Source: a virus
IMG/VR virus record: IMGVR_UViG_3300043177_000268
Span: 59,478 to 123,477 of that record
Strand: one strand, 5' to 3'
Length of the DNA stretch: 64,000 nucleotides
Part shown: piece after piece, positions 1 through 64,000 of the stretch
How the letters are laid out: every line of letters starts with the position of its first letter
Position numbering within the stretch: the stretch's first letter is position 1
Notes under the pieces: model-generated
Seen by the model: only the letters and a program-made list of their open reading frames with translations
The model's database searches: none
Told to the model about the DNA's origin: nothing
Position numbers and translations under genes: made by a program

Positions 1-191
1 GCCTGCATATCTGGATTGGTAATGGCTTGATAGGCGGCAGAGATAGTTTTAAACTTTTCTTCTGCTTCTTGGTTTCCGGAATTTCTGTCGGGGTGATGCT
101 GGAATGCCAGCGCTCGATACGCTTTCTTCACCTCCTCCTCTGAGGCCCCCGGTTGAAGACCAAGTGCTGAATAGGCTTCTTGTAGGTTCAT
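1..191 (-). CDS. DnaJ-type J-domain protein (5' part only, runs off window edge)
   Basis: Not in the ORF track. Manual translation from ATG at 191 gives [60 protein letters not shown], a J-domain with the HPD motif. Confidence 0.9.
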
Positions 192-723
192 TTCCACTCA
201 CCAAACTATATGCTAATGCTACTGCGATTGCATCTGTCTGATCATTATTCTTCTCAAACGTATATCCGTGAAGAGAGAATAGATCTACTATGAAATCATA
301 TGTCAACTTCTTGCTGTCCGACCCGTCACCTCGACGCCCGCGCTTCTTCTTGGATGGCAGAAGATTGATTCCCGCTCGCCCCCCCAGTATCTTGCGGACC
401 TCCGAGGGCATTATGATAAATGGATCTTTGCGCGTAGTCTCGTAACATATTTTGTATGCCACACCATGATACAGGGCTAATACTTTGAAAGTTTTCCTAT
501 TTGAACCTTGCCAGCAATCCTCTATCGCTATGATGTCCGGACGATACTTAGCTATAATTGCTTTGACAGCCACCTCAAAAACGAGCAGCCGTTCGGCGTG
601 AGATTTTTGCTTCAAGCGCAGAGCTTCATTATAGGCAATCTTCCCATCACTGTAAACGCACACCCCGGTCGAGGCAGATGATATATCTAATGCTAAGACT
701 GTAGTCATAGCAGATATATACAT
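49..723 (-). CDS. ruvC: RuvC-like Holliday junction resolvase
   Basis: [18 protein letters not shown] and [10 protein letters not shown] acidic catalytic motifs. Start may be 708. The C-terminal tail overlaps the J-domain gene. Confidence 0.85.
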
Positions 724-733
724 CCGCTCGTCG

Positions 734-1489
734 TCAATTTACCCCATATGCAGTTTTTGATACTTCACTAAGCTGCCTATTGAGGATGATATCATCCAAC
801 AATATTGGGCCCAATTCAGATACGGGAATTTGATTTTTATCCTCAAATGCACGACATGCTTCAATTTTAGCTAGAAGGTCTATGGCGTGCGGATGATTTG
901 GGAATCCCTCATATTCTTTTTTTACGGCCCCCGCGTAAGCATCCCAGGAACCAAAAATAAATTCTTTACGCTCACCCATATCCTGAGGATTAAAGCCTGT
1001 CAGATTTACATCTTCAAACATAGACAGGTCATACATGTCCTTATCAGCCCTTCGAATACGCTCTGTCAAATATAATTCTAGAGTGGCAAGACATTTAATT
1101 AGATATGTCATACCAAGAGTAATTCCTCGAATACTGAGGTTGTCGCCAATATAATACGATATATTGAGGCGCACGCGCCCTTCGCTTGCTGGCCTAACAC
1201 CCGAGCCGGAGCAGCGATACATGAATATCAAATTATCCATGTCAGATAAGGTTTTTAAACTAAGGATGTCGGCGGAGAACACTACGGTAGCTTCTATACT
1301 GTACCCCAACATATGGTGATCCATATTTAGAATTGCCACACGATCTTTGTCAAACGAGAAGATAATGCTCTTGTCTGCCACATCTGCCGAAATATTTGAA
1401 TAGCCAAGTGCCTTAAGAAATTTCGTAGCTAGTAGAAATTCCCATTTAGTTATTAACTTAGAAAATGTGTCGCGTAAAAAGGATAACAA
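734..1489 (-). CDS. hypothetical protein
   Basis: Long ORF. Start moved to TTG at 1489 (GGAGG upstream) because the track start lies inside the terminator. Confidence 0.6.
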   Translation of the reverse strand: MLSFLRDTFSKLITKWEFLLATKFLKALGYSNISADVADKSIIFSFDKDRVAILNMDHHMLGYSIEATVVFSADILSLKTLSDMDNLIFMYRCSGSGVRPASEGRVRLNISYYIGDNLSIRGITLGMTYLIKCLATLELYLTERIRRADKDMYDLSMFEDVNLTGFNPQDMGERKEFIFGSWDAYAGAVKKEYEGFPNHPHAIDLLAKIEACRAFEDKNQIPVSELGPILLDDIILNRQLSEVSKTAYGVN

Positions 1490-1498
1490 TTGACCTCC

Positions 1499-1541
1499 CA
1501 AAAAATAAAGGTACAGGGGGAACATTTGGCCCCCTGTACCT
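1499..1541 (-). terminator. rho-independent terminator downstream of the SSB gene
   Basis: 11-bp inverted repeat AGGTACAGGGG/CCCCTGTACCT (1509-1519, 1530-1540), followed on the minus strand by TTATTTTTT. Confidence 0.85.
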
Positions 1542-1555
1542 CGGGTATTAGCTAA

Positions 1556-2230
1556 TCATTGGAAGTCAAAGTCATCATCCTCCGCTATGTTAGCAGCAGC
1601 CTTCGAAGCATTCGAATTGCCAGAGCTTTTGAATGTAGCAGAAGAATCTACTGCATTTCCTCCGGCTAGACCCAACTTACGCAGAATTTCCTCTACTTTT
1701 GAGGGCTGAGCAAATTTCTCTGCACTGACACGCGCGAGGAAATCCTTCACCATAAGGCTTTCTTCTTGATTGATTGGGCCCATATTTCTTGGCACAGCAG
1801 TTACAATGTAGGTGTTGGAAATGCCGCGACCGCGGTCCTTATCAATCTTAACATCATACTGGCGTGGGTCACCCCAGTCCTTGTCCTTGCGCAGATTGAC
1901 AATCTGATTGTAAACCTGCTTGCCGAACTCTACCAACTGAACGCGACCACGTTCGCGGTTGATCGCAGCGATGAGGTACTTGGGCTGAGCTTTGTTGCCT
2001 TCGGCGCAAAGCGGGCAGTCATTCAGAGAGCAGTTTACCCTGCGTGTGCGACCTTGCACATCTGTTGCCCAGTGTATTGCGAAGATACAGGGGCCATCCT
2101 GCACAATGCGCAAGAGATACTTCCCGTCATCCTTCATATTAAGGAAGTCATCCTTATCGAAGGCCGCTCCAGATGAGTCACCGCTCTCTGGAAGCCAAGA
2201 GTCTAATTTACCGAATGTTGGTTGTGCCAT
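1556..2230 (-). CDS. single-stranded DNA-binding protein, T4 gp32-like
   Basis: His...Cys...CPLC zinc site (IHW...NCSLNDCPLC) as in gp32, acidic C-terminal tail EDDDFDFQ, replication gene context. Confidence 0.75.
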   Translation of the reverse strand: MAQPTFGKLDSWLPESGDSSGAAFDKDDFLNMKDDGKYLLRIVQDGPCIFAIHWATDVQGRTRRVNCSLNDCPLCAEGNKAQPKYLIAAINRERGRVQLVEFGKQVYNQIVNLRKDKDWGDPRQYDVKIDKDRGRGISNTYIVTAVPRNMGPINQEESLMVKDFLARVSAEKFAQPSKVEEILRKLGLAGGNAVDSSATFKSSGNSNASKAAANIAEDDDFDFQ

Positions 2231-2264
2231 GTTGTTTTCTCCTATTACAATTTTGCTTAATTGC

Positions 2265-2350
2265 GTTATTGTGTTATTGTGTTATTGTGTTATTGTGTTA
2301 TTGTGTTATTGTGTTATTGTGTTATTGTGTTATTGTGTTATTGTGTTATT
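2265..2350. repeat. tandem repeat (GTTATTGT) x10 plus a partial copy; (AATAACAC)n on the mRNA strand
   Basis: Counted directly: ten perfect 8-mers at 2265-2344 plus GTTATT. It contains the upstream gene's stop codon and ends 34 nt before the SSB ATG. Confidence 0.97.
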
Positions 2351-2889
2351 TTCTTTCCCCACTCGTCTCTACGGACGGGTAGGACTTTTTCTGGCAAGTC
2401 GGTATCTTTCGATACGACATCTTTCATAAGATGATGAGCTTTGAGGAATAATTGCTTCTTTTCCTCAATCATCGTCTTAAACATTTTGGCCTCAATACAC
2501 TTGCCTTGAGCTTCCAAAAAGTCCGAATCTGAGAAGGCGTACTGCTCGCGATCTTTGGCAGACTTAAACCCGGCCTCAGCGGCGCGAACCATCATAGCCC
2601 GGCTAAAAGCCGCCTTCTTGGCAGCCTCGCATCTCAACTCGTAGCTTACTGCTAGCGAATATAATTCGCCACACATGGCCATCCCTTTAAGCATCGCTCC
2701 TGCCAAATATTCGGCATAAGATGGATCCAAGTCGTGTATATTTTTAGGGACTTCCCTGGAGATAGCAAATATGCTGGATATGAGCATATCTCCGCCATCC
2801 GGAAGAGTGTGCTCACGCCTAATCGCCATCTCAATTATTTCAGCTCTAGAATTGAGCCCTGAAACCTCAGTATTGTCGCTATCTGCCAT
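2338..2889 (-). CDS. hypothetical protein, possibly UvsY-like recombination mediator
   Basis: Helical K/E-rich protein with EQYAFSDSDF, next to SSB. Start moved to ATG 2889 (GGAGAAGGC RBS). The UvsY call is weak. Confidence 0.4.
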   Translation of the reverse strand: MADSDNTEVSGLNSRAEIIEMAIRREHTLPDGGDMLISSIFAISREVPKNIHDLDPSYAEYLAGAMLKGMAMCGELYSLAVSYELRCEAAKKAAFSRAMMVRAAEAGFKSAKDREQYAFSDSDFLEAQGKCIEAKMFKTMIEEKKQLFLKAHHLMKDVVSKDTDLPEKVLPVRRDEWGKKITQ

Positions 2890-2943
2890 GCCTTCTCCGT
2901 TACTGTGCATATGCTGCAAACGTCGTAGGTAGACGCTCAAATA

Positions 2944-3567
2944 TTAACCGTCAGATCTCCTAAATCTATTGAGATTTGGGCTATCTTTGAGCGCCGCTAA
3001 CTTTGCCATTCTCTGTGCCGTTAGCGGGTCCGACGCTCCCCCGTCAAGGTCTACCAGCGAGGTGGGGTCAGGCGGCATTAAACCGGCCATGGCTGCGGCG
3101 AACTCCGAAGTCCCGGCGCCGGCCCCCTTGGCGGTCTTAGCGACCGTCATATCGCCTTTGGAGAGGCCGAACTCGCGCTCGGCCTCCGCTCGGAGGGCGA
3201 AGATCTCTTGGCGTCGCTCCTCTTCTGGCAAGCTCTTAAGGTGAGGGTACTCCTCCAACAGCTCGCGCTCAATCTCTTCATCCTGCATTTGGGATCGAGT
3301 TTTTGGTTTTACCCTGGCTGATGGCTGAATGGAGGATGCTAACCCCTGCCCTCTCGGTACAAGGTCATATTTGCCGGCGATTAGAGCAGCTACTTTAACG
3401 AGCGTAGCTTCATCAACATCTGCATCCGCCAGCTTTTCCTTGATTGAAGTAAATTCGGCATTAATTGCTGCGGACATGATCGTCTTGCCGCATGCAGGGC
3501 ATGAGTTGTCCTGAAGTGCCTTGGTAAAGGACGGCGGTATCGGGGTTTGACAGTTATTGCATTTCAT
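2944..3567 (-). CDS. zinc-ribbon hypothetical protein
   Basis: N-terminal CNNC...CPAC. Confidence 0.6.
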   Translation of the reverse strand: MKCNNCQTPIPPSFTKALQDNSCPACGKTIMSAAINAEFTSIKEKLADADVDEATLVKVAALIAGKYDLVPRGQGLASSIQPSARVKPKTRSQMQDEEIERELLEEYPHLKSLPEEERRQEIFALRAEAEREFGLSKGDMTVAKTAKGAGAGTSEFAAAMAGLMPPDPTSLVDLDGGASDPLTAQRMAKLAALKDSPNLNRFRRSDG

Positions 3568-6500
3568 TGTTCACCTGATTTTTATAGTAGGCTTCTAAGT
3601 TGATTAACACCAGAGTTTTATTGCCAGCATATTCATTGACTTTAAACATGCCACGTATAGGCAGGCCCACGCGGAGTATTTTCTTCATTTTCTCATACTG
3701 GTCGGCCCATATTGTAACTTCTACACTTTCGCCGCGCAGATTTTCTATGGTTAATTTACCCATAGTTTTACCCTTATTCTTACCATCTTTTTTGATAAGA
3801 ATCTCTTTAATAGATGTTACTATTCCTTCAGTTGGAAAGTTTATATTATCTACCATAGCCTGCAGCTGAGCGTATGTCTGACCATATCTGCCCTCAATAA
3901 AGAATCCGGGATAGAGAGCCTTGATATCTCCAGAAACATATTCTCCCAGAGTATTCTTTTCTCCCTCCAGCTTTTCGCGCATAGTGAATTCAACGTGAGC
4001 TAATTCATGGCTATTTGGTACAAATGCGCTTAGCTGCTCGGGCGTGAGCTGATATGATTTCTTAATCTTCTTCTCTACCACAACTCTGGTGCGACTCGAT
4101 TTACCCTCCAGATCTCCGCTATAATCATCAGATAGCTCCTCATTCTGGAAATCGCCATCATCAGCGATATCCACCTCAACCTCTTCCTCAACCTCTACGA
4201 CAATCTCTTCTCCGTGCTTTTTAGCATACGCCTGCAGTTCTTTACGAATATCAAGGAAGTTGTCATGGATATATTTCCTTGACAATCCAAGGCTGTCGAA
4301 TGCTCCAGCTAGGGCAAGGGCTACGATGACCGACTTGTTTACGACATTTCCTGGTGTACGATGTAGGAAGTCCTGAAATGAAGCATACGGCTGTCCGGCA
4401 ATAATTGCCTTGAGCGCCCTCTCGCCCACGCCTTTTATCGCACCAAGGCCGGTAACAATTGTGCCCTTATCCTTCATAGAATAATATTCTTTGGATAAGT
4501 TAATGTCACATGACTGTATATTAATCTTAAATAGCTTGGCATCTTTTTTGAGAGCGTCGATAATCTCGCTGCGCTCACGCTTATTGCCCCTAGTTTGCGT
4601 ATTTAGATTTGCGCATATAAATGGGCCAGGAGCATGCGCTTTGTAATACGCCGTCTGATAGGAGATCATGCTATACATAATTGCGTGGCTAAGATTGAAT
4701 CCATATCCGGCGAACGGCAGGACGACCTTATTCCATATTTCCTGAGCCTCGTCCTTTGATAGTTCAGAGAACGCCATGGAGTCTATTATGAATTTCTTCT
4801 CCAGTTCCGCAGCAAGATGAGCTCCTTTCTCCTTGAGCTTAGTAAGCTTACGCAGACCGTCTGCTTCGGATAGATCCCATCCGGCTACCAACTGTGCAAG
4901 CTTGAGAAGATCCTCTTCATAAACCGGAATGCCGTGAGTGTGCTTAAATACCGGTTCCAAACATGGGTGGATATACTTTACTGGACTGCGTCCAAACCTA
5001 CGATTTATGAATTCAATTCTATCTTGCTTACGGACAGATGGTCGTCCGAGAGCGCTGATGGCGGCAATGTCCTCAACTGACTTCGGCAGCATAGCCTTGC
5101 AGAGCGGCGTCATACTGCCATTTAACTGAAACATCCCGGTAGTATGCCCCAGATGCATTAGCTTGTAGGCCTTTGCATCGCCATCCTGCAAACTTTCAGG
5201 CTCTGGTAGGGTCATGCCGATTGACTTTGCTAGAGATATAGTCTCATCAATAACATCCAGGGTATCTAACCCAAGAAAGTCCATCTTGACCAGACCAATC
5301 TCCTCGCACTGATCTTTATCATACTGAACAGAGATGGTTCCATCGCTATCTCTGCGCAGCGGAGCGCACTCAGGCAGCGGCGTATCGGAAATCACTATGC
5401 CGGCAGCATGGGTAGCGAACCCGCGCGGAACGCCGATTAACTCATTAGCGTACTCTAGTATAACCGGGTACTCCTGCACGAACTTGCGTAACTTCTCCGA
5501 TGCCTCCATAGCCTTAGCCATAGTGTCGATTTTAATTCGCTTGTCGCCCTCCATTATTAGGTCTGGAATACTGGCTGTAACGTCGTTTGCAATTTTGAAG
5601 GCAGTACTCTTATCTCCTCCAATAACCAATGACCGAGCCACGTCCTTGATGACTAGCTTTGGTGTTAATCGGAGAATGTTAGAAATGAATGCAACCTTGT
5701 CTTCTCCATACTTGTCTTTGCAATATTGAATAACACGCTCTCTGCCGCTAGGAGCAAAGTCGCAATCGATATCTGGAAGTGACTTCTTCTCCTTATTCTG
5801 GAAACGCTCGAAAAGCAATCCATATTTAATAGGATCTGCCATATGAATACCGAGCAGGAATGCTACAAGGGAGCCCCCCACGCTTCCGCGGCCGGGACCG
5901 ACAGTAATCCCGTTATTTTTGGCCCATTGTATGTAATCGGCGACGATTAGCATATACGAGCTGAAGTTGCGCATCTCAAGAATATCAAGCTCTTTCTTTA
6001 CGCGCTCCAGGTATTCCTGCTTCTTTTCTTTAGAAAAGGCTTCTGTGTATTTGTCAAATGCCTTTTTAACACGGAAGCGTAGATAGGCGGCGTCTTTCTT
6101 GAGCGCAGCGATTGCAGGCTTATCTTGCGACCATGCGCTGAACTCAGCTGCATCCCCCTCGTCTTTCCAGGGATACGCCGGCAGTCTGTGACCCTTCGGA
6201 GCCATGTAGTCCGGATATTCACAACTATCGGCTATTTTCACAGTATTATCCACCATTGTGCCCGCAGTGGTACTATCGAATTTTTTCGCAAAGTAGCTGA
6301 CTAACTGATCTCGGCCCTTCAAGTAGAATTCCGGGCACGGCTTAATCGCCCCGTACTTGGTACCGCCGCATTGATAACATTCCTTCTTGGAATCCGCAGG
6401 ATACTCCCCGGTTCCAGCGCAAATTAGGCATGGCTGATATGTAGCGTAACGGTGACGCGTTGGGTCCTCAAGGGATTTCTTGGAACCGATTGCCAATACC

Positions 6501-7180
6501 ATATCGTGATATTTCTCATGCTTACTCGTAAGATAGTGCGAGTCGCATGTGGCAATCATTTGTATTTTTAGCTCATCTGCCAAGAATTTAAGTTGTTCAT
6601 TTAGGAATGATTGATTAAACTCTCCGCGCTGCAACTCATGCGGCTGTAGTTCAATATAAAACTTGTCGCCAAAAAGATCTCTGAAGATTGACGCCAAATC
6701 CTTTGCTTTGCGAATATTTTTTTCAAATATGGCGGAGGCGAATGGGGAACCGCCGCATGCAGAGTTTACAAATAATCCTTCCCTGTGTTTCTTTAGGATA
6801 CTAAAGTCTACGCGCGGAAATTGACGCCCCATCACTGTCACGGAATTACGAAATCCAGCAGCATTTATCTGCAATAGGTTGCGATAACCTTCCTCATTTT
6901 TGGCTAATAGCACAAGATGCCGTCTCTTAGACTTGGGATCATTTAGATCTTCACAGTAATATATTTCACTGCCTGGAATGAACTTAATCTGCCGCCCCTG
7001 CTCTTTATACTTCTTGTATTCCTTATATCCCTCGTGTATACCAGCCAGGACACCGTGATCTGTAATTGCTATACCGGGCTGCCCTAACTCTGCCACTCTC
7101 TTAAAAAGATCTGGTATGCAAATGATTGCATCCATGTGAGAGTGATATGTGTGCGAGTGTAGGTTTACGAAATTGTCCAT
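3554..7180 (-). CDS. dnaE: DNA polymerase III alpha subunit
   Basis: PHP domain (LHSH, ITDHG, TCDSH), GPGRGSVGGS, SLPDIDCDF, GLVKMDFLGL, FNLSHA, C-terminal OB fold. Confidence 0.97.
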   Translation of the reverse strand: MDNFVNLHSHTYHSHMDAIICIPDLFKRVAELGQPGIAITDHGVLAGIHEGYKEYKKYKEQGRQIKFIPGSEIYYCEDLNDPKSKRRHLVLLAKNEEGYRNLLQINAAGFRNSVTVMGRQFPRVDFSILKKHREGLFVNSACGGSPFASAIFEKNIRKAKDLASIFRDLFGDKFYIELQPHELQRGEFNQSFLNEQLKFLADELKIQMIATCDSHYLTSKHEKYHDMVLAIGSKKSLEDPTRHRYATYQPCLICAGTGEYPADSKKECYQCGGTKYGAIKPCPEFYLKGRDQLVSYFAKKFDSTTAGTMVDNTVKIADSCEYPDYMAPKGHRLPAYPWKDEGDAAEFSAWSQDKPAIAALKKDAAYLRFRVKKAFDKYTEAFSKEKKQEYLERVKKELDILEMRNFSSYMLIVADYIQWAKNNGITVGPGRGSVGGSLVAFLLGIHMADPIKYGLLFERFQNKEKKSLPDIDCDFAPSGRERVIQYCKDKYGEDKVAFISNILRLTPKLVIKDVARSLVIGGDKSTAFKIANDVTASIPDLIMEGDKRIKIDTMAKAMEASEKLRKFVQEYPVILEYANELIGVPRGFATHAAGIVISDTPLPECAPLRRDSDGTISVQYDKDQCEEIGLVKMDFLGLDTLDVIDETISLAKSIGMTLPEPESLQDGDAKAYKLMHLGHTTGMFQLNGSMTPLCKAMLPKSVEDIAAISALGRPSVRKQDRIEFINRRFGRSPVKYIHPCLEPVFKHTHGIPVYEEDLLKLAQLVAGWDLSEADGLRKLTKLKEKGAHLAAELEKKFIIDSMAFSELSKDEAQEIWNKVVLPFAGYGFNLSHAIMYSMISYQTAYYKAHAPGPFICANLNTQTRGNKRERSEIIDALKKDAKLFKINIQSCDINLSKEYYSMKDKGTIVTGLGAIKGVGERALKAIIAGQPYASFQDFLHRTPGNVVNKSVIVALALAGAFDSLGLSRKYIHDNFLDIRKELQAYAKKHGEEIVVEVEEEVEVDIADDGDFQNEELSDDYSGDLEGKSSRTRVVVEKKIKKSYQLTPEQLSAFVPNSHELAHVEFTMREKLEGEKNTLGEYVSGDIKALYPGFFIEGRYGQTYAQLQAMVDNINFPTEGIVTSIKEILIKKDGKNKGKTMGKLTIENLRGESVEVTIWADQYEKMKKILRVGLPIRGMFKVNEYAGNKTLVLINLEAYYKNQVNNEMQ

Positions 7181-7182
7181 CT

Positions 7183-7509
7183 TTATACTCCTGAGATCGG
7201 GATATTCAATTCATTTTGAAGATATGCAGCAAGCTGTACTTCAAATAAATTCACAATCCTCGTATCATCTTTATTTTTGAACTTGACATGGATATCTACC
7301 GTGCCAAGCTTCGACTGCAATAATATTGCGTCATTATCTATTCTGATAATAGAATAGACTTCAAGATCGTACGCTAACCTTCCAAATGGAAGAAGAAATT
7401 CTCCGATGCTTTTGCTGATCGGCTGCGGCAACGTGTACTGTATGGTTCGGCATGTTTTGCAGCTCTGAAGCTGACGAACCTGTACTAAATCATGAAATGG
7501 CTTATCCAT
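7183..7509 (-). CDS. hypothetical protein
   Basis: ORF abutting dnaE; one CxxC. Confidence 0.6.
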   Translation of the reverse strand: MDKPFHDLVQVRQLQSCKTCRTIQYTLPQPISKSIGEFLLPFGRLAYDLEVYSIIRIDNDAILLQSKLGTVDIHVKFKNKDDTRIVNLFEVQLAAYLQNELNIPISGV

Positions 7510-7522
7510 TCTAATATACGGA

Positions 7523-7547
7523 AATAGGGGAGAATAACTCCCCTATT
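7523..7547 (-). terminator. hairpin, possible terminator
   Basis: Intergenic 10-bp inverted repeat AATAGGGGAG-aataa-CTCCCCTATT; weak U tract. Confidence 0.6.
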
Positions 7548-7567
7548 GCCTGCCTTGACAGTAATCT

Positions 7568-7789
7568 TTAGGAAAATCGCGCCTGAACTGCTACCGGCTC
7601 GTTTGTTGACTGGTGCATCGTCATGGCACCAAGAATTGCTGTTAGATCACGATCGGCAGCGCGCAACTCCTCCTTGCTGGCCTCAAGCACAACTCGAACC
7701 TTGCCAACATCCTCTTCGCCCTTGCCTGGAATAACGGTAATAGTCTTAACTGTGAAGCCTGAAATTGAACCTACTGCTTGTGTTGTCAT
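7568..7789 (-). CDS. hypothetical protein
   Basis: ORF with AGGAG RBS, co-oriented with neighbours. Confidence 0.6.
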   Translation of the reverse strand: MTTQAVGSISGFTVKTITVIPGKGEEDVGKVRVVLEASKEELRAADRDLTAILGAMTMHQSTNEPVAVQARFS

Positions 7790-7797
7790 ACTTGCTC

Positions 7798-9009
7798 CTA
7801 CTTAACCTTTGCTTGTGAAATGAGAAAATCTATCGCTCTGTTTCTCTCATGGAAAGACATCAAAAGTTCATACTGGCCGGAATTTCTTAGATGTGTCAAA
7901 ACCTCGTCCGGCGTTCTTCCAACCTTCTGCGCCTCGGCCTCTACTACGCCGAACGCCTCGTCTGCGGACATGTGAATATTTTCGCGCTCACGATAAATGG
8001 CATCAAGGAATATATTAGACAGTATATTTCTACGCGCCTGCTGTTTGAGTTGCTGTACGAGCTGCTCCGAGTCTTTAGGAAGCGCTTTTAAACCAATGCG
8101 CCTGCAGATCACCTCAGTCTCGGCATCTATCCAGCGGTCCGGAATCTCCAGAGGGTTAGCCTCGATTAGCTGTGTTAGAACTTCATTATAAAGCTTGGCC
8201 TTTAGCGGTACGGAATGATCATTGGTTTTCTTAGAGATTAAATCTCTCTTCATATCCTCCAACGAAGAGAATAGAGCTGATTTAGCAAATTCGTCATCTA
8301 GTGCTGGTAATGCTCGTGCGAATACGGCGGATAAGCGAACCCGAATAACCCTACCATCCTTAAGCGCTGCGTCAAACTCATCACCTGCTTTCTTATCAAG
8401 AAAGACAGTATTGTCAACAAACGTGTCCGGTGTATCTGATAATGCTACTGAGGCGTGACTATTGCTGCCATCGAGGAATTCAACGGAAACCTGATCGCTC
8501 GCCTCAGCAGGCCTTTCTACAAAATCAAGCTGCGCCATAGAAGCGCGTATCTTCTCAAGATCAGCCGCCACCAGACTGTCTAGTGTTGGCAAAGCCTCTG
8601 AAATGTGCAGTTCGGGCGGGATCACCACCTGTAACTCGGGCTCAAAATCAGCAATTACTGCGAACTCAAAGGAGCCATCGAGATTAAACTCTCCGACATA
8701 TTTTTTTCTACGCGAAGCCCTATGAGCCTCAATGAGACTTGGCGAGCCGACTATTTTAAGTTGTTTCTCGCGAATTGATCCCGAGACCTCTTCATGAACA
8801 ATTCTCGCGGAGCACTCTGCTAAAATAATATCCTTGAATTGATTACGAATTACTGCCGGCGGGGCAGTGCCCTTCCTAAAACCCCTTGCCTCAACACGCG
8901 GGGCGATTTCTTTAATGAAGGAGTTGATTGATTCGTCTACTTGAGATTGTGTAACCGAGAAAAACAGTTGCTTCTCTATGCCACTCTTATCTTCTATCCT
9001 TACTAACAT
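7798..9009 (-). CDS. tig: trigger factor (ribosome-associated chaperone)
   Basis: Ribosome-binding signature GFRKGTAP, VERPAEASDQVSVEF, LPALDDEFAK, helical C-domain. Start moved to ATG 9009 (AGGAGA RBS). Confidence 0.88.
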   Translation of the reverse strand: MLVRIEDKSGIEKQLFFSVTQSQVDESINSFIKEIAPRVEARGFRKGTAPPAVIRNQFKDIILAECSARIVHEEVSGSIREKQLKIVGSPSLIEAHRASRRKKYVGEFNLDGSFEFAVIADFEPELQVVIPPELHISEALPTLDSLVAADLEKIRASMAQLDFVERPAEASDQVSVEFLDGSNSHASVALSDTPDTFVDNTVFLDKKAGDEFDAALKDGRVIRVRLSAVFARALPALDDEFAKSALFSSLEDMKRDLISKKTNDHSVPLKAKLYNEVLTQLIEANPLEIPDRWIDAETEVICRRIGLKALPKDSEQLVQQLKQQARRNILSNIFLDAIYRERENIHMSADEAFGVVEAEAQKVGRTPDEVLTHLRNSGQYELLMSFHERNRAIDFLISQAKVK

Positions 9010-9016
9010 ATATTGT

Positions 9017-12000
9017 CTATCTCCTATATTGGTTTGGATCAGTAAGTAGCTGTGACTGCTCCTGCTTAATTGCTGACTCCCAACGTTCGGCCTGTTCATC
9101 AAACATTGTATCTATATCCTTAACCTCCTCTCTCTTGGCCCGCTCAGAGGGCGGTCGTGTATTGCGTACTCGATATTTATCCAATTCGAGAAGAAGATTA
9201 CTGAAGTCATCGCCTGCCGATAGGCGACGATTTAGGTCCATCAGAAGCAATTGCAGATGCTGTGGACTGACTGCGTCACCTAGATCCTTTACATTTACAA
9301 GGCTATCGAGCGCCATAGACACCCTGCGTACAGTATCGGCCTTATCCTTGTACTGAGGTGACTGGGACATTCGACTAATAAAGTCCCGTACCTTATCTCG
9401 CGATACGGTCAGCGACTCTTTGATATAATCAAACTCTTCTTCTGCACCGGCCGCCTCGCGCTCTGCCATGTCTTTTGCTTTATTGATAGCCTTAAGTAGT
9501 TGCGAGCGATACACTTTTGATGTGGAAAGTAGGTCGCGTAGTTGATTAAGTAATACGGGATTTCTCCCAGCTGCAGACATCTCTTTTGAGAGGGATGCTT
9601 GTGCCTGAACTACAGCCTGCAGGTACTTCATTAGTTCTTCGGCCTTGCTATTGAGGCGCGCAACGCCATCTTGCTGTTGGGGCACAAGCCTGTCTGCCAG
9701 CTTGCCGCCAGAGAAAATAGTTTTCGATAGGGATGTAATGAGCGCCTCACCCTCCTCCTGTTTTGGGGCGGGCAATGCAGGGTCTTTGCCAGTATTCTGC
9801 TCTCTACGTATCGTGCTTCTTAGGGCTGGGGCAACTTTGCCCAAAATCATCTCTACAGTTGTTCCGATACTTTTATCTGTAAGATACGATGGTGGTAGTT
9901 TCTGTAGTTCCTTCTCCACTTTCTGCAGAGTATCTGTTGGCACACCGCTTTTAGCCAAGTCATCCAAAATGCTCTTGATAATCGGATTTTCATCTGACTT
10001 ATCGGTGATCTCGCTGCTACGTTCAGCATCAAGCTTCACAGAGGAGAAATCAACCTCGACTTGTGGCGGAATGTAGGTTGTAGATACGAATGGACTCTGT
10101 TTGAATGGCACGTCGCCGCCCTTCGTATAGGGCACTATATCCTTTTCATAGGCGGGAGAGATGGATAGCACTTCCTTCCTGCGGTCAAGCATGGCCATGC
10201 GTATAGCGCCTACAGGATTTCCTAACAGGTTGTTCCCTAGACGCCTGACGGTATTTACTAGCGAGCTGTATACAGACGGCTCTACTATTTCGCCTTTACC
10301 CTCGGCCAATCGCTGGGCATTTAGCTTGTCTATTTGCTCACGAGAGAGTCTTTCCCCCGGCTGTATATTTAATCGAGTTTTACGCACAATGCCCGACGCG
10401 TGCGATGTCGTGTCTGGGACGGGATCGGCAAAGGCTTTTGTAATCTGAGCTAATTCCTCCCAGGACCTTGGTCTGGGGTTTGCTGGATCCGACCAATTTT
10501 CGTCAGTTACCGAAGCGTCAGACTTATTCTTCTCAAAAAACTCACGTACGGCTGATAGAGCTGGGGCGGCGCGCGCGGCGCGAAATCCATAATCAGCACC
10601 TATAATCATTGCTCCAAGAGAATTATTTAGTAATCTAGAGGCATCCTCGCCCTTTCCCTGTTTATCTGCAAAAGCGCGGTATAGCTGACTGAGCTTGCCG
10701 TATATGGTGTTTGACGCCAGCACTGCACCGCCACGACCGCCCTTTAGAGACATGAAGTCGGTATTTATGAATCTCTCAATCTCCTCTCTGCGCTCAGAAG
10801 TTTTAGCGGAGAGCTTCTTAGATAACACTTCCGTTACATATTCTTCAATTATACCTGGAAGCACCTTGTTGCATACGTAGACCGATACGTGCTCCCATGT
10901 CACATCCCTCGTGACCCCCTGCTTTTGTAATTCATAATATTTTGACATGATATCTGCCAGTATTTTATTTATTAGGTCGCCAGTGCGGCGACCTGCATCC
11001 TGCCCCGCCCCACTGTATGTCAGGGCTATATCGGCCTGCTTAGCTTTTATACCGGTGTCATCGATACCCAGATATTTCAATAGTGGTTCAAGCTTGGATG
11101 CGGCAACCCCGGAGCCAAGGCTCTCGTCCCGCAACTTAGAGATGGCGTCAGTATTGATTACGCTGCTTTTATAGTCCTCTTCATTGGCAGCATAGCGCTC
11201 AGCGAATGCTTGCGACGACAGTGCTGCAGATAGGTGGGGGAGGAACCCGTCCGTAAGGGTGCCAAGCTTATCGTTTATGCTTTTTATTTCTTTTTCTGAG
11301 GTAAGGGGCTGTGATGCTGCATCTACAAGTTTAATTGCCGACGGCGCATTGTACACGTAGCGCATTGTGAGCGGGAGGAGGGGCATAGCATATAGTTTGA
11401 ATATATTTGAAAGAATTAATTGAAGCGAAGTTTTGTCAGCAAACAGAGGGCCGTACTTGTTGAGTATCTGCGTGCGCGCTGCCTCAAAAGCATACATCAT
11501 CTCTTCATTGAATGCCCGAATATTGTCCAGGTCCTTGGTCTTAAACGATGTACCGGCTATGTCCCCACCGGGCGTGCCAGAACCATATGTGCGCTTCGCT
11601 TCATTCGAGGCCTCTAAGAATTGATTGCTTTCTGAAGTTATTGCTTTATTTACCTCGCCCTTGGCGGCTACTATGAATTCGTCCAAAATGTCGGTCGCTA
11701 CGGCAGCGTTTGGCTTACTCATCAGTTTTGCAATGGCTTGGGTCAACTGTGCCGAGGACTGTGCCTGCATATGTGCGCGTGCACTCTCCATCGACTCCAT
11801 AGCTCCATCAATAACTTCGAAAGCCACATCTGCATATGTTCTATTACTTAGAAATTTCGTACGAATATCGCCCATGTTAAGATTGGTCGACGCCACGCTA
11901 TACTTCTCACCATTCCACATGGTCATATTCAAATCTAGGCTAGCTAATTTCTGCTCTTTAGACAATAGGTTTGTGATGCTACGCACACCCTTAACATCAG

Positions 12001-12919
12001 TAATATTTGGGTTTATATATATATTTGGTGTTAAAACCTCACCGGAGTTGGATATAACGCGCGTGTTTACATCCGCTATATTTGCCCAGCAGTAATCATG
12101 TAGGGCCTTTTGTAGCTCCTTATAGTGTCGCATGTAAGCTGCAGAGAGGACGGCGAGCTGAGCTGGTAGATTTGCTAGGCTTTTCTGGTGCCCTGGCGGA
12201 GGTCCGGCCGGAAACATAACCTCAAAATCCATGCTACCCTGCATAAAGTCAGCAAGTACGGCCTGATTATATTCAATGAGATATTTGCCGTGCGCGATGC
12301 GCATGGCTTCAATCAAATCATTGAGGCGGGGAGATCTGTACTGAAAGCCCTTCTTGGGCGCGGCGCTTTTGACTAGATTATTTGGAAGAACTGTGAGGAT
12401 TGGATTATTTATTATCTGCTGTTTGATAACGCTAATGAAGGCCATCCCCAATGCGAATGATAAGGCATTCCTGAGCGATTCATTATTATAAGATAATTCT
12501 CTAACAATAGACCTAATCTCCTCTGTGGGGTACTTTGAATCTAGAAGGTGTTGACGCAGCGCTACCAGGCTATCTTTATCGAAAGGTAGGACTTCCGGAA
12601 TAAAGCCTGTAAGATGATTTGTGGGCAGTGCGCCGCGCAAAACGGGCAATTCCGGCCGCACATCTTTAAGATGCGCAAGTAAGAATTGGGCAACCTTCTT
12701 GTTTAAGAGTTTTTGAAATGGATCCTCGACCTCGCCGCCAGATTTCGTAATATTCTCAAAAGCAGCAAACAGATCTTCTACCGTAGCAGGGATGAGCTTG
12801 AACTGAGGGCGGGTTGGCGCCCTGGCATCAGCAGCTAGTGCTTTAAGAGCGTACCTTATATCGCCCGTTGCTTCAAATTTATCTGTATTCTTTTGAGATA
12901 GTATTTTCCAAAGAGTCAT
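9017..12919 (-). CDS. large hypothetical protein (1300 aa), possible virion protein
   Basis: Uninterrupted 3.9 kb ORF, mostly helical, no motif recognised. Confidence 0.6.
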   Translation of the reverse strand: MTLWKILSQKNTDKFEATGDIRYALKALAADARAPTRPQFKLIPATVEDLFAAFENITKSGGEVEDPFQKLLNKKVAQFLLAHLKDVRPELPVLRGALPTNHLTGFIPEVLPFDKDSLVALRQHLLDSKYPTEEIRSIVRELSYNNESLRNALSFALGMAFISVIKQQIINNPILTVLPNNLVKSAAPKKGFQYRSPRLNDLIEAMRIAHGKYLIEYNQAVLADFMQGSMDFEVMFPAGPPPGHQKSLANLPAQLAVLSAAYMRHYKELQKALHDYCWANIADVNTRVISNSGEVLTPNIYINPNITDVKGVRSITNLLSKEQKLASLDLNMTMWNGEKYSVASTNLNMGDIRTKFLSNRTYADVAFEVIDGAMESMESARAHMQAQSSAQLTQAIAKLMSKPNAAVATDILDEFIVAAKGEVNKAITSESNQFLEASNEAKRTYGSGTPGGDIAGTSFKTKDLDNIRAFNEEMMYAFEAARTQILNKYGPLFADKTSLQLILSNIFKLYAMPLLPLTMRYVYNAPSAIKLVDAASQPLTSEKEIKSINDKLGTLTDGFLPHLSAALSSQAFAERYAANEEDYKSSVINTDAISKLRDESLGSGVAASKLEPLLKYLGIDDTGIKAKQADIALTYSGAGQDAGRRTGDLINKILADIMSKYYELQKQGVTRDVTWEHVSVYVCNKVLPGIIEEYVTEVLSKKLSAKTSERREEIERFINTDFMSLKGGRGGAVLASNTIYGKLSQLYRAFADKQGKGEDASRLLNNSLGAMIIGADYGFRAARAAPALSAVREFFEKNKSDASVTDENWSDPANPRPRSWEELAQITKAFADPVPDTTSHASGIVRKTRLNIQPGERLSREQIDKLNAQRLAEGKGEIVEPSVYSSLVNTVRRLGNNLLGNPVGAIRMAMLDRRKEVLSISPAYEKDIVPYTKGGDVPFKQSPFVSTTYIPPQVEVDFSSVKLDAERSSEITDKSDENPIIKSILDDLAKSGVPTDTLQKVEKELQKLPPSYLTDKSIGTTVEMILGKVAPALRSTIRREQNTGKDPALPAPKQEEGEALITSLSKTIFSGGKLADRLVPQQQDGVARLNSKAEELMKYLQAVVQAQASLSKEMSAAGRNPVLLNQLRDLLSTSKVYRSQLLKAINKAKDMAEREAAGAEEEFDYIKESLTVSRDKVRDFISRMSQSPQYKDKADTVRRVSMALDSLVNVKDLGDAVSPQHLQLLLMDLNRRLSAGDDFSNLLLELDKYRVRNTRPPSERAKREEVKDIDTMFDEQAERWESAIKQEQSQLLTDPNQYRR

Positions 12920-13737
12920 TTATCCTTTCCTAAGGCTTCCAAAAGAGCTTTATTCTTAGACAGTGCCTGCAGTCGTGCTTTAATTGCCGATGTGGAAATG
13001 CCTATTTCTTCTGAAATTTCGAATAAAGTTCTGCCCTCCAAGAAAAGGTTAACTATTTTTTTGGTAGAGGGTTCAAGCCCATCAATTACGCTATTTATTG
13101 ATAGGTTACTGACCACATCATGTTCTGAGTCCGAAGCTCTAAAGCCCAGTATCAGAACATCTTCGGGAGAGGTGCATTCTCGAATTGTAGTGTGCCCTCC
13201 ATCTTTGAGTGGAATTTCTTCATCAGCGGAAAGCAGCGCCATGGGAATGGGATATGTGCGCCATTTACCTTCAGCAGTGCTTGTTCGGCAGTAGGTGCAG
13301 TATTTGGGCATCCCCCTGGTTTCATCAAAAACAAATGTCTGATCGCAGTGTGGGCATCGAGTTTTACAGAAGCGGTAGGTGCCATGAGTGGCCGTCCGAC
13401 ACTTCTCTGTGGCATACTTATATAGATTGACCATGCGATTCTTTACATGATTCTGTAAAAATGTCAGCATATTAGCTGACTTCTCTATCGAATAATCTGG
13501 AATTGCGGCTAACGCAATGACGGTGAGTTCCTGAACTAAATCATCAATACCGTATGATGGGATGGACATCTGACGCGCCTGATATCTGATAAAATCAGAT
13601 ATATATCGGTAGACCTGGTCTATCCCAACTCCCGTACGACTATCTATATATAGAACAACACCACTCTTCATGGGAATGTGGCCCGCAATCCACCTTCGAC
13701 CACCGTCGGTGCCATATCTAATCTCGTATTGAGTCAT
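12916..13737 (-). CDS. sigma-70/ECF-like RNA polymerase sigma factor with zinc-ribbon insert
   Basis: Region-2-like DDLVQE...LTFLQNHVKNRMVNLYK; region-4 HTH LFLEGRTLFEISEEIGISTSAIKARL. Start ATG 13737 overlaps the upstream TGA. Confidence 0.8.
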   Translation of the reverse strand: MTQYEIRYGTDGGRRWIAGHIPMKSGVVLYIDSRTGVGIDQVYRYISDFIRYQARQMSIPSYGIDDLVQELTVIALAAIPDYSIEKSANMLTFLQNHVKNRMVNLYKYATEKCRTATHGTYRFCKTRCPHCDQTFVFDETRGMPKYCTYCRTSTAEGKWRTYPIPMALLSADEEIPLKDGGHTTIRECTSPEDVLILGFRASDSEHDVVSNLSINSVIDGLEPSTKKIVNLFLEGRTLFEISEEIGISTSAIKARLQALSKNKALLEALGKDK

Positions 13738-15623
13738 TCTACCACCTCCGACGTGCCCCTCCATTCATCAACACCATCAGTTTTAGTAGCTGGGCATGCA
13801 GCTTGGAAGTCGCAGAAAGAACAAAGCCTTGACGGGCGCGGTTCCCAGCTCTGATCCGAACGTATCATGCCTGCTACCTTGGTAATTTCGGCAACACACC
13901 GTTCGGTATCCGTCTTTGAGATCGAGTACGGGATTGTCTTAGAGGCCTCGCCGAGTACGATGTACGAGCCCTTGATACGTTTGATGTCGGGATTCTCGTG
14001 CCACATTGCTAGTGCGTATACGAGCAGCTGAAATTCGTCAAGGTACTTACTTTTTCCGGTGTTGTGCGTGACGACCATGCCGTCGCCGCACAGGTACAGC
14101 GAATCTGCTGCTTCTACGGCGATGCATTGCGTGGGAACGCTCGGCGTCGGTATGATGTTCGTAATGACCCTGCGCTTTGCTGCACAATCATGCCTATGTG
14201 ATGTTTGCAGAAAAGCATCTACCTGAGCTGCTTTGCGCGGCAATTTGAATGGATTAATACCAACCGGTCGAAATTCGAGCCTATGCGACTTATTTCCCAG
14301 CTTATCTATAGCGTGAAAGTATTGTACAGTAATTCCAAAGGTGCGGATGAGTTCGCGGACATCGCGCGTTAAGGCCTCACTCGTGGAGATAAATACTGCG
14401 CGTTTTCTCTGCGGATTCCACGAGCCATTGGAATCCATAATGCCTCTCAGCAACTCAAGGCGTTGAATGTGGGATGCCCTCAAATACTGAGATGGTATAT
14501 GCTTATTATTAAGCAATCCCACCTTCCGTAAAATACCGGACAGCGGTATATTCCACCTGTATACTCCAACATTGCCATTGTTTCGGCATTGACGACAATA
14601 CCGCCGGCCGTGGTAGGTGGCGAATTCGCTGTGCCCATAGCCGCATCGATTCCGATCCCTTTTAATGCACGTGACAGCATACGCGGTCCTTTCCTTCCTT
14701 ATAGAAATTTCACCCCAACGGCTCTCTAGCATATCTGTCATCGCCTGTAAGTCTTGGGTGCCGACAGTGATTTGACCACTGCGAGATGAGCCGTCACCCA
14801 GCCACACGCCCAATATCCATGGATCTACTGGAAGACTGATCTCTGGTAGCTCTAAAGAGGCGCTGTTTTGTACAACAAACCGCCCAGACACAGATTGTGT
14901 AAATCTTTGATAGAGCTCATCTGCATCTATTACTTCATCGTAGTTTCCTGCGGAACCATTTGTCCTAAAGCCGACTTGCCACAGATGGACATTGTCACAT
15001 ACTACGCTTGTATGATCTGAAAACTCAATCCTGTAACACGGTCTGTTGTGGATTTGTGACTTTACGCTCACCCTAGTCGGCCTACCGTCGCTTCCAAATA
15101 CCATATCACCTACCGTAAGCTCACCCATTGTGGACCAGCCTGTCGGGGTAGGGATTCTGGTATCCATAGCAAGTCCCTTGTAGTCTACAATCTCGACGCC
15201 GCTGTCTGTTTGGTCTACTCTATCTATGAACCCCCGCAGGACGATATTCCCTGCCAACTCTATAGTAAATTCCTTCTCATTGAAAAGGACCTTGGGCAGA
15301 CCCTCGCTGCGTAGCTTGGCTAGGTATGTGTCTAACATGCTCTTGGCGGTGCCGCGCTGCTCTTTGGTCAGAGCATGTGAGGACAGTGTCTTGCGACAGA
15401 TATCTTTAAGGAGCGAACCCCATTCCTCTGGTGGAGTTGGAGTGTCGCGCAAAGTATTGTGAAATGACTCAAGCACATCGTGAACGAAGTTTCCTAGCTC
15501 TATGTGAGGCCACTTTTTCTTGGGGAGCTTCTGTATGTACGTGAAGTAATACTTTCTCGGACACTGGGTATATGTCTTGATGGCCGAGGCCGATATCTTC
15601 AACTTATCACTTTTAATTACCAT
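13734..15623 (-). CDS. PD-(D/E)XK (RecB/AddB/Cas4-like) exonuclease, intein-containing
   Basis: SASAIKTYTQCPRKY, RGFIDRVD...IVDYK|TGKSK, C-terminal CSFCDFQAAC. Start moved to ATG 15623. Confidence 0.88.
   Translation of the reverse strand: MVIKSDKLKISASAIKTYTQCPRKYYFTYIQKLPKKKWPHIELGNFVHDVLESFHNTLRDTPTPPEEWGSLLKDICRKTLSSHALTKEQRGTAKSMLDTYLAKLRSEGLPKVLFNEKEFTIELAGNIVLRGFIDRVDQTDSGVEIVDYKGLAMDTRIPTPTGWSTMGELTVGDMVFGSDGRPTRVSVKSQIHNRPCYRIEFSDHTSVVCDNVHLWQVGFRTNGSAGNYDEVIDADELYQRFTQSVSGRFVVQNSASLELPEISLPVDPWILGVWLGDGSSRSGQITVGTQDLQAMTDMLESRWGEISIRKERTAYAVTCIKRDRNRCGYGHSEFATYHGRRYCRQCRNNGNVGVYRWNIPLSGILRKVGLLNNKHIPSQYLRASHIQRLELLRGIMDSNGSWNPQRKRAVFISTSEALTRDVRELIRTFGITVQYFHAIDKLGNKSHRLEFRPVGINPFKLPRKAAQVDAFLQTSHRHDCAAKRRVITNIIPTPSVPTQCIAVEAADSLYLCGDGMVVTHNTGKSKYLDEFQLLVYALAMWHENPDIKRIKGSYIVLGEASKTIPYSISKTDTERCVAEITKVAGMIRSDQSWEPRPSRLCSFCDFQAACPATKTDGVDEWRGTSEVVE
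14061..15176 (-). mobile_element. intein (372 aa, class-3-like) with LAGLIDADG homing endonuclease
   Basis: Begins GLAMDTRIPTPTGW, block B CDNVHLW, block F VPTQCIAV, ends VVTHN before +1 Thr. LAGLIDADG motifs WILGVWLGDGS and LLRGIMDSNGS. Confidence 0.92.
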
Positions 15624-15630
15624 GCCTACC

Positions 15631-16521
15631 TTAACTTTGGTGCCTACCGTATGTGAACCACTTAAACACATGCGGATTGCTATAGTGCGGTCGCGGCAGA
15701 TTAGCTGGCGCCGGAGGGAGATCCTGAATGGATCTTACCCATCTGCTGCTATTTGAATCAAAGTACGAGAAGACAATAACGTTTTTATCCCTATCGTAGT
15801 GGTATTTTGTAGCGGAGCCGCTGAAATAGTTTGAGTTTCCTAAATTAACATAATCGATACCGCTCCAGGATGTGCGTGAGTTTCTGAGAGACATCAGATG
15901 GCCATTTATTATGTCAACAGCCGGCTTTTCCGGTGCAGATGCGCGGCCGTCTACCAAAAGATACATGGCGTCCGTTCGGACTTCACTCTGATTGTTGGCT
16001 GATGAAAACATGGGCGGGGAATCATCTATAATTGAACCCGTATATTTAGGAGGTTCCAGCACTACCCGAGTATCTGTGCCAACAACAGTGCCATCAGGCA
16101 GAGTTTCCGGCTGGATAATCTCGAGTTCGCTCAGAGGGATATCGATATAGAAAATCGGGTCTCCGGCAAAATCATAATACAGCGGCACGTCTGCGCCGCC
16201 GGGGTATGAATATACGATGCCTTCAAAAAACACGTATCTGGTGCGCCCCAGGTCTGTATTATCTGTTCCGTATGTCTGAGTCAACACCGCGCTTGGTACC
16301 GTTGCGTAGCCGTCAAAATAATATGCTACGGCGCTTACTGTAACCATCCCGACATTGGTTGGCATGGTTATAGCTTCTGTATATACGGCAGATAGCGGCG
16401 TGGGTAGTGTACCATCTAAGGTATAGTAGATGGTGGAAGGTAGATTTGTGAACAGCTCTACTTGCTGCGGTATACCGGAAATAATTTCTTTCTCTGATGG
16501 CGAAAGGGATAGGATAATCAT
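15631..16521 (-). CDS. hypothetical protein with FN3-associated (CHB_HEX_C_1-like) N-terminal domain
   Basis: STIYYTLDGTLPTPLSAVYTEAI...VSAVAY motif; possibly structural. Confidence 0.6.
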   Translation of the reverse strand: MIILSLSPSEKEIISGIPQQVELFTNLPSTIYYTLDGTLPTPLSAVYTEAITMPTNVGMVTVSAVAYYFDGYATVPSAVLTQTYGTDNTDLGRTRYVFFEGIVYSYPGGADVPLYYDFAGDPIFYIDIPLSELEIIQPETLPDGTVVGTDTRVVLEPPKYTGSIIDDSPPMFSSANNQSEVRTDAMYLLVDGRASAPEKPAVDIINGHLMSLRNSRTSWSGIDYVNLGNSNYFSGSATKYHYDRDKNVIVFSYFDSNSSRWVRSIQDLPPAPANLPRPHYSNPHVFKWFTYGRHQS

Positions 16522-16865
16522 TTAACTGCCTGTATGAAGTGAGGGCTACGCTCGACGAGATTCTCACTCTCTGCTGCCCAATAAACGTGATGGGCTAGCT
16601 TTCTACAAAACGCGGCAGCATCCATATACTTTACTCTGATATTCTCATCAGTGGCATCTGCAGCATATCTGCCAAGATGGTGACTCCAGGACAGCAACTC
16701 AGCTATAATAATGCTGTTTGGATTTTCTCTAATTTCAGCGAGTGCGCGTTCAAATGCAATTTTGAATGCAGCATCAAACCCCAGCTTGGAAATTGCTGCG
16801 CAAAGATTATTAAATGTTATCTCCGGTATTTTGTAGTGTGTGTTTAATGTCATGGCCAAACCCAT
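16518..16865 (-). CDS. hypothetical protein
   Basis: ORF with a 4-nt overlap to the downstream gene. Confidence 0.55.
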   Translation of the reverse strand: MGLAMTLNTHYKIPEITFNNLCAAISKLGFDAAFKIAFERALAEIRENPNSIIIAELLSWSHHLGRYAADATDENIRVKYMDAAAFCRKLAHHVYWAAESENLVERSPHFIQAVK

Positions 16866-17004
16866 AAAAATGTATAATTCTCATCGTTATAATTCCATTA
16901 TCGGTGAAGTCTAGCCTTCCAACTATTCATTTTGGCTTAACTGACCTTCACGACTTGGCCGGCCGGGAAGTTTCTTTACTGAAATATCGTATTTCATGCG
17001 TAGA

Positions 17005-19110
17005 TTAGGAAATTTCGACCTCGCTACCAGCATGGGTGCGTTTTACAGTGATAATTGTCTCAAACTCATCCTTCAACGCAGGATCGTGTGTGATCACAAG
17101 AATCTTCATATGACGCTCCAATTTTCGTATGATGGTGACAAATATATCGATATTGTACGGATCCAAACTGGAACTAACCTCATCTAAAAGCAGCAGTTGC
17201 GCCTCGCCTCCCATCCTGCGAGCCTGAATTGAGCCAAGAGCGAGTCGGATTGCAAAGGATACTATAAACTTCTCGCCGCCACTCAGTGAGTGCCAGGGCT
17301 GGGGGCCATTTCGTGTATTGATTTCTATATCAAAAGTCTCTTTCCACTCGCCTTTGGTGCCCTGCTTTTGCGTGACGAACGAGATGTGCATTGGCTCGCT
17401 AGAAAATTCAGATAGCCATGCATTAGTTGCTCTCGTCAGTTCATCAACAACATTGTCGATGATAATCGCTTGGACGCCATCTCTACCAAAAGCTTTCGTT
17501 AATCGGCTATAGACTGTCGCTTGCTTGGTGCACTCATTAAGTATATCCATAGCCTTATTGCGCGCATCCAGAGTCTCTTGCAGAGCTTCGATTTGCGCTG
17601 CCAGCTGCCCGCTTTTGACGAAAAGCTCCCGGGCGCTATTTCTATTGCTCTTTAATTCCTCTTTTTTGATGGACAGTTGTTGCGTTTTAAGAGCATATGA
17701 ATCTAATGCCTCGACATTAGAAATTGAATTCAGAGCTGCTCGGATATCGTGCAGCTTCTTTTCAGTTAATAGAATTTCTTCCAGAAGCGCCGAGCGCTGA
17801 CCTTCAGTCGTTGTTATTCGCAATTGAAGTGTATTGAGCCCGTCATTTAGATTAGCAAGTTGTATCTTGAACTTCTCAAGATCAAACGCCTGCTGCGATA
17901 GTCTCTCAAGCTCCCCCTTCGCAGCAGTTACTTTGCTCTCTGCGCGCTGCACCTTTGCCAGTAGAGTCGCCAGTTCTGCCTTCCGAGCATCTAACTCGGC
18001 CTGTTTGGAAGCGGCGTCGGTCCATTCGTGGCCACATGTGGTGCATTTATCACCGTTTGTTAGGGTTTCTATTTGAGTTCTTATTTGACGAGTCTTGGCT
18101 TTCCCCTCCACTAGAGAGGCTTCCATCTTAGATACGTCTGCTTTACGCAGTTCCAAATCTGCACTTGCAAGCTCCTTAACTAGATTTGCCAGCCCAGCCT
18201 CTTTTTCTTCAATGGCCTTCTGGGCCGAAGCGAGTGAACTATTTAGCTCTGTAAGAGTGCGGTCGTGGGTATTACGCACGGATTGTAGCCTGCTCAGCTC
18301 TTTATCTAATCGCGAACTTTCCGTATCCAATTCTTTAATCTTTGTCGCTTGACGCCCCTTATCCGAATCGGATAGTATAGCGTCTTCCAAAAGACTTATT
18401 TGTTTTTCAAGTTCAGCACTGTCAGAGGCTAGTGCCTCAATCTGAGCATTGACGTTGACAAGCTCATTGCGGGAGTCGCGCAGAGAACTCTCTGCGTTTT
18501 CGGAGCGCAGAAGCTGCGCTCTCATAATCTCAATCTCCCCTTCTAGCTTGTCGAATCTAGTTTTAGCAACCTTCTGATACTTTGTCCAATCCTCCAAATT
18601 CAACAGAGAGCCGAGAAGCGCCTGACGCGTAGAAAATGTGCCCTGTGTAAAATCGAAGAATGAACCCTGTCTAAAATAGACGGAGTTTAAAAAAACATCA
18701 TATGTGCATTTTATTGTCTCACAAATGATCGAGTCTGTAATCTTATTTGTATCACCATGCAGTTTTTCTCTTTGACCGTCTTCGGTCACGCGCCAGAACT
18801 CCGTAATCATTTTGGAATATTTGGCATTGCGCGTGCGCTTTATTTGGTATTTCTGTTCATTGTGAATAAAATCCAACACAACTTCGCACGTTACCTGACC
18901 GCGCTTGACTACATCATCGGCATTCTTATCTCCAGTTTCTCCATAAAGTGCAAATGATAGGGACTCGAGGATGGATGATTTTCCACTGCCATTACTTCTG
19001 CGTGGATCTCCAGACTTCTCGCCTATTATAAGAGCAGAGGAGAAGTCGAAATCTATTACCGAATGCGTGTGGCTCTTGAAGTTGCTGAGCTCTAATCTAG
19101 TGGGAAGCAC
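17005..19110 (-). CDS. sbcC: SbcC/Rad50/gp46-like SMC ATPase
   Basis: Walker A NGSGKSS, coiled coil with zinc hook CTTC, signature LSGGE, Walker B LLLDE. Start moved to GTG 19110 (AGGAG RBS). Confidence 0.92.
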   Translation of the reverse strand: MLPTRLELSNFKSHTHSVIDFDFSSALIIGEKSGDPRRSNGSGKSSILESLSFALYGETGDKNADDVVKRGQVTCEVVLDFIHNEQKYQIKRTRNAKYSKMITEFWRVTEDGQREKLHGDTNKITDSIICETIKCTYDVFLNSVYFRQGSFFDFTQGTFSTRQALLGSLLNLEDWTKYQKVAKTRFDKLEGEIEIMRAQLLRSENAESSLRDSRNELVNVNAQIEALASDSAELEKQISLLEDAILSDSDKGRQATKIKELDTESSRLDKELSRLQSVRNTHDRTLTELNSSLASAQKAIEEKEAGLANLVKELASADLELRKADVSKMEASLVEGKAKTRQIRTQIETLTNGDKCTTCGHEWTDAASKQAELDARKAELATLLAKVQRAESKVTAAKGELERLSQQAFDLEKFKIQLANLNDGLNTLQLRITTTEGQRSALLEEILLTEKKLHDIRAALNSISNVEALDSYALKTQQLSIKKEELKSNRNSARELFVKSGQLAAQIEALQETLDARNKAMDILNECTKQATVYSRLTKAFGRDGVQAIIIDNVVDELTRATNAWLSEFSSEPMHISFVTQKQGTKGEWKETFDIEINTRNGPQPWHSLSGGEKFIVSFAIRLALGSIQARRMGGEAQLLLLDEVSSSLDPYNIDIFVTIIRKLERHMKILVITHDPALKDEFETIITVKRTHAGSEVEIS

Positions 19111-20320
19111 TTTTATCTCCTGCTGCGCGAATAATGTCCACACCGGCATCTATCAACATTTTGCGCATCTCTTCATCATCAACTGAATTCTCAAGGTACA
19201 TCCTCAATGCTTGCACATGTGAAATATCCTCGGTAATTCTATCATCTCTAGATTGCCTAGATGTTATTATCTCAGGTTTAATTTCCGCACAGAAGTGCGC
19301 TCCATATACATCTCTCAGATGAGATGCGATCGTGCGCGCATCTAGGAATTGTTCATCTTCGGCGCATATACGTATTGTCGTGCGCACTATGCTGCTCGAG
19401 AGGCTATGTGTTTTAGCATAAGCGGCTATGTCGATCTTGATCCTATCCATCAGCTGCTCGCCCACAACCATGGATGCATAATCCAACGTTAGGTCCCACA
19501 TGTCACGGCATGGCTCTCTGTAGTATTCGACATTGGCAGTTTCAAGATCAATTATAGCATAGAGTTTATCGTGGTCTTCAAACCCACCCCTCTTTTCCAT
19601 TGAGCCGATATACGCTATGTAGGGGTTCTCGCTAATGACACCTGGCTTATGTATATGCCCCATCAAAGTGACATTTATGCCGGAAAACATGCTGCACGGC
19701 AAGGTTAATTGATTCTCGCCATATAAATCCTTATACGCTTCATCGACAAATGTGCCTTCTATAGTCATGTGCCCCACTAAAATTGTGGGCAAGATGTTGT
19801 TGCGTACGGACATCAGGGCGTCTAACTCAGATTTGATGGCTTGCACGGCATCGGCATGCGTCTCCTGCTCCATCCACAGTCGATCTCGGTAGGGCATGAG
19901 AATGAGGTTTGCTACTGGCTTGCCGAACCACTCTATAGTTTGCAGAGACAGATCATCATATACGCGTATATTTGGTAGGTTAAGTTCCTTCAGGTAAGAT
20001 ATGGTCGTTGTAGCGTGAATACGCTGTTGATCGTGATTTCCTATTACAATATGTATGCGCTCTATCCCTTTAGACAAAGCGCGGTGTAGACTCTGAGAGA
20101 AGATTTTTTGTTGAACAATAGATGGGAACCTATGTTCAAAGATATCTCCTGTGAATACAATCTCTGAAACGCCCGCCGCAACCATCTCATCAATTGTAAT
20201 ATCTAAAGTCTCTGCATAATCAATAAGGCGCGTATTGACATTTAGCGAAGGGTGCTGCTTTCCTGCCCACTGGTTGGCTCCTAAGTGCACATCTCCGATA
20301 ACACCGATTTTAATACTCAT
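19097..20320 (-). CDS. sbcD: SbcD/Mre11/gp47-like nuclease
   Basis: Metallophosphoesterase motifs GDVHLG, TGDIF, GNHD, GHIH; adjacent to sbcC. Confidence 0.92.
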   Translation of the reverse strand: MSIKIGVIGDVHLGANQWAGKQHPSLNVNTRLIDYAETLDITIDEMVAAGVSEIVFTGDIFEHRFPSIVQQKIFSQSLHRALSKGIERIHIVIGNHDQQRIHATTTISYLKELNLPNIRVYDDLSLQTIEWFGKPVANLILMPYRDRLWMEQETHADAVQAIKSELDALMSVRNNILPTILVGHMTIEGTFVDEAYKDLYGENQLTLPCSMFSGINVTLMGHIHKPGVISENPYIAYIGSMEKRGGFEDHDKLYAIIDLETANVEYYREPCRDMWDLTLDYASMVVGEQLMDRIKIDIAAYAKTHSLSSSIVRTTIRICAEDEQFLDARTIASHLRDVYGAHFCAEIKPEIITSRQSRDDRITEDISHVQALRMYLENSVDDEEMRKMLIDAGVDIIRAAGDKSASH

Positions 20321-20892
20321 ACTTTTCTACGCTCCAGCTCCATCATTATTTGAAGGGAGAAGTTTCTGGCTTGCTCGCCGTCTTCATCGGTTAATTTTGC
20401 GAACCGCTCGTCTATTCTCTTAAATATGCTTTCCGCCCAGGCGCACTCTTCCTTGAATGCCAGTGTGTCATTTAGCGAAGCTAGATACTCCCTAATCGCC
20501 ACACTCATTTGAAAATTAATCTCATGTATATTTATCTTAGGCCTTGTTGCTGCAGCGTCTGATAGGTCTATGGATATGTTCTTTGATTTTTTATACCTCA
20601 TGGCGACTACATCGCCAGGAGAGCCCCTAATCATACCAATAAAATCAAAAATATCCCCTCGCGCCGAGCAGCCGTAACAGAAAAATGTCTTATCTGTGTC
20701 TGATAAATGTAACGATGGAGTTCGCTCTTGTCCGTTTTTATGGAACGGGCAGGTGCACTTATGAGTCCAAGAGGCTGAGCTAACCGACTCGACCCTATTT
20801 GAATATTTGTTTGCTACAGCTTCGAACGACAGAGATTTAGCTAGCTGCTTACGCAGTGCCTTGCTCTCATCTGTCGTCAGCCATGCAATCAT
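20317..20892 (-). CDS. stand-alone CHC2 zinc-finger protein (DnaG primase zinc-binding domain)
   Basis: CPFHKNGQERTPSL...FFCYGCSARGDIFDF; no TOPRIM domain. Confidence 0.8.
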   Translation of the reverse strand: MIAWLTTDESKALRKQLAKSLSFEAVANKYSNRVESVSSASWTHKCTCPFHKNGQERTPSLHLSDTDKTFFCYGCSARGDIFDFIGMIRGSPGDVVAMRYKKSKNISIDLSDAAATRPKINIHEINFQMSVAIREYLASLNDTLAFKEECAWAESIFKRIDERFAKLTDEDGEQARNFSLQIMMELERRKV

Positions 20893-21311
20893 TTTTCAAT
20901 ATCCACCTTTGCGGCGACAGCTTTAAGCCTTTTGTTTAGTACAGCATTTTGAAATTTAAGATCATTGATTTCATCTTTTAGCAGAAGATTTGAGTGTAGT
21001 GCGGTAATACAAAGGGTCATCAGTCCTTCGCCAGCATTGACAAATTCAAGTTGACCTGCCAAATCATGCATATCAACTATAATTTTGTGGCGAGTGCGAT
21101 TTTCATCAGTTGAGCGGTTAGCAGCCAGCTGAGTCTTTTGCAGCAATTCTTTGTACTCAAGTACGGCCGTCTGGAGTGCCGTGCGCGCCTTCTCTAACCG
21201 CTCCTTCAACTCAGCTTCATTGATTTGAGGCTTGGGCGGTGATGGGGGGCTCTCCTGAGTTTGTTGGCGTGGCGTCAGTTTCGGTGGCGGCAGACGCGGG
21301 GCTTTTGGCAT
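20889..21311 (-). CDS. hypothetical coiled-coil protein
   Basis: Pro-rich N-terminus followed by helical heptads. Confidence 0.6.
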   Translation of the reverse strand: MPKAPRLPPPKLTPRQQTQESPPSPPKPQINEAELKERLEKARTALQTAVLEYKELLQKTQLAANRSTDENRTRHKIIVDMHDLAGQLEFVNAGEGLMTLCITALHSNLLLKDEINDLKFQNAVLNKRLKAVAAKVDIEK

Positions 21312-21795
21312 AGATCTCCTCCGTCAAATTCAATAGGTTTTCTAAAGAGCTGTTGTGTACTGTACATTTAGCACATTTCTTATGCTGTGTAATGAATAAT
21401 CTAGAATAACATACTGTATCCGATGTCCAAAAATCAAGCTTTTCACAATATTTGGGCTTATCCATTTCTTGATTAGCTACATTTAGTACTTTTAGTACTG
21501 GAAGCGTCAGCTTTTGGCATAGCGCATCTTTTATGGACTTGAGTTCTCGGGCAGCGCGGCGGATGGCGCGTTTTTTGCGCTTCTCTTCAAGCTCTCGTTG
21601 CTTTCTCAAGATATCAGGATGTAATTCCCCGGAAGATGTAAAATACCCTTTCTTGTGCTTAGCAAAGCAGGCTGAGCACCACCCGTCGACTACCATACCA
21701 TTACGACCGCATTTGGTTTTACAAAGCGGCGGGGGTGTTTGGACTTTTTGCTTGGGGTCGGTCTCAAATCGTATTTTCGATTTTTTTGCTGCCAT
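21217..21795 (-). CDS. Cys-rich hypothetical protein with A20-like zinc finger
   Basis: LCKTKCGRNGMVVDGWCSACF plus a second Cys cluster. Confidence 0.55.
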   Translation of the reverse strand: MAAKKSKIRFETDPKQKVQTPPPLCKTKCGRNGMVVDGWCSACFAKHKKGYFTSSGELHPDILRKQRELEEKRKKRAIRRAARELKSIKDALCQKLTLPVLKVLNVANQEMDKPKYCEKLDFWTSDTVCYSRLFITQHKKCAKCTVHNSSLENLLNLTEEIYAKSPASAATETDATPTNSGEPPITAQASNQ

Positions 21796-21796
21796 A

Positions 21797-22624
21797 CTAT
21801 CTCATCAATTTATATTCTGTTTTCAGAACTGAGATGTCCTTTCTTGAGTGTCTCTGGTGATTTTTAAGCCACGACGAGAGCAACAGCCCTCCGACCGTGC
21901 CAGCGAGTACCGTGCCCCAGCCAGAGTCGGACTGCTCGTTTTTATCTGAGTGATCTAATTCTTCCGACAATTCAATTGCAACAGGTGGCTTACCGCGCAC
22001 AACTTCATGCATGCCGTCACTGTAGACATAGATTATGAACAGCGGGGAGTCATTTTCATATAATCCGATTTGACGAACCTGCCCATTTTCCCACAAGACA
22101 TGCGCCCCATTCCATTCACGAGTATCCTTATTGCGGCATATGAGCTCTGTGTGATGTGGGGTATCATCTCTATTTATGAGGAACCATTCGCGAGAGTCGA
22201 AGCCATTTTGGTGAATCTGGTTTGTAGAGGATATGAGTGCCGACATGACGTAATCTGAAAATGGATTATTGAGAACGGAATTGTGTATCCGCATGTGCGG
22301 AGGCCACTGAATGCTGGCGACCCTATCGGCCAACTCGCATATCCCATCACCCATTCTTTCTAAAATTTCAGGCGATGTCAAGATATCCGGATACTCTGAC
22401 ATTAGTCGCTCGCCTATTAGGCCATATTCCATGGCAATGCGCAGCAGATCGTCCACCAAATCCTTGCCGTTTGGAAGCTCAAAATATGGCCTGCACAGCT
22501 CTATCACATGCTGTATTTCTAAGTATTTGCCATATATGTCAAAGAATGAATCTATGACTGCCGATTCATTTGTCTCGCTCACATGTACTCCACATCTGTC
22601 TCGACATAGAAATATAGGCCGCAC
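21797..22624 (-). CDS. hypothetical protein with MORN-variant-like repeat and C-terminal hydrophobic helix
   Basis: WNGAHVLWENGQVRQIGLYEND; GWGTVLAGTVGGLLLSSWL. Confidence 0.55.
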   Translation of the reverse strand: MRPIFLCRDRCGVHVSETNESAVIDSFFDIYGKYLEIQHVIELCRPYFELPNGKDLVDDLLRIAMEYGLIGERLMSEYPDILTSPEILERMGDGICELADRVASIQWPPHMRIHNSVLNNPFSDYVMSALISSTNQIHQNGFDSREWFLINRDDTPHHTELICRNKDTREWNGAHVLWENGQVRQIGLYENDSPLFIIYVYSDGMHEVVRGKPPVAIELSEELDHSDKNEQSDSGWGTVLAGTVGGLLLSSWLKNHQRHSRKDISVLKTEYKLMR

Positions 22625-22896
22625 GGCTTGTGCATGACCCTGTAGTCGTATAACAGCTTTTTAATATGCTCCGGTACCAGATCATTTTTTATTATGTACT
22701 CAAGAAGATTGTTGACTGCATTATTGTCTTGAATTACCTGCTCAAATATTTTGAAGTGACTATCCAAATGATTTAGTATATCTCTCGAGTCTGGCCCGAG
22801 ACGGGAAAGATCTAGAATTTTATTCTTAGTGCCCTTGCATATCGAGAAGCCAAACTTCCTGCAGCCATGGCACCCGAGCATGAGCCCACCGTGCAT
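22579..22896 (-). CDS. hypothetical protein
   Basis: Co-oriented ORF with CxxC and distal H/C residues. Confidence 0.5.
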   Translation of the reverse strand: MHGGLMLGCHGCRKFGFSICKGTKNKILDLSRLGPDSRDILNHLDSHFKIFEQVIQDNNAVNNLLEYIIKNDLVPEHIKKLLYDYRVMHKPCGLYFYVETDVEYM

Positions 22897-22904
22897 CTGT
22901 TCTC

Positions 22905-23396
22905 CTATTGGGATGCCAGAAAATCTTCAAAAGCATACGCTAGGCGCTCATCCAGATCCCTATCTGAGATACCGCTGCGGTAGTTGAGGAGGTGAGCTAT
23001 TTCATGCGCAAGAACGCCATCCCGTTTCCGGATAGAGTCCATGACAACGTATACTCTACGATCGCCCGGATAATACCTTCCTAGCACATCCTTATTTCTT
23101 GTTAGCCCAAATGGCAACGAACCATCATTCATCACAGTATGCGTTACTATAGCAACATCTATTCTGTCTAGGACGGCAGGCCTGTGCAAGTTTAAGAAGC
23201 GCGCATGATTCTCCGGTACTGCATTCACGGTGCGTTGTACAAATTGCAAATCGCCTTTCGTCAGAGGCTGATATGCACAAATGCGTATATCGGTCTGAGT
23301 GACAAGCCTATATTTAAAAGTGCAGTCGATCTCTACCTGCGCGGTAGCGGTTTGTGCAAAAAGCAGTGCGAAAAGGATAGCTATGAACCTTATCAT
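22905..23396 (-). CDS. secreted zincin-like metallopeptidase
   Basis: Signal peptide MIRFIAILFALLFAQTATA; HEXXH motif LAHEIAHLL. Confidence 0.65.
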   Translation of the reverse strand: MIRFIAILFALLFAQTATAQVEIDCTFKYRLVTQTDIRICAYQPLTKGDLQFVQRTVNAVPENHARFLNLHRPAVLDRIDVAIVTHTVMNDGSLPFGLTRNKDVLGRYYPGDRRVYVVMDSIRKRDGVLAHEIAHLLNYRSGISDRDLDERLAYAFEDFLASQ

Positions 23397-23980
23397 TTCC
23401 TTCTTCTCTTCCTAATTTTAGTCAGCGGTGTTGTTGAAGATAGTATCTCGTCGACTATTCCGTACTCTAGCGCCTCCTGGGCTGTAAGGTACTTATCTGA
23501 TTTAAGATCCATCTCGAGCTGCTTTACTGGTTTGCCTGTATATTTTGAATATAGCTTGTACATTGTATCCTGTAGAGCTTTCGTGTGCTTTACTTCGATG
23601 GATAAGTCCGATACCGTTCCGTACACTTCGGTATTGACCTGGTGCATCATAATCGATGTATTTTCCGCTATTGAGCGCCGATCTCCTGCCGCAAGCAGGA
23701 GCACCCCGGCGCTCATCACCTTACCAATGCCTATTGTATGCAGGGGGCATTTTACCAATCTCATTGCATCGTACATGGCATTCATCTCATACATATCTCC
23801 GCCGTAAGTGGAGATATATATAGTGATGTGTTCTGTGGGGCTTTGAGCCGACAGCAGTACTAGATATTTGATGAATTGCTGAGCTTTACGCTCATCAATC
23901 TCTCCTGTGAGCATTATTATTCGCTGCTCCTCTATACATGTTACTTCTATATCATCCGTGTATTCCTCTGTATCTGCCAT
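23393..23980 (-). CDS. clpP: ATP-dependent Clp protease proteolytic subunit
   Basis: IYISTYGG; catalytic Ser (VMSAG), His (IMMHQ), Asp (DKYLTAQEALEYGIVD). Confidence 0.93.
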   Translation of the reverse strand: MADTEEYTDDIEVTCIEEQRIIMLTGEIDERKAQQFIKYLVLLSAQSPTEHITIYISTYGGDMYEMNAMYDAMRLVKCPLHTIGIGKVMSAGVLLLAAGDRRSIAENTSIMMHQVNTEVYGTVSDLSIEVKHTKALQDTMYKLYSKYTGKPVKQLEMDLKSDKYLTAQEALEYGIVDEILSSTTPLTKIRKRRRK

Positions 23981-24034
23981 GTCAATCTCCCATGTCTGCG
24001 GCTACCATGGGGCGAATCTTACTGTGCCCTCATT

Positions 24035-24060
24035 GAAAAGCAGGCAGGATTCCTGCCTGC
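24035..24060 (-). terminator. rho-independent terminator after rpsU
   Basis: GCAGGCAGGA-T-TCCTGCCTGC palindrome at 24040-24060, followed by TTTT on the minus strand. Confidence 0.75.
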
Positions 24061-24065
24061 CGCTA

Positions 24066-24470
24066 TCATTGTCCTTGCGACTCACCCTGAGGTGCGCGGC
24101 GAGGGGTATATGGACGGAATTTCACTTTCTTAGAATCGAAGTCCATCATCATCTCTAGCTTTGCTTGGCGCTTGCGGGCATTTTTAATCGCCTTCATATG
24201 CCTCTCGCGGCGCTTCTGGCTCTTGCTCTTAAAATGCTCTCTTTTCTTTATCTCAGACAAAACACCGGAGGCTTCGACTACACGCTTGAAGCGCCGGATA
24301 AGACGCTCGTTGTCCTCACCAGGTTCCGCCTTGACAGTCCTAAAAGTGAAGGAATTCAGCAAATCTTGTGAATTATCTACCCGTGGATCAAATTTGCCTA
24401 GTGGGCGATGCTGTGGGGGCCTGCGATTCTGATATGGGCGGTTAGACTCCCAATTATTAAACTTTCTCAT
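24066..24470 (-). CDS. rpsU: ribosomal protein bS21 with N- and C-terminal extensions
   Basis: VKAEPGEDNERLIRRFKR...GVLSEIKKREHFKSKSQKRR core. Confidence 0.85.
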   Translation of the reverse strand: MRKFNNWESNRPYQNRRPPQHRPLGKFDPRVDNSQDLLNSFTFRTVKAEPGEDNERLIRRFKRVVEASGVLSEIKKREHFKSKSQKRRERHMKAIKNARKRQAKLEMMMDFDSKKVKFRPYTPRRAPQGESQGQ

Positions 24471-25066
24471 TCTTCCTCCGTTCTGCCGCCTAAATATTGG
24501 GTGGCAGATTTTGAATTCATTATGAACACTGCTACGGCAGCTAGTGTATGGCTGTCAGTGATGTCCATAGATAATATCTTTTTATGTAGCTCTACGGCTG
24601 TTACCTCTTCGACCTTGAGTTCGGATAACTCCTCTTCAGGATCAAGATTTTGATTTGGTGTAGTGTCTGTATCAACAACGGCCAGGCAAATAGCCGTTGT
24701 ACCGTTACTGCCCCCGGGGTTCGAGTACATACTGTACAGTAATTTGACTTCCTTAGCTAAGTACCCAGTTTCTTGCTTCAATTCTCTTAGAGCAGCATCT
24801 AGAATAGCCTCGCCCGGCTCCCGGCGACCTGCCGGAAATTCTAAATCATATGAGCCTACAGGGTACCTATATTGGCGCACCATGAGGTATGTGTGGGAGT
24901 CTGGATTCAGGCCGGGTTTAACCGGTATTACAACTACAGTTCCTGGGCTATCCGCGTGAAAATAGTCTGTAACTACCCCGTTAGGCATTTCCACCTCGGC
25001 CTTCACGATGGTCAGGTGCTTTGTCTTTAGCGCCACCTCTTTACTTACCGTCTTCCATTTTTTCAT
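24467..25066 (-). CDS. NUDIX hydrolase (ADP-ribose pyrophosphatase-like)
   Basis: VRQYRYP...EFPAG; Nudix box GRREPGEAILDAALRELKQETG. Confidence 0.88.
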   Translation of the reverse strand: MKKWKTVSKEVALKTKHLTIVKAEVEMPNGVVTDYFHADSPGTVVVIPVKPGLNPDSHTYLMVRQYRYPVGSYDLEFPAGRREPGEAILDAALRELKQETGYLAKEVKLLYSMYSNPGGSNGTTAICLAVVDTDTTPNQNLDPEEELSELKVEEVTAVELHKKILSMDITDSHTLAAVAVFIMNSKSATQYLGGRTEEE

Positions 25067-25340
25067 GTTCTTCTCTCAGGAAAGCAACGTATGCCTTACA
25101 TATGTGTATCATGCTATTGATACGTCTGGCTAGACCCTGTCCATAAGCAAAATGTAGCTCATCTTTGTGAATGTACTGCAGCTGTAGGATCTTGTTAATG
25201 TGATGTTTTGATGGAAAGTCCACTGTTGCCCAGTATCCCACATCAAGCTGATGCCTGCACACTGCACGAAAATCATCTATAATCTTAATTGAATCATCAA
25301 TACTCTTCTTCGATGGAAGTTTTGACTTCCTGTCCTTCAT
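25041..25340 (-). CDS. hypothetical protein
   Basis: Co-oriented ORF with GAGG RBS. Confidence 0.55.
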   Translation of the reverse strand: MKDRKSKLPSKKSIDDSIKIIDDFRAVCRHQLDVGYWATVDFPSKHHINKILQLQYIHKDELHFAYGQGLARRINSMIHICKAYVAFLREEHEKMEDGK

Positions 25341-25361
25341 ATTACCCTCTTTTGAGGCATC

Positions 25362-26399
25362 TTAACGTCGTAGAATGTGCGGAGTAGCCTCTACTGCCGA
25401 CGAATGCGACACTTCGACAAATACTGCATTCTTATTCAGCTCAGCTACACTTCTCGCTCCATTGTATGAGCACCCTGTCGATACGCCATTTATCATGTCT
25501 GCTATAACAGCAGCTAGGGGACCCTTATACGGAATCATGGTTGACACACCCTCGTTGGATGAGTGAAATCCTCGCCAATCTACCTGGGCCTCTTTGGAGG
25601 CCATGCCTCGATATGTTTTCATTAGCCCGCGTTCAGTTTCTATAAGCTCTCCGGGCGCCTCATCTGTGCCGGCAAACATAGAGCCCATCATTACGAAGTG
25701 AGCGCCGGCAGCCAGAGCTTTTACAATGTCGCCGAACTCCCTAATGCCGCCATCAGAAATAATCTGAGCGGGGCGTGTCGTTTTGGCTACATCAAATATA
25801 TTCTGCAGCATTGGATATCCGCATCCCGTCTGCACTCTAGTAGAGCAGATTGATCCGCTGCCCACACCAAGTCTGATACTGTCCGCGCCCCAGTCGCTCA
25901 GATCGTCAAAACCCTCAAGCGTAGCCACATTTCCTGCCATAATATGGGTGGTTGGAAAAATGTCTCGTAGCTTTGTTAGAGCTTTTCTCATCAGCTCATG
26001 GTGACCATGTGCGATATCCACACATATCAGACTCGCTCCGGCCTCTACTACCGCTTGGGCACGTTCAACGTAATCGCCGTTCACACCCACGGCTGCTCCA
26101 ACAATAGCACCATCCGCCATAGATCGTGTCTGCTTTAATAAATTTACCTGCTCGGATATTGAATTGTACCTGTGCAGGATTCCCATGCCACCGCGCAATT
26201 TATGCATAGCGGCGCACATTTCTGGACCCGACACCGTATCCATAGGAGAAGCTATGAATGGTGTTGGTAATCTGATATTTGTATTTTTGAGTGGCACAGA
26301 TAGATCTATATCAGTCTTCCGAGACTCTATATCGGATTTCTGAGGGACTAAATGCACATCTCCGAAAGTAAGCGCCTTGTGTGGCAGGAGTCTAGCCAT
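25362..26399 (-). CDS. guaB: IMP dehydrogenase / GMP reductase family (no CBS domains)
   Basis: SPMDTV, DIAHGH, GNVAT, GVGSGSICSTR (catalytic Cys), SDGGI, YRGMAS. IMPDH versus GMPR is not resolved. Confidence 0.85.
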   Translation of the reverse strand: MARLLPHKALTFGDVHLVPQKSDIESRKTDIDLSVPLKNTNIRLPTPFIASPMDTVSGPEMCAAMHKLRGGMGILHRYNSISEQVNLLKQTRSMADGAIVGAAVGVNGDYVERAQAVVEAGASLICVDIAHGHHELMRKALTKLRDIFPTTHIMAGNVATLEGFDDLSDWGADSIRLGVGSGSICSTRVQTGCGYPMLQNIFDVAKTTRPAQIISDGGIREFGDIVKALAAGAHFVMMGSMFAGTDEAPGELIETERGLMKTYRGMASKEAQVDWRGFHSSNEGVSTMIPYKGPLAAVIADMINGVSTGCSYNGARSVAELNKNAVFVEVSHSSAVEATPHILRR

Positions 26400-26408
26400 G
26401 TTCTTTTC

Positions 26409-26846
26409 TCAGCCTTGCTGGGCATCTACAACCTTACCCGTGGCATCAATGGTAAGTGAAATTCTACCCGGCTTGTAATCTTGCGTTACAGTGGCGCCGA
26501 TCGGCGCTACACGGAACTCCGCTATTTTCTTGTCATTCACTAACTTTGTTAGCAACTCAACTGCATCATCTTTCATTTTATCCATTAAACCATCCAGCGT
26601 ATCTCTCATTGAGAAATCAGGTGTGGCAACAACATGCTTACTAGGATCAAATTGTATTTCTTTCATATCGCTTTTAGCCTCATCTTTAATTATCTTGGAG
26701 TCCCAATCTGCGGGATTTTGTGAATCTATTCTTCTGAATACTTTACCTGACATGGAATTCTCCTCAGAAAGTAGGGGTGGGGGCGTGGGGATAGACGACG
26801 GCTTTTTAAGTCGCGCCCACAACCCCTTTAATGATTTCAGCAGCAT
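26409..26846 (-). CDS. protein with C-terminal peptidase inhibitor I78/potato-inhibitor-like domain
   Basis: FRVAPIGATVTQDYKPGRISLTIDATGKVVDAQQG matches the vTxDyrpxRlxxxvD...G pattern. Confidence 0.7.
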   Translation of the reverse strand: MLLKSLKGLWARLKKPSSIPTPPPLLSEENSMSGKVFRRIDSQNPADWDSKIIKDEAKSDMKEIQFDPSKHVVATPDFSMRDTLDGLMDKMKDDAVELLTKLVNDKKIAEFRVAPIGATVTQDYKPGRISLTIDATGKVVDAQQG

Positions 26847-27912
26847 CTATAATCTCCTGCCATGTTGTTTTTGGGCTAATCGAAACCCTTATTGAGCCAG
26901 AGAGACGTGGCGACAATTCCCCATACATAGCTGCCAGAGTATAGCTGTGCGTCGACATACCTGATTCACAGGCGCTCATGCCAGATACCATCACGCCAGC
27001 CACTGATAGCTGTTCTACAAATAATTGTACATCCTTAACTTTTGGAAAATATAGATTTGTAGTATTGGGCAGTCTCTTGGCTCCAGCCCCATTTACCAGA
27101 GCAACATCTCCCAATATTCGCTCAAGCTCTGCAATTTGCAATTGCATTTGCGCCGAAATGTGCGGAGATAAATTACTCATCTCTGTCACTGCCAATCCAA
27201 GACTGTATATAGCTTCGGTATTTATCGTGCCAGGTCGCAAACCCCACTGCTGCGCCCCTCCCAACATTAGCGGATAAAGTTGAGGAAAGATATTGTCCTT
27301 GAAGGCCAGTGCGCCAACACCCTTCATGGCGTGCATTTTATGACCAGAAATAACAATTGTACTAGCGCAATTCCGCTGTATTTCAGATAGGCTCCCGCCT
27401 TTTGCATAGCATTGCGATGCGTCAATGTGAAGCTTTATTCCTTTCGCCCGGCAAAGCTCGGCAATGGAACAGTCCGGATCAAGATGAATTCCGGTTTCAT
27501 TATTGGCATACATACAGGCCAGTACAATATTGGGGGCGTGCTTGCATCCGGATATTTTTTTAGCCAGCGTATCGTAGCATAGGTAACCTTCCGGAGTCAC
27601 CGGCAGGATCTCATCCGCGTATTTAAGGACTGACTTGTGCTCGACTGCTGAAGACCAGATGGTGTGCCCTGACTTTCTGTATGAGGACAGCGCCATGGCA
27701 TTTGCTTCTGTAGCGCCGCTCGTAAACAATACATTGTTTGTTCTGGTACCCAGAAGTGTCGCAACAATCTCGCGGCTCCCATCAATAATCTTCTTAGAAG
27801 CGGCGCCTGCCGCATGTTGCGAGTCGGCATTTCCTAGAAATATTTCATCGGATAGCTGCTCGTATACATGCGGCAGGACATATGTGGCCGAATTATGATC
27901 TAAGTATATCAT
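26806..27912 (-). CDS. iscS: cysteine desulfurase (IscS/NifS family)
   Basis: MIYLDHNSAT, FTSGATEAN, ANNETG, PLP lysine SGHK, catalytic Cys in SACESG. Confidence 0.92.
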   Translation of the reverse strand: MIYLDHNSATYVLPHVYEQLSDEIFLGNADSQHAAGAASKKIIDGSREIVATLLGTRTNNVLFTSGATEANAMALSSYRKSGHTIWSSAVEHKSVLKYADEILPVTPEGYLCYDTLAKKISGCKHAPNIVLACMYANNETGIHLDPDCSIAELCRAKGIKLHIDASQCYAKGGSLSEIQRNCASTIVISGHKMHAMKGVGALAFKDNIFPQLYPLMLGGAQQWGLRPGTINTEAIYSLGLAVTEMSNLSPHISAQMQLQIAELERILGDVALVNGAGAKRLPNTTNLYFPKVKDVQLFVEQLSVAGVMVSGMSACESGMSTHSYTLAAMYGELSPRLSGSIRVSISPKTTWQEIIDAAEIIKGVVGAT

Positions 27913-29546
27913 CCCATCATCATGCCAGGATGGGCGGTAGATGATTTATTCTCTTCACTCTCGTCTATGGCTACCACCGCCTCTGTAGTAAGAATTAGCG
28001 AACTCACACTGGCTGCATTTTGAAGCGCAACCCTTGTTACCTGAGCCGGGTCGATAATCCCCGCCTGCAGCATATCTCTGTATTCATGAGTAGCTGCATC
28101 GTATCCCCAAGTGCCAGTCAATTCAGATCTGACCTTGTTTAGGACTACCTCCTGCGACTTGCCCGCATTGGCAACAATCTGCATCAATGGAGCAGAACAC
28201 GCCTTGAGTATGATCTTAACTCCAATATCCTCTTCTGGGTCGCCTGTAGTGAAATTTTCGAGTGTTGCTGCTGCACGCACTAGAGCTACGCCTCCGCCCG
28301 GCACTATGCCCTCTTGTATCGCCGCCTTTGTAGCGGCAAGCGCATCCTCAAATCTATCCTTTCTTTCTTTCATTTCGATATCTGTAGCTGCGCCAACCTC
28401 GATAACGGCAATGCCGCCAATCAGCTTGGCCAAACGCTTGTTTAGCACATCGCGTGCGTGAAAGTCGGTTATGCGAGAGAGTTCTTGGCGGATTTGAGCT
28501 GCGCGTTGCTGAATAGCGTCCTCGGCACCGCTCTTTCCCACCACCACGGTCTTCTCCCTTGTAATAATAATGCGCTCAGCCGTTCCTAGATCGGAGAGCT
28601 GCGTTTCGATTAGGCGAGATTCAATACCGAGCTCTTTGATTTGAGCACCAGTGAGAATCGCCAAATCCTCCATCATTTCCTTTTTTGCGTCTCCGAAACC
28701 AGGGGCTTTTACTGCAGCGCAGACAAGAGAGTTGCGCAGAGAATTGACTACCATAGTACCGAGAACTTCACCCTCAATAGAGTCTGCTATCACGACCAGC
28801 GGTACCTTGTGCTTGCTGCAGTGCTGGAATAGTGGAAGCATCTCCTCCATATCGGCTGCGCTGGTAAGCTTGCTATTTACCAGCCAGATTAACGGCTTTT
28901 CAAAAACGACCCTTTGGCGCTCCTTATCATTACAGAAGTGTGGTGAAAGGAATCCGCGGTCAAATTCAAAACCTTCGGCAGCACGAACTGTAGACTCAAA
29001 ACCCTTGCCTTCCTCCAGAGTGATTACTCCATCCTTACCCACAACTTCCATAGCCGAGGCTATCATCTTGCCGATCGAGGTGTCGCCGTTGGCGGAAATG
29101 GTTGCTACTTGCTCCACCTCTTTAATATCCTCAACTTGCTTACTTAGTTTTTTAATCTCAGCCACAACCGCCTCTGCGGCCTTGTCAATGCCGCGCTTGA
29201 TTGGCATTGGGTCGTGACGAGCCACTATGAGGCGCAGACCTTCAGCCACTATAGCGTCAGCCAAAACCGTTGCTGTGGTAGTCCCGTCACCGGCTAAATC
29301 CGCAGTACGCGACGCCACCTCTTTCACCATTTGGGCGCCCATATTGGCAAATGGATCTTTAACTACAATCTCTCTAGCCACCGACACGCCATCCTTGGTG
29401 ATATGTGGAGGTAATCCACGGCGCTGCAGGACTACGTTTCTGCCACGTGGGCCCAGCGTACAGGCCACTGCCTTTGCTAAGGTCCTTACTCCGCTAGCTA
29501 TTTTATCTCTGGAATTTTGACCAAATTCAATTATTTTAGAATCCAT
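27909..29546 (-). CDS. groEL: group I chaperonin GroEL
   Basis: TLGPRGRNV, GDGTTTATVLA, KAPGFGD, GIVPGGG, GM-rich tail. Confidence 0.97.
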   Translation of the reverse strand: MDSKIIEFGQNSRDKIASGVRTLAKAVACTLGPRGRNVVLQRRGLPPHITKDGVSVAREIVVKDPFANMGAQMVKEVASRTADLAGDGTTTATVLADAIVAEGLRLIVARHDPMPIKRGIDKAAEAVVAEIKKLSKQVEDIKEVEQVATISANGDTSIGKMIASAMEVVGKDGVITLEEGKGFESTVRAAEGFEFDRGFLSPHFCNDKERQRVVFEKPLIWLVNSKLTSAADMEEMLPLFQHCSKHKVPLVVIADSIEGEVLGTMVVNSLRNSLVCAAVKAPGFGDAKKEMMEDLAILTGAQIKELGIESRLIETQLSDLGTAERIIITREKTVVVGKSGAEDAIQQRAAQIRQELSRITDFHARDVLNKRLAKLIGGIAVIEVGAATDIEMKERKDRFEDALAATKAAIQEGIVPGGGVALVRAAATLENFTTGDPEEDIGVKIILKACSAPLMQIVANAGKSQEVVLNKVRSELTGTWGYDAATHEYRDMLQAGIIDPAQVTRVALQNAASVSSLILTTEAVVAIDESEENKSSTAHPGMMMG

Positions 29547-29562
29547 ACTGCTTTTCTCCTAA

Positions 29563-29994
29563 TTATATGTCGTTAAGTTTCTTGCCTAATTTTGACAGGT
29601 ATTTGTTATAAAGCCCCTCGTATATGTGCTGATACGGCGACGCTAGTATTTGTACATCGTCTTCCGCAGTAAGCGTAGATCCAACCCGCATACGAATTTT
29701 TGCACTATCCTCTTCACGCGAAAGAAGCATTTCAATAGATGAAAGTCCGTGATGGCGTTGCGCGTATGCGGCTAAACCATCTAATGTATCTTGGGAAAAC
29801 TCCAGAATGGCAGGAGCATTGTCTTCATCCGAAAGAAGGACGATGGTGGCATAGTGAATCTTTTCTGCGCGATCCGGCGCAGAAACTAGACCGTCTTTGC
29901 TAGCTGGAATTGCTATAGGAGGAAATGGGAATTTAACCCCATGAACCCGCTCAGATGTCAGTAGTTGATTTAGGATCCGAATCTTCATTCTCAT
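29563..29994 (-). CDS. hypothetical protein
   Basis: ORF directly upstream of groEL; not recognisably GroES. Confidence 0.55.
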   Translation of the reverse strand: MRMKIRILNQLLTSERVHGVKFPFPPIAIPASKDGLVSAPDRAEKIHYATIVLLSDEDNAPAILEFSQDTLDGLAAYAQRHHGLSSIEMLLSREEDSAKIRMRVGSTLTAEDDVQILASPYQHIYEGLYNKYLSKLGKKLNDI

Positions 29995-30292
29995 TTACCT
30001 GCGGTTCTGCTGATGCTGTGGGGAAGTCTTGCACATCGTCATATATACCCACCTCGCGCGTCGAACCTTTGAGATGCGGCGGTGCTTCGACTGATTTGAG
30101 TATATTAAATACAGATGAGAATGTGATATTGTTTCTGTGTTCGGCGGGGACTGATTTCTTAGCCTTTTTTAGATGCCGCCTTACGCGATCTCGTAACATT
30201 TTTCTATTTCCAGACATTAGAAGATCCTCATATGTTTGCGAAGCTCTGCCTTGCAGCACTTGGCAAAAGTGAGATTTGAGCTGCACAGGCAT
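29951..30292 (-). CDS. hypothetical protein
   Basis: Basic N-terminal and acidic C-terminal parts; true start is probably MSGNRK. Confidence 0.5.
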   Translation of the reverse strand: MPVQLKSHFCQVLQGRASQTYEDLLMSGNRKMLRDRVRRHLKKAKKSVPAEHRNNITFSSVFNILKSVEAPPHLKGSTREVGIYDDVQDFPTASAEPQVNENEDSDPKSTTDI

Positions 30293-30732
30293 AGCCCGTC
30301 ATCTTTTATGTTGGACAGCTGATTTCTAAACATACTCTGACCAATTGTATGCTGATGCTCGTGCTGCGCGACGATGGCGGGAAGGCCGGTAAGCCTTATA
30401 CCTTGAGGATTCAAGTCGTCTACTATAACTGCAGTATTGTATCTTAGGGTGCGTATGGACTGACCGGGATACGACAGACACCCCTCTGCAGTAAAGATAA
30501 GCGGCTCAGACAGGTGGGTGATGCGCGCATTTATGAAGTTATAACTGTGCTTTGCAGAAATGCGTATTATGAATGCTTGCTTTACTACACCAATCTGGCA
30601 TGCTGCCAGACCAATTCCCTGTACCTCCGACATTCGAAGCTCATTTTCGAGCCTAGTCAGAAGTTCAGCGGCTTCCCCCGGCAAGACCGGAGTGGACGGA
30701 ATTAGGAGAGTATCCTCATCGGTAACGATCAT
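30217..30732 (-). CDS. def: peptide deformylase with C-terminal SEC-C-like motif
   Basis: GIGLAACQIG, EGCLS, QHEHQH; tail CLCSSNLTFAKCC. Start moved to ATG 30732 (ATGA overlap). Confidence 0.88.
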   Translation of the reverse strand: MIVTDEDTLLIPSTPVLPGEAAELLTRLENELRMSEVQGIGLAACQIGVVKQAFIIRISAKHSYNFINARITHLSEPLIFTAEGCLSYPGQSIRTLRYNTAVIVDDLNPQGIRLTGLPAIVAQHEHQHTIGQSMFRNQLSNIKDDGLCLCSSNLTFAKCCKAELRKHMRIF

Positions 30733-31052
30733 ACGGAAAAGCTCTTCCCGCAGGAGCAGGAGGGTTTGGTATCTGGGAATATAAACACAAACCGGCTCTC
30801 CGTCAAGGAAGTTTTCCAATCAAGCGTGGCTCCGTTGAGGAGTGTTGCGCTCTTTTTATCAATTAGTATTTTGAATTTCTCGCAATCAATGATGTGATCC
30901 CCAACAGATTCGGTAGCTGATAATTCGATAAACTGCTCAAAACCCTTGCAGCCTCCGCTGCGCAGTCCGACCCGGATGGCGCAACTCCCATCGCGGGTGG
31001 CGACAAGTTCGCTCATTTTTTGTTTGGCGCTGTCCGAGAGTGCGATTGGCAT
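30729..31052 (-). CDS. iscA: IscA/HesB A-type Fe-S carrier
   Basis: GGCKG, GATLDW, CSCGKSF. Confidence 0.9.
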   Translation of the reverse strand: MPIALSDSAKQKMSELVATRDGSCAIRVGLRSGGCKGFEQFIELSATESVGDHIIDCEKFKILIDKKSATLLNGATLDWKTSLTESRFVFIFPDTKPSCSCGKSFSV

Positions 31053-31107
31053 GCGGTCCCCGTGGTATGTAATTGCTGCGGCCGGCTAGACGTGCGGTTT
31101 TTATTTG

Positions 31108-31506
31108 TTATTCTGAGAATGATGAGCCGCAAGCGCAGTGGCGGCGATCTGCAGAGCCTCCGGAAAATTTAAATCCTTCTTGCAGATCAGAGGTGATATA
31201 ATCTAACTCTACGCCCTGCATGTACATGGCGGAAAATGAGTCCATAGCAATGCGAATACTGCGTTCGCCGGACGAGAACTCCTCTATCAAATCTTCATCT
31301 GGATCTAAGTCATTATCAAAGGCGAGTTCGTTTTGGAAGCCGGAACATCCCCCTCCCTTTACTGAGGCGCGTATAAAATAATCATCACTTAATTCATCTC
31401 CATTTTTAGCTGCGATGAGACGCTCAATTGCGGCAGTTGTCAGTTTTAGCGGAAATGTCATATCATACCTCATAAATATAAGAGATGCGCTGAACCCATT
31501 CGTCAT
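31108..31506 (-). CDS. second IscA/ErpA/HesB A-type Fe-S carrier
   Basis: GGGCSGF, GVELDY, CACGSSF. Confidence 0.9.
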   Translation of the reverse strand: MTNGFSASLIFMRYDMTFPLKLTTAAIERLIAAKNGDELSDDYFIRASVKGGGCSGFQNELAFDNDLDPDEDLIEEFSSGERSIRIAMDSFSAMYMQGVELDYITSDLQEGFKFSGGSADRRHCACGSSFSE

Positions 31507-31645
31507 CTTCGTAGTTAGAGTGGGTGTATATCTTAATTTCGGATGGTGTTAAAGGGCGTTTGAAGCCGCACTTCCAACAGTGCAGCAGTTTATTTTCCAG
31601 TATATCCCTTTCATCCAGATCTTCCTTACAGAATTGGCAATTCAT
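31463..31645 (-). CDS. small zinc-ribbon protein
   Basis: CQFC...CWKCG. Confidence 0.55.
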   Translation of the reverse strand: MNCQFCKEDLDERDILENKLLHCWKCGFKRPLTPSEIKIYTHSNYEDDEWVQRISYIYEV

Positions 31646-31659
31646 AATTATCTATATTT

Positions 31660-32763
31660 TTATGCTAACATACTATTGACGTATTTGGCAATTGAAAAGG
31701 CACATGTCAGCCCGGGGCTTTCAATCCCGACCAATGAAACCATCTTGCGATCACCGTCGCAAGACTCGTCTTCAATGATAAAATCAGACTTAAAACCGCC
31801 GCTATTGATCTTTGGTCTAATTCCAGTGTAATCTGGATATATATCTTCGGGGGCCAGATCGACATCTAAGTATTTATTTATGTCGGTGAGAAATTCCGCC
31901 TTGCGCGATTCATCTATGCTATAATCTACATTTTTGACTGGATATGCGTTGGGGCCAAATCCGATGGAGCCATCCATGTAGTTTCTAGTATGTATGCCTA
32001 GCGATAGCTGATCTGCTGGCGGCACCGCATATACGAGATGCTTTAGATCTCTTATTTTATTTGTTTTGTAGTATTCTCCTTTATAGAAGTACAGCTTATA
32101 TTTATATATGCCAGATAGGGCCGCTATTCTGTCTGCAAAGAGGCCTGCGGCATTGATAATACAGTCTGTATTAATTACAAAATCATTGTCGTTGACCGAA
32201 ATCTCCCAGCGACTGCCGGCGGCATCTATAGCAGTGACTCGCGAATTATACGACAAAACTCCCTGGTTAGCAGTTATGTCTTGCTCCAGAGCGCGCATGA
32301 GTAGATGCGAGTCGAAATATCCGGTATCGGGTATAAATATACCCTCGCATGGTTTGAGTGGAATATTGTTTTGGATGTCTGATGAATTCCATCTGATACT
32401 TCGATATCCCAGCCCTATTTCATCGGCATTCTTTTTTAATGCATCAAGGGAGGATAATTCGTTTTCGGAATGTTGGGCAACAATAAGCTTTCCGGACTGC
32501 TTATGTGGCACGCCTTTTTCTTTCAAGTACTGATACATTAGCTCTTTGCCATCTAGGCAAAGTTGTGACTTCAGACTTCCAGGTGTATAGTAGATGCCGG
32601 AATGAATAACCTCGCTATTGCGACTACTAGTATGATATCCGAATCCAGCCTCTGTATCTAGCACTACAACAGAGTCGTGTATTTTAGATAATTCGGCAGC
32701 TATAGCTAGACCTAGTGCGCCCGCCCCAATAACTACAGGACCACACTCTACAATGTCGGTCAT
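31660..32763 (-). CDS. FAD-dependent oxidoreductase, L-2-hydroxyglutarate oxidase-like
   Basis: VIGAGALG, TSSRNSEVIHSGIYY, GIRPK, GIESPGLT. Confidence 0.85.
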   Translation of the reverse strand: MTDIVECGPVVIGAGALGLAIAAELSKIHDSVVVLDTEAGFGYHTSSRNSEVIHSGIYYTPGSLKSQLCLDGKELMYQYLKEKGVPHKQSGKLIVAQHSENELSSLDALKKNADEIGLGYRSIRWNSSDIQNNIPLKPCEGIFIPDTGYFDSHLLMRALEQDITANQGVLSYNSRVTAIDAAGSRWEISVNDNDFVINTDCIINAAGLFADRIAALSGIYKYKLYFYKGEYYKTNKIRDLKHLVYAVPPADQLSLGIHTRNYMDGSIGFGPNAYPVKNVDYSIDESRKAEFLTDINKYLDVDLAPEDIYPDYTGIRPKINSGGFKSDFIIEDESCDGDRKMVSLVGIESPGLTCAFSIAKYVNSMLA

Positions 32764-33611
32764 AGGGACATTACTTGATCTCTTAGGGATGGAATTCTGA
32801 GTTTAGCGAGAAGCGACTTCTCAGTAGCAAGCGTTCTATCCACCGCCTCTTGAGCTGGAGTTGGGGAAATTGTAAGTTTTAGATCATACCTATCATTAAT
32901 AAGATGTAGCAGCTGTTCTTTGGTTACGGAGTCCGAGTGTACGTGGAATAATCCGGTCTCGTACAGTTCCCCTTCTATAATCTGCGAGCAGATGTCGGCA
33001 TATTGCTGGCAGGTGATGCCATTCCACAGATGGTTTGTAAATCCGCGCACCTCCCTACCCGCTTGGCTTTGCGCCCACGCAATCAAAGACGCCTGCTTGT
33101 GAATCTCTGGTCCGATAATTGAGGTGCGGATTACCATAGCATCGCTATACGGCTCCCCCAGACTTTTGCTCTTACCATAATCATCAAGCGCATCGTGAGG
33201 CGAAGACTCTGTGTAGGCACCAGTCGCTCCGGAGAATACACAATCTGTGGTGATATGAATCATCTTGATTCCAAAAGATTTTAGCGTTTCTGCCCAAATA
33301 TGAGGTAGTAGAGAGTTGATTAATATACTCTCCTTCTTGTTTTTAGCCATAAATGGTTTGATGGTTCCGATACAGTTTATTACATAGTCTGGATTTTTGG
33401 GAAACATCTCAAGCACTTCTCTAATATCCGAGGCCGCATCTAGAGTCTTCTCTGTTGGATCAAATTTTATCCAGTTACTTCTCCTACCGTACACTAGTGA
33501 TAGATCCCTAGTAGTGAGGAATGTGTCGTACTTATCTGGATGGGCTTGGAAAAACTTCCCAACAGCGTTGCCCAGCATACCTGTTCCACCTAGAATTAAG
33601 ACCGTCTTCAT
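32760..33611 (-). CDS. rmlD: dTDP-4-dehydrorhamnose reductase-like SDR
   Basis: GGTGMLG, IHITTDCVFSG, YGKSKSLGE. Confidence 0.82.
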   Translation of the reverse strand: MKTVLILGGTGMLGNAVGKFFQAHPDKYDTFLTTRDLSLVYGRRSNWIKFDPTEKTLDAASDIREVLEMFPKNPDYVINCIGTIKPFMAKNKKESILINSLLPHIWAETLKSFGIKMIHITTDCVFSGATGAYTESSPHDALDDYGKSKSLGEPYSDAMVIRTSIIGPEIHKQASLIAWAQSQAGREVRGFTNHLWNGITCQQYADICSQIIEGELYETGLFHVHSDSVTKEQLLHLINDRYDLKLTISPTPAQEAVDRTLATEKSLLAKLRIPSLRDQVMSL

Positions 33612-34078
33612 TACCTCACCTCAATGTCAAATGTGCCGTCGGTTGCTTCAAACGGAAATCTATAGTCGTCTTGCGCACTCTCAGCAAGAGTGGATGTTGA
33701 GTAGAAAATAAGTATCGTGCCTGGCTCCAACATCCTGAATCCATTTGCCATGCCGGCCGGTATGTGTAGCACCTTGGGCTGTAGAGCGGATAGGACGAAG
33801 GTCTGCGGCGGAAAGGCGCCCCGTGCTGGATCTATGGAGGGAACCTCAACATCGTCCCACCCCATCTTAATGGCCGCAATTATGGCCGAGCCCCGGGCAC
33901 AATACACATACTTATGCTCTAGCAGATGTCCGTGCCAAGCACGGATCTCACAGAGTGGGTTATTCTCTACCTGATACATGCGCTTAATGCCTGCTGCCGT
34001 GAAGTCAAAATCATTCACGAAGCGCAGATTGCCTCGATTATCGCATGCCAACCCACCACCTATCAATCTTGCCGTCAT
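33611..34078 (-). CDS. rmlC: dTDP-4-dehydrorhamnose 3,5-epimerase-like cupin
   Basis: DNRG, RAWHGH, LHIPAGMANGF. Confidence 0.8.
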   Translation of the reverse strand: MTARLIGGGLACDNRGNLRFVNDFDFTAAGIKRMYQVENNPLCEIRAWHGHLLEHKYVYCARGSAIIAAIKMGWDDVEVPSIDPARGAFPPQTFVLSALQPKVLHIPAGMANGFRMLEPGTILIFYSTSTLAESAQDDYRFPFEATDGTFDIEVR

Positions 34079-35016
34079 TAAAATGCCCCCAGCTGCTTCA
34101 TATACGCCGCATTGGAATATATTGGATCTGATGTATTTTTTACTCTATTTTCAATAATTAGCTTATTCACTTCCATAACTCCATCGGCCAATTTTAGAGA
34201 TGCGCTCCACCCAAATTTAGAGAATTTGCTATTATCAACCTTATAATTACGCTGATCTTCAAATGACAGATCGGAAAGTATAACGGATGACCCGGGAATA
34301 AGCGAGCTAATTTCCTCTGCCATGTCCGACAGTCTGTAGTTGGCGTGTGATAAGTTATACAGCCCCGATATCTCATTCTGTAGTGCAAATGCGGTTGCGT
34401 GCGCCACATCCCTTACATGTAGTAGGGGCCTCCACTGTTCTCCTCCGAAAACAGTCAATGGCTCTCCGCGAGACGCCTTAATTGTCAGAACATTGGCGAC
34501 AAGATCGACTCTGATACGTGAATGTGCATCTCCTGTCCCAAACAGCGTTCCTAAACGCCATACTAACGCGTCGGGGCGCTTAGCCAGCAAATATTTTTCT
34601 GCCTCTAGTTTTGTAACCGCATATACGGACAGAGGATTGGTCGGAGAATCTTCGTTAAGCATATCATCATTCTTTCCGTATACGCTGCAAGTTGATGTCC
34701 AAACAATCTTTCCACTGTAATTGTCAGCCAGCCATTTTACAGTTTCGGTGTTAATCTGTCGTGTAAGTTCGGGATTTACCGCGCAGGCTCCGTCACCCAC
34801 CAGCGCTGCAAGCCAAACTACACAATCATATTTAGGCAGTATTTGTATGAGCTTGCCGGTGTCGCGTATGTCGCCATAAATAAAGCTGACGGGTTTCATG
34901 AAGCGCGTTTCGTATAAGAGATTGTCGTAAATAGTTACGTCGTAACCTTTGGATATGAGATGGTCGGTCATGTAACCGCCCAAATATCCCGCTCCTCCAG
35001 CAATTAATATTTTCAT
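34078..35016 (-). CDS. NAD-dependent epimerase/dehydratase
   Basis: GGAGYLG, STCSVYG, YAVTK, GGEQWRPLLHVRD. Confidence 0.88.
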   Translation of the reverse strand: MKILIAGGAGYLGGYMTDHLISKGYDVTIYDNLLYETRFMKPVSFIYGDIRDTGKLIQILPKYDCVVWLAALVGDGACAVNPELTRQINTETVKWLADNYSGKIVWTSTCSVYGKNDDMLNEDSPTNPLSVYAVTKLEAEKYLLAKRPDALVWRLGTLFGTGDAHSRIRVDLVANVLTIKASRGEPLTVFGGEQWRPLLHVRDVAHATAFALQNEISGLYNLSHANYRLSDMAEEISSLIPGSSVILSDLSFEDQRNYKVDNSKFSKFGWSASLKLADGVMEVNKLIIENRVKNTSDPIYSNAAYMKQLGAF

Positions 35017-35057
35017 ATTACCTCATTTATAGGCTGCACTGCAAGTATATTAGTGCT

Positions 35058-35930
35058 CTAATCTAAAGACGATAGGATCTCCTCGAGATCGCGTATTGAT
35101 CCAATATTGTTAGTCTCTTGCCATTTATAAGCGCTATCTACAATATCCTCGTATTCTGATTCGGACATCTCCATAAGTCGTTTTGAAAGTGCGGTCGAAT
35201 CACCATCAAAGTCTCGATAGTCTATAAATAAATTTTTTGGAACATAATCCTCTATGTTAAAGCACCCGTAGTATACTGCTATTGTCTTAGATTTAAAGCA
35301 ATTAAAAATTCTTTCGGTAATAAAGTCATAGCTATGAAATGGATGGTATGTGCTTTCAAAACACAAGCAGAATTTGTATTCATTTATTTTTTTAAGGTTT
35401 TCATAATGAGAATGATAATATGGTATGCTACCAGCGTACATGCTGCCGCCCCAGGGCGTTCTGGAGAAAACGTGTTTTACTGGTAGGTCAAGTGACTGCA
35501 TTACGCGCTCGCGCATGAAATATATGTCACCTTCTCTGCCTGTATAATTTATTTTATTCAAACAAATTATACCGTTTATTTTTTTATTAAATTCAACAAA
35601 CTCATCTAAGCAAAAATATGAATTACATGCGGGTACACCGCGAATCAGATGCACCTGCACCGACGGCAGCTGTGCCCTAACTACATTCGCCATTTTAGAG
35701 CTATATGTTATATATGATTGATATTTAGATATAATATTGAGGTCCCAATTTTCAGGTATCTCAATGTGAGGCTCTGCAACAAGGAGATGCCTGTATTTGG
35801 GCGGAAGCATCATCCTGCTGCCCCACCTAGCATTGAATGCTACATTTTGATACTTCTCGCTCAAGTAGTACCACTCATCCCTGGCCAGCCTTACGTCTAA
35901 ATCCTGTATTTGCAAGTTTTTTTTGATCAT
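35058..35930 (-). CDS. GT10 fucosyltransferase-like glycosyltransferase
   Basis: YKFCLCFES...DFITERIFNCF...AVYYG resembles the alpha-1,3-fucosyltransferase motif. Confidence 0.75.
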   Translation of the reverse strand: MIKKNLQIQDLDVRLARDEWYYLSEKYQNVAFNARWGSRMMLPPKYRHLLVAEPHIEIPENWDLNIISKYQSYITYSSKMANVVRAQLPSVQVHLIRGVPACNSYFCLDEFVEFNKKINGIICLNKINYTGREGDIYFMRERVMQSLDLPVKHVFSRTPWGGSMYAGSIPYYHSHYENLKKINEYKFCLCFESTYHPFHSYDFITERIFNCFKSKTIAVYYGCFNIEDYVPKNLFIDYRDFDGDSTALSKRLMEMSESEYEDIVDSAYKWQETNNIGSIRDLEEILSSLD

Positions 35931-36658
35931 ATATCAGTCAATTCACCATACATTGGCCGAGCCCTGATTAGAGAAGCGTTGTCTATCTGCGATCTTTGAT
36001 TTACCTTCATATCATTAATTGGATTAACATCATTGTATACGTACATTATTCTATCTATAAACGCAGCCTTTTTGTTTCCGGCCATCTCTAACATAGGAAA
36101 CATAAAAGCAGCATCCCACGCAGTTTGAAAGTATGCCCCAGAGTCATCACGCAAATCTTTATCAGAAATGCGTGTCCAGAGTTTTCGTCTAAATGTACGA
36201 AGGTGGGAGGCTAACCATTCCCCACCACGCCTGTATTTAGATATATCTGGAATTCTATTTCCATATGGACCGTATTTACCACTAATTGGAATAAAAGTGC
36301 CGTACGTCATCCAGCAATCCCGATTATTATACTCTTCATTAAGATAAGACAGCACTGCTTCATCGCTAAGCTGGTCGTCTCCATCAACAGTAACAATTAT
36401 ATCATAATCTATATCACTTGTTATATTTATAGCATTTATTATATTATTGAGCGCGCCCAACCTGACTGTGTTGAATATGGTTTGACAACGCGGATCTGAT
36501 ATGGTTCTAAGGAAATCGGCAGTTGAATCAGAAGAATTGTCATCTATGATAATTAATCTAAAATTATCATAGTTCTGATTTAATATCGAATTAACACAGC
36601 CGGATATAAACTTCTCGGCATTAAAAACCGGGGTAATTATTGTAAAATAATTTTTCAT
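35927..36658 (-). CDS. GT2 glycosyltransferase
   Basis: IITPVFNAEKFI, IIDDNSSD, VDGDD. Confidence 0.88.
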   Translation of the reverse strand: MKNYFTIITPVFNAEKFISGCVNSILNQNYDNFRLIIIDDNSSDSTADFLRTISDPRCQTIFNTVRLGALNNIINAINITSDIDYDIIVTVDGDDQLSDEAVLSYLNEEYNNRDCWMTYGTFIPISGKYGPYGNRIPDISKYRRGGEWLASHLRTFRRKLWTRISDKDLRDDSGAYFQTAWDAAFMFPMLEMAGNKKAAFIDRIMYVYNDVNPINDMKVNQRSQIDNASLIRARPMYGELTDI

Positions 36659-37428
36659 ACTAGTGAATTTCTTCTGTTATTTATAGAAGGATGTCTTAGA
36701 GATGGATCATTATTAAAAAATTTCATTTGTGCAAAGTTATGCAGCGGCATCTGCGGTATCTTGCCAGATAAAATATCATTAAATAATTCTATTTTTAAGT
36801 ATGTCACTACAGTGCTGCATTTTATCAATCCGGTGGCTATCCAGGATTTTGTCATTGCGATCTCTATGCCGACCCCTCTACAGTGTAATTTTGAGTATGC
36901 ATGCATTGATATGAAGTCAGCTCTCTTTAGAATAGCGACTGGAAAGTTTAAAAAATAATCATCAACAATAGACACATCTTTTATAAAAAAGAGATCGTCG
37001 CCAATATTTATATACTTACTGCAATCACGACAGTAGTCTGCCGAATTGTCGGGAAGGTGTGTGTTAAAGCATATATAACCAATTCCTCTAGAAGAGAGGG
37101 TGTTGAGTGTTTTTTTGGATGGTATTTTGTTAATTATTATATCATCTTCAGAGTAGAAGATCCAGTCGGCATCAGTAGCGTGCAGGCCCCTCAGTTGATT
37201 TTCGGCCATCCCGCGTATTCCGCTAGCGGCGCCGGAAACTATGCGCCAGCCTAAATTAACAAACTTATCAAAATAACCTATATCACACCCATTGTTAAAT
37301 ATATCAACAGAAATTATTTTATCATCAAATAAATCGGTATTACATAGCTCTATAGAGTTAATCGTCGCATCTAGTAAAGCAAGTCTATCTTTAAGATTTG
37401 TAGTCAATACGATGGCTGCTACTTTCAT
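36655..37428 (-). CDS. putative GT-A fold glycosyltransferase
   Basis: IFYSEDD acidic motif and cluster context. Start moved to ATG 37428. Confidence 0.5.
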   Translation of the reverse strand: MKVAAIVLTTNLKDRLALLDATINSIELCNTDLFDDKIISVDIFNNGCDIGYFDKFVNLGWRIVSGAASGIRGMAENQLRGLHATDADWIFYSEDDIIINKIPSKKTLNTLSSRGIGYICFNTHLPDNSADYCRDCSKYINIGDDLFFIKDVSIVDDYFLNFPVAILKRADFISMHAYSKLHCRGVGIEIAMTKSWIATGLIKCSTVVTYLKIELFNDILSGKIPQMPLHNFAQMKFFNNDPSLRHPSINNRRNSLV

Positions 37429-38297
37429 ATATACTCCCACGTCGGAAATATCTCTCTCACCATTTTAATAAGCGTGCCATGATTATTATATGATAAATAA
37501 TTATTGTGATTTATATTGCATATTAGATGCTTAACGTATTCGCTTCCGCCGTACCAATGAATGCCTATTGAATATTTACCCAAATACATGGTACCATCTA
37601 TATCATATAAATATTCTTTGTGATTGTGATCAATAGCGTATACTGTTTCTTTATGAAATGAGTGTGCGCGGCCGTATTTTTTATTTATCAATCCAAGATT
37701 ATATTTAGAATTAAGCAGCCCGGCGCCTAGAACTTCATAATCATTATTACCTATCTTGCTTAGGGCATCTCTATATATATCTCTATATAGAACATTGTCT
37801 TTTGAAGACATTAAAAATCCTACTGCATGTCCCAATATCTCATCAGCGGCGGAATCTTGTCCGTAATAAAAAAATGTATCTATACAATTGTCATATTCTA
37901 TTTTATTACACAGCATCTCTTCTATTGGTCTAATATATAAAATATCCATATCTGACCACACACCTCCATAAGTATGCAGAAGATAATATCTTATTATATC
38001 AGACTTATGCACTTCGTTTATTGAATTTGATATGCCTATCGATTCACAATTGAATATTCTTATATCAACTCCGCAACTATGCAACTGCGGAGTGTAGTCT
38101 ATTATATCGTTATTATTCTCATATTGTTTGTTGCCCCAGGTTGTCTGAGAATTCAGACTGTGCGGAGTGTATACAACAATATTCCACTCTGGGTTTAACT
38201 TTTTAAATGATAATATCGATAGGAGTCTTAAAAATGACAGCCTGCGTGCACCCCAATAGAAATATATTGTTTTAGGTATTTGCGACAGCATCCACAT
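37425..38297 (-). CDS. GT32/DXD-type glycosyltransferase
   Basis: IPKTIYFYW, KSDIIRYYLLHTYGGVWSDMD. Confidence 0.85.
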   Translation of the reverse strand: MWMLSQIPKTIYFYWGARRLSFLRLLSILSFKKLNPEWNIVVYTPHSLNSQTTWGNKQYENNNDIIDYTPQLHSCGVDIRIFNCESIGISNSINEVHKSDIIRYYLLHTYGGVWSDMDILYIRPIEEMLCNKIEYDNCIDTFFYYGQDSAADEILGHAVGFLMSSKDNVLYRDIYRDALSKIGNNDYEVLGAGLLNSKYNLGLINKKYGRAHSFHKETVYAIDHNHKEYLYDIDGTMYLGKYSIGIHWYGGSEYVKHLICNINHNNYLSYNNHGTLIKMVREIFPTWEYI

Positions 38298-38298
38298 A

Positions 38299-39132
38299 TT
38301 ACACGCAACATAAATCTATAATAGTAGATAGCGCTGCATTTTTCGGAATGTTCCCGGGGCAACACCTCTCCTCATACGCAAGAGACAATTCGCTTCCACC
38401 ATACCAGTGACATCCTATAGAACGGCTCATATCTATGGGTTTTGATAAAAATAAATCTTTAATATTGGTAGGTAGTACCGGGTAAACCGAATATCTACTT
38501 ATATTGCAAAGCTTTACTTGTGGAAATTTATCAATGATATCCGATAATTTACGAAAGTATGTGTTTAACACTGTAGAGCCATGCGCCTGATATGCGCCCG
38601 CAGGAGCCTGCCTTGCCAATTGAAAGCAATTATTGAAAAACTCATTATTACCAGATGAAAATAAAAATCCTATCGCATGCGCGCTTAATTCGGGATATAT
38701 ATGTATGCCAGTATTAGATGTGTGAGCCAATGGGTTTTCAATTACAATATTATCAATGCTATTGGTATATACAATGTCCATATCAGACCACACTCCGCCA
38801 TCCTCGGCGAGGAGCTTCCATCTAAGTAGGTCGGATTTGTGCACCTCATGCATTTCATTGTCTATTCCATAATCTTCAAAATCATGTTCTATCACATTTG
38901 ATACCGCACTGAGCGCTCGATCATAAAAGTTCTCGCGTATGAGTGGGGGGCGACTCTGTTCACCGGTTTTCCATGAAATATTGTTTCTGCTGGGGAATCT
39001 TGGAACATGTAAGTTTATTTCCCAGTTAGAATTAAACTTTTTCAAAGAATGTATTGTCAAATATCTAAGGTAAGACATTTGTCTTGATGCAGATCCCCAA
39101 TATAAATGAATTTTTTTAGGTATAATATTCAA
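38299..39132 (-). CDS. GT32/DXD-type glycosyltransferase (paralog of 37425..38297)
   Basis: IPKKIHLYW, KSDLLRWKLLAEDGGVWSDMD. Confidence 0.85.
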   Translation of the reverse strand: MNIIPKKIHLYWGSASRQMSYLRYLTIHSLKKFNSNWEINLHVPRFPSRNNISWKTGEQSRPPLIRENFYDRALSAVSNVIEHDFEDYGIDNEMHEVHKSDLLRWKLLAEDGGVWSDMDIVYTNSIDNIVIENPLAHTSNTGIHIYPELSAHAIGFLFSSGNNEFFNNCFQLARQAPAGAYQAHGSTVLNTYFRKLSDIIDKFPQVKLCNISRYSVYPVLPTNIKDLFLSKPIDMSRSIGCHWYGGSELSLAYEERCCPGNIPKNAALSTIIDLCCV

Positions 39133-39719
39133 GGAGCACCGTCGCTTCTAGAAGAAAACGATATGTTGAAATCATAATAATATAATATACGTTCAATTCT
39201 ATGTTGACTTTTACAAGCATTGCTGGCCATTACCGCCCACTCAATATCTTCGCCATAATTTTTAGATGGAAACTTTATATCTTTAACGACATCTCGTTTA
39301 AAAATCATATTGTGGGATGGTTTGCCAGTCCAAAAACCGCGGCCCGTATCATTTTCATTATACTCTAACTCGATACCGTATTTACAGTGTATTCTCTTAC
39401 CAGAATGTACATGTGTGCAAATAATATCATACACTATCACATCCGCGCCATTAGCATCGTCTATCGCTAGAAGCGCCTGCTCTATAAAATCTCCAACAAC
39501 CCAATCATCATCATCCAGAAATACGATATATGATCCGGTAGCGGCGGCCAAGAGCGCATTTCTTTTATCGCCTATAGATAGAGACTTGTTGTCGTATAGG
39601 CATATGAGTTCAACACTATCTCTTCCATCAGCCTGTAACTCAAGGTAGTCCAACATCCTAGACATGAACGTTCTACGGCGAGCTGGTATAGATGGTATTA
39701 AAATTGACAATTTCTTCAT
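39129..39719 (-). CDS. GT2 glycosyltransferase
   Basis: LSILIPS, KRNALL...GSYIVFLDDDD, GEDIEW. Confidence 0.82.
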   Translation of the reverse strand: MKKLSILIPSIPARRRTFMSRMLDYLELQADGRDSVELICLYDNKSLSIGDKRNALLAAATGSYIVFLDDDDWVVGDFIEQALLAIDDANGADVIVYDIICTHVHSGKRIHCKYGIELEYNENDTGRGFWTGKPSHNMIFKRDVVKDIKFPSKNYGEDIEWAVMASNACKSQHRIERILYYYDFNISFSSRSDGAP

Positions 39720-40786
39720 ATATTCTCAGATATAGCTTCAATTATATGATCTGACGTGCGGCCGTCACCAAGCCATTTCACCTTGCCTTTAAATCCTCTG
39801 CCATGAGAGTCGAGCCAAGTTACAGCCCTATTCGCCTGCTTTAAATAATCATCTCTTTCTATATAAATCATCATGCTGCAATTATTGTCTACAGACTCTG
39901 GTCTTTCGGTGAAATCACGCGGAACCAGTACCGGTATTCCTAGCAGAGCAGATTCTTCTTGCGCACTGCCAGAATCTGAATATACAAATAGACTTTCTTG
40001 TTGAGCACGAATAAAATCTTTATATCCCATCAAATCTATAAATTCAATCCCATGCATATTAATTGCATTTAGATCTATGACAGACTTAGTTCTGGAAAAA
40101 CTAAGCATCTTAACAGGCAAACTGTAATGTTTGCCTAACACTGCTGCTGTCTCCAATATTCTTGTAAGCCTAACTGCATGCTTGAAATTCTCCGGGCGAT
40201 GAATGTCTAAGATTATATGTTTTGGGCTTGGTTTATATGACAGATCGGCTATATTAAGAAGGGGTTCTACTATGGTATTGCCAACCACATATATCGAGTC
40301 TTTTGCTATACCCTCCTTCATTGCCTTTTTCTTATAATTATTGTGATAAACGAACAGCATATCTGAAACATGGTCGCAAGCCACGCGATTAGTTTCTTCA
40401 AGCATGACTTTGTGGTAAGAGCGCATTCCGGCTTCAATATGGGCTATTTTAAACCCCTCTTTATGAATTGGAATGGATGCCAGCACTGAATTGGAGTCTC
40501 CGAGGAATACTACCAGATCTGGCCTCAATTCAAGACACAGCTTAGTTGCTTTAACTGACAAATCAGCCACCTGCTCGTAATGGGGGCGGCCTGGGCTACC
40601 GGCTGACAGATTGAAGTCGGGCTCTCTGATATTCAAATCTTTAAAAAAGACATCTGAAAGTTTTGGATCATAGTGCTGACCGGTGTGTACAAGTATGTGA
40701 TTAAATCCGGCATCCAACTTGCGGAAAACTTCGGACATGCGGATAAAATCTGGCCGTATCCCAGTTATTGTCATCACGGTTTTCAC
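39716..40786 (-). CDS. wecB: non-hydrolysing UDP-GlcNAc 2-epimerase
   Basis: GIRPDFIRM, HTGQHYD, HIEAGMRS, SDSGSAQEE. Start moved to GTG 40786. Confidence 0.92.
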   Translation of the reverse strand: MKTVMTITGIRPDFIRMSEVFRKLDAGFNHILVHTGQHYDPKLSDVFFKDLNIREPDFNLSAGSPGRPHYEQVADLSVKATKLCLELRPDLVVFLGDSNSVLASIPIHKEGFKIAHIEAGMRSYHKVMLEETNRVACDHVSDMLFVYHNNYKKKAMKEGIAKDSIYVVGNTIVEPLLNIADLSYKPSPKHIILDIHRPENFKHAVRLTRILETAAVLGKHYSLPVKMLSFSRTKSVIDLNAINMHGIEFIDLMGYKDFIRAQQESLFVYSDSGSAQEESALLGIPVLVPRDFTERPESVDNNCSMMIYIERDDYLKQANRAVTWLDSHGRGFKGKVKWLGDGRTSDHIIEAISENI

Positions 40787-41619
40787 TAGAACTCCTCTTT
40801 GATTGCAGATGCGCTGCCCCAGTCCCAACCAATATTTGCAACCGTAGCCCTTTCCTTAAGAGATAACCAAAGCGTCTGATTTGCATTGACTAGGTTTTCC
40901 TGGTAGCCCCGAGAGTGGCTGAGGTGGATGCCTGCTACCTGATCATTGAAAATAATTTGTATGCCATTACTGACGCAACAATGTGCAAAGAAATTGTCTT
41001 CATATGCAATCGAGCGCATAAATCCCTCTTCTACCCCGCCTATTTCAAAATAATCAGATTTTCTAATAAATCCAAGGAAATAATTCTCATACTTCCATGG
41101 TCTTGATGGCACATCATCACGACACATGGCTCCATTACCAGGAACTCGGCATAGATCTTTTATTTTCTCGGTAGAAATCCCCCCAACCAATGTGCCAATC
41201 GCTGATACCGGCTTTTCATCAATCCAGCCCAAAACAAAGTGTTTTTCTTTGTTTTTGAATAAACGATTTACTACCTCCACATTCGTGCGTGAATTTATTA
41301 CCTCAGGACTTGTAAGACATAGAATATCTCCAGATGCCATGCGGGCGCCTATATTCTGCGCCAATGCTGGGTTATAGGCGCCCCCATATTGCGATGGTGG
41401 GTGAGCCAGCGGGTGCGCTGCGGGGTCAATAAACAACAACCGCACCCTCATTCCGCGCGCACGGCAGGCCCGTACAAGCTGCCGCAGAGGCTCGGTGTCG
41501 CCAAATGAATTATCTACTATAATAACCTCGAAATCTTTAGAGGATTGGGCTTCGAGCGTTTGCATGTTGGCCCTTAGCAACTCAACGCGATTTCTATGAG
41601 GAATTATATAACTAATCAT
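40786..41619 (-). CDS. GT2/GT7-like glycosyltransferase
   Basis: IIPHRNR, VIIVDN, IGGVEEGF...YEDN. Confidence 0.78.
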   Translation of the reverse strand: MISYIIPHRNRVELLRANMQTLEAQSSKDFEVIIVDNSFGDTEPLRQLVRACRARGMRVRLLFIDPAAHPLAHPPSQYGGAYNPALAQNIGARMASGDILCLTSPEVINSRTNVEVVNRLFKNKEKHFVLGWIDEKPVSAIGTLVGGISTEKIKDLCRVPGNGAMCRDDVPSRPWKYENYFLGFIRKSDYFEIGGVEEGFMRSIAYEDNFFAHCCVSNGIQIIFNDQVAGIHLSHSRGYQENLVNANQTLWLSLKERATVANIGWDWGSASAIKEEF

Positions 41620-42296
41620 AATTTATATGCGAATGCTTCACAGATACCAGACTGATTCCATTTGTTGTGGATATACATGCTGTCGTGCATTGCAGGTCTA
41701 TAATGCGTTCCGCCTTCGCGGCCTATATGATAACTACGAGATAGTGTTGGTGTTAAATTTGGGAGATTCTGTGCGGTCTGAAATGCCGTCATGCTCCAAT
41801 CCCAGCCTCTCTTATCAACGTGATAATTTGGTGCAAAGTAATTGTCCCACTGTGACTTGGTGGCTACAAAACTTAGGGCGTTAAAGCCCATTTTGGATAT
41901 CACCACGCCGTCCTCGCCAGTACTATCTGGATTATACAAGTTTAAACATAAATATTTATTTTTATCTTCAAGTGATAGATATGAGTCTATGAGCTTAGTG
42001 GCATCTGGAGACACCACCACATCATCTTCAAGCTGCCAAACCACATCTGCGCCCCAGTCAAACGCACGCTTTATGGTAGCAAATGGGTTTTCTTTGACCC
42101 CAAGTATTTTTGGATTCACAACCATATTCGTAGGAACAAAGTCTATATCCCTACATATTTTAATCACTTCTGCGGAGACGGGCTCTACTCCAATAAACAG
42201 AGTATAATCACTTATATCGTTCTTCTTTACAGATTCAAGGACCTGACATAGGTATGCTGGGCGCTTGAAGGCAGTTATTGCCATAGCTTTCTTCAT
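41616..42296 (-). CDS. GT-A fold glycosyltransferase
   Basis: AFKRPAYL, LEDD, GWD, HIGREGG. Confidence 0.7.
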   Translation of the reverse strand: MKKAMAITAFKRPAYLCQVLESVKKNDISDYTLFIGVEPVSAEVIKICRDIDFVPTNMVVNPKILGVKENPFATIKRAFDWGADVVWQLEDDVVVSPDATKLIDSYLSLEDKNKYLCLNLYNPDSTGEDGVVISKMGFNALSFVATKSQWDNYFAPNYHVDKRGWDWSMTAFQTAQNLPNLTPTLSRSYHIGREGGTHYRPAMHDSMYIHNKWNQSGICEAFAYKL

Positions 42297-43406
42297 ACGA
42301 CCTCTTTTATGGCTTTTAGCATTTTAGCGCCAATATTAGACCATGAGTATTTATCCAACCAATCCTGACTGGGCTGCGCGCGCTCACGGGCAACATTCTT
42401 GTCTTGGAAAACAGATCTCATTAGAATACGGAGATGATCTATGCTGGGCTCTGCCCATTGACCCCTATCCGTATATAGCGGCGAGTCCATACCACGAACC
42501 CGAGTTAGGGTGTAATCTATCAGATTTGAATTATCATAAGACATAAATTATAAATTTCCAGAGTAACCGGTAGCAATTACTGGGGTGCCAACCGCCATCG
42601 CCTCTTGTATAGAATATCCCCATCCCTCAGCACGGTGCGGGGAAACCAAACAATCCCCGCGTCGATGAAGCTCCCAAACCTCATCTCTAGACATCATTTT
42701 ATGAAGAAGTACAATCTGCGGATGCGGTCCAACAGAGACTGAATTTTTAATAGATAATATTTGCTGGCGTACCCAATCGCGATCATTAGAAGTTCCATCT
42801 AGCTTATATGTTTTAAGTACTAGAGCAACATCGTCCCGACCAGCAAATTAAGTTAAAAATGCCATTATAAGAGTCTGTGGATTTTTTCTTTCATTCCATT
42901 GAAATATGGAATAAAATATAAATTTATTTTCTGGTAAACATAGACTCTTATCCAGACGCCCGCCATGAATTTCTGATGGATCAAGAGTGTGCTCTATCTT
43001 CTTAACCGGTACTTGAACGCCGCACTGTTTAAATATATCAACATTCCACTCAGATGGAACCCATATCGCATCCATCTTATTGCATTTTTCAACCCAGCCA
43101 TCAGGCAAGTGTGTAGTTTCCCATACAGTATAACCTATATTAGGAATGCCTTTAACAATAAAGCGGTCCCATAAATTTGGAACCATATGAACTATATTTA
43201 ATTGTGGCGCTATTTTTTTTATCAAAATGATTTTTAAGACTATTGTAGAATTTTGACTGATCTGTATTTATGGGCTCAAAATTTACCGACTTAATAGAGA
43301 AATCTATGTCGGCCCGCTGTGTCGCGAGAGCGGACAAATAACCTCTAGATGCCTGAGAATACCCGGGAACTCCCAACGCGGCACATGAAAATTGCAGTCG
43401 TATCAT
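42293..43406 (-). pseudogene. disrupted GT4 glycosyltransferase (paralog of 44380..45504)
   Basis: +1 frameshift at an A8 run (T8 at 43213-43220) and in-frame TAA codons at 42848-42850 and 42548-42550. The joined product aligns along its length with the intact paralog. Confidence 0.88.
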
Positions 43407-44395
43407 CCAGACCTCGGTAGAGAAAGATCGTATTCAAACATCTCTTTCAGGAGAGACTGCCATGTGTACTCAGGACTCCAGCCAATGTCACGAATCTTTG
43501 AAGAATCACCTTTCAAAAATGGAACATCGCTAGGTCGCATAAATCGCTCATCAGCTTGATATACCTCTGCTGGATTAAGGTGGGCCAGGGAGCATACGTA
43601 TTCCAGCATCTGTCTAATAGTCGCCCCATCTCCTGTAGCAACAACATAATCATCGGGCATGGTTTGCTGTAACATCAGATGCATAGCTCTCACAAAATCT
43701 TTGCTGTGTCCCTCATCCCTGAAGGCTTCTAGATTTCCCATTAATATTTTCTTTGAGCGGCCAGTTACAATATCTGCCACACCTCTTGTTATTTTACGCG
43801 TAGCAAAATCAATTCCTCTACGTGTAGAGGAATGATTAAATAGGATTCCGCTACTGGCGTGCAATCCATATGCTTCACGATAATTTTTTGTGGCATGAAA
43901 TGCAGCGAGCTTGGCTATAGCATATGGGCTACGCGGATTCAGTGGTGAAGATTCGTCAAAGCCAGCAGGTGGGCAGTTGAGGCCGCCAAACATCTCTGAT
44001 GTTGACGCATTGTAAAATCTGGTATTTGGAGAAAAATGTCGTATCGCCTCTAATTGAATTATGACGGCTTCTGCATTTACTCTGAATGTTTCTATTGGTA
44101 TTTTAAAAGAATATCCAACATGGCTTTGTGCTGCCAGTCCGTAGACTTCGTCCGGCTGCACATCTTTAAAGAGGGAGTTGATGAATCCTGCGTCGCAAAT
44201 ATCTCCCTCTAAGAGGCGGAGATTGGGGTGTCCATAGGCATCACCGAGGTTGCTGAAATCGTTGCCCGAACTAACTCTTTTATATAGTCCGGTTACCTGA
44301 TAGTCTAGTGATAGCAGATACTCAGCTAGAAAGCTCCCGTCCTGGCCGAGCACTCCTGTGATTATAGCTTTTTTCACTTTCACTTCTCCTTCCAT
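43403..44395 (-). CDS. gmd: GDP-mannose 4,6-dehydratase
   Basis: ITGVLGQDGSFLAE, AAQSHV, ASTSEMFG, PRSPYAIAK, GILFNH, KITR. Confidence 0.95.
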   Translation of the reverse strand: MEGEVKVKKAIITGVLGQDGSFLAEYLLSLDYQVTGLYKRVSSGNDFSNLGDAYGHPNLRLLEGDICDAGFINSLFKDVQPDEVYGLAAQSHVGYSFKIPIETFRVNAEAVIIQLEAIRHFSPNTRFYNASTSEMFGGLNCPPAGFDESSPLNPRSPYAIAKLAAFHATKNYREAYGLHASSGILFNHSSTRRGIDFATRKITRGVADIVTGRSKKILMGNLEAFRDEGHSKDFVRAMHLMLQQTMPDDYVVATGDGATIRQMLEYVCSLAHLNPAEVYQADERFMRPSDVPFLKGDSSKIRDIGWSPEYTWQSLLKEMFEYDLSLPRSG

Positions 44396-45504
44396 GACTT
44401 ATACAGCGCTTCCAGGGTATTTTTCAGAGCAGCAAGCTGCTTGTCCCAATTCAGTCGCCGCAGTAGATCTCCTCTGGCCGCGGCTGCCACTGCGCGAGCA
44501 TCATCCTGATTTTTGTAAACATACAGCATTCTGTCTGCTAGCTGATCTATATTGGGCTGTGCCCACCGCATATCGCCCGTATACCATCCGCCCAGATGCC
44601 TCATGTTAAATACAGGCTCGAGTTGATAGTCAATAAGATAGGAATTTTGATCTGTCATGAACTCTAGGTTTCCGGAATACCTGGTACCGATAGTTGGGTT
44701 GCCTATCATCATTGATTCAATATATGGTAGACCGAGCCCCTCTGCTCTAGTAGGTAATACAAAGCAGTCGTGAGAGACATGCAGGTCTGTAATCAGCTGA
44801 TCTGTGAGTTTTCCGTATTTCATAGTTATGAGCGGAGGGGAGCCTCCTTCAACAGAATCGCGGATAGCTAAAATTTCCTTGCGAAGAAAGTCCTCCTCCT
44901 CTTTTGAGTAGTTTTTTAGATATGTCTTTAGCGTCAGCGATACATTGCTATTGCCCGCAAAAGCTGCTGTAAATGCTCTAATCAGTGCTGCTGGATTTTT
45001 ACGTTCTGACCATTGAAAAATAGAGTAAAACTTGAAGTCTGGCTTCATGCCAATCCTTTGACGCTTGGCTGGATATAATTCCGGATCGATTCCCGGCACA
45101 GCAACCTCAACTGGTACGTTGACACCTGATGAAATAAATACTTCTTTGTTCCACTGACAAGGAACCAGGATGGCATCCATCTGGTTGCATTGCTGCACCC
45201 AGATTGGAGGTATCTTAGATGTCTCAAACATCGTAAAACCTATATTTAGAGCTCCTGGCTTTTTAAAGTTCTGATATACTTTTGGTATCATATTGATGAT
45301 ATTTATCTCAGGAGCTCTCACTCCTTTAGACAACATTGTGTTACATATATCCCCATATGTGCCATGAGAAGCGTGTACCTGCTCAAAGCTAATTGGCTCC
45401 AGAGTTACATCCCATCCGGCACGGTACATCGCCACCGCCCAATTTCTAGCAAATTGCGCATAACCCGAGGAGTCCCTAAATGCTCCTACAAAATTTATCT
45501 TCAT
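44380..45504 (-). CDS. GT4 glycosyltransferase
   Basis: FETSKIP, QWSERKN, LPTRAEGLGLPYIESM. Confidence 0.88.
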   Translation of the reverse strand: MKINFVGAFRDSSGYAQFARNWAVAMYRAGWDVTLEPISFEQVHASHGTYGDICNTMLSKGVRAPEINIINMIPKVYQNFKKPGALNIGFTMFETSKIPPIWVQQCNQMDAILVPCQWNKEVFISSGVNVPVEVAVPGIDPELYPAKRQRIGMKPDFKFYSIFQWSERKNPAALIRAFTAAFAGNSNVSLTLKTYLKNYSKEEEDFLRKEILAIRDSVEGGSPPLITMKYGKLTDQLITDLHVSHDCFVLPTRAEGLGLPYIESMMIGNPTIGTRYSGNLEFMTDQNSYLIDYQLEPVFNMRHLGGWYTGDMRWAQPNIDQLADRMLYVYKNQDDARAVAAAARGDLLRRLNWDKQLAALKNTLEALYKSWKEK

Positions 45505-46490
45505 TTCGCCGCCTCAATAATCTTGTGTGATGGCGCCGTTTTCTTAATAGCCTTCTTGGGCAAAATCAGCGCCGTAGCGGCCATCGCCAGAAGCCCAAAA
45601 AGTACGCCTCCGCTGCCGCTCGATTGCAGTTCGGTTTGTTCTTGAGGTAATTCCTCTATCTCGGAAGCTGGCTCGGCTGCAGTCGCATCAGATAGGGCAG
45701 AGTGTAGCCATGCCTCAATTGCACTGGACAGCATTGCTGCAGACTTCTCATAGGTAGCCATGGTAGTCTTGGATATCTCCTCTAGCCCGGCAATGTAGAC
45801 ATCGATTGATGGCAAATCGCGCACTTTGAATATCCGAAGGATGTTCCGTGCCGACAGTCCCCCAAGCATCATTAGAGTCTGCACGCGACCCGAGCATACT
45901 GATTGCGGTTCTATACGTATCAATTCAGCATACACGTCATACTCCATTGTTCCAATGGCACCTATGCAATCCCCCGCCTTATTGAAGCAGTATATTTCAC
46001 CATTTTTAGTGAATGAAATAAGTGGTCCCATCTGTTTCCATGCATCATATTCGCTCTCTGACAGCTTGATTCCGGAAAGATAATAAAGCCCCGTGTGCTG
46101 TGGCGATGTGTGCGAGACGGCTGGCCCATCAGTCCTATGTAGAACCCCATGTCTGTACCACAATTCCTGTCCATCCTCCCTTATTACTGCAGGCATGCCT
46201 TCCGCGTGTCTGACGTTATCTTTGAAGAGCGAGAGTACCGAAATCCCTCCATCATCGGATCTTGTAGGATAAAGACCTTGACTGGTGCACAGTAACCACT
46301 GCTGCTTGGTTAGATTTATACCGTTGATATAGTATGCTAGGCTGGTGGCATCGACCGACGCTGGGCCACTCAAGTTGTGGAGCTGATGCGTGGCTCGACT
46401 TCTTACTTCCCAGGCGGTTATCCCGCTTTGATCTTGTGAAGATGGGGTGGCATCAGCATCAATACTTACTAGTGGGCATGGTATAGCCAT
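45501..46490 (-). CDS. hypothetical protein with LHRxDGPA-type motif and C-terminal hydrophobic anchor
   Basis: WYRHGVLHRTDGPAV; GGVLFGLLAMAATALILPKK. Confidence 0.65.
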   Translation of the reverse strand: MAIPCPLVSIDADATPSSQDQSGITAWEVRSRATHQLHNLSGPASVDATSLAYYINGINLTKQQWLLCTSQGLYPTRSDDGGISVLSLFKDNVRHAEGMPAVIREDGQELWYRHGVLHRTDGPAVSHTSPQHTGLYYLSGIKLSESEYDAWKQMGPLISFTKNGEIYCFNKAGDCIGAIGTMEYDVYAELIRIEPQSVCSGRVQTLMMLGGLSARNILRIFKVRDLPSIDVYIAGLEEISKTTMATYEKSAAMLSSAIEAWLHSALSDATAAEPASEIEELPQEQTELQSSGSGGVLFGLLAMAATALILPKKAIKKTAPSHKIIEAAK

Positions 46491-46600
46491 AATTCCTCCT
46501 GCGCGGGTGCGTGTGTGATCAATGCTGTATCGACCGCCGTGGCGCTATAGACGCAACGCATAATTCACCTGCCAGTTAAAAATTAATTAACTTTTTGAGT

Positions 46601-46631
46601 AAAAGAAAAGGCCGCTATGGGCGGCTTTTCT
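46601..46631 (-). terminator. rho-independent terminator
   Basis: AAAAGCCGC-CCATA-GCGGCCTTTTCTTTT on the minus strand. Confidence 0.75.
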
Positions 46632-46740
46632 ACTTGAGAATCTTTCTGAGCTTTTCAGCGAGCCAAATGACTGCCTCCAGTATCTTGAGCAAGATAAGGC
46701 GCATTCTTACTAATTTATTCCAGTCATCTCTCCAACCCAT
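46630..46740 (-). CDS. small amphipathic peptide (36 aa)
   Basis: Below the track cutoff. MGWRDDWNKLVRMRLILLKILEAVIWLAEKLRKILK, GGAGA RBS, followed by a terminator. Confidence 0.55.
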   Translation of the reverse strand: MGWRDDWNKLVRMRLILLKILEAVIWLAEKLRKILK

Positions 46741-46742
46741 GA

Positions 46743-47183
46743 TTATCTCCATTTTTTGTAAACTAGCGCATCGCGCAGCTTCTTTAGACCCTTTTTATTT
46801 ATACTTGCTGTAGGTGTGCGACGTGAATTTTCTTTTCTCTGACAGAAGGTCCAGTCGTCTTTCGAGAGGAATGCTGCGTAAACGGCATCAATACTTACGC
46901 ACGCCGCTGTGTTACGTATACTATATTTAATCGCTAGTATCCACCCTTCTTCAACATTGTGCCCCTGCCAGGTTGAGTTTTTTGAGGCTTTAATCTCTAT
47001 ACCGCAAGATCCTTTGAGGATATAGTTGTCCGCATACACATCTCGCGGCAGAAGATCTGGATATCCTCCAACGCGAGTATTTTTAACTAAGTCAGGAGAT
47101 GCGCACTCCAGACTTGACACCATTAATTCGGAGACGATGCCTGAGAGGGCGTTTGGTGCGAGTACTTTGCAAAGTGATGGCAA
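46743..47183 (-). CDS. putative PD-(D/E)XK restriction-endonuclease-like protein
   Basis: YPDLL...GIEIKAS motif. Start uncertain: the frame is open to 47246 without an ATG. Confidence 0.5.
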   Translation of the reverse strand: MPSLCKVLAPNALSGIVSELMVSSLECASPDLVKNTRVGGYPDLLPRDVYADNYILKGSCGIEIKASKNSTWQGHNVEEGWILAIKYSIRNTAACVSIDAVYAAFLSKDDWTFCQRKENSRRTPTASINKKGLKKLRDALVYKKWR

Positions 47184-47235
47184 CCCATCAATCGCTGCAG
47201 CCTCATTAATCCTAAAAAATAGCGCTACACCTGCG

Positions 47236-47763
47236 CTACCGCAGCACTAACATGTGATATTGTGAGTCCGTGCGGTAAAACTGGCGTGCTATTGTATGAG
47301 GCGGGCTAGAGCTCGATAGGGGGAAATGTCCTCTGAGTAATCGGGGGTCGTCGGGTATGAGAAATTCCCCTCTCACCACAGACCTGGGCGCATTGAAAGT
47401 ATAATATAGTATGCGGTGAAAATCACGGAGGGCATAGTAGTCTGACTGAGGTGCGTACCTCCTGCACACTCCCAAAGTTAGTCGTCGAACTGATGGCAGA
47501 AGGGTTGGCAGTTGATCTTTTATCAGCGCCAGCCACTGAGCGAATGTTGCCGCCTGCTTGTCGTACACGGATAGCCTAGACTCGTACCTTGCCCTCTTTT
47601 GCTCGAATTTTGCCAGTATCATCTTTGTGCATGAGCTAATAACCCTAGTGCGGCGGGCTAGGCATATCCCTGCATTTAAGGGATTCTTCATGACTATATA
47701 ATCTTCTAGAGAATGTCCTGATGGAATGCTAGCAATTAGCTCTGCGAGAGATGGGGGGTCCAT
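47236..47763 (-). CDS. hypothetical protein
   Basis: Co-oriented ORF. Confidence 0.5.
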   Translation of the reverse strand: MDPPSLAELIASIPSGHSLEDYIVMKNPLNAGICLARRTRVISSCTKMILAKFEQKRARYESRLSVYDKQAATFAQWLALIKDQLPTLLPSVRRLTLGVCRRYAPQSDYYALRDFHRILYYTFNAPRSVVRGEFLIPDDPRLLRGHFPLSSSSPPHTIARQFYRTDSQYHMLVLR

Positions 47764-47921
47764 TTCCCTCTTCTTTGAAGAAAGAATTCTACCTTGTCTT
47801 CGTACAACTCATTTGTTCGGGGCGGGGATGGCGGTAGTGGGGCTATTGGCAGATCTTTGGGTTTTGCGGCGACCAACTCCGCTAGCTGTCTAAGTGGTGA
47901 TTTCAATCTTTTTTTCAGCAT
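47736..47921 (-). CDS. small hypothetical protein
   Basis: Fills the gap between co-oriented genes. Confidence 0.4.
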   Translation of the reverse strand: MLKKRLKSPLRQLAELVAAKPKDLPIAPLPPSPPRTNELYEDKVEFFLQRRGKWTPHLSQS

Positions 47922-48321
47922 TGCCTATCCTCGATATTACCCAATCTACTACAGGATATAGTCTATCCTTTACTTTTAGGCGGGCCTCTTCTGGAGACAG
48001 CCATACAAATCCGTGATGCTCCGTCATGCCAGTCTGCGGATTTGGAAGCAGGCGCACATCTCCCTCGGGGCATGATGCTAGAAAGTAGCACGCAACTTTT
48101 TTGCCCTTTTTATATGGCAACGATTCTTGAAAATCGAGGCCCCACTGAAATTGAGGATCTGAGAGATTAGTCTCCTCAAATAATTCCCTAATTGCTGTTT
48201 GCAGCGGCGATTCATCTGGATCTGGCTTGCCCTTAGGGAAATCAAATGTGTCGTACACTCTCAATAGCAATATCTTATCTTCTCTGACGGGAACAATTCC
48301 GTAGGATATCTCTTTAATCAT
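47890..48321 (-). CDS. NUDIX hydrolase (Ap4A hydrolase-like)
   Basis: SYGIVP; FDFPKGKPDPDESPLQTAIRELFEETNL. Confidence 0.88.
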   Translation of the reverse strand: MIKEISYGIVPVREDKILLLRVYDTFDFPKGKPDPDESPLQTAIRELFEETNLSDPQFQWGLDFQESLPYKKGKKVACYFLASCPEGDVRLLPNPQTGMTEHHGFVWLSPEEARLKVKDRLYPVVDWVISRIGNAEKKIEITT

Positions 48322-48322
48322 G

Positions 48323-49144
48323 CTAGTAATTCTGTATCAGAACCTCAGGCACAGGACCGCGCCTGGCACCATTTGTATTTATGCTTCTTTTTGCAAAAAC
48401 TATTGAAATATTGTATTCTCTGTACAGCTGTATGATTTCTTGTGAGTGCGAGTTTGAAACCAAAACCTTAGTGCGGCGTTCCGTAAGCACATCACAGAAC
48501 TCTTTCAGGGCACGATGATCTGATATATCAAATCCCCCAGCGTTATATTGCGTGAAGTTTGCAGTCTCGCTTATCGGCAAATAGGGGGGATCGATGTATA
48601 CCCAATCGTCCGCTTCGATTCTTGAGAGCAGCTCTGCGTAGCCAACATTCAGAATTTCACAGTTCTGGAGCGCTGCAGAGGCAGCGCGGATATTGTCAGC
48701 GTCAAAATCTACCCCGTCCCGCTTTCCAAAGGGAACATTGAAAAAGCCAGATGAATTAACTCTATAGAGTCCATTGAAACCCAGCTTGTTTAGATATATT
48801 GTTCTAGCTGCCTTCTGGCGCGCTGACCATTCAGCAAATTCCTCAGATTTCTCAATCTCTCTTATACGGTAGTATGATTCCGCATCCTGTCTTAGGTCTT
48901 GAAGTGCGGAGATTACTCCCTCCGGATCTTCCTTTACCTGGTGGTATGCGTTGACGAGCTCGGAATTGATATCGTTAATTATCGCGGGAGGAGGGCTTGC
49001 GCCTTCGGATAGGGCAAAGAATAGAGCTCCGCCACCAATCATTGGCTCAATATATCTGCTGAAAGAAACTGGGCGCCTAGAGAGGATTTCTTCTAGCAGC
49101 TGACTTTTTCCACCCGCCCACTTTAAAAAAGGTCTCGCCATCAC
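48323..49144 (-). CDS. dam: Dam-family N6-adenine DNA methyltransferase
   Basis: PFLKWAGGKSQL, EPMIGGGA, GFNGLYRVN, YIDPPY. Confidence 0.92.
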   Translation of the reverse strand: MMARPFLKWAGGKSQLLEEILSRRPVSFSRYIEPMIGGGALFFALSEGASPPPAIINDINSELVNAYHQVKEDPEGVISALQDLRQDAESYYRIREIEKSEEFAEWSARQKAARTIYLNKLGFNGLYRVNSSGFFNVPFGKRDGVDFDADNIRAASAALQNCEILNVGYAELLSRIEADDWVYIDPPYLPISETANFTQYNAGGFDISDHRALKEFCDVLTERRTKVLVSNSHSQEIIQLYREYNISIVFAKRSINTNGARRGPVPEVLIQNY

Positions 49145-50562
49145 AAATCCTCTATCTGATCCAAATCAGCATCACGGGCATATGTTTCAATTAACTGGCC
49201 CCTGAGGCTTCTCCACTCTTCTGGGGTAAGACCCTCTTTAATCTCACGGAGGAGCGATAGGCTGTCATCATCGCTATCGTCTGATGATAATTCTTCATCT
49301 GACAACTCAGAGTCGTCATCATCGATGTCGTCGCTGTTATCGAAAGCCTTTTTCTCTATGGAAATTCTACTCTTATACTCTTCTATAGTATCGGCCAATT
49401 CCTGCTCAAACGTCTCATCTGAGAAGTTTCTGCTTTCTATCGCCAATTCTTTTAAGTAAGCTGGGCTAAGTCCTATCACTCTAGTTGCAATATTGGCAAT
49501 TACCTCGCGTGGGACTGATGGATTGTACTGGCCAAAGTACATGCTGAGTATAGTTTCGTATTCATACTCCTGGGGATAGCCGAAGTACATCATCTTATCA
49601 AATCTTCCGGGCCGCAGCAGTGCTGGATCTAACTTACCCAGGCTATTGACTGTAGCAAAGATAATGACCTCGGGGTGAGATTGCTTGATATTTTCAAGCA
49701 TAAATAGAGCCACATCTACAGAGCTGTAGGCCCTATCGAAATCTTCGAAAACCAGTATTTGAGGCCGCAATTGGTTGATGAAGAACTCGAGTTCACCAGT
49801 CTCAAGCGTTCTAGCTATAGCCGGATCTATCTTGATAATACGGCTAAAGTGACGATAGGCTATTTGCAGAACTGACGTTGTCTTGCCTACCCCCGGCGGG
49901 CCGTGAAATAGGAAGGATCTAGAGATCCCTTCTTCCTGCGATCTTTTTAGACGCGCACAGAATTTCTCTAGGTCGTACTTGCCAATGTATTCTGGCTTCG
50001 AGGCCGGCAACGAGCGCAGCTCCAGTGTATGCGTTTGCCTGTTGCGCTTCAGATAGATACCGTACGGATACAGGTTCCACAATCTATCAAATAGCAGATC
50101 GAAGTTGAAGTTCTTCGTGTAGAAGAAGTCCATTCCTACGTCTTCGCGGCGGCTCTGTCTATACGCGTCTGTTGAGTTCTTGTATTGTACGATGTACATC
50201 GAGCTATCATCTGTTAATTTAAGCTCTATCAGCTCCTCATTTTCTGAGGAAAATACTATATCCTTCTCTACTGAGGCAAAGAGCTCTGATGTGAATATGA
50301 GGATTGGAAGATGGCCGAACCCGTGTTCTACATCTAGAGTGGAGATGTACGACTCCATCGGGGACAGTTGGGGGAGGTTGAATGATTCTGCCAGCGCATT
50401 TGCGACGCTTAGCCCAGCAGCTGTGATCGTTAGCGGATCACGCTGCTTCATCAAATGCATCGTTTCAAGAAGATGATAGGAGAATTTGGACAGATTCCTG
50501 ACTATGGGCTTGTTTAACTGGTTAACAACCTTGGTCAAGAATCGGCGTAGTTTCTTCTCCAC
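49141..50562 (-). CDS. AAA+ ATPase
   Basis: GPPGVGKT, VFEDFD, LDPALLRPGRFD; acidic C-terminus. Confidence 0.88.
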   Translation of the reverse strand: MEKKLRRFLTKVVNQLNKPIVRNLSKFSYHLLETMHLMKQRDPLTITAAGLSVANALAESFNLPQLSPMESYISTLDVEHGFGHLPILIFTSELFASVEKDIVFSSENEELIELKLTDDSSMYIVQYKNSTDAYRQSRREDVGMDFFYTKNFNFDLLFDRLWNLYPYGIYLKRNRQTHTLELRSLPASKPEYIGKYDLEKFCARLKRSQEEGISRSFLFHGPPGVGKTTSVLQIAYRHFSRIIKIDPAIARTLETGELEFFINQLRPQILVFEDFDRAYSSVDVALFMLENIKQSHPEVIIFATVNSLGKLDPALLRPGRFDKMMYFGYPQEYEYETILSMYFGQYNPSVPREVIANIATRVIGLSPAYLKELAIESRNFSDETFEQELADTIEEYKSRISIEKKAFDNSDDIDDDDSELSDEELSSDDSDDDSLSLLREIKEGLTPEEWRSLRGQLIETYARDADLDQIEDL

Positions 50563-50576
50563 GAATCACCTCTTTT

Positions 50577-50825
50577 TCACTCTTCGTCATATTCCTCATC
50601 TTCATCTGTTGCCGAAGAGATTCTGACTTTAACTGCATCACCAGTTTTGAGTAACTCATCTAATTGTTGGTCGCGCTTCGCCTCTTCTGCCGGCGAAGCC
50701 GGCGTTTCATCGCCCCTGCGCAGGGTCATAAACAGTCGAATATACTTCTGCGCATGAAACCCTAGAACAACTAGGCCGCCAACAGCACCAAGTAGCAGCG
50801 CCTTTTTGATAATAGACTTGTTCAT
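50577..50825 (-). CDS. small membrane-anchored protein
   Basis: N-terminal hydrophobic helix ALLLGAVGGLVVLGF. Confidence 0.6.
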   Translation of the reverse strand: MNKSIIKKALLLGAVGGLVVLGFHAQKYIRLFMTLRRGDETPASPAEEAKRDQQLDELLKTGDAVKVRISSATDEDEEYDEE

Positions 50826-50827
50826 TT

Positions 50828-52444
50828 TTATCCTCTTTCTACCTTGAATTTTTCAAGGTCTTTTGTTGTTATAGACTTATACGCCTCCAGCGTATATCTG
50901 GAAAGTAAATCTTTCCTGCCGGCAAACCGCGAGAAGGCTCCATCCAACACATAAAACGTGGCATGATCGTCCTCCGAGCGCACAGCGCGTCCGTATGCCT
51001 GCATAACGGACGTGGCGACTTCGTTGTCATAATAATTGCTGTAAAGGGCCATCATGCGCTTCGTATAGTCGTCCAGTGTCGGGAATGGTAATTTAATCAT
51101 TACCTGGAATCTAGCCAGATCATCTTTCAGATCAACCCCCTCTAGCATAGCTGGGGACACAAGAACGCTTGCATTTTTGGCTGACGCGTGCTTTACTAGA
51201 TGCTTACTCTTATCTTGCCCCTGCTCAACCCAAACAAAGCGCTTGTCGTGTTTGAATAACTTTTGTAGCTGACGAAAGAAGGAGTAATTGGAGCAGTGAA
51301 TTATTCCCTTATCCCGGGCGTGCTTCTCCAAAATTACTCTAAGAGCTGCAATCGTAGGGTGTGTAGATGTGAATTCGGTTTTGTAATTGAGTGCTGGCAG
51401 GTCCTTTACAAAAAGGAGCGGGCGCTTTTCCTTTGGAAAGGATGACGGGATGTCAATGACCTCAATCTCGTCATCTGATATGTTGAATATCTCACAAAAA
51501 TTCTTTGGGAATGTTGCGGATAATAGAAGGACTTTTTTGAAAGGGTAGAATATAATATTCTTAAGATATTTGAAGTTGACTGGCTTAATGTCAACCTCCG
51601 AGCCTTTATCGTCTATGAAGAACTTATTCTTGTCTTCTATTTCAAACTGAGATATGAATGAGGTGTTTATATTAAACTTGTATAGTTCCGGCGCAGCCTT
51701 TAAATCCCCTTCTTTTTTGAGAAGTTCTGAGGAGAGGAGAACGTGGCGCGCTAACCATTGGGCGGGGGATTCGCCCTGTCTGCGGCGAGCATCCTTACCT
51801 AAAAGATTCTCTACCGCTGTTTCAGAAATTTTATACCCAAATACCGAGCGAGCTTTGGACATCAGGTGATGTGCTTCATCGAAGACTACATTCTCACCGA
51901 AATTAGTACCCTCGCTAGGGTTTAGCGGAGTTTTCTTTAAGTGGAAGAAGAGGTCGTAGTTGACCACCGGGCTTGGCTTTACTGGAATGCTGCTGATTAG
52001 CTTGTAGTACTCGCATATGCCCGCACTAGTGCATCGCCCCTTGAGAGTCATGGCCGGAGCATGTTCCTTCTTGAGTTCCTTTTCCCAATCTGTCATATCG
52101 GCATACTCGCGAGTAGCCGCGTCGGAACAGCATATGGCCTGGTCTACAGTCAGGTGTTTGAATGCCTTTAGCCCACAACGATAGTTGCTTTTTCCAAATA
52201 TTGTGTACTCTGTGCCAAACTCTTTCGTGTCTGCATATTGGTTCTGCAGGATTTTTGTAGGTGTAAGTATGGCAGATCTAAAATGCCTTGCAAAAGCCAC
52301 TGCGACAGCAGATTTTCCGCTGCCCGTTGGAGCATTGATCATAACAAATTTCTTGCCTGAGTCAAATGCTGCCTCTGCATCAGCAAGGGCATCTTCGATG
52401 TATGGTCTGAACTTTGGAAAAGGATACTTTGATGCGAGTGACAT
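50828..52444 (-). CDS. dinG: DinG/XPD-family SF2 helicase with predicted Fe-S domain
   Basis: APTGSGKS, DEAH, LSAT, EGVDL, QAYGRAVR; Cys cluster RC...CC...RC...IC. Confidence 0.85.
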   Translation of the reverse strand: MSLASKYPFPKFRPYIEDALADAEAAFDSGKKFVMINAPTGSGKSAVAVAFARHFRSAILTPTKILQNQYADTKEFGTEYTIFGKSNYRCGLKAFKHLTVDQAICCSDAATREYADMTDWEKELKKEHAPAMTLKGRCTSAGICEYYKLISSIPVKPSPVVNYDLFFHLKKTPLNPSEGTNFGENVVFDEAHHLMSKARSVFGYKISETAVENLLGKDARRRQGESPAQWLARHVLLSSELLKKEGDLKAAPELYKFNINTSFISQFEIEDKNKFFIDDKGSEVDIKPVNFKYLKNIIFYPFKKVLLLSATFPKNFCEIFNISDDEIEVIDIPSSFPKEKRPLLFVKDLPALNYKTEFTSTHPTIAALRVILEKHARDKGIIHCSNYSFFRQLQKLFKHDKRFVWVEQGQDKSKHLVKHASAKNASVLVSPAMLEGVDLKDDLARFQVMIKLPFPTLDDYTKRMMALYSNYYDNEVATSVMQAYGRAVRSEDDHATFYVLDGAFSRFAGRKDLLSRYTLEAYKSITTKDLEKFKVERG

Positions 52445-52903
52445 TTATTCTCCGCTGGAGCCGAAACCTCCAGTTCCACGCTCAGATATATACAGCGGTG
52501 TGGCGTAAAGCTCCTCTTCTGATTCACACTCAAATGCCCTGAAGTGGACCACTGGAATCAAAAGTAACTGCGCCACTCTGTCCCCATGTGAGATTTTTTG
52601 TACAGAGAGCCCATCATTGTGGAGATTTATCATTATCTCCCCCTTGTAACCAGGATCAATTACTTGAGCTCCTACCTTTAACACTTTTTCTGACGCTAGA
52701 CCAGATCGATTCATGACTAATAGGGCGTAGCCGTGAGGCACGTGGGTTTTGAGTCCGGTCTTGAGTTTAACACTCTCGCCTGGCTTCAGCTCCAATTCTG
52801 GTAACTCTGGAGAGAACCATCGGATATCGGCGCCGGCATCTGAAGCGTTTTTTCGTGTAGGTAGCGTTACATCCGGATGAAGTTTTAGAAATTGGAGAAG
52901 CAT
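52445..52903 (-). CDS. dut: dUTPase (trimeric)
   Basis: DAGADI, NRSGLA, VIDPGYKGEI, GDRVAQL, RGTGGFGSSG. Confidence 0.95.
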   Translation of the reverse strand: MLLQFLKLHPDVTLPTRKNASDAGADIRWFSPELPELELKPGESVKLKTGLKTHVPHGYALLVMNRSGLASEKVLKVGAQVIDPGYKGEIMINLHNDGLSVQKISHGDRVAQLLLIPVVHFRAFECESEEELYATPLYISERGTGGFGSSGE

Positions 52904-52909
52904 AATACC

Positions 52910-53677
52910 TCAGCTAAAGTCAGGATCTGAATATGCATTTTCTGCAGCAGGACTAGCGAATATTACCCGACATTTGTCGCACATGTCCGGATCGTCTCGG
53001 TAGCATATTCCTATCCATTTGCCAGTAAGGACATTGTACATTTTTTGATACTTCTTAGAGGATCGGACGAGTTGTGGGTGTTCCTTGTGCTCTGCCTGAT
53101 TTAGCAGGAATTCCTCATTCCTGACGTTATTTCGTGTCTTGACCAGGACGTTTAGCGTAACACTCTCGCCACCTTGCGGATTCTGCGTTCGCTGTATAGA
53201 CGCGATGAGTGGGACGCGATCAAGCGTATCCGAGTCTGTCACGCTCCAGCGCTCAGGCAAGCACTCTTCGAATGCCGCCATAAGTGCCGCATCTAGCGAT
53301 GCCTCAGGGCCTGCCCACAGATTAGGAGGGCAGGCCCTGAATACCGCTGCGTGTGTTTCGTTAAATGCGGCCATTGACAGCACACCGTCCGCCACACTAC
53401 GTCCCGACACCTGCTCGAAGGACAGGTGCGGATGTAGACCGCGCGGCGTCGGCAGCAGCCGTACACAGCAAATATTTCTGTGTACGGCTCTATCACTTTC
53501 CTCCATTTGATACCAGGCCGTCAGCACCACTGGCACAGCATACTTGGTAAGAAAGTACTTCCTCGCTAACGCCGCAGATTGCGTTCTGGCAATAAGAAGC
53601 ATTTCTGCTGGTGAGAAGTCGGAGACGAGAGTGCGCTTTTCGGAAAAAATAAGTGGAGTCATTACAGCCCCTGTCAC
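52910..53677 (-). CDS. hypothetical protein downstream of ThiF/E1
   Basis: Coupled to the E1 gene by a 4-nt overlap; C-terminal C...CDKC. Confidence 0.55.
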   Translation of the reverse strand: MTGAVMTPLIFSEKRTLVSDFSPAEMLLIARTQSAALARKYFLTKYAVPVVLTAWYQMEESDRAVHRNICCVRLLPTPRGLHPHLSFEQVSGRSVADGVLSMAAFNETHAAVFRACPPNLWAGPEASLDAALMAAFEECLPERWSVTDSDTLDRVPLIASIQRTQNPQGGESVTLNVLVKTRNNVRNEEFLLNQAEHKEHPQLVRSSKKYQKMYNVLTGKWIGICYRDDPDMCDKCRVIFASPAAENAYSDPDFS

Positions 53678-54540
53678 TTAGGTAGACGCAGTGCGAGCCC
53701 CAGCTTGGACCACGATTCCAACGAGGACTTCGTCAGCGGCCTTTGCGAGAACTTATTTTTGATTGAAAATTCAACCATGTATGTGGATATGGGATTTCCG
53801 CTTAGCAGATCATACACGAAGTTGAGTGCAAAAGTGGCCGCATTAAGGTTGACGAATCCGAATTGATTTGAGGACTCTGCCATCTCAGCACAACTGAGTT
53901 CGCTAGCCAGCTTATCTGTCTTAGCTCGCTCGACTAGCTCGGGGAATACTTCGAACAGATGCGGGGTGCGATACACCCCGGTGCTGGGCTCCATTGCTGA
54001 TGTTATGCAGGTGAGGAGCACCTGGCCGGCCACATCTTCATTGCCACAGTCAATGATATAACCGCCATTTGGGTAATATAGCTGAAGGGCCTCGACCATA
54101 AACTTCCGGGCTTTGATATTGTCAACGCACGAAATGATGAGTGGCGTAGAATTACCATAGTTTATGTTGTTGACCTGCGCATTGCGGAGGGCTGTTTTGA
54201 TAGAGTTTGCGGATTCTAGATACTGCGGCAGGAATTGTATCTGCGTACCAAATGCAGTTGAATATCTCCTGGCCAGAGCCTCAGCCTTGTTTTTACCAAC
54301 ATCAGACTTGATAAAGTTCTGGCGTATAAGATTCTTTGGCTCTACCGTATCTGCATCTGCAAGTGTCAAACAGACTGGCTGCCTGCTGTTAAGCAGCAAA
54401 CGAACTAGATTTGGGATGACGTAACTGCCCGTGCCTCCGCAGCCTATAACTAGTACATTTTGTATATTTGTCAGCGGCTTGAGCGGATACAGGGGTTCGA
54501 TCGTGAGTGTTTTTGTCTGTGCCATGCTACATTGCCTCAC
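53674..54540 (-). CDS. ThiF/E1-like ubiquitin-activating enzyme (PRTRC ThiF-like)
   Basis: VIGCGGTGS, DADTVEPKNLIRQNF...DVGKNKA, SCVDN, DCGN, candidate catalytic Cys in LSCAEM. Confidence 0.92.
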   Translation of the reverse strand: MRQCSMAQTKTLTIEPLYPLKPLTNIQNVLVIGCGGTGSYVIPNLVRLLLNSRQPVCLTLADADTVEPKNLIRQNFIKSDVGKNKAEALARRYSTAFGTQIQFLPQYLESANSIKTALRNAQVNNINYGNSTPLIISCVDNIKARKFMVEALQLYYPNGGYIIDCGNEDVAGQVLLTCITSAMEPSTGVYRTPHLFEVFPELVERAKTDKLASELSCAEMAESSNQFGFVNLNAATFALNFVYDLLSGNPISTYMVEFSIKNKFSQRPLTKSSLESWSKLGLALRLPK

Positions 54541-55697
54541 TCATTCAGGAATGGGTCTGATGGAAGTTCGTCTGTCTCGGCAGCGTCTGCAACTTCTGGA
54601 AGGAGCGCCACTATCGTCTCTTCGTGGCCCGCCTCGAGAAGAGATCCAATCAGGTCGGCAACGTCATCATCAGTCATGGCGTCGACCAATTTGTCGAACA
54701 GTCTCTGCTTCTGTACTCTTGTCATTTCAACTCCTCCGATAGAAAGGCGCGCGGTGGTGCTTTTAATCAGATCAATCAGTAGTTCGTCATCATCAGCGTC
54801 TACGTCTGACGACGCTGCGCTCCGCTGAAAAAAGGGGTGGTCCGCCGCCGCACCTCCCATTCTCCTACGAGCATCGCTTATTGCGAATTCAAGCTCGGTT
54901 TCAATGTCCAGTTGTGTGGGGCGAGATCTGTGCGTCATCGCCGCACGTTCATTGCCCAGCGACGTACTTTCAGACGAAGAAGTGGTTCTGACAGGAGCTG
55001 TTGGATATTTAGTAATCCTGCTTTTCCAATCGCCAGGAAAGGCGACCTCCGGCTCCTCCTCAAAGATATCTTCGCGTTTAATAATCACCCGCTTGCCTCC
55101 ACACACAAAGGAGAAGAGCGTGGCAGGTGAGGACTGATTTAACTTACCGATAACACCAAAAAATCTGTCACTCTTCTCATCAGCATTGTCTGTTCCAGAG
55201 AAAAAAGCATCCATTGTGTTGTGGGAGTGAGTCTCTAGAACAAGGTGGCACCGCGCTTCAAGTTCCGTATCTCTCTCGAAATTGACTGAAGCGCCGCTAA
55301 CTCGTTGGGCCGGGACATGGTTGAAGTACCGCTTCTCAACGGGGTCCCAAAATGTTTGGACGTACGCCTCATCCTTGCTCTCGTCGCAGATGGATTTAAA
55401 AAAAGCAAGTATTTCTTTGAAGAGGGCTAGCGGTATCTTGCCGAAGTGGCTCCGGCCATACTCTACATTTTGCTCTTCAGGAAATCCAGGAAGTGGGTTT
55501 GCGAATTTCTCCCTCTGGATAACAAAAATGCCTGCCCTGGACTTCCGTAGTTCCCAGACGCCATCGCGTCTGACAATGTAGTTTACCGGCTTCTCTACAT
55601 TGGAAATGTCGGGCCAAGCCGCGTCCGTGAGGAATCCGGTATTCTGACGAGCCAGAAACGTTTTCAGATCTAGTTTAGGCTGAGATGATTCAGTCAT
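54537..55697 (-). CDS. JAB/MPN metalloprotease (PRTRC protein A-like)
   Basis: JAMM motif HSHNTMDAFFSGTD with an upstream Glu (DEAY); long acidic C-terminal extension. Confidence 0.88.
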   Translation of the reverse strand: MTESSQPKLDLKTFLARQNTGFLTDAAWPDISNVEKPVNYIVRRDGVWELRKSRAGIFVIQREKFANPLPGFPEEQNVEYGRSHFGKIPLALFKEILAFFKSICDESKDEAYVQTFWDPVEKRYFNHVPAQRVSGASVNFERDTELEARCHLVLETHSHNTMDAFFSGTDNADEKSDRFFGVIGKLNQSSPATLFSFVCGGKRVIIKREDIFEEEPEVAFPGDWKSRITKYPTAPVRTTSSSESTSLGNERAAMTHRSRPTQLDIETELEFAISDARRRMGGAAADHPFFQRSAASSDVDADDDELLIDLIKSTTARLSIGGVEMTRVQKQRLFDKLVDAMTDDDVADLIGSLLEAGHEETIVALLPEVADAAETDELPSDPFLNE

Positions 55698-55700
55698 TCG

Positions 55701-56420
55701 TCACTCTCCGTGCTTGAATATGGTTTTGATTGCTGTATCAAAATTCTTATATTCTCGACTGTGAGGAAGCAGCCACTCGGTGTCGAATGGGTGCTCAGTC
55801 AGATATTTGAGATAGCTCTGAGCTACTGACTCGTTATCTCTACTCACCTGCGCCCATGGGAACTTTGAGTTTAGGCACGAGGTCTGGAATAGGTCATCAT
55901 TGAATGGGGCCGTGAAGAATCTCCGCACCGCGCCATTTAGTGCAGCTAACGATTTAAAGTTCTTGATCGCCTCTTCGTTTTGCCCCCAGCAAATTCTAGC
56001 ATCTGGGAATACATTTGGTGTAGGGTAACTGTACAGCCCATCAATACCAAGCATAATGTTATTCTGCTTCATTGCAAAGATGTATGAATTGCTCACGAAA
56101 TAGTGATCATTCGCCTTTGTGAGGATGAAGAGGAATAGAGCCGGAGGCAGGTTGGCTTTGCCCACGGCGTCAGCGGCGCGACCGCGCGAAGAGAATGATA
56201 CATCATACGTGCTGGCTGGGCGCTCTACCGCTATGTGCGTCTGATCTCCTTTGACGCCAAGGTATCGCGTGCCGATGGGCAGGAATCCAATGTCAAATGC
56301 GACATTGGTGGACAGCACCTTGACTAGATCGGTCAGGTCTATTCCCTTGACCTGCTTGTTGCCAGTAGGATCTGTGTACGTGAGGGTCGTTCCCGATTCA
56401 ACAATATTTACGTCTAACAT
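55701..56420 (-). CDS. prokaryotic E2 family D protein (PRTRC protein B-like)
   Basis: LYSYPTPNVFPDARICWG with conserved Cys, followed by RFFTAPFNDDL. Confidence 0.8.
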   Translation of the reverse strand: MLDVNIVESGTTLTYTDPTGNKQVKGIDLTDLVKVLSTNVAFDIGFLPIGTRYLGVKGDQTHIAVERPASTYDVSFSSRGRAADAVGKANLPPALFLFILTKANDHYFVSNSYIFAMKQNNIMLGIDGLYSYPTPNVFPDARICWGQNEEAIKNFKSLAALNGAVRRFFTAPFNDDLFQTSCLNSKFPWAQVSRDNESVAQSYLKYLTEHPFDTEWLLPHSREYKNFDTAIKTIFKHGE

Positions 56421-56423
56421 TTT

Positions 56424-57287
56424 TCACCATCCAAAAAGTGTGTCTGTGGAGATTGTCATTTGCTGACGCTCGTCAGTTGCTATAACGGGACTAACATCGT
56501 ATGTCAGCTGATTTGGGGCATCCATTATTTCATTAATGGTCATTGTGCGGCGGCGGCGAATTTCTTCCAACCTTTCTCTAGCTATCCGCTGGGCTCTAGC
56601 GCTATCAGTCTCTTCAAGAGAGACGGCTGTAGGCTGATTCTTTACAACAGTTACCAGAATATTCGCCCTGCCAGCAATTACCTCGCGGCGCTGCTCTTCG
56701 GAAAGAGAAGAGTGTGCGAGAATCAGGGCGCGCATGACGAGAAGCTTGGCTGCCAGGATCTTGTTGAAATCTTCTTGCTCGCGCTCTAAATTGCAGAATG
56801 GCGCAGTCTTAAATGCCGGGATTAGAAATTCCAGAGCTGTGTTACCTGAGCGTCCATCTTCGTGTGTGAATGGTGATACGCCGCCGGCAAGCTCCATAGC
56901 AGTCGCGAGATCGGGTGATTGGCGAGAGAAATTGAGTGCTCCTACAATTGCCGCTGCAATGTTATAGTCTATGCCGTCCGCCACGAGCCTACCACCCAAC
57001 CCGCGAACCAAGATCTTAGGAGACCAGCTTACCGATAAGCCTGGCGTTTTTGCAATTTGCTTGTCAACAGCAAAGCGCAAATTCTCTATGAAGTGCTTTG
57101 AGTTGAAAGCTATGAAAGATTTCATGACTTCATTCACAGCCTCCGGCTTTGAGAAGTCCAGCGTTGAAATCTCGCTATATCTAGTTGACGTGGGGCGCCG
57201 AGATCTGCGCCCAAGCACGAGACTTTGCTCTACAACAAAGACGTGATTTAGAAGGGAGGCTGCAAGTTGCTCTCTGAGCTTTGACAT
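56424..57287 (-). CDS. hypothetical protein within the Ubl locus
   Basis: Long ORF between the Ubls and E2. Confidence 0.6.
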   Translation of the reverse strand: MSKLREQLAASLLNHVFVVEQSLVLGRRSRRPTSTRYSEISTLDFSKPEAVNEVMKSFIAFNSKHFIENLRFAVDKQIAKTPGLSVSWSPKILVRGLGGRLVADGIDYNIAAAIVGALNFSRQSPDLATAMELAGGVSPFTHEDGRSGNTALEFLIPAFKTAPFCNLEREQEDFNKILAAKLLVMRALILAHSSLSEEQRREVIAGRANILVTVVKNQPTAVSLEETDSARAQRIARERLEEIRRRRTMTINEIMDAPNQLTYDVSPVIATDERQQMTISTDTLFGW

Positions 57288-57293
57288 GTGACC

Positions 57294-57569
57294 TCAGATG
57301 AAGTCTGAGTTGAGACTTACAGTCTTCAACCTCAGGAAAACGCCTTTGCACTCTCGCGCGCTAAACCTCGCGCTAAGCATATCTTTGGCGGTACAGTTCT
57401 GGAATATCGTATCAATATCTTCCTGGGAGAGGGCTCTGCGAGCCTGAATTAGCTTCTCCAGCGAAGAGCATGAGAGTATGGCTGTGATGTTATCTGAATG
57501 GCGCTTAAATGTCTCGCCGAAGAACTTGTCGATGATTTGCTTTTGAATTTCAGGAATATTCATCTTCAT
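57294..57569 (-). CDS. hypothetical protein within the Ubl locus
   Basis: Start moved to MKMNIP because the track start lies inside the terminator hairpin. Confidence 0.55.
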   Translation of the reverse strand: MKMNIPEIQKQIIDKFFGETFKRHSDNITAILSCSSLEKLIQARRALSQEDIDTIFQNCTAKDMLSARFSARECKGVFLRLKTVSLNSDFI

Positions 57570-57572
57570 CCC

Positions 57573-57617
57573 AAAAATAACGGTGGGGACATCAGCGAGT
57601 GACATCCCCACCGTTAT
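57573..57617 (-). terminator. strong rho-independent terminator after the Ubl pair
   Basis: 18-bp stem (two G:U pairs on the minus-strand RNA) ATAACGGTGGGGATGTCA-CTCGC-TGATGTCCCCACCGTTAT followed by TTTT. Confidence 0.88.
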
Positions 57618-57632
57618 GGTGCGGCTTATAGC

Positions 57633-57818
57633 TCAACCCTTGGTTCCGGCCTTCTCGGAGAACTCCCAAGTGGTGGAGCCATCGGCATTTTGCACGCGAT
57701 TCACCTGCGCGTGCATGATGGCGGGCGCCTGCTCTGAAAGAGCAGCGCGGATTTCCCCTTCGGTGTGACCCGGAGGGAGGTGGTAAGTGACGCCCTGGAA
57801 AATAACGGTGTCCTGCAT
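57633..57818 (-). CDS. prokaryotic ubiquitin-like protein, copy B (PRTRC protein C-like)
   Basis: 61 aa ending WEFSEKAGTKG; AGGAG RBS. Confidence 0.82.
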   Translation of the reverse strand: MQDTVIFQGVTYHLPPGHTEGEIRAALSEQAPAIMHAQVNRVQNADGSTTWEFSEKAGTKG

Positions 57819-57951
57819 TGTATACTCCTACAGTGGTGTATATGTGTTTTACCCGCCTCAGCACCACAACAGAGTCGGATATTTGTGAAAATCAACCCTT
57901 GGTTCCGGCCTTCTCGGAGAACTCCCAAGTGGTGGAGCCATCGGCATTTTG
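57633..57951. repeat. 60-nt exact direct repeat (57633-57692 = 57892-57951)
   Basis: Base-by-base comparison of the 3' ends of the two Ubl genes. Confidence 0.95.
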
Positions 57952-58074
57952 AAACTTATTTAGAGTTGCATGCAGAATAGCGGGGGCTTGTTCTGAGAGG
58001 GCTGCGCGAATCTCGCCTTCCGTGTGACCGGCGGGAAGATTATACGTAACCCCTTGAAATAGTACTGTATCCAT
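57892..58074 (-). CDS. prokaryotic ubiquitin-like protein, copy A
   Basis: 60 aa from ATG 58074 with the same C-terminus, WEFSEKAGTKG. Confidence 0.82.
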   Translation of the reverse strand: MDTVLFQGVTYNLPAGHTEGEIRAALSEQAPAILHATLNKFQNADGSTTWEFSEKAGTKG

Positions 58075-58079
58075 GTGCT

Positions 58080-58301
58080 TCAATCCTTGTCTTTAAGTTG
58101 TTTCCTGGAGCGCTTGAGGACAACAATGTCCAGCTCCTCGGGGTCACCATCTTCGACGGGAACCTCCACTACCGAGACACGCTTCTTGCTGACGCGCGCC
58201 TTCTCGCCCGAGAAAAGGGTGCCGAGCTTTCTTGAAGCTAGAACACCTACGGCTGCGCCACCGGCAGCAGCTACACCAAGTAATTTCAATAATCCGGTCA
58301 T
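58080..58301 (-). CDS. small membrane-anchored protein
   Basis: LLKLLGVAAAGGAAVGVLA; AGGAG RBS. Confidence 0.6.
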   Translation of the reverse strand: MTGLLKLLGVAAAGGAAVGVLASRKLGTLFSGEKARVSKKRVSVVEVPVEDGDPEELDIVVLKRSRKQLKDKD

Positions 58302-58391
58302 ATGTTCTCCTTATTTACTGTAACCATGCGTGTTGCTGTCACCGTTAGCGACTACTGCTACGCGGACGGCGGCCACATTGGACGCCTGCCT

Positions 58392-58751
58392 TTAATCCTC
58401 TGCTGGCGTCTCTAACTCCTCGACTTCACCGGCATTTAGCACAGTTAGCTGTACGAAAGCATGTGTAAGTTTTGAAAGTGCCTCATTTAACTTATTAGAT
58501 GGCGGTATGTCCCTAAACAGAATGCTTAGGACAGCCTTGACTACTGACATTTGAACATCTATCTCATCTCTGTGTTGGGATGGATTGAGGCGCAGCTTCC
58601 ATGTGGCTGGCGCCTCTGCTTCCACACAATCAGAGATTTTAGACAAATCCGTAATTTCTACTTGAATCTTGTAGTACGGATCTACATGGAGGATGTTTGT
58701 GTACTCCTCTATGAGGGCTTCAGCTAGGGAAAGTATATCAGCTTCCTTCAT
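58392..58751 (-). CDS. hypothetical protein
   Basis: Co-oriented ORF. Confidence 0.55.
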   Translation of the reverse strand: MKEADILSLAEALIEEYTNILHVDPYYKIQVEITDLSKISDCVEAEAPATWKLRLNPSQHRDEIDVQMSVVKAVLSILFRDIPPSNKLNEALSKLTHAFVQLTVLNAGEVEELETPAED

Positions 58752-58965
58752 GAGTCGGTGCCCTAAGTGCTGCCAGAAGGATATGATACATCCTCAGTGC
58801 AAGGTCTTGCCTCTCTGCATCTGACTGGCCGATTGTCCCAGTTTGAACCACGGTTTTATTGCCGGCGGCATCAGTCAACGCAGATTCAAATGTAGAGGTA
58901 TCGAGATCCATAAAGTACTCGATACTCTTTTCTTCTGATTTTAGGGTAACAAGCACTTTTCTCAT
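58738..58965 (-). CDS. hypothetical protein
   Basis: Co-oriented ORF. Confidence 0.55.
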   Translation of the reverse strand: MRKVLVTLKSEEKSIEYFMDLDTSTFESALTDAAGNKTVVQTGTIGQSDAERQDLALRMYHILLAALRAPTHEGS

Positions 58966-58967
58966 AA

Positions 58968-59183
58968 TTACTCTGACTTGTTTTCAATGTTGAGCGCCTG
59001 CTCAACCTTCTTCAGTCGAGCATCCAGCGAATTTACTGCATTGACAGTCTTTCCGACAAATTTAATCAGAAGCTGCACGCCAGCATTTTTAGCCGCAAAG
59101 CCCGGCAGGTGGTCCTTAATCATAGCCTTGACTTCTTCCATATCAATCAACATATCTACTCCGACTTTAGGGTTCAAGTGCAA
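58968..59183 (-). CDS. hypothetical protein
   Basis: Co-oriented ORF with a C-terminal coiled coil. Confidence 0.5.
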   Translation of the reverse strand: MHLNPKVGVDMLIDMEEVKAMIKDHLPGFAAKNAGVQLLIKFVGKTVNAVNSLDARLKKVEQALNIENKSE

Positions 59184-59532
59184 TTTGTGTTTTGCAAGAT
59201 GGGCACTTGTCTATCTTGCCATTGAGATCGAAGAATTTCTGCGAACACTTTACGCATGTGTGCTTGTGTCCGTACCTGGTCGGCGGGCCGCAGATCGCAG
59301 ACTTGGCAGATGTATGATCTGCCGGCGTTGGCAGGCGCACCTTATCGCTCAGTTCTCCGGCTGTGGCCAGATAGCATAAGATCTGTAGTGCTGCCACTGT
59401 GCCGTCCTCGACCTCTAACTGCTCCATCCTGTAAAGGAGGGGGCGGGAGTAGCGCGAGTCTGAAATCACAGCGACGACTTTTTCGTCGTGGAAAAGGAAC
59501 CTTCCATCAACCAAAGAAAATTTAGACTGCAT
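59167..59532 (-). CDS. protein with FYDLN-type (TIGR02300-like) zinc ribbon
   Basis: YGHKHTCVKCSQKFFDLNGKIDKCPSC. Confidence 0.7.
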   Translation of the reverse strand: MQSKFSLVDGRFLFHDEKVVAVISDSRYSRPLLYRMEQLEVEDGTVAALQILCYLATAGELSDKVRLPTPADHTSAKSAICGPPTRYGHKHTCVKCSQKFFDLNGKIDKCPSCKTQIALEP

Positions 59533-59543
59533 AACTGCTTTCT

Positions 59544-61406
59544 TTATTTAGAGTTAGAGGTGACCTGTGCTTCGAGGCGCTCGACCTCTTCGGCATCAGC
59601 TGTGAGCTCTGCGATCTCCTCTGCGGAGATCCCCTGTAGCTTATCAAGCAGCATTGGAGCCACAAAGCTAACTATGTCCACTGCATCGCGGCCCAGTGTT
59701 TCGCCAGCCACGTACCGGGCTAGCCCACCATAGCCTTCACGGCGCTCTTCAGTGAACCCGACTTTGGATGCCGCCCCATCAGGCAGTCTCTCTGCCAATT
59801 CGGCGGTACCAAGCAGCAGTGCGAGCTGCACAATGCGTTGTACCACAACATTGTCAGTAGGCGAGGCTGCCTCGACTATCTTCTCTGCCACCTTTTGCGA
59901 GCCAACTCGCAAAACTGCCTTCTGCAGACCAAGTTTAGCACCAGAAGTTACCTGCTTCATACGAGAGTCGGAAGTCGTCGCAGGCGCCTCCCCATGCTTA
60001 GTTGTTTTTGTATCCATCGCTGCTCCTCTGAGATTAATTCCTTCTTTCACTTCAGCCGAGCGCTTCGCTACGCGCTTCAAAGCCTCTTCGAACTTGTTTT
60101 GACGTTGCTCTTGCTTCACTTTCAGGTCTGTGTATGTGGGCATTGCTGTTCCTGCTAAGTTAATTAATTGTCCGGCATCTATTTCACTAGAAGATGGTCC
60201 TATGACCATACTGCCATTCTCAAACCAATATTTGAGAGTCTCTCCGTGTGGAAGAAAATCTATTATCGCCGGGCCATCATGTCTATGATAGAGCCCCGCA
60301 GAGTTAATGAATGTGATGCTTTTAGAATCAGTATCGTACCTAGTATGCTCAGCTCTATTTACCTGCAGGCCGTGTAAGAAATACGCCTCATACGTTGAGG
60401 CATGTGGCGTGGTTGCGGGTAATTTTACTGCTGGTCCCAAAACATTGTGTAAATTGCCAGTCTCGTCACGATGAATCTCTACTGAGGGGAAGCGTGAAAG
60501 TGCTGAAGTGTGATGCTTTGATGTGTCAAAGCCAAAATCTGTTACCGCAGAGTATGTCTGTCCGCCGGGAACTTTGATTTTAAAGGCTAAGCAGTGTGTG
60601 TTTTTTGAGTACGAGAGAATGGCCTTTGACCCGTCCGGGCGCTCATAGATTGCCTTTGTTGCTTCAGGATAGGCATTTACCTTCCAGGTTCCGCGATCTA
60701 ATTGAAGATACGAATACAGTGGGGCTATTGCATGCCCTATATTCTCGTAAGCAAAGACTTTATACCCTGGCAGACGAGTGCCTACTAGGTCCAGCAGAAG
60801 ATCGTCTACATTTGTTTCACCCTGCGATGCTGAGAGCAGGGCGATTGTTCCATCTACCCCTCTGACTACAGCTAAATTATCTAACTTTGCCGTAGTAAAG
60901 GAGGAGTCACCACGCACACCCCACGAATGCGAGGATTTGGGGCTGCGCTCAATGAAGTCGGTAAGGGATACTTCCTGACCTTCAAGAAAGTAGCGTTTGC
61001 CCAGCGGCTCAATTATAGCGGGGCCGGCTTCGTTGTGAAGGGCTCCGTTCTTGTAGAATTCTACAGTTGAGCCGTAGCGCTTGGCTGCTCCAAGAGCACA
61101 ATGAAGAAGATTTCTGAAAGTGAATTCGAAGTCACCATTGTCATACTTGTGATAGGCAAATCGTTCTTTGCCGAGATCAATCGAATACGAGATTCGTCGA
61201 GAGCCGCCGGCTTTGGTCTTGTTGTAAATGACTTTCCGAGAGGATAGGCATTCGAAAGCTAGGGGCAGATGCTCGTATGGTATCTCTTCGCCATCTAACA
61301 TCAATGTGTTGTGCTGACCTAGCGAAATTCGCTCAGTCCTGCGCGATATGTTTGGCGCAGACTCTTTGATGGCTCTAAGCTTAGAAACCCAATCTTCTGT
61401 CATCAC
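59544..61406 (-). CDS. hypothetical protein with three LHxxxGPA-type repeats
   Basis: LHNEAGPAII, LHNVLGPAVK, YHRHDGPAII; helical C-terminal domain. Confidence 0.7.
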   Translation of the reverse strand: MMTEDWVSKLRAIKESAPNISRRTERISLGQHNTLMLDGEEIPYEHLPLAFECLSSRKVIYNKTKAGGSRRISYSIDLGKERFAYHKYDNGDFEFTFRNLLHCALGAAKRYGSTVEFYKNGALHNEAGPAIIEPLGKRYFLEGQEVSLTDFIERSPKSSHSWGVRGDSSFTTAKLDNLAVVRGVDGTIALLSASQGETNVDDLLLDLVGTRLPGYKVFAYENIGHAIAPLYSYLQLDRGTWKVNAYPEATKAIYERPDGSKAILSYSKNTHCLAFKIKVPGGQTYSAVTDFGFDTSKHHTSALSRFPSVEIHRDETGNLHNVLGPAVKLPATTPHASTYEAYFLHGLQVNRAEHTRYDTDSKSITFINSAGLYHRHDGPAIIDFLPHGETLKYWFENGSMVIGPSSSEIDAGQLINLAGTAMPTYTDLKVKQEQRQNKFEEALKRVAKRSAEVKEGINLRGAAMDTKTTKHGEAPATTSDSRMKQVTSGAKLGLQKAVLRVGSQKVAEKIVEAASPTDNVVVQRIVQLALLLGTAELAERLPDGAASKVGFTEERREGYGGLARYVAGETLGRDAVDIVSFVAPMLLDKLQGISAEEIAELTADAEEVERLEAQVTSNSK

Positions 61407-61407
61407 T

Positions 61408-61455
61408 CACCCACACTCTATACATGTATATGTATACATTGTAAGAATGTGGGTG
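61408..61455. promoter_or_regulatory. imperfect inverted repeat overlapping the RBS of 59544..61406
   Basis: CACCCACACTCT...AGAATGTGGGTG (11/12 match) enclosing TACATGTAT/ATACA palindromes. Confidence 0.5.
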
Positions 61456-61460
61456 TTTGG

Positions 61461-61784
61461 TTAGCCGTACATTGTCTCTATGCCGCTCTCCACTGCCCTA
61501 CGAGCAGTAGATGGGTTAAATGCCATCTTTGGCCTGCCACCCTTGGGAGCTCCGTTTGGATGTTGCTCCGTCGCCAGTCCACGATTTAGGACCTTAGCGA
61601 TTGGCCAAACTGAGGCTTTATCTAGAATTTGAAGAACGGCCTCTCTCGGAATCTTAAATTCCTCTGCTAGCTGCTCGGCAGTGACATATGCGTCCTCGGG
61701 CATGCCGGCATCCAATACGTCAGGAATTGACTTTGTTCTGGTTTTCGCTGTTATTTGTGTCGCTAGCCTCGCTGTGAATTGCAT
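61461..61784 (-). CDS. HTH DNA-binding protein
   Basis: VTAEQLAEEFKIPREAVLQIL; GGRP. Start moved to ATG 61784. Confidence 0.6.
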   Translation of the reverse strand: MQFTARLATQITAKTRTKSIPDVLDAGMPEDAYVTAEQLAEEFKIPREAVLQILDKASVWPIAKVLNRGLATEQHPNGAPKGGRPKMAFNPSTARRAVESGIETMYG

Positions 61785-61893
61785 CTCTCTTTCTCCTAAA
61801 CTTCTTGTATGCAAGAAGGCCGGTGATTACAAGAAATCCGCCTGGCAGCAGAATAGCCGCAGAGCCAAGGAGGATTTTTTTGAATTTGGTCAT
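61720..61893 (-). CDS. small membrane protein (57 aa)
   Basis: Below the track cutoff. MTKFKKILLGSAAILLPGGFLVITGLLAYKKFRRKR...; ATG overlaps the upstream stop. Confidence 0.5.
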   Translation of the reverse strand: MTKFKKILLGSAAILLPGGFLVITGLLAYKKFRRKRDAIHSEASDTNNSENQNKVNS

Positions 61894-62735
61894 ATGTCGA
61901 ACTCCCCGTCTATATCAGCCTGTCCCAACCTCAGTTTCTTTAGCCTGAGTGGCATGCCGCCCAAAACATTATTGAAGTATCTAGAAATCTTCCTATTTAG
62001 GGTGAAGTAGCCTTTTTCTGGAGAAAGAAGCTTCTTGCTGCACAACTGCACTGCCCTAGCTGGCTCCTGAGCGACTAGGTCACGGAGTATTTGTCCAATG
62101 GCCTCTGTGCGACCTTCTCGTATATCAAAAATGAAGAAGTCCCTAGCGTCTTTGGCATGCAAATCTCGCACAATCGGCATATCGCCATAGTCATGCAGCA
62201 ATTGCTTGTAGAATTTGAGCGTAGCAAGTATGAAGAGGTAGTTTACCTGATCTCTCGCCACAGACACATTGCGCCTCTTCCTATTACAGTCTGCTTCAAG
62301 GAGGCCGACTAGATCGGATAGTCGGATTATCTCCTCCTCAGAAATGAGCAGTGAGTGGGGGGTTGGGTAGCTGGCTTTAGATAGTTCCTGATCTGGATCT
62401 TCAATCTGAACAAATCTCTTGCGTTTATTGAAGGCTTGAATGAGGTCATGCTTGAACGCAGTTTTTAGGTACGACTTGAGTGATTTTTGAAAAGCCTCAT
62501 TTTGCTCAAGCGTTGGAGATTCGGGTAGTACTTCTACCGTACCATCATCTCTATGGATTTCGCGTTGTAACTTACCAAGGTTAAATGCTGAAACAATGTC
62601 AGCGAACCTGGCGTACCAAGACCTAGCCTCTCCAGCCGGATCTGATACGCCAAGTTTGGCTGCTATTCCTGTAAGTGACGGCTCTAGTTCTGAGAAGAGC
62701 ATCTGTGCAGAATCTGTGGAGATCTCAGCCGTCAT
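61890..62735 (-). CDS. hypothetical protein with weak sigma-region-2-like segment
   Basis: FQKSLKSYLKTAFKHDLIQAFNKRKR...PTPHSLLISEEE. Confidence 0.45.
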   Translation of the reverse strand: MTAEISTDSAQMLFSELEPSLTGIAAKLGVSDPAGEARSWYARFADIVSAFNLGKLQREIHRDDGTVEVLPESPTLEQNEAFQKSLKSYLKTAFKHDLIQAFNKRKRFVQIEDPDQELSKASYPTPHSLLISEEEIIRLSDLVGLLEADCNRKRRNVSVARDQVNYLFILATLKFYKQLLHDYGDMPIVRDLHAKDARDFFIFDIREGRTEAIGQILRDLVAQEPARAVQLCSKKLLSPEKGYFTLNRKISRYFNNVLGGMPLRLKKLRLGQADIDGEFDI

Positions 62736-62738
62736 ACC

Positions 62739-64000
62739 TCAACCGAACACCCTCTTGCCGGCAACTACTATGGCTACCAAGACAAATAGTGCTGCAGCCC
62801 ACATTAGCGAGTATCCTGCACCGCCTGATGATGCCTCCTGTACAGCCGCACCTACATTGAGGATGCCGGCTCCGTATTTGAATTCATCTCCAGCATCAGT
62901 GGCAGTAGAAGTCATAAGCTTCATAACTTCCGCGCGATCCACACCTGGACCAAGAATTGAAACCAGTAGTGCTGCTGAGCCTGCAGCCATAGGCGTCGCC
63001 ATCGAAGTTCCTTGATAAGGAAACATCCCCCACTCAGATGGATTTTCTGGATTGACCGTAGACTGCCACACTCCGCCCTCTGGGCCAAAATCTCGCATAT
63101 TACCGCCGGGTGCTGCAAGGAAAACTCCTCGTTCGTCGTCAGGGTCTCTACCGTGTGAAGAATACGGCGCTAGTTTGCCATCGGGCCCAACTGAGGATAT
63201 GGCTAGGCAGCCCTCCATGCCTGCTGGGTATTCGATAACTCCCCTACCTGCATTACCTGCGGCGCAAAACACCAGAACATTTTTCTCAACGGCATATGTC
63301 AATGCATCCTGCATGACTTGACTAAAGCCACCTCCGCCCAGAGACATGTTGATTACATGCGCTCCATTATCTGCAGCAAATCTAATGCCTTCGGCAATAT
63401 CTGCAGTATCGCCCCAACCCTGATCAGACAGCACTTTAACTGGCATGATGCATGCGTTGAACGCAATCCCTACGCCGCCAAGGGTGTTGTTTGTGCTCTC
63501 TGCGATTGTTGAAGCTACGTGGGTGCCGTGACTCTGGATATCATATGGGTCTGTGGTGTCTGCCGCGAAGTCATAGCCGGCAACGAAACAGGTGTCCTTT
63601 AGATCTGGTATCTGGGGGTATTTGCTATCCGGCCCGGATACGCCAGTGTCCAAGACAGCGACTACTGCGCCTGTGCCAGTAGTCTTTCGCCATGCAAGGG
63701 GCAGTCCAATCATATCGAAATGCCACGCTTGCTTTGCGAGAAATGGATCATTAGGCACATCAAAATCGGCGCCGTCGGAAAGGGCGCGATAGACTTGTGA
63801 AACTTCAACACTCTGAATGTCGGAATCTCCCCTAATTTCCTCTATAATTTCTGCCACTTTTGAAGAATCAACCACGGCGGTGGTGATCTTCGTTGATGGG
63901 AACATAAGCGAGTTAGGGAGTAGATCTGTGTCAATCTCCTCCTCTGTCTCTGCGATATCGACTCTGGTGGCGTCATCTTTGAAGTCTACAATGAGCTTGA
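62739..64000 (-). CDS. S8 subtilisin-family serine protease with C-terminal TM helix (5' end beyond the window)
   Basis: Triad VLDTG, HGTHVA, GTSMATP. The frame stays open to the window edge (KLIVDFKDD... propeptide). C-terminal LMWAAALFVLVAIVVA. Confidence 0.93.
   Translation of the reverse strand, partial: KLIVDFKDDATRVDIAETEEEIDTDLLPNSLMFPSTKITTAVVDSSKVAEIIEEIRGDSDIQSVEVSQVYRALSDGADFDVPNDPFLAKQAWHFDMIGLPLAWRKTTGTGAVVAVLDTGVSGPDSKYPQIPDLKDTCFVAGYDFAADTTDPYDIQSHGTHVASTIAESTNNTLGGVGIAFNACIMPVKVLSDQGWGDTADIAEGIRFAADNGAHVINMSLGGGGFSQVMQDALTYAVEKNVLVFCAAGNAGRGVIEYPAGMEGCLAISSVGPDGKLAPYSSHGRDPDDERGVFLAAPGGNMRDFGPEGGVWQSTVNPENPSEWGMFPYQGTSMATPMAAGSAALLVSILGPGVDRAEVMKLMTSTATDAGDEFKYGAGILNVGAAVQEASSGGAGYSLMWAAALFVLVAIVVAGKRVFG

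Follow-up and report, generated by a model that had tools for sequence, protein, structure and literature searches.

Phages with genomes larger than 200 kb are known to carry N-terminally extended bS21, peptide deformylase (PDF), initiation factors and tRNAs (Al-Shayeb et al. 2020, PMC7162821), and ClpP and DnaJ-domain co-chaperones occur sporadically in jumbo phages, where they are predicted to use the host Hsp70 (Iyer et al. 2021, PMC7824862). The text of the first paper contains zero mentions each of trigger factor, chaperone, GroEL and ClpP, and the second mentions neither trigger factor nor deformylase nor S21. Solved phage deformylases, from Vibrio phage Vp16 (5mtc) and cyanophage S-SSM7 (3uwa), have a compact core. 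Bacterial trigger factor (TF), solved from E. coli (1w26, 2vrh) and T. maritima (3gty), is built in the order Trigger_N, FKBP_C and Trigger_C, and a literature search returned no account of a TF encoded by a phage.

We analyzed a 64,000-nt stretch of DNA (the window) from an IMG/VR record of an uncultured phage (G000; 142 kb, rated 38% complete, corresponding to a genome of ~370 kb). The DNA is that of a phage, as the record encodes an intein-bearing terminase and, elsewhere, a head-protease-like domain, and has 159 of its 173 ORFs on one strand, with proteins mostly without a known family. The sequence-only reading had named bS21, PDF, TF, a J protein, GroEL and ClpP, scattered outside bacterial operons. 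Both points held, with all six genes intact on the minus strand, dispersed over ~31 kb in non-bacterial arrangements and scoring above the Pfam gathering cut-offs. All six were shown to keep their catalytic or binding motifs, and genes for IF-1 and IF-3 lie in the same record just outside the window. The extended bS21, PDF, initiation factors and tRNAs are thus common to this phage and the huge phages of PMC7162821, whereas here chaperone and protease genes accompany the translation genes, and TF and DnaJ form a pair found across the lineage. With a probability of about 0.6, the six would be functional auxiliary genes of a huge-phage lineage, adding phage-made parts to the machinery with which the host starts, trims, folds and degrades proteins. 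The features are:

1..197, minus strand, DnaJ, N-terminal 65 codons (J domain with HPD; the gene runs past the window start)
7798..9009, minus strand, trigger factor (403 aa; Trigger_N and Trigger_C; GFRKGTAP loop at residues 43-50)
9017..12919, minus strand, ORF with family unassigned (1300 aa; ends 7 nt before the TF start)
23393..23980, minus strand, ClpP-family serine protease (195 aa; PF00574, 159 bits)
24066..24470, minus strand, bS21 (134 aa; PF01165, 43 bits, domain at residues 46-98)
26806..27912, minus strand, class-V aminotransferase (IscS/NifS-like cysteine desulfurase; PF00266, 128 bits), directly downstream of GroEL
27909..29546, minus strand, GroEL chaperonin (545 aa; PF00118, 222 bits)
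29563..29994, minus strand, ORF with no family match (143 aa; 16 nt upstream of GroEL)
30217..30732, minus strand, peptide deformylase (171 aa; C-terminal SEC-C-like CxC-x8-CC motif)
30729..31506, minus strand, two A-type (IscA-like) iron/Fe-S carriers (PF01521, 48 and 34 bits), directly upstream of PDF

An AGGAGA ribosome-binding site, read directly in the sequence, precedes the ATG at 9009, which makes this codon the most likely start of the TF gene (403 aa) and the TTG at 9102 an improbable one. Both terminal domains scored above cut-off (Trigger_N 61.3 bits, Trigger_C 55.1 bits). The GFRKG motif, which had been called intact, is so (G43-F-R-K-G47, followed by P50), and GFRKGxxP has the same numbering as in E. 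coli TF. GFRKG was invariant in the TFs of 10 close relatives, and in a wider set of 41 diverse phage TFs GFRKGxxP hardly varied. The three-part order is shared with bacterial TF, and the AlphaFold model (pLDDT 88) found its best Foldseek matches in the full-length TF structures 3gty and 1w26 (E ~1e-19). The predicted fold superposes on full-length bacterial TF, with a TM of 0.82-0.83 for the N-domain alone. In contrast, phage TF is only 19-25% identical to bacterial TFs, its head domain at the PPIase position is ~25 aa shorter with no recognisable FKBP_C signature, and a pairwise alignment left it gapped opposite the E. coli 'tidvtfpeey' stretch. Unlike bacterial TF, it is not beside clpP-clpX and instead lies between the ~1300-aa ORF and PolIII-alpha. 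The 1300-aa ORF, which had no sequence match in Pfam, PHROG or PDB, contains the ribosome-binding site of TF, and in every relative examined a counterpart (1219-1305 aa) sits next to TF on its upstream side.

Ten TF relatives were 49-100% identical, followed by a gap to bacterial TFs at 22-25%. When the TF profile was run over 1.84 billion representatives, ~35 divergent relatives (35 clusters with E <= 1e-30) ranked ahead of most bacterial TFs. Every TF neighbourhood examined was a huge-phage contig with one shared gene order, namely SbcCD, nuclease, sigma factor, ~1300-aa ORF, TF, PolIII-alpha, RuvC, DnaJ and RecA. The synteny from TF to DnaJ was seen in L006, in contigs of 249 kb and 229 kb and in both copies of a ~55-kb contig, and the same gene orders recurred in contigs of 55-422 kb from many samples. 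The nearest deposited phage PolIII-alpha was ~30% identical. A phylogeny with bacterial TFs, a check that the sequence-only reading had proposed against host homologs, placed three phage groups (support 99-100) outside a bacterial clade of 59 rows. On the aligned sequences the 49 phage TFs can form one clade, as holding all of these rows together was not rejected (p-AU 0.853) and gave an lnL 40 units better than the free search. TF had also been suspected to be unusual in phages, and among 50,697 GenBank phage records it was carried by only 11 short 'Bacteriophage sp.' contigs, of which the one examined was a bacterial tig-clpP-clpX-lon fragment. A recent host acquisition was rejected, since the identity of TF to its bacterial homologs is only 22-25% and its synteny extends to deeply diverged phages. 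These results showed that TF and DnaJ are vertically inherited and embedded in the replication/recombination module, as seen in at least 10 contigs from related huge phages, and the two are old, conserved genes of an entire huge-phage lineage.

The claim of a J-domain gene stood in that the J domain is present, but the window holds only 65 codons (3-197) of what is a full class-A DnaJ. The whole gene (G000:C1:58658-59674) encodes 338 aa and is complete, with HPD, a G/F region and four CxxCxGxG motifs (DnaJ 71 bits, DnaJ_CXXCXGXG 38 bits, DnaJ_C 118 bits). DnaJ was found in 11 of 11 large TF-bearing IMG/VR records, and in 10 of these the distance to TF was 8-12 kb; the match in G009 was weak, with a stop codon. 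All six genes were present in G000, G001 and G005, five in G010 and four in G008. The idea that the six form one pipeline was not upheld: only TF and DnaJ occurred in every large related fragment, GroEL was in just 3 of 12 TF-bearing records (the window's own counted), and ClpP looks polyphyletic. The six are a loosely associated complement, not one operon, and the set was probably in part assembled piecemeal, because the ClpPs of the three TF groups fell in different clades of a quick tree. Neither HSP70 (DnaK) nor AAA_2 (a ClpX-type unfoldase) was found in the 12 related records, which include genomes rated 98% and 62% complete, and GroES (Cpn10) was found in only one, G011; most of these records are fragments, so that a gene's absence from one is weak evidence. 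This distribution argues that the phage proteins use host partners.

The PDF (PF01327, 67 bits) probably starts at the ATG at 30732, giving 171 aa, and its motifs GIGLAACQ, EGCLS and HEHQH are intact. Its best solved relatives, 5mtc and 3uwa, share the three catalytic motifs, but the window's PDF continues ~35 residues further after HExxH and ends in a SecA-type CxC-x8-CC. The cysteine spacing is that of the SecA SEC-C module (PF02810; CxC-x8-C[CH]), which here sits on a deformylase and not on SecA, YecA or YchJ. The window's copy has degraded GSG and K[FY]K consensus residues and scored 15.8 bits, under the Pfam cut-off of 20.4, whereas orthologues scored 32 bits (L037) and 37 bits (G005), with all four Cys positions aligned. 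The tail was present in four phage lineages, and a literature search found no published deformylase-SEC-C fusion. In E. coli, the SEC-C module binds ribosomes near uL23, and the isolated SecA metal-binding domain sediments together with ribosomes and can be cross-linked to uL23 (PMC6620043; bioRxiv 10.1101/613315).

This tail and the TF loop also bear on the takeover of the ribosome exit site suggested by the sequence-only reading, in which both would target uL23 and displace host TF, SRP or SecA, re-equipping ribosomes and starving host folding and secretion. The conservation of GFRKGxxP, the recurrence of the SEC-C tail and the binding of the SecA domain near uL23 would favor it, and phage-encoded bS21, IF-1 and IF-3 fit such a customisation of the ribosome. 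However, the G010 PDF lacks the tail and the genes are dispersed. E. coli TF normally exceeds ribosomes in number, so that only strong expression or a higher affinity would let phage TF displace it. We regard takeover of the exit port as unlikely.

PDF, GroEL and bS21 were shown to lie in a second conserved gene block, IscA-PDF-x-GroEL-IscS-GuaC-NUDIX-bS21, which was kept at a GroEL identity of 57% and was also found on contigs from ENA (422 kb) and Logan (36.5 kb). The order IscA-IscA-PDF recurred in G001 and the Logan contig, and the IscS/NifS-like gene held its position in these two and in L037. GroEL matched solved GroELs (E = 1e-166), with GDGTT and the Asp equivalent to D398 invariant. 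It fell within a clade made up of 27 rows of unnamed metagenomic sequences and lying apart from the named bacterial GroELs, to which it was at most ~55% identical among the best 120 matches; with the conserved phage block, this led us to reject a recent host pickup. GroEL occurs in 234 GenBank phage records, the nearest only ~50% identical. The G001 copy was 85% identical (64% for TF), and the G005 GroEL grouped apart. The 143-aa ORF sits where groES stands in bacteria, a position kept in relatives (59% identity to the G001 counterpart, 31% to that of L037); it had no family match and its fold model was unusable (pLDDT 49). The bS21 is 134 aa long versus ~70 aa in bacteria and carries a conserved basic extension at either end (N-terminal, ~45 aa; C-terminal, ~30 aa). 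It was 73% identical to the G001 orthologue over its full length, and its PDB matches were bS21 chains. In ClpP, the Ser, His and Asp aligned with the catalytic triad of solved ClpPs (E = 9e-32), and its phage clade was 61-100% identical, with other ClpPs at 51% or less. Its N-terminal region is short and acidic with a non-canonical axial-loop region, which makes pairing with a host unfoldase uncertain.

A second alternative places the chaperones off the ribosome: TF would assemble its neighbours (the ~1300-aa ORF product or PolIII-alpha) or virion parts, DnaJ would remodel the replisome, and ClpP and GroEL would serve virion maturation. TF and DnaJ do sit in a replication/recombination module, and the ribosome-binding site of TF inside the end of the 1300-aa ORF suggests coupled translation. 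Phage lambda offers a precedent, as its replication requires host DnaJ/DnaK. Moreover, the structure of T. maritima TF (3gty) is, by its entry title, that of an assembly chaperone in complex with a ribosomal protein. Against this, strict conservation of a ribosome-docking loop is hard to explain off the ribosome, ClpP adjoins bS21 and NUDIX and not head genes, and the head-protease-like domain is separate, which makes this reading improbable. A cellular or chimeric contig, or recent unexpressed host passengers, is very improbable, and the cellular contig was rejected: the six families are typical bacterial housekeeping genes and one short GenBank 'phage' contig with TF proved bacterial, but the intein-bearing terminase, one-strand coding, proteins mostly without a known family, a TF at most 25% identical to bacterial TFs, a phage gene order recurring in 55-422-kb contigs and the absence of tig-clpP-clpX, groES-groEL and dnaK-dnaJ contexts all stand against it.

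Under the preferred reading of auxiliary genes that supplement the host machinery, bS21, IF-1 and IF-3 would act on initiation, and phage PDF would remove the formyl group while anchored close to the exit port by the SecA-type tail, which may stand in for the usual C-terminal helix. Phage TF would dock on host uL23 via the GFRKGxxP loop and shield nascent phage chains, presumably as a holdase that needs no ATP, given the degeneration of its isomerase head. DnaJ would pass clients to host DnaK, GroEL would fold released clients with host GroES or without a co-chaperonin, and ClpP would work with a host unfoldase. If true, the net effect would be extra or phage-tuned capacity during the burst of phage protein synthesis.

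All six genes that the sequence-only reading had assembled into one set (bS21, peptide deformylase or PDF, trigger factor or TF, a J-protein, GroEL and ClpP) were found to be real, each with a family-profile match above its Pfam cut-off. The gene described there as a J-domain gene does encode a J domain, but it is a complete class-A DnaJ that lies mostly outside the window, with three Pfam domains above cut-off, the HPD motif, a G/F region, four CxxCxGxG repeats and the C-terminal domain. For TF, the Trigger_N domain matched at 61.3 bits (Pfam cut-off 22.2) and the Trigger_C arm domain at 55.1 bits (cut-off 22.7).

Features of the window and of the adjoining part of its record (G000)
Window 7798-9009, minus strand: TF
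Window 9017-12919, minus strand: 1300-aa ORF directly upstream of TF, following the sigma-factor gene
Window 23393-23980, minus strand: ClpP
Window 26806-27912, minus strand: IscS-like desulfurase, directly after GroEL
Window 27909-29546, minus strand: GroEL
Window 29563-29994, minus strand: 143-aa ORF, 16 nt upstream of GroEL, in the groES slot
Window 30217-30732, minus strand: PDF
Window 30729-31506, minus strand: two IscA-type carriers, directly ahead of PDF
G000:C1:124297-124491 and 130622-130873, just right of the window (L005, a DNA piece from the same record): IF-1 and IF-3 genes
G000:C1:132923-140669 (L005 9923-17669): six tRNA genes, namely four tRNA-Ser with different anticodons, one tRNA-Tyr and one tRNA-Cys

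The most likely start codon of TF is the ATG at 9009, which is preceded by an AGGAGA ribosome-binding site. This site falls within the final codons of the preceding 1300-aa ORF, suggesting that the translation of the two genes is coupled. The GFRKG motif, earlier described as intact, was read as GFRKGTAP at residues 43-50, matching the residue numbers of E. coli TF. Residues G43, F44, R45, K46 and G47 were invariant across 10 TF relatives, and among 41 relatives G43 was invariant while F44, R45, G47 and P50 were at least 90% conserved. The N-domain of the TF model matched 1oms with a TM of 0.82-0.83 and an rmsd of 2.5-2.9. The AlphaFold model of the whole protein (pLDDT 88) superposed on full-length TF structures over 420-440 alignment columns and retained a small beta-rich head at residues 158-235. 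The FKBP-type PPIase head, PF00254, gave no match in the window TF or its 9 closest relatives; it was matched in bacterial TFs and in P0041, a more distant phage TF. Since P0041 keeps a recognisable FKBP_C at a length of 429 aa, the head was probably shrunk secondarily in the subclade of the window TF. The head of E. coli TF is dispensable for chaperone function. The N-terminal half of the window TF was also matched by phrog_26774, a PHROGs family annotated as 'unknown function' (E = 6.5e-20), so that PHROGs already includes an unnamed TF-like family.

A search of 5.8 billion proteins returned ten TF relatives (49-100% identity), each with a length of 402-407 aa and none with FKBP_C, followed by a gap and then by bacterial TFs at 22-25% identity. 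The closest available relatives showed 64-69% amino-acid identity. With a TF profile, 35 clusters were found at E <= 1e-30 among 1.84 billion cluster representatives, and their scores fell off gradually to the level of most bacterial TFs, about 100-115 bits. Four TF neighbourhoods were retrieved via three TFs, P0004 (67% identical), P0038 and P0041 (two contigs). All were huge-phage contigs and shared one gene order: SbcD/SbcC, a CHB_HEX protein, a PD-(D/E)XK nuclease, a sigma factor, an ORF of about 1250 aa, TF, ORFs of about 72 and 110 aa, PolIII-alpha, RuvC, DnaJ and RecA. The IMG/VR relative L006 had the same ORF order, and the contig carrying the TF P0052, at 5.6 kb, was too short to confirm it. 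In all relatives examined, a counterpart of the 1300-aa ORF (1219-1305 aa) was located directly upstream of TF; the window protein had no match in Pfam, PHROGs or PDB sequences. The window PolIII-alpha (3554-7180, minus strand) is intein-free at 1208 aa, and the copies of its relatives have 1533-1625 aa with at least one intein. The window's PD-(D/E)XK nuclease gene (13734-15671) is intein-interrupted, as is the terminase gene of the record.

In a tree of 111 TFs, three strongly supported phage groups fell outside a 59-row bacterial clade; the groups were defined after the tree was seen, and the bacterial sample was biased towards best matches. When all 49 phage TFs were constrained to one clade, the tree reached a higher likelihood than the one from the unconstrained search and was not rejected (p-AU 0.853). 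Judged by its sequence relationships, phage TF is old and phage-specific.

IMG/VR was searched with two narrower TF alignments. Four of the TF-bearing records (G012-G015) were left out, two being classed as proviruses and two being short fragments of 12 and 20 kb; none of them had a DnaJ, and their TFs grouped with bacterial rows on the tree. Eleven large TF-bearing records remained besides the window's own. DnaJ was present in all 11, at a distance of 8-12 kb from TF in 10 of them, with the match in record G009 being weak and containing a stop codon. ClpP was found in 6/11, bS21 in 6/11, PDF in 5/11 and GroEL in 2/11, and these counts are lower bounds since most of the TF records are fragments rated 7-62% complete. 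The full set of six genes was present in three records, G000 (the window's own), G001 and G005. The 12 records, among them genomes with completeness ratings of 98% and 62%, yielded neither HSP70 nor an AAA_2 domain of the ClpX/ClpA type. Having a full DnaJ but no DnaK, and a ClpP but no unfoldase, implies that the phage relies on partners from the host; Iyer et al. likewise predicted host partners for jumbo-phage J-proteins (PMC7824862). As read from these sequences and gene orders, TF belongs to the core genes of a widespread lineage of huge phages, has been inherited since ancient times and is paired with a full DnaJ.

The PDF matched PF01327 at 67 bits, and its GIGLAACQ, EGCLS and HEHQH motifs were present in the translation and conserved in 5 orthologues. 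The protein continues for about 35 residues past HEHQH and terminates in CLC-x8-CC. This tail aligned with CPC..CC in L037, a 422-kb ENA contig, and with CWCGSG..CH in G005, with all four cysteine positions in line. Against the SEC-C (PF02810) cut-off of 20.4 bits, the PDFs of the window and G001 scored below (15.8 and 19.0) and those of G005 and L037 above (37.2 and 32.0). In E. coli, the metal-binding domain of SecA is enough by itself to sediment with ribosomes and to form cross-links with uL23 (PMC6620043), and it binds iron in vivo (bioRxiv 10.1101/613315). By homology, TF and PDF appear to share a target, since the motifs of both are directed in the model organism at one ribosomal protein of the exit port. 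The IscA-IscA-PDF and GroEL-IscS arrangements recur in distant relatives, and the IscA carriers together with the IscS-like desulfurase may supply metal to the iron-dependent PDF and its Cys4 tail. Conserved IscA genes directly before PDF would fit such a supply, PDF being an iron enzyme whose tail would also bind metal. In the relative G010, an IF-3 gene is located directly beside PDF.

PDF and GroEL are part of a second conserved block, consisting of IscA, (IscA), PDF, an ORF of about 140 aa, GroEL, an IscS-like gene, a GMP-reductase-like gene, NUDIX and bS21. It was kept on the 422-kb ENA contig and on a 36.5-kb Logan contig, where the GroELs are only 57% identical. The window GroEL matched PF00118 at 222 bits and solved GroELs over residues 4-525 with E = 1e-166; G86, D87, G88, T89, T90, E400 and D401, covering the GDGTT loop and the catalytic Asp, were invariant in 20 relatives. 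On the GroEL tree, it fell among unnamed metagenomic sequences in a clade of 27 rows, apart from the named bacterial GroELs. GroEL is an older gene that keeps its place in synteny across a sizeable subgroup. It gave no host assignment, as the named best matches at 52-55% identity were scattered over many phyla. No Cpn10 match was found at E <= 1 in G000 or G001; an adjacent GroES is an operon habit and not a criterion for the GroEL family. Among the 12 records, Cpn10 was found only in G011 (GroES gene at G011:C1:187969-188241), a fragment rated 49% complete in which no GroEL was found. The 143-aa ORF in the groES slot is kept upstream of GroEL in G001 (59% identical) and in the 422-kb contig (31% identical), with no Pfam or PHROG family and no Cpn10 signal. 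In an atlas search, its only sequence matches were hypothetical proteins of viruses, and the structural neighbours, taken from a model of low confidence, were weak and PCNA-like. The AlphaFold model, built from a 3-sequence alignment, was unusable (pLDDT 49), and the score of 0.00 for a predicted complex with the GroEL apical domain bears neither way on binding.

The bS21 matched PF01165 at 43.1 bits (cut-off 27), and its PDB matches were bS21 chains. The G001 orthologue, 73% identical across all 134 aa, keeps both the N- and the C-terminal extension, and these match the huge-phage bS21 extensions described in PMC7162821. The ClpP matched PF00574 (MEROPS S14) at 159 bits (cut-off 20.2), and in the alignment to 6pbu the triad columns were filled by Ser (..MSAG..), His (..MHQ..) and Asp (..KSDKY..). 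About 17 mostly acidic residues precede the RIIMLTG core. In the place of the axial-pore loop of canonical ClpPs, the protein thus has a short, acidic N-terminus (MADTEEYTDDIEVTCIEEQ) that may change gating or partner choice, and any unfoldase partner would be a host protein since no AAA_2 gene was found in the 12 records. A role as prohead protease was rejected: the gene is located among bS21 and NUDIX genes, it strongly matches true ClpPs (E = 1e-32), and the record has a distinct head-protease-like domain at another place. The ClpP forms a tight clade (61-100% identity) limited to the closer relatives of the window, and no ClpP was found after bS21 in two distant relatives, the 422-kb ENA and 36.5-kb Logan contigs, which makes it the youngest addition at that site. 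In a quick tree, the ClpPs of other TF groups were placed elsewhere.

The window spans bases 59478-123477 of an IMG/VR virus record of 142,142 bp. The record was rated 38% complete by CheckV, which puts the genome at about 370 kb, and protein database searches found a 367,953-bp contig that carries identical TF, GroEL and ClpP proteins. In the whole record, the minus strand holds 159 of the 173 ORFs. The terminase large subunit (L004:1770-4682, in another DNA piece from the record) has GpA_ATPase and Terminase_6N signatures and is interrupted by a LAGLIDADG intein. The record also encodes head-protease-like and M23 endolysin-like domains, and PolIII-alpha, SbcCD, a sigma factor, RecA, RuvC and a primase. 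By sequence, neither a major capsid protein nor a portal protein could be recognised in the record, the majority of the remaining proteins had no match in the searches, and the PolIII-alpha of the nearest deposited phage is about 30% identical. The window DNA is from an uncultured huge phage and not from a cellular contig. Among the six tRNA genes of the record, the prevalence of serine isoacceptors (4/6) is notable.

Phage bS21, PDF and GroEL were already known individually, as the sequence-only reading held, and the same is true for ClpP and J-proteins. Its view that TF is unusual in phages was borne out, as the GenBank phage records with TF were limited to 11 short contigs from human faeces that are marked UNVERIFIED. 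Of these, the one examined (MT835703.1, 1-9251, 'UNVERIFIED: Bacteriophage sp.') carries TF, ClpP, a 436-aa ORF and a 775-aa ORF in that order. Bacteria have tig, clpP, clpX and lon in this layout, so the contig is probably a piece of bacterial DNA that was wrongly labelled as phage. Full-text literature searches and a targeted reading of the two main comparative papers, PMC7162821 and PMC7824862, returned no phage TF, and virus TF is absent from the literature searched. No deformylase-SEC-C fusion was found in the literature searched either; the two matching papers were unrelated by title.

The best-supported reading, to which we assign a probability of about 60%, is that the phage genes add capacity, or phage-tuned capacity, to host protein production. 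TF would act as a ribosome-docked holdase and PDF would be tethered via its SEC-C-like tail, with DnaJ passing clients to host DnaK. GroEL and ClpP would act downstream of these three, and bS21, IF-1 and IF-3 at initiation. A takeover of the exit port, as the sequence-only reading had suggested, is compatible with the data and would be an unlikely outcome. We are similarly doubtful of a wider version in which the phage fits the host ribosome at both ends with parts of its own, namely bS21, IF-1 and IF-3 on the 30S and a holdase-only TF and a PDF aimed at uL23 on the 50S; here, PDF would have a SecA-type metal-binding tail in place of its former ribosome-binding helix. That the proteins serve off the ribosome as assembly or replication chaperones is favoured by the gene context, but the invariant docking loop of TF speaks against it, and we consider it quite improbable. 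A cellular contig, or recent acquisition of the genes from a host, was rejected as very improbable given the intein-bearing terminase, the head-protease-like domain and strand bias, the 22-25% identity to bacterial TFs and the gene order shared among huge-phage contigs.

In E. coli, TF and DnaK/DnaJ are two overlapping folding routes for new proteins. That a phage supplies one component for each of them points to co-translational folding as a limiting step when very large phage proteomes are made. The deformylase-SEC-C fusion would be a natural experiment on the recruitment of factors to the ribosome exit port, and TF and PDF, both small and soluble, are amenable to tests in E. coli. If both ends of the ribosome were indeed re-equipped, the ribosomes of infected cells would become phage-specialised, with host TF, SRP and SecA shut out.

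Follow-up and report, generated by a model that had tools for sequence, protein, structure and literature searches.

What does a full set of genes for ubiquitin-like protein conjugation do in the genome of a virus? The locus occupies positions 53674–58074, on the minus strand, of a window of 64,000 nucleotides, in which the first-pass annotation had recognized a co-oriented cluster of an E1, a JAB, an E2 and two ubiquitin-like proteins (Ubls). All five genes were found (Table 1). The inventory was incomplete, since it left out two inner genes, encoding orphan proteins of ~89 and 287 aa, and the hairpin downstream of the Ubl genes. Our preferred reading, to which we assign a probability of roughly 0.7, is that these genes of a huge phage form a functional operon for ubiquitin-like protein conjugation and belong to the PRTRC lineage. 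No E3, target protein or Ubl reader was identified for the operon.

Table 1 Features of the operon and of the adjoining gene, in the order of the minus strand
Feature	Position	Strand	Evidence
Ubl-a, 60 aa, ends ...EKAGTKG-stop	57892-58074	minus	ORF; PRTRC_C 0.079
Ubl-b, 61 aa, ends ...EKAGTKG-stop	57633-57818	minus	PRTRC_C 3.7e-4; Prok_Ub 0.057
Intrinsic-terminator-like hairpin	57573-57617	minus	RNAfold; directly 3' of Ubl-b
~89-aa conserved small protein, no family known	57294-57563	minus	Alignment A7, 7 orthologues
287-aa conserved protein, no family or fold known	56424-57287	minus	Orthologue loci
E2-like, 239 aa	55701-56420	minus	Prok-E2_D 1.9e-8; PRTRC_B 2e-4
JAB/JAMM metallopeptidase, 386 aa	54537-55697	minus	Prok-JAB 2.1e-6; PRTRC_A 2.2e-14
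E1, ThiF-type	53674-54540	minus	Pfam ThiF 1.3e-17 (64 bits); NCBIfam PRTRC_ThiF 2.9e-36 (125 bits, cut-off 144.75)
~250-aa conserved protein, C-terminal CxxC	52910-53677	minus	Alignment A8; abuts E1

The window belongs to a 142-kb IMG/VR record, and the operon sits in a region of replication and nucleotide-metabolism genes. Of the two markers suggested at first pass for confirming a viral contig, the terminase was found elsewhere in the record (large subunit, phrog_675, 2.7e-54, carrying an intein), and capsid or portal proteins had no Pfam match in this 38%-complete record. The same E2 is also encoded on a contig of 367,953 bp, in agreement with the initial impression of a jumbo phage. The intein-bearing terminase, the IMG/VR record and the 368-kb contig support a viral origin, and the carrier is a huge lytic-type freshwater phage of about 370 kb.

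The catalytic motifs noted earlier (GCGGTG, NLIRQ and SC in E1, HSH-x7-S-x2-D in JAB, and those of E2 family D) are real, and the catalytic motifs of all three enzymes show no variation over seven orthologous loci, between which the identity of E1 is only 43–77%. Counted from a GTG codon the E1 has 288 aa; an ATG at 54525 is the more probable conserved start. Its residues include GCGGTG, D62, K69-N-L-x-R73-Q, K85, D140 and an invariant C217 (alignment A4), and GCGGTG, NLxRQ and the Cys of LSCAE are the same in all seven loci. The conservation of Cys217 suggests a catalytic part for this residue. In the E2 the invariant positions are P133-x-P135-N136 and C144-W-G, in the arrangement PxPN-x7-C-W-G (alignment A5). 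The JAB has the motif E...HSH-x7-S-xx-D (E110, H157-S-H159, S167 and D170; alignment A6), followed by a low-conservation linker, probably disordered, and a conserved C-terminal region. No solved structures related in sequence to E2 or JAB were found. The profile searches that had been proposed gave significant matches for ThiF, Prok-JAB (28 bits, cut-off 25) and Prok-E2_D (34.7 bits, cut-off 25), and weak ones to Prok_Ub and PRTRC_C for the Ubls.

Based on comparison of the orthologues, in which synonymous sites are saturated, dN is 0.13–0.5 for the enzymes and Ubl and reaches 0.8 in the accessory genes. Constraint is equally strong on E1, E2 and Ubl. Thus, the genes of the conjugation module evolve under purifying selection, and the accessory genes diverge faster than the enzymes; for the ~89-aa gene dN is 0.20–0.63, compared with 0.13–0.32 for E1 and E2.

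As the first-pass annotation stated, both Ubls are about 60 aa long and end in GTKG (AGTKG in each). An upstream TTG at 58083 is a possible alternative to the ATG at 58074 as the start of Ubl-a. The last 19 codons and the stop of the two genes are identical in DNA sequence, and the 5' parts are 65% identical. Ubl-a aligns with eight orthologues, in all of which the A-G-x-K-G end is invariant, and the motif recurs as QAGTKG, TGTKG and VGRKG in homologues from Bacillus, Vibrio, Salmonella and Ralstonia phages. In the AlphaFold2 model of Ubl-b (pLDDT 86) the elements are arranged beta-beta-alpha-alpha-beta-beta with a floppy tail, so that the predicted topology is the beta-grasp-like one that had been queried. 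The solved structures nearest to the model are MoaD and ubiquitin (TM 0.55–0.61), with Foldseek probabilities of up to 0.97 and weak E-values (>0.04). Because the Ubls already end in Gly, deconjugation is a likelier function of the JAB in this clade than maturation, as had been proposed.

The hairpin 3' of Ubl-b has a G+C-rich stem of 13 bp followed by UUUUU, and the 73-nt spacer that contains it folds at −32.1 kcal/mol (RNAfold). A consensus terminator scan missed it because its loop exceeds 8 nt. A strong hairpin with a U-tract lies 3' of the last Ubl gene in seven of seven loci, with a different sequence in the six others. We conclude that an intrinsic terminator after the Ubl gene or genes is conserved.

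A small beta-grasp protein with a terminal Gly, for which MoaD is the best solved match, and an E1 of ThiF/MoeB type could instead belong to a sulfur carrier system. The adenylated Ubl would then be thiocarboxylated and give its sulfur to a thiolated nucleoside or cofactor, and the JAB would free the carrier as in Mec+/QbsD. We consider this improbable. The E2, with its invariant Cys and HPN-like motif in every locus, has no place in a sulfur relay, the Ubls end in K-G and not G-G, and Pfam and NCBIfam profile searches found no rhodanese domain on the E1. The matches of E1 to the NCBIfam ThiF and MoeB models are weak (17–53 bits, far below cut-offs of 150–450), whereas PRTRC_ThiF, its best family, scores higher, itself short of its cut-off. 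The conserved neighbourhood contains no gene for thiamine, molybdopterin or thiouridine synthesis.

The same six-gene layout (Ubl, two orphans, E2, JAB, E1), with a GTKG-ending Ubl, is found in the cultured phages Salmonella Arash (gp246c–gp250c and an unannotated 66-aa ORF), Vibrio D69 (VPHD69_0301–0307) and Bacillus vB_BceM_WH1, Edson and KLEB27-3 (gp211–gp216). Identity to these cassettes is 36–39% for E1, 26–32% for JAB and 24–25% for the E2 of the Bacillus phages. The E2s of Arash and D69 gave no tblastn match at 1e-3 and were recognized by motif and position; the E2s of the cultured-phage cassettes share P-x-[PS]-N...C-x-G and PFNxDL with the one described here. No similarity in sequence could be detected between their two orphans and the 287-aa and ~89-aa proteins. 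In contrast to the separate mature genes of our operon, Ubl is a tandem-repeat polyprotein in WH1 (five repeats) and D69 (three), which therefore requires an endopeptidase that cuts after GTKG. LC-MS/MS of Arash preparations detected the E1, E2 and JAB homologues and hence their expression, in a proteome that lists 116 of 272 proteins and is silent on virion location.

Bacterial Bil (BilABCD), Bub and CBASS Cap2/Cap3 combine the same four activities (Ubl, E1, E2 and a JAB-type or other deubiquitinase), with the same expected thioester chemistry. They are bacterial defence genes, whereas the system here is phage-encoded and has no E1–E2 fusion and no CD-NTase. PADLOC gave no support for relatedness to Bil and Bub: its defence models matched only the nucleotide-binding (Rossmann) region of E1, in a generic manner. 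Among phage systems, the lambda/T1 Ubl TAPI, with a C-terminal Gly, is likewise paired with a JAB (JAB-NlpC TAPK), in a tail module without E1 or E2 (Iyer, Burroughs and Aravind 2006, PMC1779556); in our operon the conjugation set is complete and its surroundings are replication genes.

That bacterial E1-E2-Ubl-JAB systems are anti-phage (10.1101/2023.09.04.556158, PMC10557695) raises the possibility that the phage module serves mainly to undo or swamp host Ubl immunity, whether this is the Bil-type modification of tail proteins or the control of CBASS by Cap2/Cap3, with the JAB as key effector and the Ubl as decoy. The JAB active site is intact though the Ubl needs no maturation, and the Rossmann region of E1 resembles CBASS E1–E2 models. 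Nevertheless we regard such a role as unlikely: a deconjugase alone would do, yet E1, E2 and Ubl are under the same strong constraint as one another, and Ubl, E2 and JAB have no PADLOC match. Phages keep the GTKG tail whether their hosts are Gram-positive or Gram-negative, which fits an internal enzyme–substrate pair better than mimicry of diverse host Ubls. The roles suggested at first pass, to tag proteins of host or phage or to jam host immunity, are speculative.

The PRTRC system (ParB-Related, ThiF-Related Cassette; NCBIfam TIGR03734–03742) is the best-scoring family for E1, JAB, E2 and Ubl, with all four scores below the curated cut-offs (PRTRC_A 53.5 bits on JAB, PRTRC_B 20.7 bits on E2). 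The annotation had seen no PRTRC ParB in the window, and no ParB or PRTRC_parB match was found in the 142-kb record or in syntenic loci either. PRTRC D, E and F were likewise undetectable. Given the sub-cut-off scores and the lack of ParB, we view the operon as a divergent ParB-less PRTRC-like branch and not as an ordinary cassette; the earlier equation with PRTRC is thus correct as to lineage and not as to a canonical cassette. The order Ubl – large protein – E2 – JAB – ThiF is common to the operon and to Ralstonia phage Dina (NC_055026), where the Ubl domain of PRTRC_C also ends in G-x-K-G and, in contrast to the mature Ubls here, has a ~60-aa tail. Compared with PRTRC, there are two copies of the Ubl gene here, with a terminator of their own after them, and the carrier is a huge lytic-type phage instead of a plasmid, ICE or temperate phage. 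The idea that the operon serves plasmid-like maintenance, as the 'ThiF-partitioning cassette' proposed for the ParB-linked PRTRC of phage AB2 and temperate Burkholderia phages (PMC13366799), is very improbable. PRTRC is indeed named for its ParB partner, but that partner has no match in the 142-kb record or the syntenic loci; Arash, D69 and WH1, to which the phage is related, have large genomes, and for Arash no genes for lysogeny are reported; and the idea is itself only a proposal in that paper.

It should be noted that carriage of PRTRC by phages was already known. RefSeq annotates full sets in Dina and PRTRC_A in Acinetobacter phage ME3, and the cassette in Burkholderia phages was discussed in 2026 (PMC13366799). 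With this architecture also in cultured Salmonella, Vibrio and Bacillus phages, to present virus-borne machinery as special was an overstatement. What the present analysis adds is the six-gene layout in cultured lytic phages, the conserved terminator and the faster evolution of the accessory genes. No biochemical data for any PRTRC-type system were found in the literature searched.

As to these accessory genes, a search of 1.84 billion proteins yielded just 17 representatives of the 287-aa protein, and its members at the loci read (the orthologues and the distant P0034 and P0031) adjoin the E2/JAB/E1 genes. Its gene fills the slot held by PRTRC_F in canonical cassettes; hhalign against Dina PRTRC_F gave a probability of 0.1%. 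A fold search with its AlphaFold2 model (pLDDT 91) returned no convincing match. The ORF of the ~89-aa gene extends up to a GTG at 57611, and the ATG at 57563 is favoured as its start because of the orthologues and the hairpin position. Neither this protein nor the ~250-aa one has a match in Pfam, NCBIfam, PHROG or PADLOC. Membership of the ~250-aa gene in the module is uncertain: downstream of E1, the Arash and D69 cassettes are without a counterpart, WH1 has a NADAR gene, and the ~250-aa gene is absent from the cultured Salmonella, Vibrio and Bacillus phages alike.

For the conjugation operon that we favour, we infer every chemical step, what Cys217 does, the adaptors and the target as follows. 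One or two Ubl genes, with the terminator at their end, would be a separate unit of high expression, so that the modifier would greatly outnumber the enzymes. The Ubl, made mature and ending at Gly61, would be adenylated there by the ThiF-type E1 with ATP, taken over as a thioester, probably on Cys217, passed to Cys144 of the E2 with the aid of the HPN-like P-x-P-N136, and transferred to a lysine of the target protein. The JAB would remove or edit the tag and, in relatives with a polyprotein or tailed Ubl, would also excise the mature modifier. The 287-aa and ~89-aa proteins, at the PRTRC F and E positions, may be adaptors specific to the lineage, or else the first substrates. Both the location of the operon among replication genes and the usual ParB partner of PRTRC hint that the target may be DNA-associated.

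The first-pass annotation claimed an E1, a JAB peptidase, an E2 and two ubiquitin-like proteins (Ubls), and all are borne out by ORFs in place and by Pfam and NCBIfam matches. The genes of the module are co-oriented and tightly packed on the minus strand, followed by a gene for a protein of ~250 aa and then by dUTPase and DinG-like helicase genes. ThiF (E1, 1.3e-17), Prok-JAB (JAB, 2.1e-6; 28 bits versus a cut-off of 25) and Prok-E2_D (PF14460; E2, 1.9e-8; 34.7 bits versus a gathering cut-off of 25) score above the Pfam gathering scores, and Prok_Ub matches Ubl-b weakly (0.057).

Coordinates of the module, its surroundings and the related features in other loci (window positions unless another sequence is named)
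Feature	Position	Strand	Match or content
Ubl-a	57892-58074	minus	ORF; PRTRC_C match
Ubl-b	57633-57818	minus	ORF; PRTRC_C and weak Prok_Ub match
Terminator-like hairpin	57573-57617		13-bp G+C-rich stem, then UUUUU
Small ORF, 89 aa	57294-57563	minus	orphan
287-aa ORF	56424-57287	minus	orphan
E2	55701-56420	minus	Prok-E2_D
JAB	54537-55697	minus	Prok-JAB
E1	53674-54540	minus	ThiF
~250-aa (255-aa) gene	52910-53677	minus	orphan
73-aa protein	58080-58301	minus	hydrophobic, Gly/Ala-rich N-terminus
121-aa protein	59167-59532	minus	C-terminal four-Cys zinc ribbon
S8 peptidase	62739-63905	minus	subtilisin-like
AAA ATPase	49141-50562	minus	single-domain
Large terminase subunit, 970 aa	G000:C1:41770-44682 (L013 1770-4682)	minus	phrog_675
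Ubl of a distant relative	L009 2-133		ends GTKGC
Bacillus phage WH1 gp211	L015 829-1728 (LC597490)		annotated 'virion structural protein'
Vibrio phage D69 VPHD69_0307	L019 6295-7086 (OZ195729)		three Ubl repeats ending TGTKG
Vibrio phage D69 annotated E1 (0301), 251 aa	L019 2529-3500		N-terminal GxGxxG part absent
Salmonella phage Arash 66-aa ORF, unannotated	L018 7014-7214 (OQ632216)	minus	ends RRTGTKG

The window lies within a 142-kb IMG/VR record with a CheckV completeness of 38%, and the identical E2 protein is also carried by a 367,953-bp contig. ORFs of at least 150 aa are nearly all on one strand, and the PHROG matches are to DNA polymerase, SbcC, GroEL, dUTPase and helicase. The earlier reading of the contig as viral is supported by a terminase and not by capsid or portal genes: outside the window the record encodes an intein-bearing large terminase (phrog_675, 2.7e-54) and a prohead-protease-like domain, while Pfam searches of the 142-kb fragment (38% complete) returned no capsid or portal match. 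The terminase extein shares just 24–27% identity with the closest terminases of deposited phages. The terminase insert (residues ~185–547) matches LAGLIDADG homing endonucleases and inteins of phage DNA polymerases. The stretch occurs in a single sequencing run, a DNA metagenome from fresh water, and in no RNA run.

Families of the PRTRC (ParB-Related, ThiF-Related Cassette) are the sole or best NCBIfam match for the E1, JAB, E2 and Ubls. For the E1, PRTRC_ThiF (TIGR03736) is the best family by far, with 125 bits (E = 2.9e-36) and a cut-off of 144.75 bits. The corresponding scores are 53.5 versus a cut-off of 101.8 for the JAB (PRTRC_A, E = 2.2e-14), 20.7 versus 131.45 for the E2 (PRTRC_B, E = 2e-4), and 20.6 and 13.1 versus 45.95 for the Ubls (PRTRC_C, E = 3.7e-4 and 0.079). 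Since all of these scores fall under the curated cut-offs, we consider 'PRTRC-like', not 'PRTRC member', to be the right label. The gene order C, F-slot, B, A, ThiF is present, as the window reads Ubl, Ubl, 89 aa, 287 aa, E2, JAB, E1; in the Ralstonia phage Dina the RefSeq order is PRTRC E, C, F, B, A, ThiF. ParB (TIGR03734 / ParB_N) was found neither in the 142-kb record (~38% of the genome) nor among the tabulated genes of the syntenic loci, in agreement with the first-pass annotation. NCBIfam searches with the 287-aa, 89-aa and 255-aa proteins, at an E-value limit of 0.1 (10 in the case of the 287-aa family), returned no hit to PRTRC D, E or F. The proposed match to the PRTRC cassette thus holds for the best family of all four core proteins and for the shared gene order, and fails for the score cut-offs and for ParB, D, E and F. 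Judged from these profiles and the gene order, the module is genuine and intact, and forms a branch of a known kind, the PRTRC lineage, that lacks ParB.

We compared the module with two other kinds of system that use related proteins. In CBASS Cap2/Cap3 the E1 and E2 are fused, whereas in the window they are separate genes, and no CD-NTase is present in the neighborhood of the module. PADLOC matches are confined to E1 residues ~27–110, a generic Rossmann similarity to CBASS E1-E2 models, and the 2023 release gave no match for the Ubl, E2 or JAB. Nor does the module match the ThiS/MoaD–ThiF/MoeB sulfur relay, in which the terminus is GG: the window Ubl ends in KG, the E1 reaches 17–53 bits against NCBIfam ThiF and MoeB models with cut-offs of 150–450, and no partner synthase genes lie near the module.

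About 20 relatives of the E2 were retrieved among 5.8 billion protein clusters, all of them metagenomic and some on contigs of 229–259 kb. The six loci that were fetched have one order: Ubl (one or two copies), ~90 aa, ~285 aa, E2, JAB, ThiF, ~250 aa, dUTPase and helicase. In two of the six, identity to the E1 of the window is just 43–45%. Across the seven loci, the invariant positions of the E1 are G33-x-G-G-x-G38, D62, K69-N-L-x-R73-Q, K85, D140 and C217. Those of the E2 are P133-x-P-N136 and C144-W-G, with C144 the predicted catalytic cysteine; the Asn-to-Cys spacing is 8, which we take to be the same as in the HPN...C layout of eukaryotic E2s. The JAB retains E110, H157-S-H159, S167 and D170, and thus the complete E-x(n)-H-[ST]-H-x7-S-x2-D motif, given for JAMM/JAB metallopeptidases in PMC300881. 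The Ubls have an invariant A-G-x-K-G at the extreme C-terminus.

Synonymous sites are saturated among these loci (pS 0.65–1.0), compared with dN values of 0.13–0.32 for the E1 and E2, 0.14–0.51 for Ubl-b, 0.2–0.8 for the three orphan proteins and 0.15–0.32 for the dUTPase, included for comparison. Therefore, every gene of the module is under constraint, and the rate of change in the orphans is two to three times that in the enzymes. A PDB sequence search with the E2 and JAB profiles found no solved relatives, and neither blastn of the module against INPHARED nor IMG/VR pattern scans with the E2 or the E2 alignment gave a match.

Several neighboring genes are also kept in the relatives. Synteny with the Ubl module extends in every relative to the S8 peptidase upstream and the AAA ATPase downstream, and an ORF of 70–76 aa occupies the position of the 73-aa protein, directly upstream of Ubl-a, in four loci (L002, L005, L006 and L008). 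The 121-aa protein is kept ~1.1 kb upstream of the Ubl genes; its zinc ribbon matches FYDLN_acid above the cut-off (29.6 bits). It was considered as a RING-type E3 and rejected, as it has the four-Cys ribbon only and a RING-finger score of 18.9 versus a cut-off of 27.

An AlphaFold2 model of the Ubl, based on nine sequences, has a pLDDT of 86 and a beta-beta-alpha-alpha-beta-beta topology, with a tail that is disordered from residue 55 onwards. Its top Foldseek matches in the PDB are mostly MoaD and ubiquitin (TM by query 0.55–0.61, probability up to 0.97), with all E-values above 0.04. E-values this weak are usual for a 61-residue query. The model makes a beta-grasp fold likely. Prediction of the E1 and Ubl complex gave a score of 0.28, under the 0.32 mark, a value that speaks neither for nor against an interaction.

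At the DNA level, the last 19 codons and the stop of Ubl-a and Ubl-b are identical, whereas the first 41 codons are 65% identical, with 25 synonymous differences. This pattern suggests gene conversion across the segment that the enzymes have to recognise. Orthologues of both copies, assigned by N-terminal sequence, are present in L006, and the duplication is therefore old; a single copy was seen in L005 and L008. The last Ubl gene is followed immediately by a hairpin that resembles an intrinsic terminator, and RNAfold gives −32.1 kcal/mol for the spacer after Ubl-b. A hairpin with a U-tract, differing in sequence, stands at the equivalent place in six out of six other loci. Its position argues for a start of the small ORF at ATG 57563, not at the upstream GTG. 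We infer that the modifier would be transcribed in excess over the enzymes.

Using tblastn against deposited phages, we identified homologues of the E1, JAB and/or E2 in the Bacillus jumbo phages vB_BceM_WH1, Edson and KLEB27-3, the Vibrio phages D69, D181 and D148, Salmonella phage Arash, Acinetobacter phage ME3 (PRTRC_A is annotated in RefSeq), and the temperate Ralstonia phage Dina and Burkholderia phage BgVeeders33. The same search with the 61-aa Ubl gave no match, the query probably being too short. Upstream of the cassette, WH1 gp211 comprises five head-to-tail Ubl repeats, each ending in QAGTKG, and a short C-terminal tail, and PRTRC_C matches it over five stretches (1e-20). Its repeat structure marks it as a putative polyubiquitin-like precursor gene, found by tblastn only in WH1, Edson and KLEB27-3. 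In D69 VPHD69_0307, linkers separate the repeats, one of them long and acidic. The tblastn matches to the D69 E1 extend upstream of the annotated gene, which may be split or mis-annotated. The 66-aa ORF of Arash, in a stretch where the record annotates a 72-aa ORF in another frame (gp251c), is likely the Ubl of the Arash cassette; downstream are a 320-aa gene, a small gene, E2 (gp248c), JAB (gp247c) and E1 (gp246c). LC-MS/MS detected Arash Gp246–249 among 116 of 272 Arash proteins, many of them enzymes (PMC10585845), so these data indicate expression, not virion location. The PRTRC_C domain of Dina ends in VGRKG, with ~60 further residues beyond.

Given these endings across the phage homologues, a G-x-K-G end is a trait of the family. 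In many members an endopeptidase is required to expose this end, a role that would suit the JAB. In the clade of the window the Ubl is already mature and the JAB active site is retained, which suggests that the JAB acts there as a deconjugase. The Ubl of the distant relative L009 extends one residue beyond the Gly, and part of the clade may therefore still need JAB trimming.

A search of 1.84 billion proteins yielded 17 representatives of the 287-aa family, in which no Cys or Lys is invariant. Fold searches with its model (pLDDT 91) in PDB Foldseek, AFDB clusters, VIA wide and the ESM Atlas returned nothing beyond generic helical bundles and weak, chaperone-like matches (Z ≤ 8, TM < 0.4). By hhalign, the family shows no similarity to Dina PRTRC_F (probability 0.1%), and neither it nor the 89-aa family is similar to its positional counterparts, which for the 287-aa family were those in Arash, D69 and WH1. 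The 255-aa protein gave nothing against Dina gp01 (BLASTP) and no usable match in the ESM Atlas. Every lineage has one larger and one small orphan between Ubl and E2, with no sequence relation across lineages, as expected of specificity factors or substrates, and the orphans may be either.

PRTRC-type cassettes are common on mobile elements. Bacterial E1/E2/JAB/Ubl operons on such elements were predicted by the Aravind group in 2006 (PMC1779556), together with a triple-Ubl protein and the lambda TAPI/TAPK pair. A 2026 paper (PMC13366799) describes the PRTRC cassette as unrecorded in phages outside NCBI records and its function as unstudied. Our literature search found no experimental test of any PRTRC-type cassette and no paper on PRTRC-like cassettes in lytic or jumbo phages. 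That phages can carry PRTRC-type cassettes was known before; within the scope of our searches, we found no description of the GTKG group of lytic phages, its poly-Ubl genes or the cultured models.

A more novel reading, to which we give a probability of roughly one in four, is that large lytic phages, whether their hosts are Gram-negative or Gram-positive, have a dedicated viral Ubl system in common. Its parts would be a polyubiquitin-style or tandem Ubl supply, E1, E2, JAB and fast-evolving, non-RING, non-HECT adaptors (here the 287-aa and 89-aa proteins), which would steer tagging towards particular host or phage proteins in the course of infection, a pro-viral takeover and not a defence. 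In practical terms, the finding is of value because it leads to cultured lytic phages of like architecture, Salmonella phage Arash, Vibrio phage D69 and Bacillus phages WH1 and Edson, a set that includes polyubiquitin-like precursor genes. Targets and phenotype could therefore be identified by routine phage genetics and proteomics. Bacterial ubiquitin-like conjugation was recently reported to be anti-phage (10.1101/2023.09.04.556158; PMC10557695), and the presence of such a set, complete and strongly conserved, in phages would mean that the virus uses the same conjugation chemistry.

What the first reader, a model, noticed from the sequence alone, without database searches (positions are those of the whole stretch)
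57633..58074. Tandem Ubl paralogs: synonymous sites diverged, but the last 60 nt identical
In the 5' ~41 codons, 25 of 32 conserved residues use different synonymous codons (counted by hand). The final 19 codons plus stop are identical at the nucleotide level. This mosaic suggests recent gene conversion of the C-terminal strand and tail that E1 recognises, while the rest of the surface differs (H/N, P/A, QVNRV versus TLNKF). That could give two tags with shared activation and different readers.
Basis: partly seen in the sequence, partly recalled or inferred. Interest (0 to 1): 0.65.

Follow-up and report, generated by a model that had tools for sequence, protein, structure and literature searches.

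The report
Gene-converted tails of twin phage Ubls
A huge uncultured phage carries two adjacent small ubiquitin-like tag genes whose last 60 bases were recently copied from one gene onto the other, a clean but textbook case of gene conversion that happened separately in at least two phage lineages.

Summary
Two minus-strand genes, Ubl-A at 57633-57818 and Ubl-B at 57892-58074, differ at 25 of 32 conserved degenerate codons in the first 41 codons. They are base-identical over the last 19 codons plus the stop codon. Chance is excluded (0 of 200,000 permutations). An independent k=31 assembly of the one run that holds this DNA (possibly the record's source sample) gives the same exact two-copy 60-nt repeat.

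Relatives settle the cause. The nearest relative (L026) keeps a distinct B-type tail, about 80% identical to its A tail. The window's two tails are both 97% identical to that relative's A tail, so A overwrote B. A second lineage (L012) has its own 58-nt identical tail pair with different synonymous variants. This requires at least two conversion events after the lineages split. The tract never enters the variable patch (codons 36-43).

The genes sit upstream of an E2, JAB and ThiF-type E1 operon of the PRTRC / class 6d kind, on a fragment of a phage of roughly 370 kb.

The idea of two tags with different readers is untested. Unconverted relatives show that tail identity is not required. This scan noted the same repeat earlier on another, near-identical record.

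The parts
57892..58074 (-). Ubl-B gene (60 aa), the upstream copy. It is the B-type paralogue and the recipient of the conversion.
   Evidence: ORF with an AAGGA-type SD. B-type orthologues occur in L012, L026/L027, L011/L025, L001 and L015. Purifying selection.
57633..57818 (-). Ubl-A gene (61 aa), the downstream copy. It is the A-type paralogue and the donor of the tail.
   Evidence: ORF with a GGAG SD. The best family hits are PRTRC_C (E 3.7e-4) and Prok_Ub (E 0.057), both below their cut-offs. The AF2 model has pLDDT 86 and a beta-grasp-like topology.
57633..57692 (-). Identical 60-nt tract, copy in Ubl-A (codons 43-61 plus the stop codon). In the model it covers the end of strand 3, a loop, the last strand and the flexible tail.
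57892..57951 (-). Identical 60-nt tract, copy in Ubl-B (codons 42-60 plus the stop codon).
   Evidence: Logan's k=31 assembly makes it a separate 60-nt unitig that fits both places.
57693..57713 (-). Variable patch of Ubl-A (codons 36-42, HAQVNRV), directly 5' of the tract. It is strand 3 of the model.
   Evidence: These are the most variable columns of the family alignment. pN/pS is 0.39-0.56 here against 0.09-0.25 elsewhere.
57952..57972 (-). Variable patch of Ubl-B (codons 35-41, HATLNKF). It marks the 5' limit of the converted tract.
57819..57891 (-). 73-nt spacer between B and A, holding a conserved stem-loop and the SD of Ubl-A.
   Evidence: The stems differ between relatives. The loop motif GUGGUG and a downstream CACCAC are kept. 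The element is also present upstream of the single Ubl in L007.
57572..57619 (-). Strong hairpin plus U-run between the Ubl-A stop codon and the next gene. It looks like an intrinsic terminator or attenuator.
   Evidence: dG -32.1 kcal/mol, z -4.7, 0 of 200 shuffles as stable. Inverted repeat I1. A hairpin with a different sequence sits at the same place in L026.
58080..58301 (-). 73-aa protein gene with a hydrophobic N-terminal segment. Ubl-B starts 5 nt after its stop codon.
   Evidence: It is conserved at this position in relatives with one or two Ubls. The hydrophobic segment is read from the sequence and was not tested.
57294..57569 (-). 91-aa protein of unknown function (89 aa in relatives).
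   Evidence: No family match.
56424..57287 (-). 287-aa protein of unknown function. It is a candidate for the fast-evolving helical protein of class 6d operons.
   Evidence: Conserved position in relatives. No family match. The equivalence to the 6d helical protein is inferred from PMC1779556.
55701..56420 (-). E2-like protein (Prok-E2_D).
   Evidence: Pfam PF14460 scores 34.7 bits against a cut-off of 25. PRTRC_B is the best NCBIfam hit, below its cut-off.
54537..55697 (-). JAB/JAMM peptidase with a long C-terminal extension.
   Evidence: Pfam PF14464 scores 28 bits against a cut-off of 25. The HSH...S..D motif is in the translation. PRTRC_A scores 53.5 bits, below its cut-off.
53674..54540 (-). 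ThiF-type E1 (288 aa, single adenylation domain).
   Evidence: Pfam ThiF scores 64.2 bits against a cut-off of 28.1. PRTRC_ThiF scores 125 bits against a cut-off of 144.75.

Best explanation
The two genes are old tandem paralogues (A-type and B-type) of a small ubiquitin-like tag. They belong to a phage-borne operon with an E1, an E2 and a JAB peptidase. Purifying selection kept the proteins similar while synonymous sites diverged to saturation. In this phage's recent ancestry, a short tract of homologous recombination copied the last ~52-60 nt of Ubl-A onto Ubl-B. This was non-reciprocal gene conversion between direct repeats 259 bp apart. I infer the course of the event as follows. The tract probably started in the tail, because selection on the protein keeps that part most alike at the DNA level. 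It ended on the 3' side where homology ends (the stop codon). It ended on the 5' side where the mismatch-dense variable patch (codons 36-43) blocks heteroduplex extension, or where selection removes tracts that would erase the A/B difference. The same kind of event happened separately in a second lineage. The conversion changed about two residues of B's tail to the A state, for example Gln to Lys six residues before the C-terminal Gly. Both tags now present an identical last strand and tail to the operon's enzymes. Shown here: the mosaic, its significance, its direction and its recurrence. Inferred: the recombination mechanism, why the tract stops where it does, and any functional effect.
For: (1) The mosaic is far beyond chance. 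(2) The tract and the rest of the gene give conflicting relationships. In the 5' part, win_B is nearest to L011_B and L012_B (74-76%), and win_A is nearest to L026_A, L005_A and L012_A (84-89%). In the tail, win_A equals win_B and L012_A equals L012_B. (3) Direction: both window tails are 97% identical to the L026_A tail and 80% identical to the L026_B tail. They also carry the A-type ...SEKAGTKG ending, whereas the unconverted B genes of L026, L011, L025 and L001 have ...SEQAGTKG. (4) Recurrence: L012 has a 58-nt identical tail pair starting at the same position, but it differs from the window's tail at 6 synonymous sites, each shared by both copies of a genome. Relative to L026_A, the window tail has 2 changes and the L012 tail has 4. 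Each lineage therefore needs a conversion after the split, whichever way the unresolved tree goes. The neighbouring genes of these two phages differ at 44-60% of conserved codons, so the identity inside each genome is young compared with the split. (6) The repeat is not an artefact. Logan's k=31 contigs of run X1 break exactly as an exact 60-nt two-copy repeat should, show no alternative letters, and give depth 16.5 on the repeat against 7.7 on the 259-nt stretch between copies. In another sample, two contigs end inside the L012-type repeat while a third assembly spans it. (7) The machinery is present: a RecA/UvsX-like recombinase (83 bits, above the cut-off) and SbcCD-like nucleases are encoded in the same record. 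(8) Other pairs show shorter identical runs elsewhere: 20 nt at gene nt 13-32 in L001, and 23 nt at 143-165 in L011. This fits sporadic short-tract conversion throughout this gene pair.
Against: No raw reads or long reads were available. The only run is held as contigs and may be the source of the record itself, so this support is not fully independent. The branching order of window, L012, L026 and L011 is unresolved. 'Two independent first events' therefore cannot be told apart from 'one ancestral event kept up by later ones'. Unconverted pairs already share nt 127-134, so the 5' end of the tract is only located to nt 127-135, and the shared breakpoint is less exact than it looks. Whether the patch stops the tract mechanically or through selection is not resolved. 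Positive selection on the patch is not shown (pN/pS 0.39-0.56).
Confidence: 0.8

Rival explanations
1. Adaptive homogenisation. The conversion did occur, but it was fixed by selection because both tags must fit the same E1, E2 and JAB enzymes, while the patch stays different to serve different readers or targets.
For: The converted part is the last strand plus the tail. In solved E1-Ubl systems this part enters the adenylation site (established knowledge of MoeB-MoaD and Uba1-ubiquitin). The same region was homogenised twice. Diagnostic A/B residues are kept across lineages.
Against: L026, L011/L025 and L001 keep B tails that differ from their A tails at 2-6 residues, yet their genes are intact and constrained. 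Single-Ubl relatives exist. The tail is also the region where homology-driven, neutral conversion is most likely. No binding or charging data exist.
Confidence: 0.2
2. Selection acts on the nucleotide sequence itself. The 60 nt would be a functional RNA or DNA element needed in both copies, such as a regulatory structure, or a pair of recombination sites used to delete or amplify one Ubl gene.
For: Identity is exact and ends at the stop codon. Direct repeats of 60 nt could mediate loss of the 259-bp unit. The unitig between the repeats has lower depth (7.7) than the flanks (12.8).
Against: The tract is not more structured than shuffled sequence (z -0.68). The sequence is not conserved between genomes: there are 6 synonymous differences to L012, and there is no identity at all in the L026, L011 and L001 pairs. 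The depth ratio of repeat to spacer is 2.1. That fits two copies with a local coverage dip better than a 40% deletion variant, which predicts about 2.7.
Confidence: 0.06
3. Assembly artefact. The two tails really differ and were collapsed or chimerised during metagenome assembly.
For: The record is a metagenome assembly with modest depth (about 13x k-mer depth). Repeats are error-prone for assemblers.
Against: An independent k=31 graph built from the reads holds one 60-nt unitig joined to four unique neighbours, and no contig at 90% likeness or more carries other letters. Unconverted pairs share runs of at most 23 nt, too short for collapse at the usual k. A different sample and assembler give the same pattern in L012, and other assemblies break inside that repeat.
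Confidence: 0.03
4. Recent whole-gene duplication, followed by replacement of the 5' two-thirds of one copy through recombination with a distant phage's B-type gene.
For: It would give the same mosaic within a single genome.
Against: B-type 5' halves are present at the same locus in all two-Ubl relatives, with divergences similar to those of neighbouring genes. The nearest relative has a full B-type gene including a B-type tail. This model would also need the same rare double event in L012.
Confidence: 0.04

Closest known systems
Concerted evolution and gene conversion of eukaryotic ubiquitin repeats and genes (discussed for example in PMC10457151)
   Same: Tandem copies of a small beta-grasp modifier are under strong purifying selection, and stretches of DNA are homogenised within a genome. 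This gives higher identity between copies in one genome than between orthologues.
   Different: Here the copies are two separate genes, each with its own start codon and SD, in a phage. Only the last 60 nt are homogenised, and the rest is synonymously saturated. The two copies are distinct, conserved types (A and B), not interchangeable repeats.
PRTRC cassette (NCBIfam TIGR03735-03738) = operon class 6d of Iyer, Burroughs and Aravind 2006 (PMC1779556)
   Same: The gene set matches: a small Ubl ending in Gly, an E2 lacking the classical His (Prok-E2_D), a JAB peptidase with an N-terminal extension, a ThiF-type E1, and a fast-evolving unknown protein. All four best NCBIfam hits are PRTRC models.
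   Different: All NCBIfam scores are below the curated cut-offs. No ParB-like gene is present in the 142-kb fragment. The cassette is carried by a huge phage rather than a plasmid or ICE. There are two Ubl genes instead of one.
Bil (BilABCD) and Bub bacterial ubiquitination-like defence operons (PMC10557695, PMC11601596)
   Same: The logic is the same: Ubl, E2, JAB and E1 in one operon.
   Different: [quoted passage not shown] The E1 here is a 288-aa single ThiF domain. No PADLOC defence model matches the Ubl, E2 or JAB. The host of the system is a phage, not a bacterium.
One E1 serving two different Ubls, for example Uba6 with ubiquitin and FAT10 (PDB 7sol, listed; established knowledge)
   Same: It is a possible analogy for two tags activated by one enzyme through similar C-terminal tails.
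   Different: This is purely an analogy. No charging data exist for this system.
Poly-Ubl proteins of the same family (P0018, P0019, P0022, P0034, P0038)
   Same: They have the same C-terminal AGTKG motif and the same domain. Copy number is multiplied in tandem.
   Different: In those proteins, 2-5 units are fused head to tail in one ORF with a short cap, like polyubiquitin. Here the two units are separate genes 73 nt apart.

Membership tests
Gene conversion (concerted evolution) between paralogues | An identical or near-identical tract significantly longer than the background divergence allows | tested here: met
   A 60-nt run against a 34% mismatch background. 0 of 200,000 permutations reach it; hypergeometric P 3e-9.
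Gene conversion (concerted evolution) between paralogues | Inside the tract, paralogues within a genome are more alike than orthologues between genomes. Outside the tract, the reverse holds. | tested here: met
   Tail: 100% (window) and 98% (L012) within a genome, against 88-90% between those two genomes. 5' part: A versus B 66%, against A-A 84-89% and B-B 72-76%.
Gene conversion (concerted evolution) between paralogues | An identifiable donor and recipient | tested here: met
   Both window tails are 97% identical to L026_A and 80% to L026_B, and both carry the A-type SEK signature.
Gene conversion (concerted evolution) between paralogues | The repeat is real in the DNA molecules (read-level support) | tested here: inconclusive
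   Logan k=31 contigs agree. However, they are contigs, possibly from the source sample. No raw or long reads were available.
Prok_Ub (PF14454) / PRTRC protein C (TIGR03738) | Profile score above the curated cut-off | tested here: not met
   PF14454: 13.7 and 11.9 bits against a cut-off of 25. TIGR03738: 20.6 and 13.3 bits against 45.95. These are nevertheless the best or only specific hits, and they align to the C-terminal end of the models.
Prok_Ub (PF14454) / PRTRC protein C (TIGR03738) | Beta-grasp fold | tested here: inconclusive
   AF2 model with pLDDT 86 and order strand-strand-helix-helix-strand-strand. The top structural matches are ubiquitin, MoaD, Fubi and GB1, but only at Z about 5 and Foldseek E of 0.05 or more.
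Prok_Ub (PF14454) / PRTRC protein C (TIGR03738) | A conserved C-terminal Gly directly before the stop codon | tested here: met
   AGTKG followed by the stop codon is invariant in all 14 aligned homologues. It is also the unit end in the poly-Ubl forms.
PRTRC / class 6d operon | Ubl, E2 (Prok-E2_D), JAB and ThiF E1 encoded together | tested here: met
   The Pfam hits are above their cut-offs. The same gene order occurs in every relative that is long enough.
PRTRC / class 6d operon | An associated ParB-related protein (which gives PRTRC its name) | tested here: inconclusive
   No ParB_N match in the record. However, the record is only about 38% of the genome.
Bil type I/II operons | [quoted passage not shown] | tested here: not met
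   The E1 is 288 aa with one ThiF domain spanning residues 27-261. The Bil architecture is taken from PMC11601596.

The most novel reading that the evidence does not exclude
The phage runs a two-tag ubiquitin-like system. A-type and B-type Ubls are charged, transferred and removed by one E1/E2/JAB set through a common last strand and tail. The strand-3 patch and residue 13 give each tag its own readers or targets. Recurrent conversion of the tail would then be the genomic trace of both tags being tied to the same enzymes. This would be a minimal viral counterpart of one E1 serving two modifiers.
Probability: 0.25. Interest if true: 0.7.

Novelty: new member of a known kind. Interest (0 to 1): 0.4.

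Why it matters
The mosaic is a natural experiment on a family of phage-borne ubiquitin-like systems that has never been studied. It shows which part of the tag tolerates being swapped between the paralogues (the last strand and tail). It also shows which part is always kept distinct (strand 3 and residue 13). That points directly to the residues to mutate or swap when testing enzyme recognition against target or reader specificity. It is also a clean, datable example of short-tract gene conversion in a huge phage that encodes its own RecA-like recombinase. As an evolutionary mechanism, though, it is ordinary.

Tried and rejected
- blastn of the operon against 50,697 phage records: no match.
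- IMG/VR scans with the E2 protein and with the Ubl alignment: no relatives confirmed. The metagenome scan added only 4 loci.
- PHROGs and PADLOC: nothing for the Ubls, E2, JAB or the unknown proteins.
- Word-index search for longer (fused) relatives: none. The exhaustive profile search did find poly-Ubl forms.
- Complex prediction of E1 with the Ubl: no verdict (score 0.12, below the mark). This is neither support nor evidence against binding.
- The look-up of sequencing runs: one DNA holder, kept as contigs, possibly the source sample; no RNA holder listed.
- Contig depths cannot show whether a deletion variant between the repeats exists.
- The consensus promoter/terminator scan found nothing by its own rules on the gene strand, although folding shows a strong hairpin with a U-run after Ubl-A.
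- Maximum-likelihood trees of the 126-nt and 57-nt parts are mostly unresolved. I used only identities and shared variants.
- The exact Ubl-B protein could not be looked up on its 368-kb contig. The P0005 contig gave gene calls but no DNA.
- The 60-nt tract folds no better than shuffled sequence.
- Excess synonymous divergence in the 5' part (selection against recombination) is not supported: 25 observed against 20.8 expected, within about 1.5 sd by my own estimate.

Full report
**What is there**

On the minus strand, two small ORFs lie head to tail. Ubl-B is at 57892-58074 (60 aa) and Ubl-A at 57633-57818 (61 aa), separated by 73 nt. Ubl-B starts 5 nt after the stop codon of a 73-aa gene (58080-58301).

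Downstream of Ubl-A, in order, are:
- a strong hairpin with a U-run (57572-57619; dG -32 kcal/mol, z -4.7);
- a 91-aa gene and a 287-aa gene, both without family matches;
- a Prok-E2_D protein (55701-56420);
- a Prok-JAB peptidase (54537-55697, with the HSH...S..D motif);
- a 288-aa ThiF-type E1 (53674-54540).

The E2, JAB and E1 all score above their Pfam cut-offs. The best NCBIfam hit of each of the four components is a PRTRC model (C, B, A and ThiF), but all are below the curated cut-offs. The gene set is operon class 6d of Iyer et al. 2006 (PMC1779556).

The record is an IMG/VR virus entry of 142 kb, estimated at 38% complete. The exact Ubl proteins are also on record on a 368-kb contig. 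The record encodes a terminase large subunit with an intein, a phage-type DNA polymerase, SbcCD-like nucleases and a RecA/UvsX-like protein. It is therefore a fragment of a huge phage.

**Are the small proteins Ubls?**

Sequence evidence alone is weak: Prok_Ub E 0.057 and 0.2, PRTRC_C E 3.7e-4 and 0.07. An AlphaFold model built on 14 homologues has pLDDT 86. It has two strands, a helix, a short helix, two more strands and a disordered seven-residue tail. Its best structural neighbours are ubiquitin, MoaD, Fubi and GB1, all beta-grasp proteins, but only at Z about 5.

Every homologue ends in AGTKG followed by the stop codon. An exhaustive profile search also finds proteins made of 2-5 such units fused head to tail. 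Each unit ends in AGTKG, and the protein ends in a short cap, like polyubiquitin. Taken together with the operon context, I accept the Ubl assignment. A complex prediction of E1 with the Ubl gave no verdict.

**The observation**

It is correct to the codon. In the first 41 aligned codons there are 8 identical codons, 25 synonymous differences and 8 amino-acid differences. The last 19 codons plus TGA are identical. Identity ends at the stop codon, and the flanks are unrelated.

Permutation of the 42 mismatches never gave a run of 60 nt (0 of 200,000). The hypergeometric P for the terminal run is 3e-9. The 5' synonymous divergence (25 of 32) matches saturation under this genome's codon usage (20.8 expected). 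The duplication is therefore old and the proteins are held by purifying selection (pN/pS 0.09 outside the patch).

**Artefact?**

The single public run that holds this DNA is stored as Logan k=31 contigs. It may be the source sample, so it is not fully independent. Its graph is exactly that of an exact 60-nt two-copy repeat:
- a 48.8-kb contig ends 30 nt into the A tail;
- a 259-nt contig bridges from the A tail to the B tail;
- a 60-nt contig fits both places;
- a 95-kb contig continues from the B tail.

No contig shows other letters. Depths are 16.5 on the repeat and 7.7 on the bridge, a ratio of 2.1.

In a groundwater data set, one assembly spans the related pair (L012), while in another replicate two contigs end inside the repeat (L019, L005). 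Unconverted pairs share runs of at most 23 nt, too short to be collapsed. I rate an artefact at about 3%.

**Relatives**

Ten 90%-identity clusters of homologues exist. They fall into 61-aa (A-type) and 60-aa (B-type) forms. Eight loci with both genes were read, and other relatives have a single A-type gene at the same place. The pairs compare as follows:

| Pair | 5' part: identical / synonymous / non-synonymous codons | Longest identical run |
|---|---|---|
| Window | 8 / 25 / 8 | 60 nt, gene nt 127-186 |
| L012 | 10 / 21 / 10 | 58 nt, nt 127-184 |
| L026, L027 | 15 / 15 / 11 | 20 nt |
| L011, L025 | 21-22 / 10-11 / 9 | 23 nt |
| L001 | 19 / 14 / 8 | 20 nt, at nt 13-32 |
| L014 | 18 / 21 / 3 | 17 nt |

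Three facts decide the cause.

1. **Conflicting relationships.** In the 5' part, the window's A is nearest to other A genes (84-89%) and its B to other B genes (72-76%), while A against B is 66%. In the tail, A equals B within the window and within L012.
2. **Direction.** L026_A is the closest relative of the window's A gene (5' part 89%, tail 97%). L026_B keeps a different tail, 80% identical, ending ...SEQAGTKG like the B genes of L011, L025 and L001. Both window tails are A-type (...SEKAGTKG). So A was copied onto B, changing about two residues of B.
3. **Recurrence.** The tail of the L012 pair differs from the window's at six synonymous sites, and each variant is present in both copies of its genome. 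Relative to L026_A, the window tail has two changes and the L012 tail has four. At least one conversion is therefore needed in each lineage after they split, whatever the true branching order, which is unresolved.

The neighbouring genes of the window and L012 differ at 44-60% of conserved codons. The identity within each genome is therefore much younger than the split.

**Limits of the tract**

On the 3' side the tract ends where homology ends. On the 5' side the last mismatch is at gene nt 126 in both lineages. However, unconverted pairs already share nt 127-134, so the real end lies somewhere in nt 127-135. What is robust is that no tract crosses codons 36-43.

These codons form strand 3 of the model and are the most variable columns of the family. 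Their pN/pS is 0.39-0.56, against 0.09-0.25 elsewhere. That shows relaxed or mildly diversifying evolution; positive selection is not shown.

With ten or more mismatches in 18 nt, this patch is a natural barrier to heteroduplex extension. Selection for keeping A and B different is the alternative, and I cannot separate the two. Short identical runs at other positions in L001 and L011 suggest that small conversions occur all along the pair in different lineages.

**Function**

A and B are two maintained types. His13 occurs in all A genes and Asn or Gln13 in all B genes. Val39 against Leu39 holds with one exception each. A genes have an extra Gln2. This is compatible with two tags that have different partners, but nothing here tests that.

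Against a need for identical tails: several relatives keep divergent B tails, and some phages have one Ubl only. I therefore favour homology-driven, near-neutral conversion (0.8 for conversion as the mechanism). Adaptive fixation is a nested possibility (0.2).

The strong hairpin after Ubl-A, which has a different sequence at the same place in L026, suggests that the tags are expressed above the level of the enzymes. This is an inference.

**Verdict**

Gene conversion is supported and extended: it ran from A to B, it recurred, and it is bounded by the variable patch. The two-reader idea remains open. The mechanism is textbook, as in the concerted evolution of ubiquitin genes (for example PMC10457151). 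The setting, twin tags of an unstudied phage Ubl system, gives it moderate interest.

Two earlier first-reader notes of this scan describe the same 60-bp homogenised end on another record sharing all 80 sampled words. That record is probably the same phage assembled elsewhere.

Noticed in passing
window 57819-57891 (minus strand); also L012:485-559, L011:3959-4028, L001:5922-6000, L014:338-440, L007:3923-4000: A stem-loop sits in the 5' leader of Ubl-A. Its stem sequence differs between relatives but still pairs. Its loop keeps GUGGUG, and a complementary CACCAC is kept just 5' of the SD. This could be a pseudoknot or an alternative pairing that controls Ubl-A translation. The element is also present where there is only one Ubl.
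   Followed up: partly
window 57572-57619 (minus strand); L026 about 3190-3270: A very stable hairpin plus U-run (dG -32, z -4.7) lies between Ubl-A and the enzyme genes. A hairpin of different sequence is at the same place in L026. It is a likely terminator or attenuator that sets the ratio of tag to enzymes.
   Followed up: partly
P0018, P0019, P0022, P0034, P0038: The same Ubl family includes polyubiquitin-like proteins of 2-5 head-to-tail units. Each unit ends in AGTKG, and the protein ends in a 1-10 residue cap. In P0019, units 2-4 are nearly identical to each other while unit 1 differs.
   Followed up: partly
window 57300-58400, Logan contigs of run X1: The 259-nt unitig between the two repeat copies has depth 7.7, against 12.8 on both flanks. 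This is either a local coverage dip or a subpopulation that lost the unit by recombination between the repeats. Contigs cannot tell.
   Followed up: no
window codon 21 of both Ubls; L011 codons 10 and 19; L001 codons 35-36: At several variable positions, the two paralogues of one genome share the same unusual residue. For example, Gly21 occurs in both window genes, encoded GGG and GGC. This could reflect older conversions or co-adaptation to the same enzymes.
   Followed up: no
L022:1770-4682 (G000:C1:41770-44682): The terminase large subunit (GpA ATPase domain) is interrupted by an intein carrying a LAGLIDADG endonuclease.
   Followed up: no
G000:C1:57758-58585 (just upstream of the window): A RecA/UvsX-like recombinase gene (83 bits, above the Pfam cut-off) lies next to the window. 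Together with the SbcCD-like genes at window 17005-20320, it shows that the phage has its own recombination machinery.
   Followed up: no
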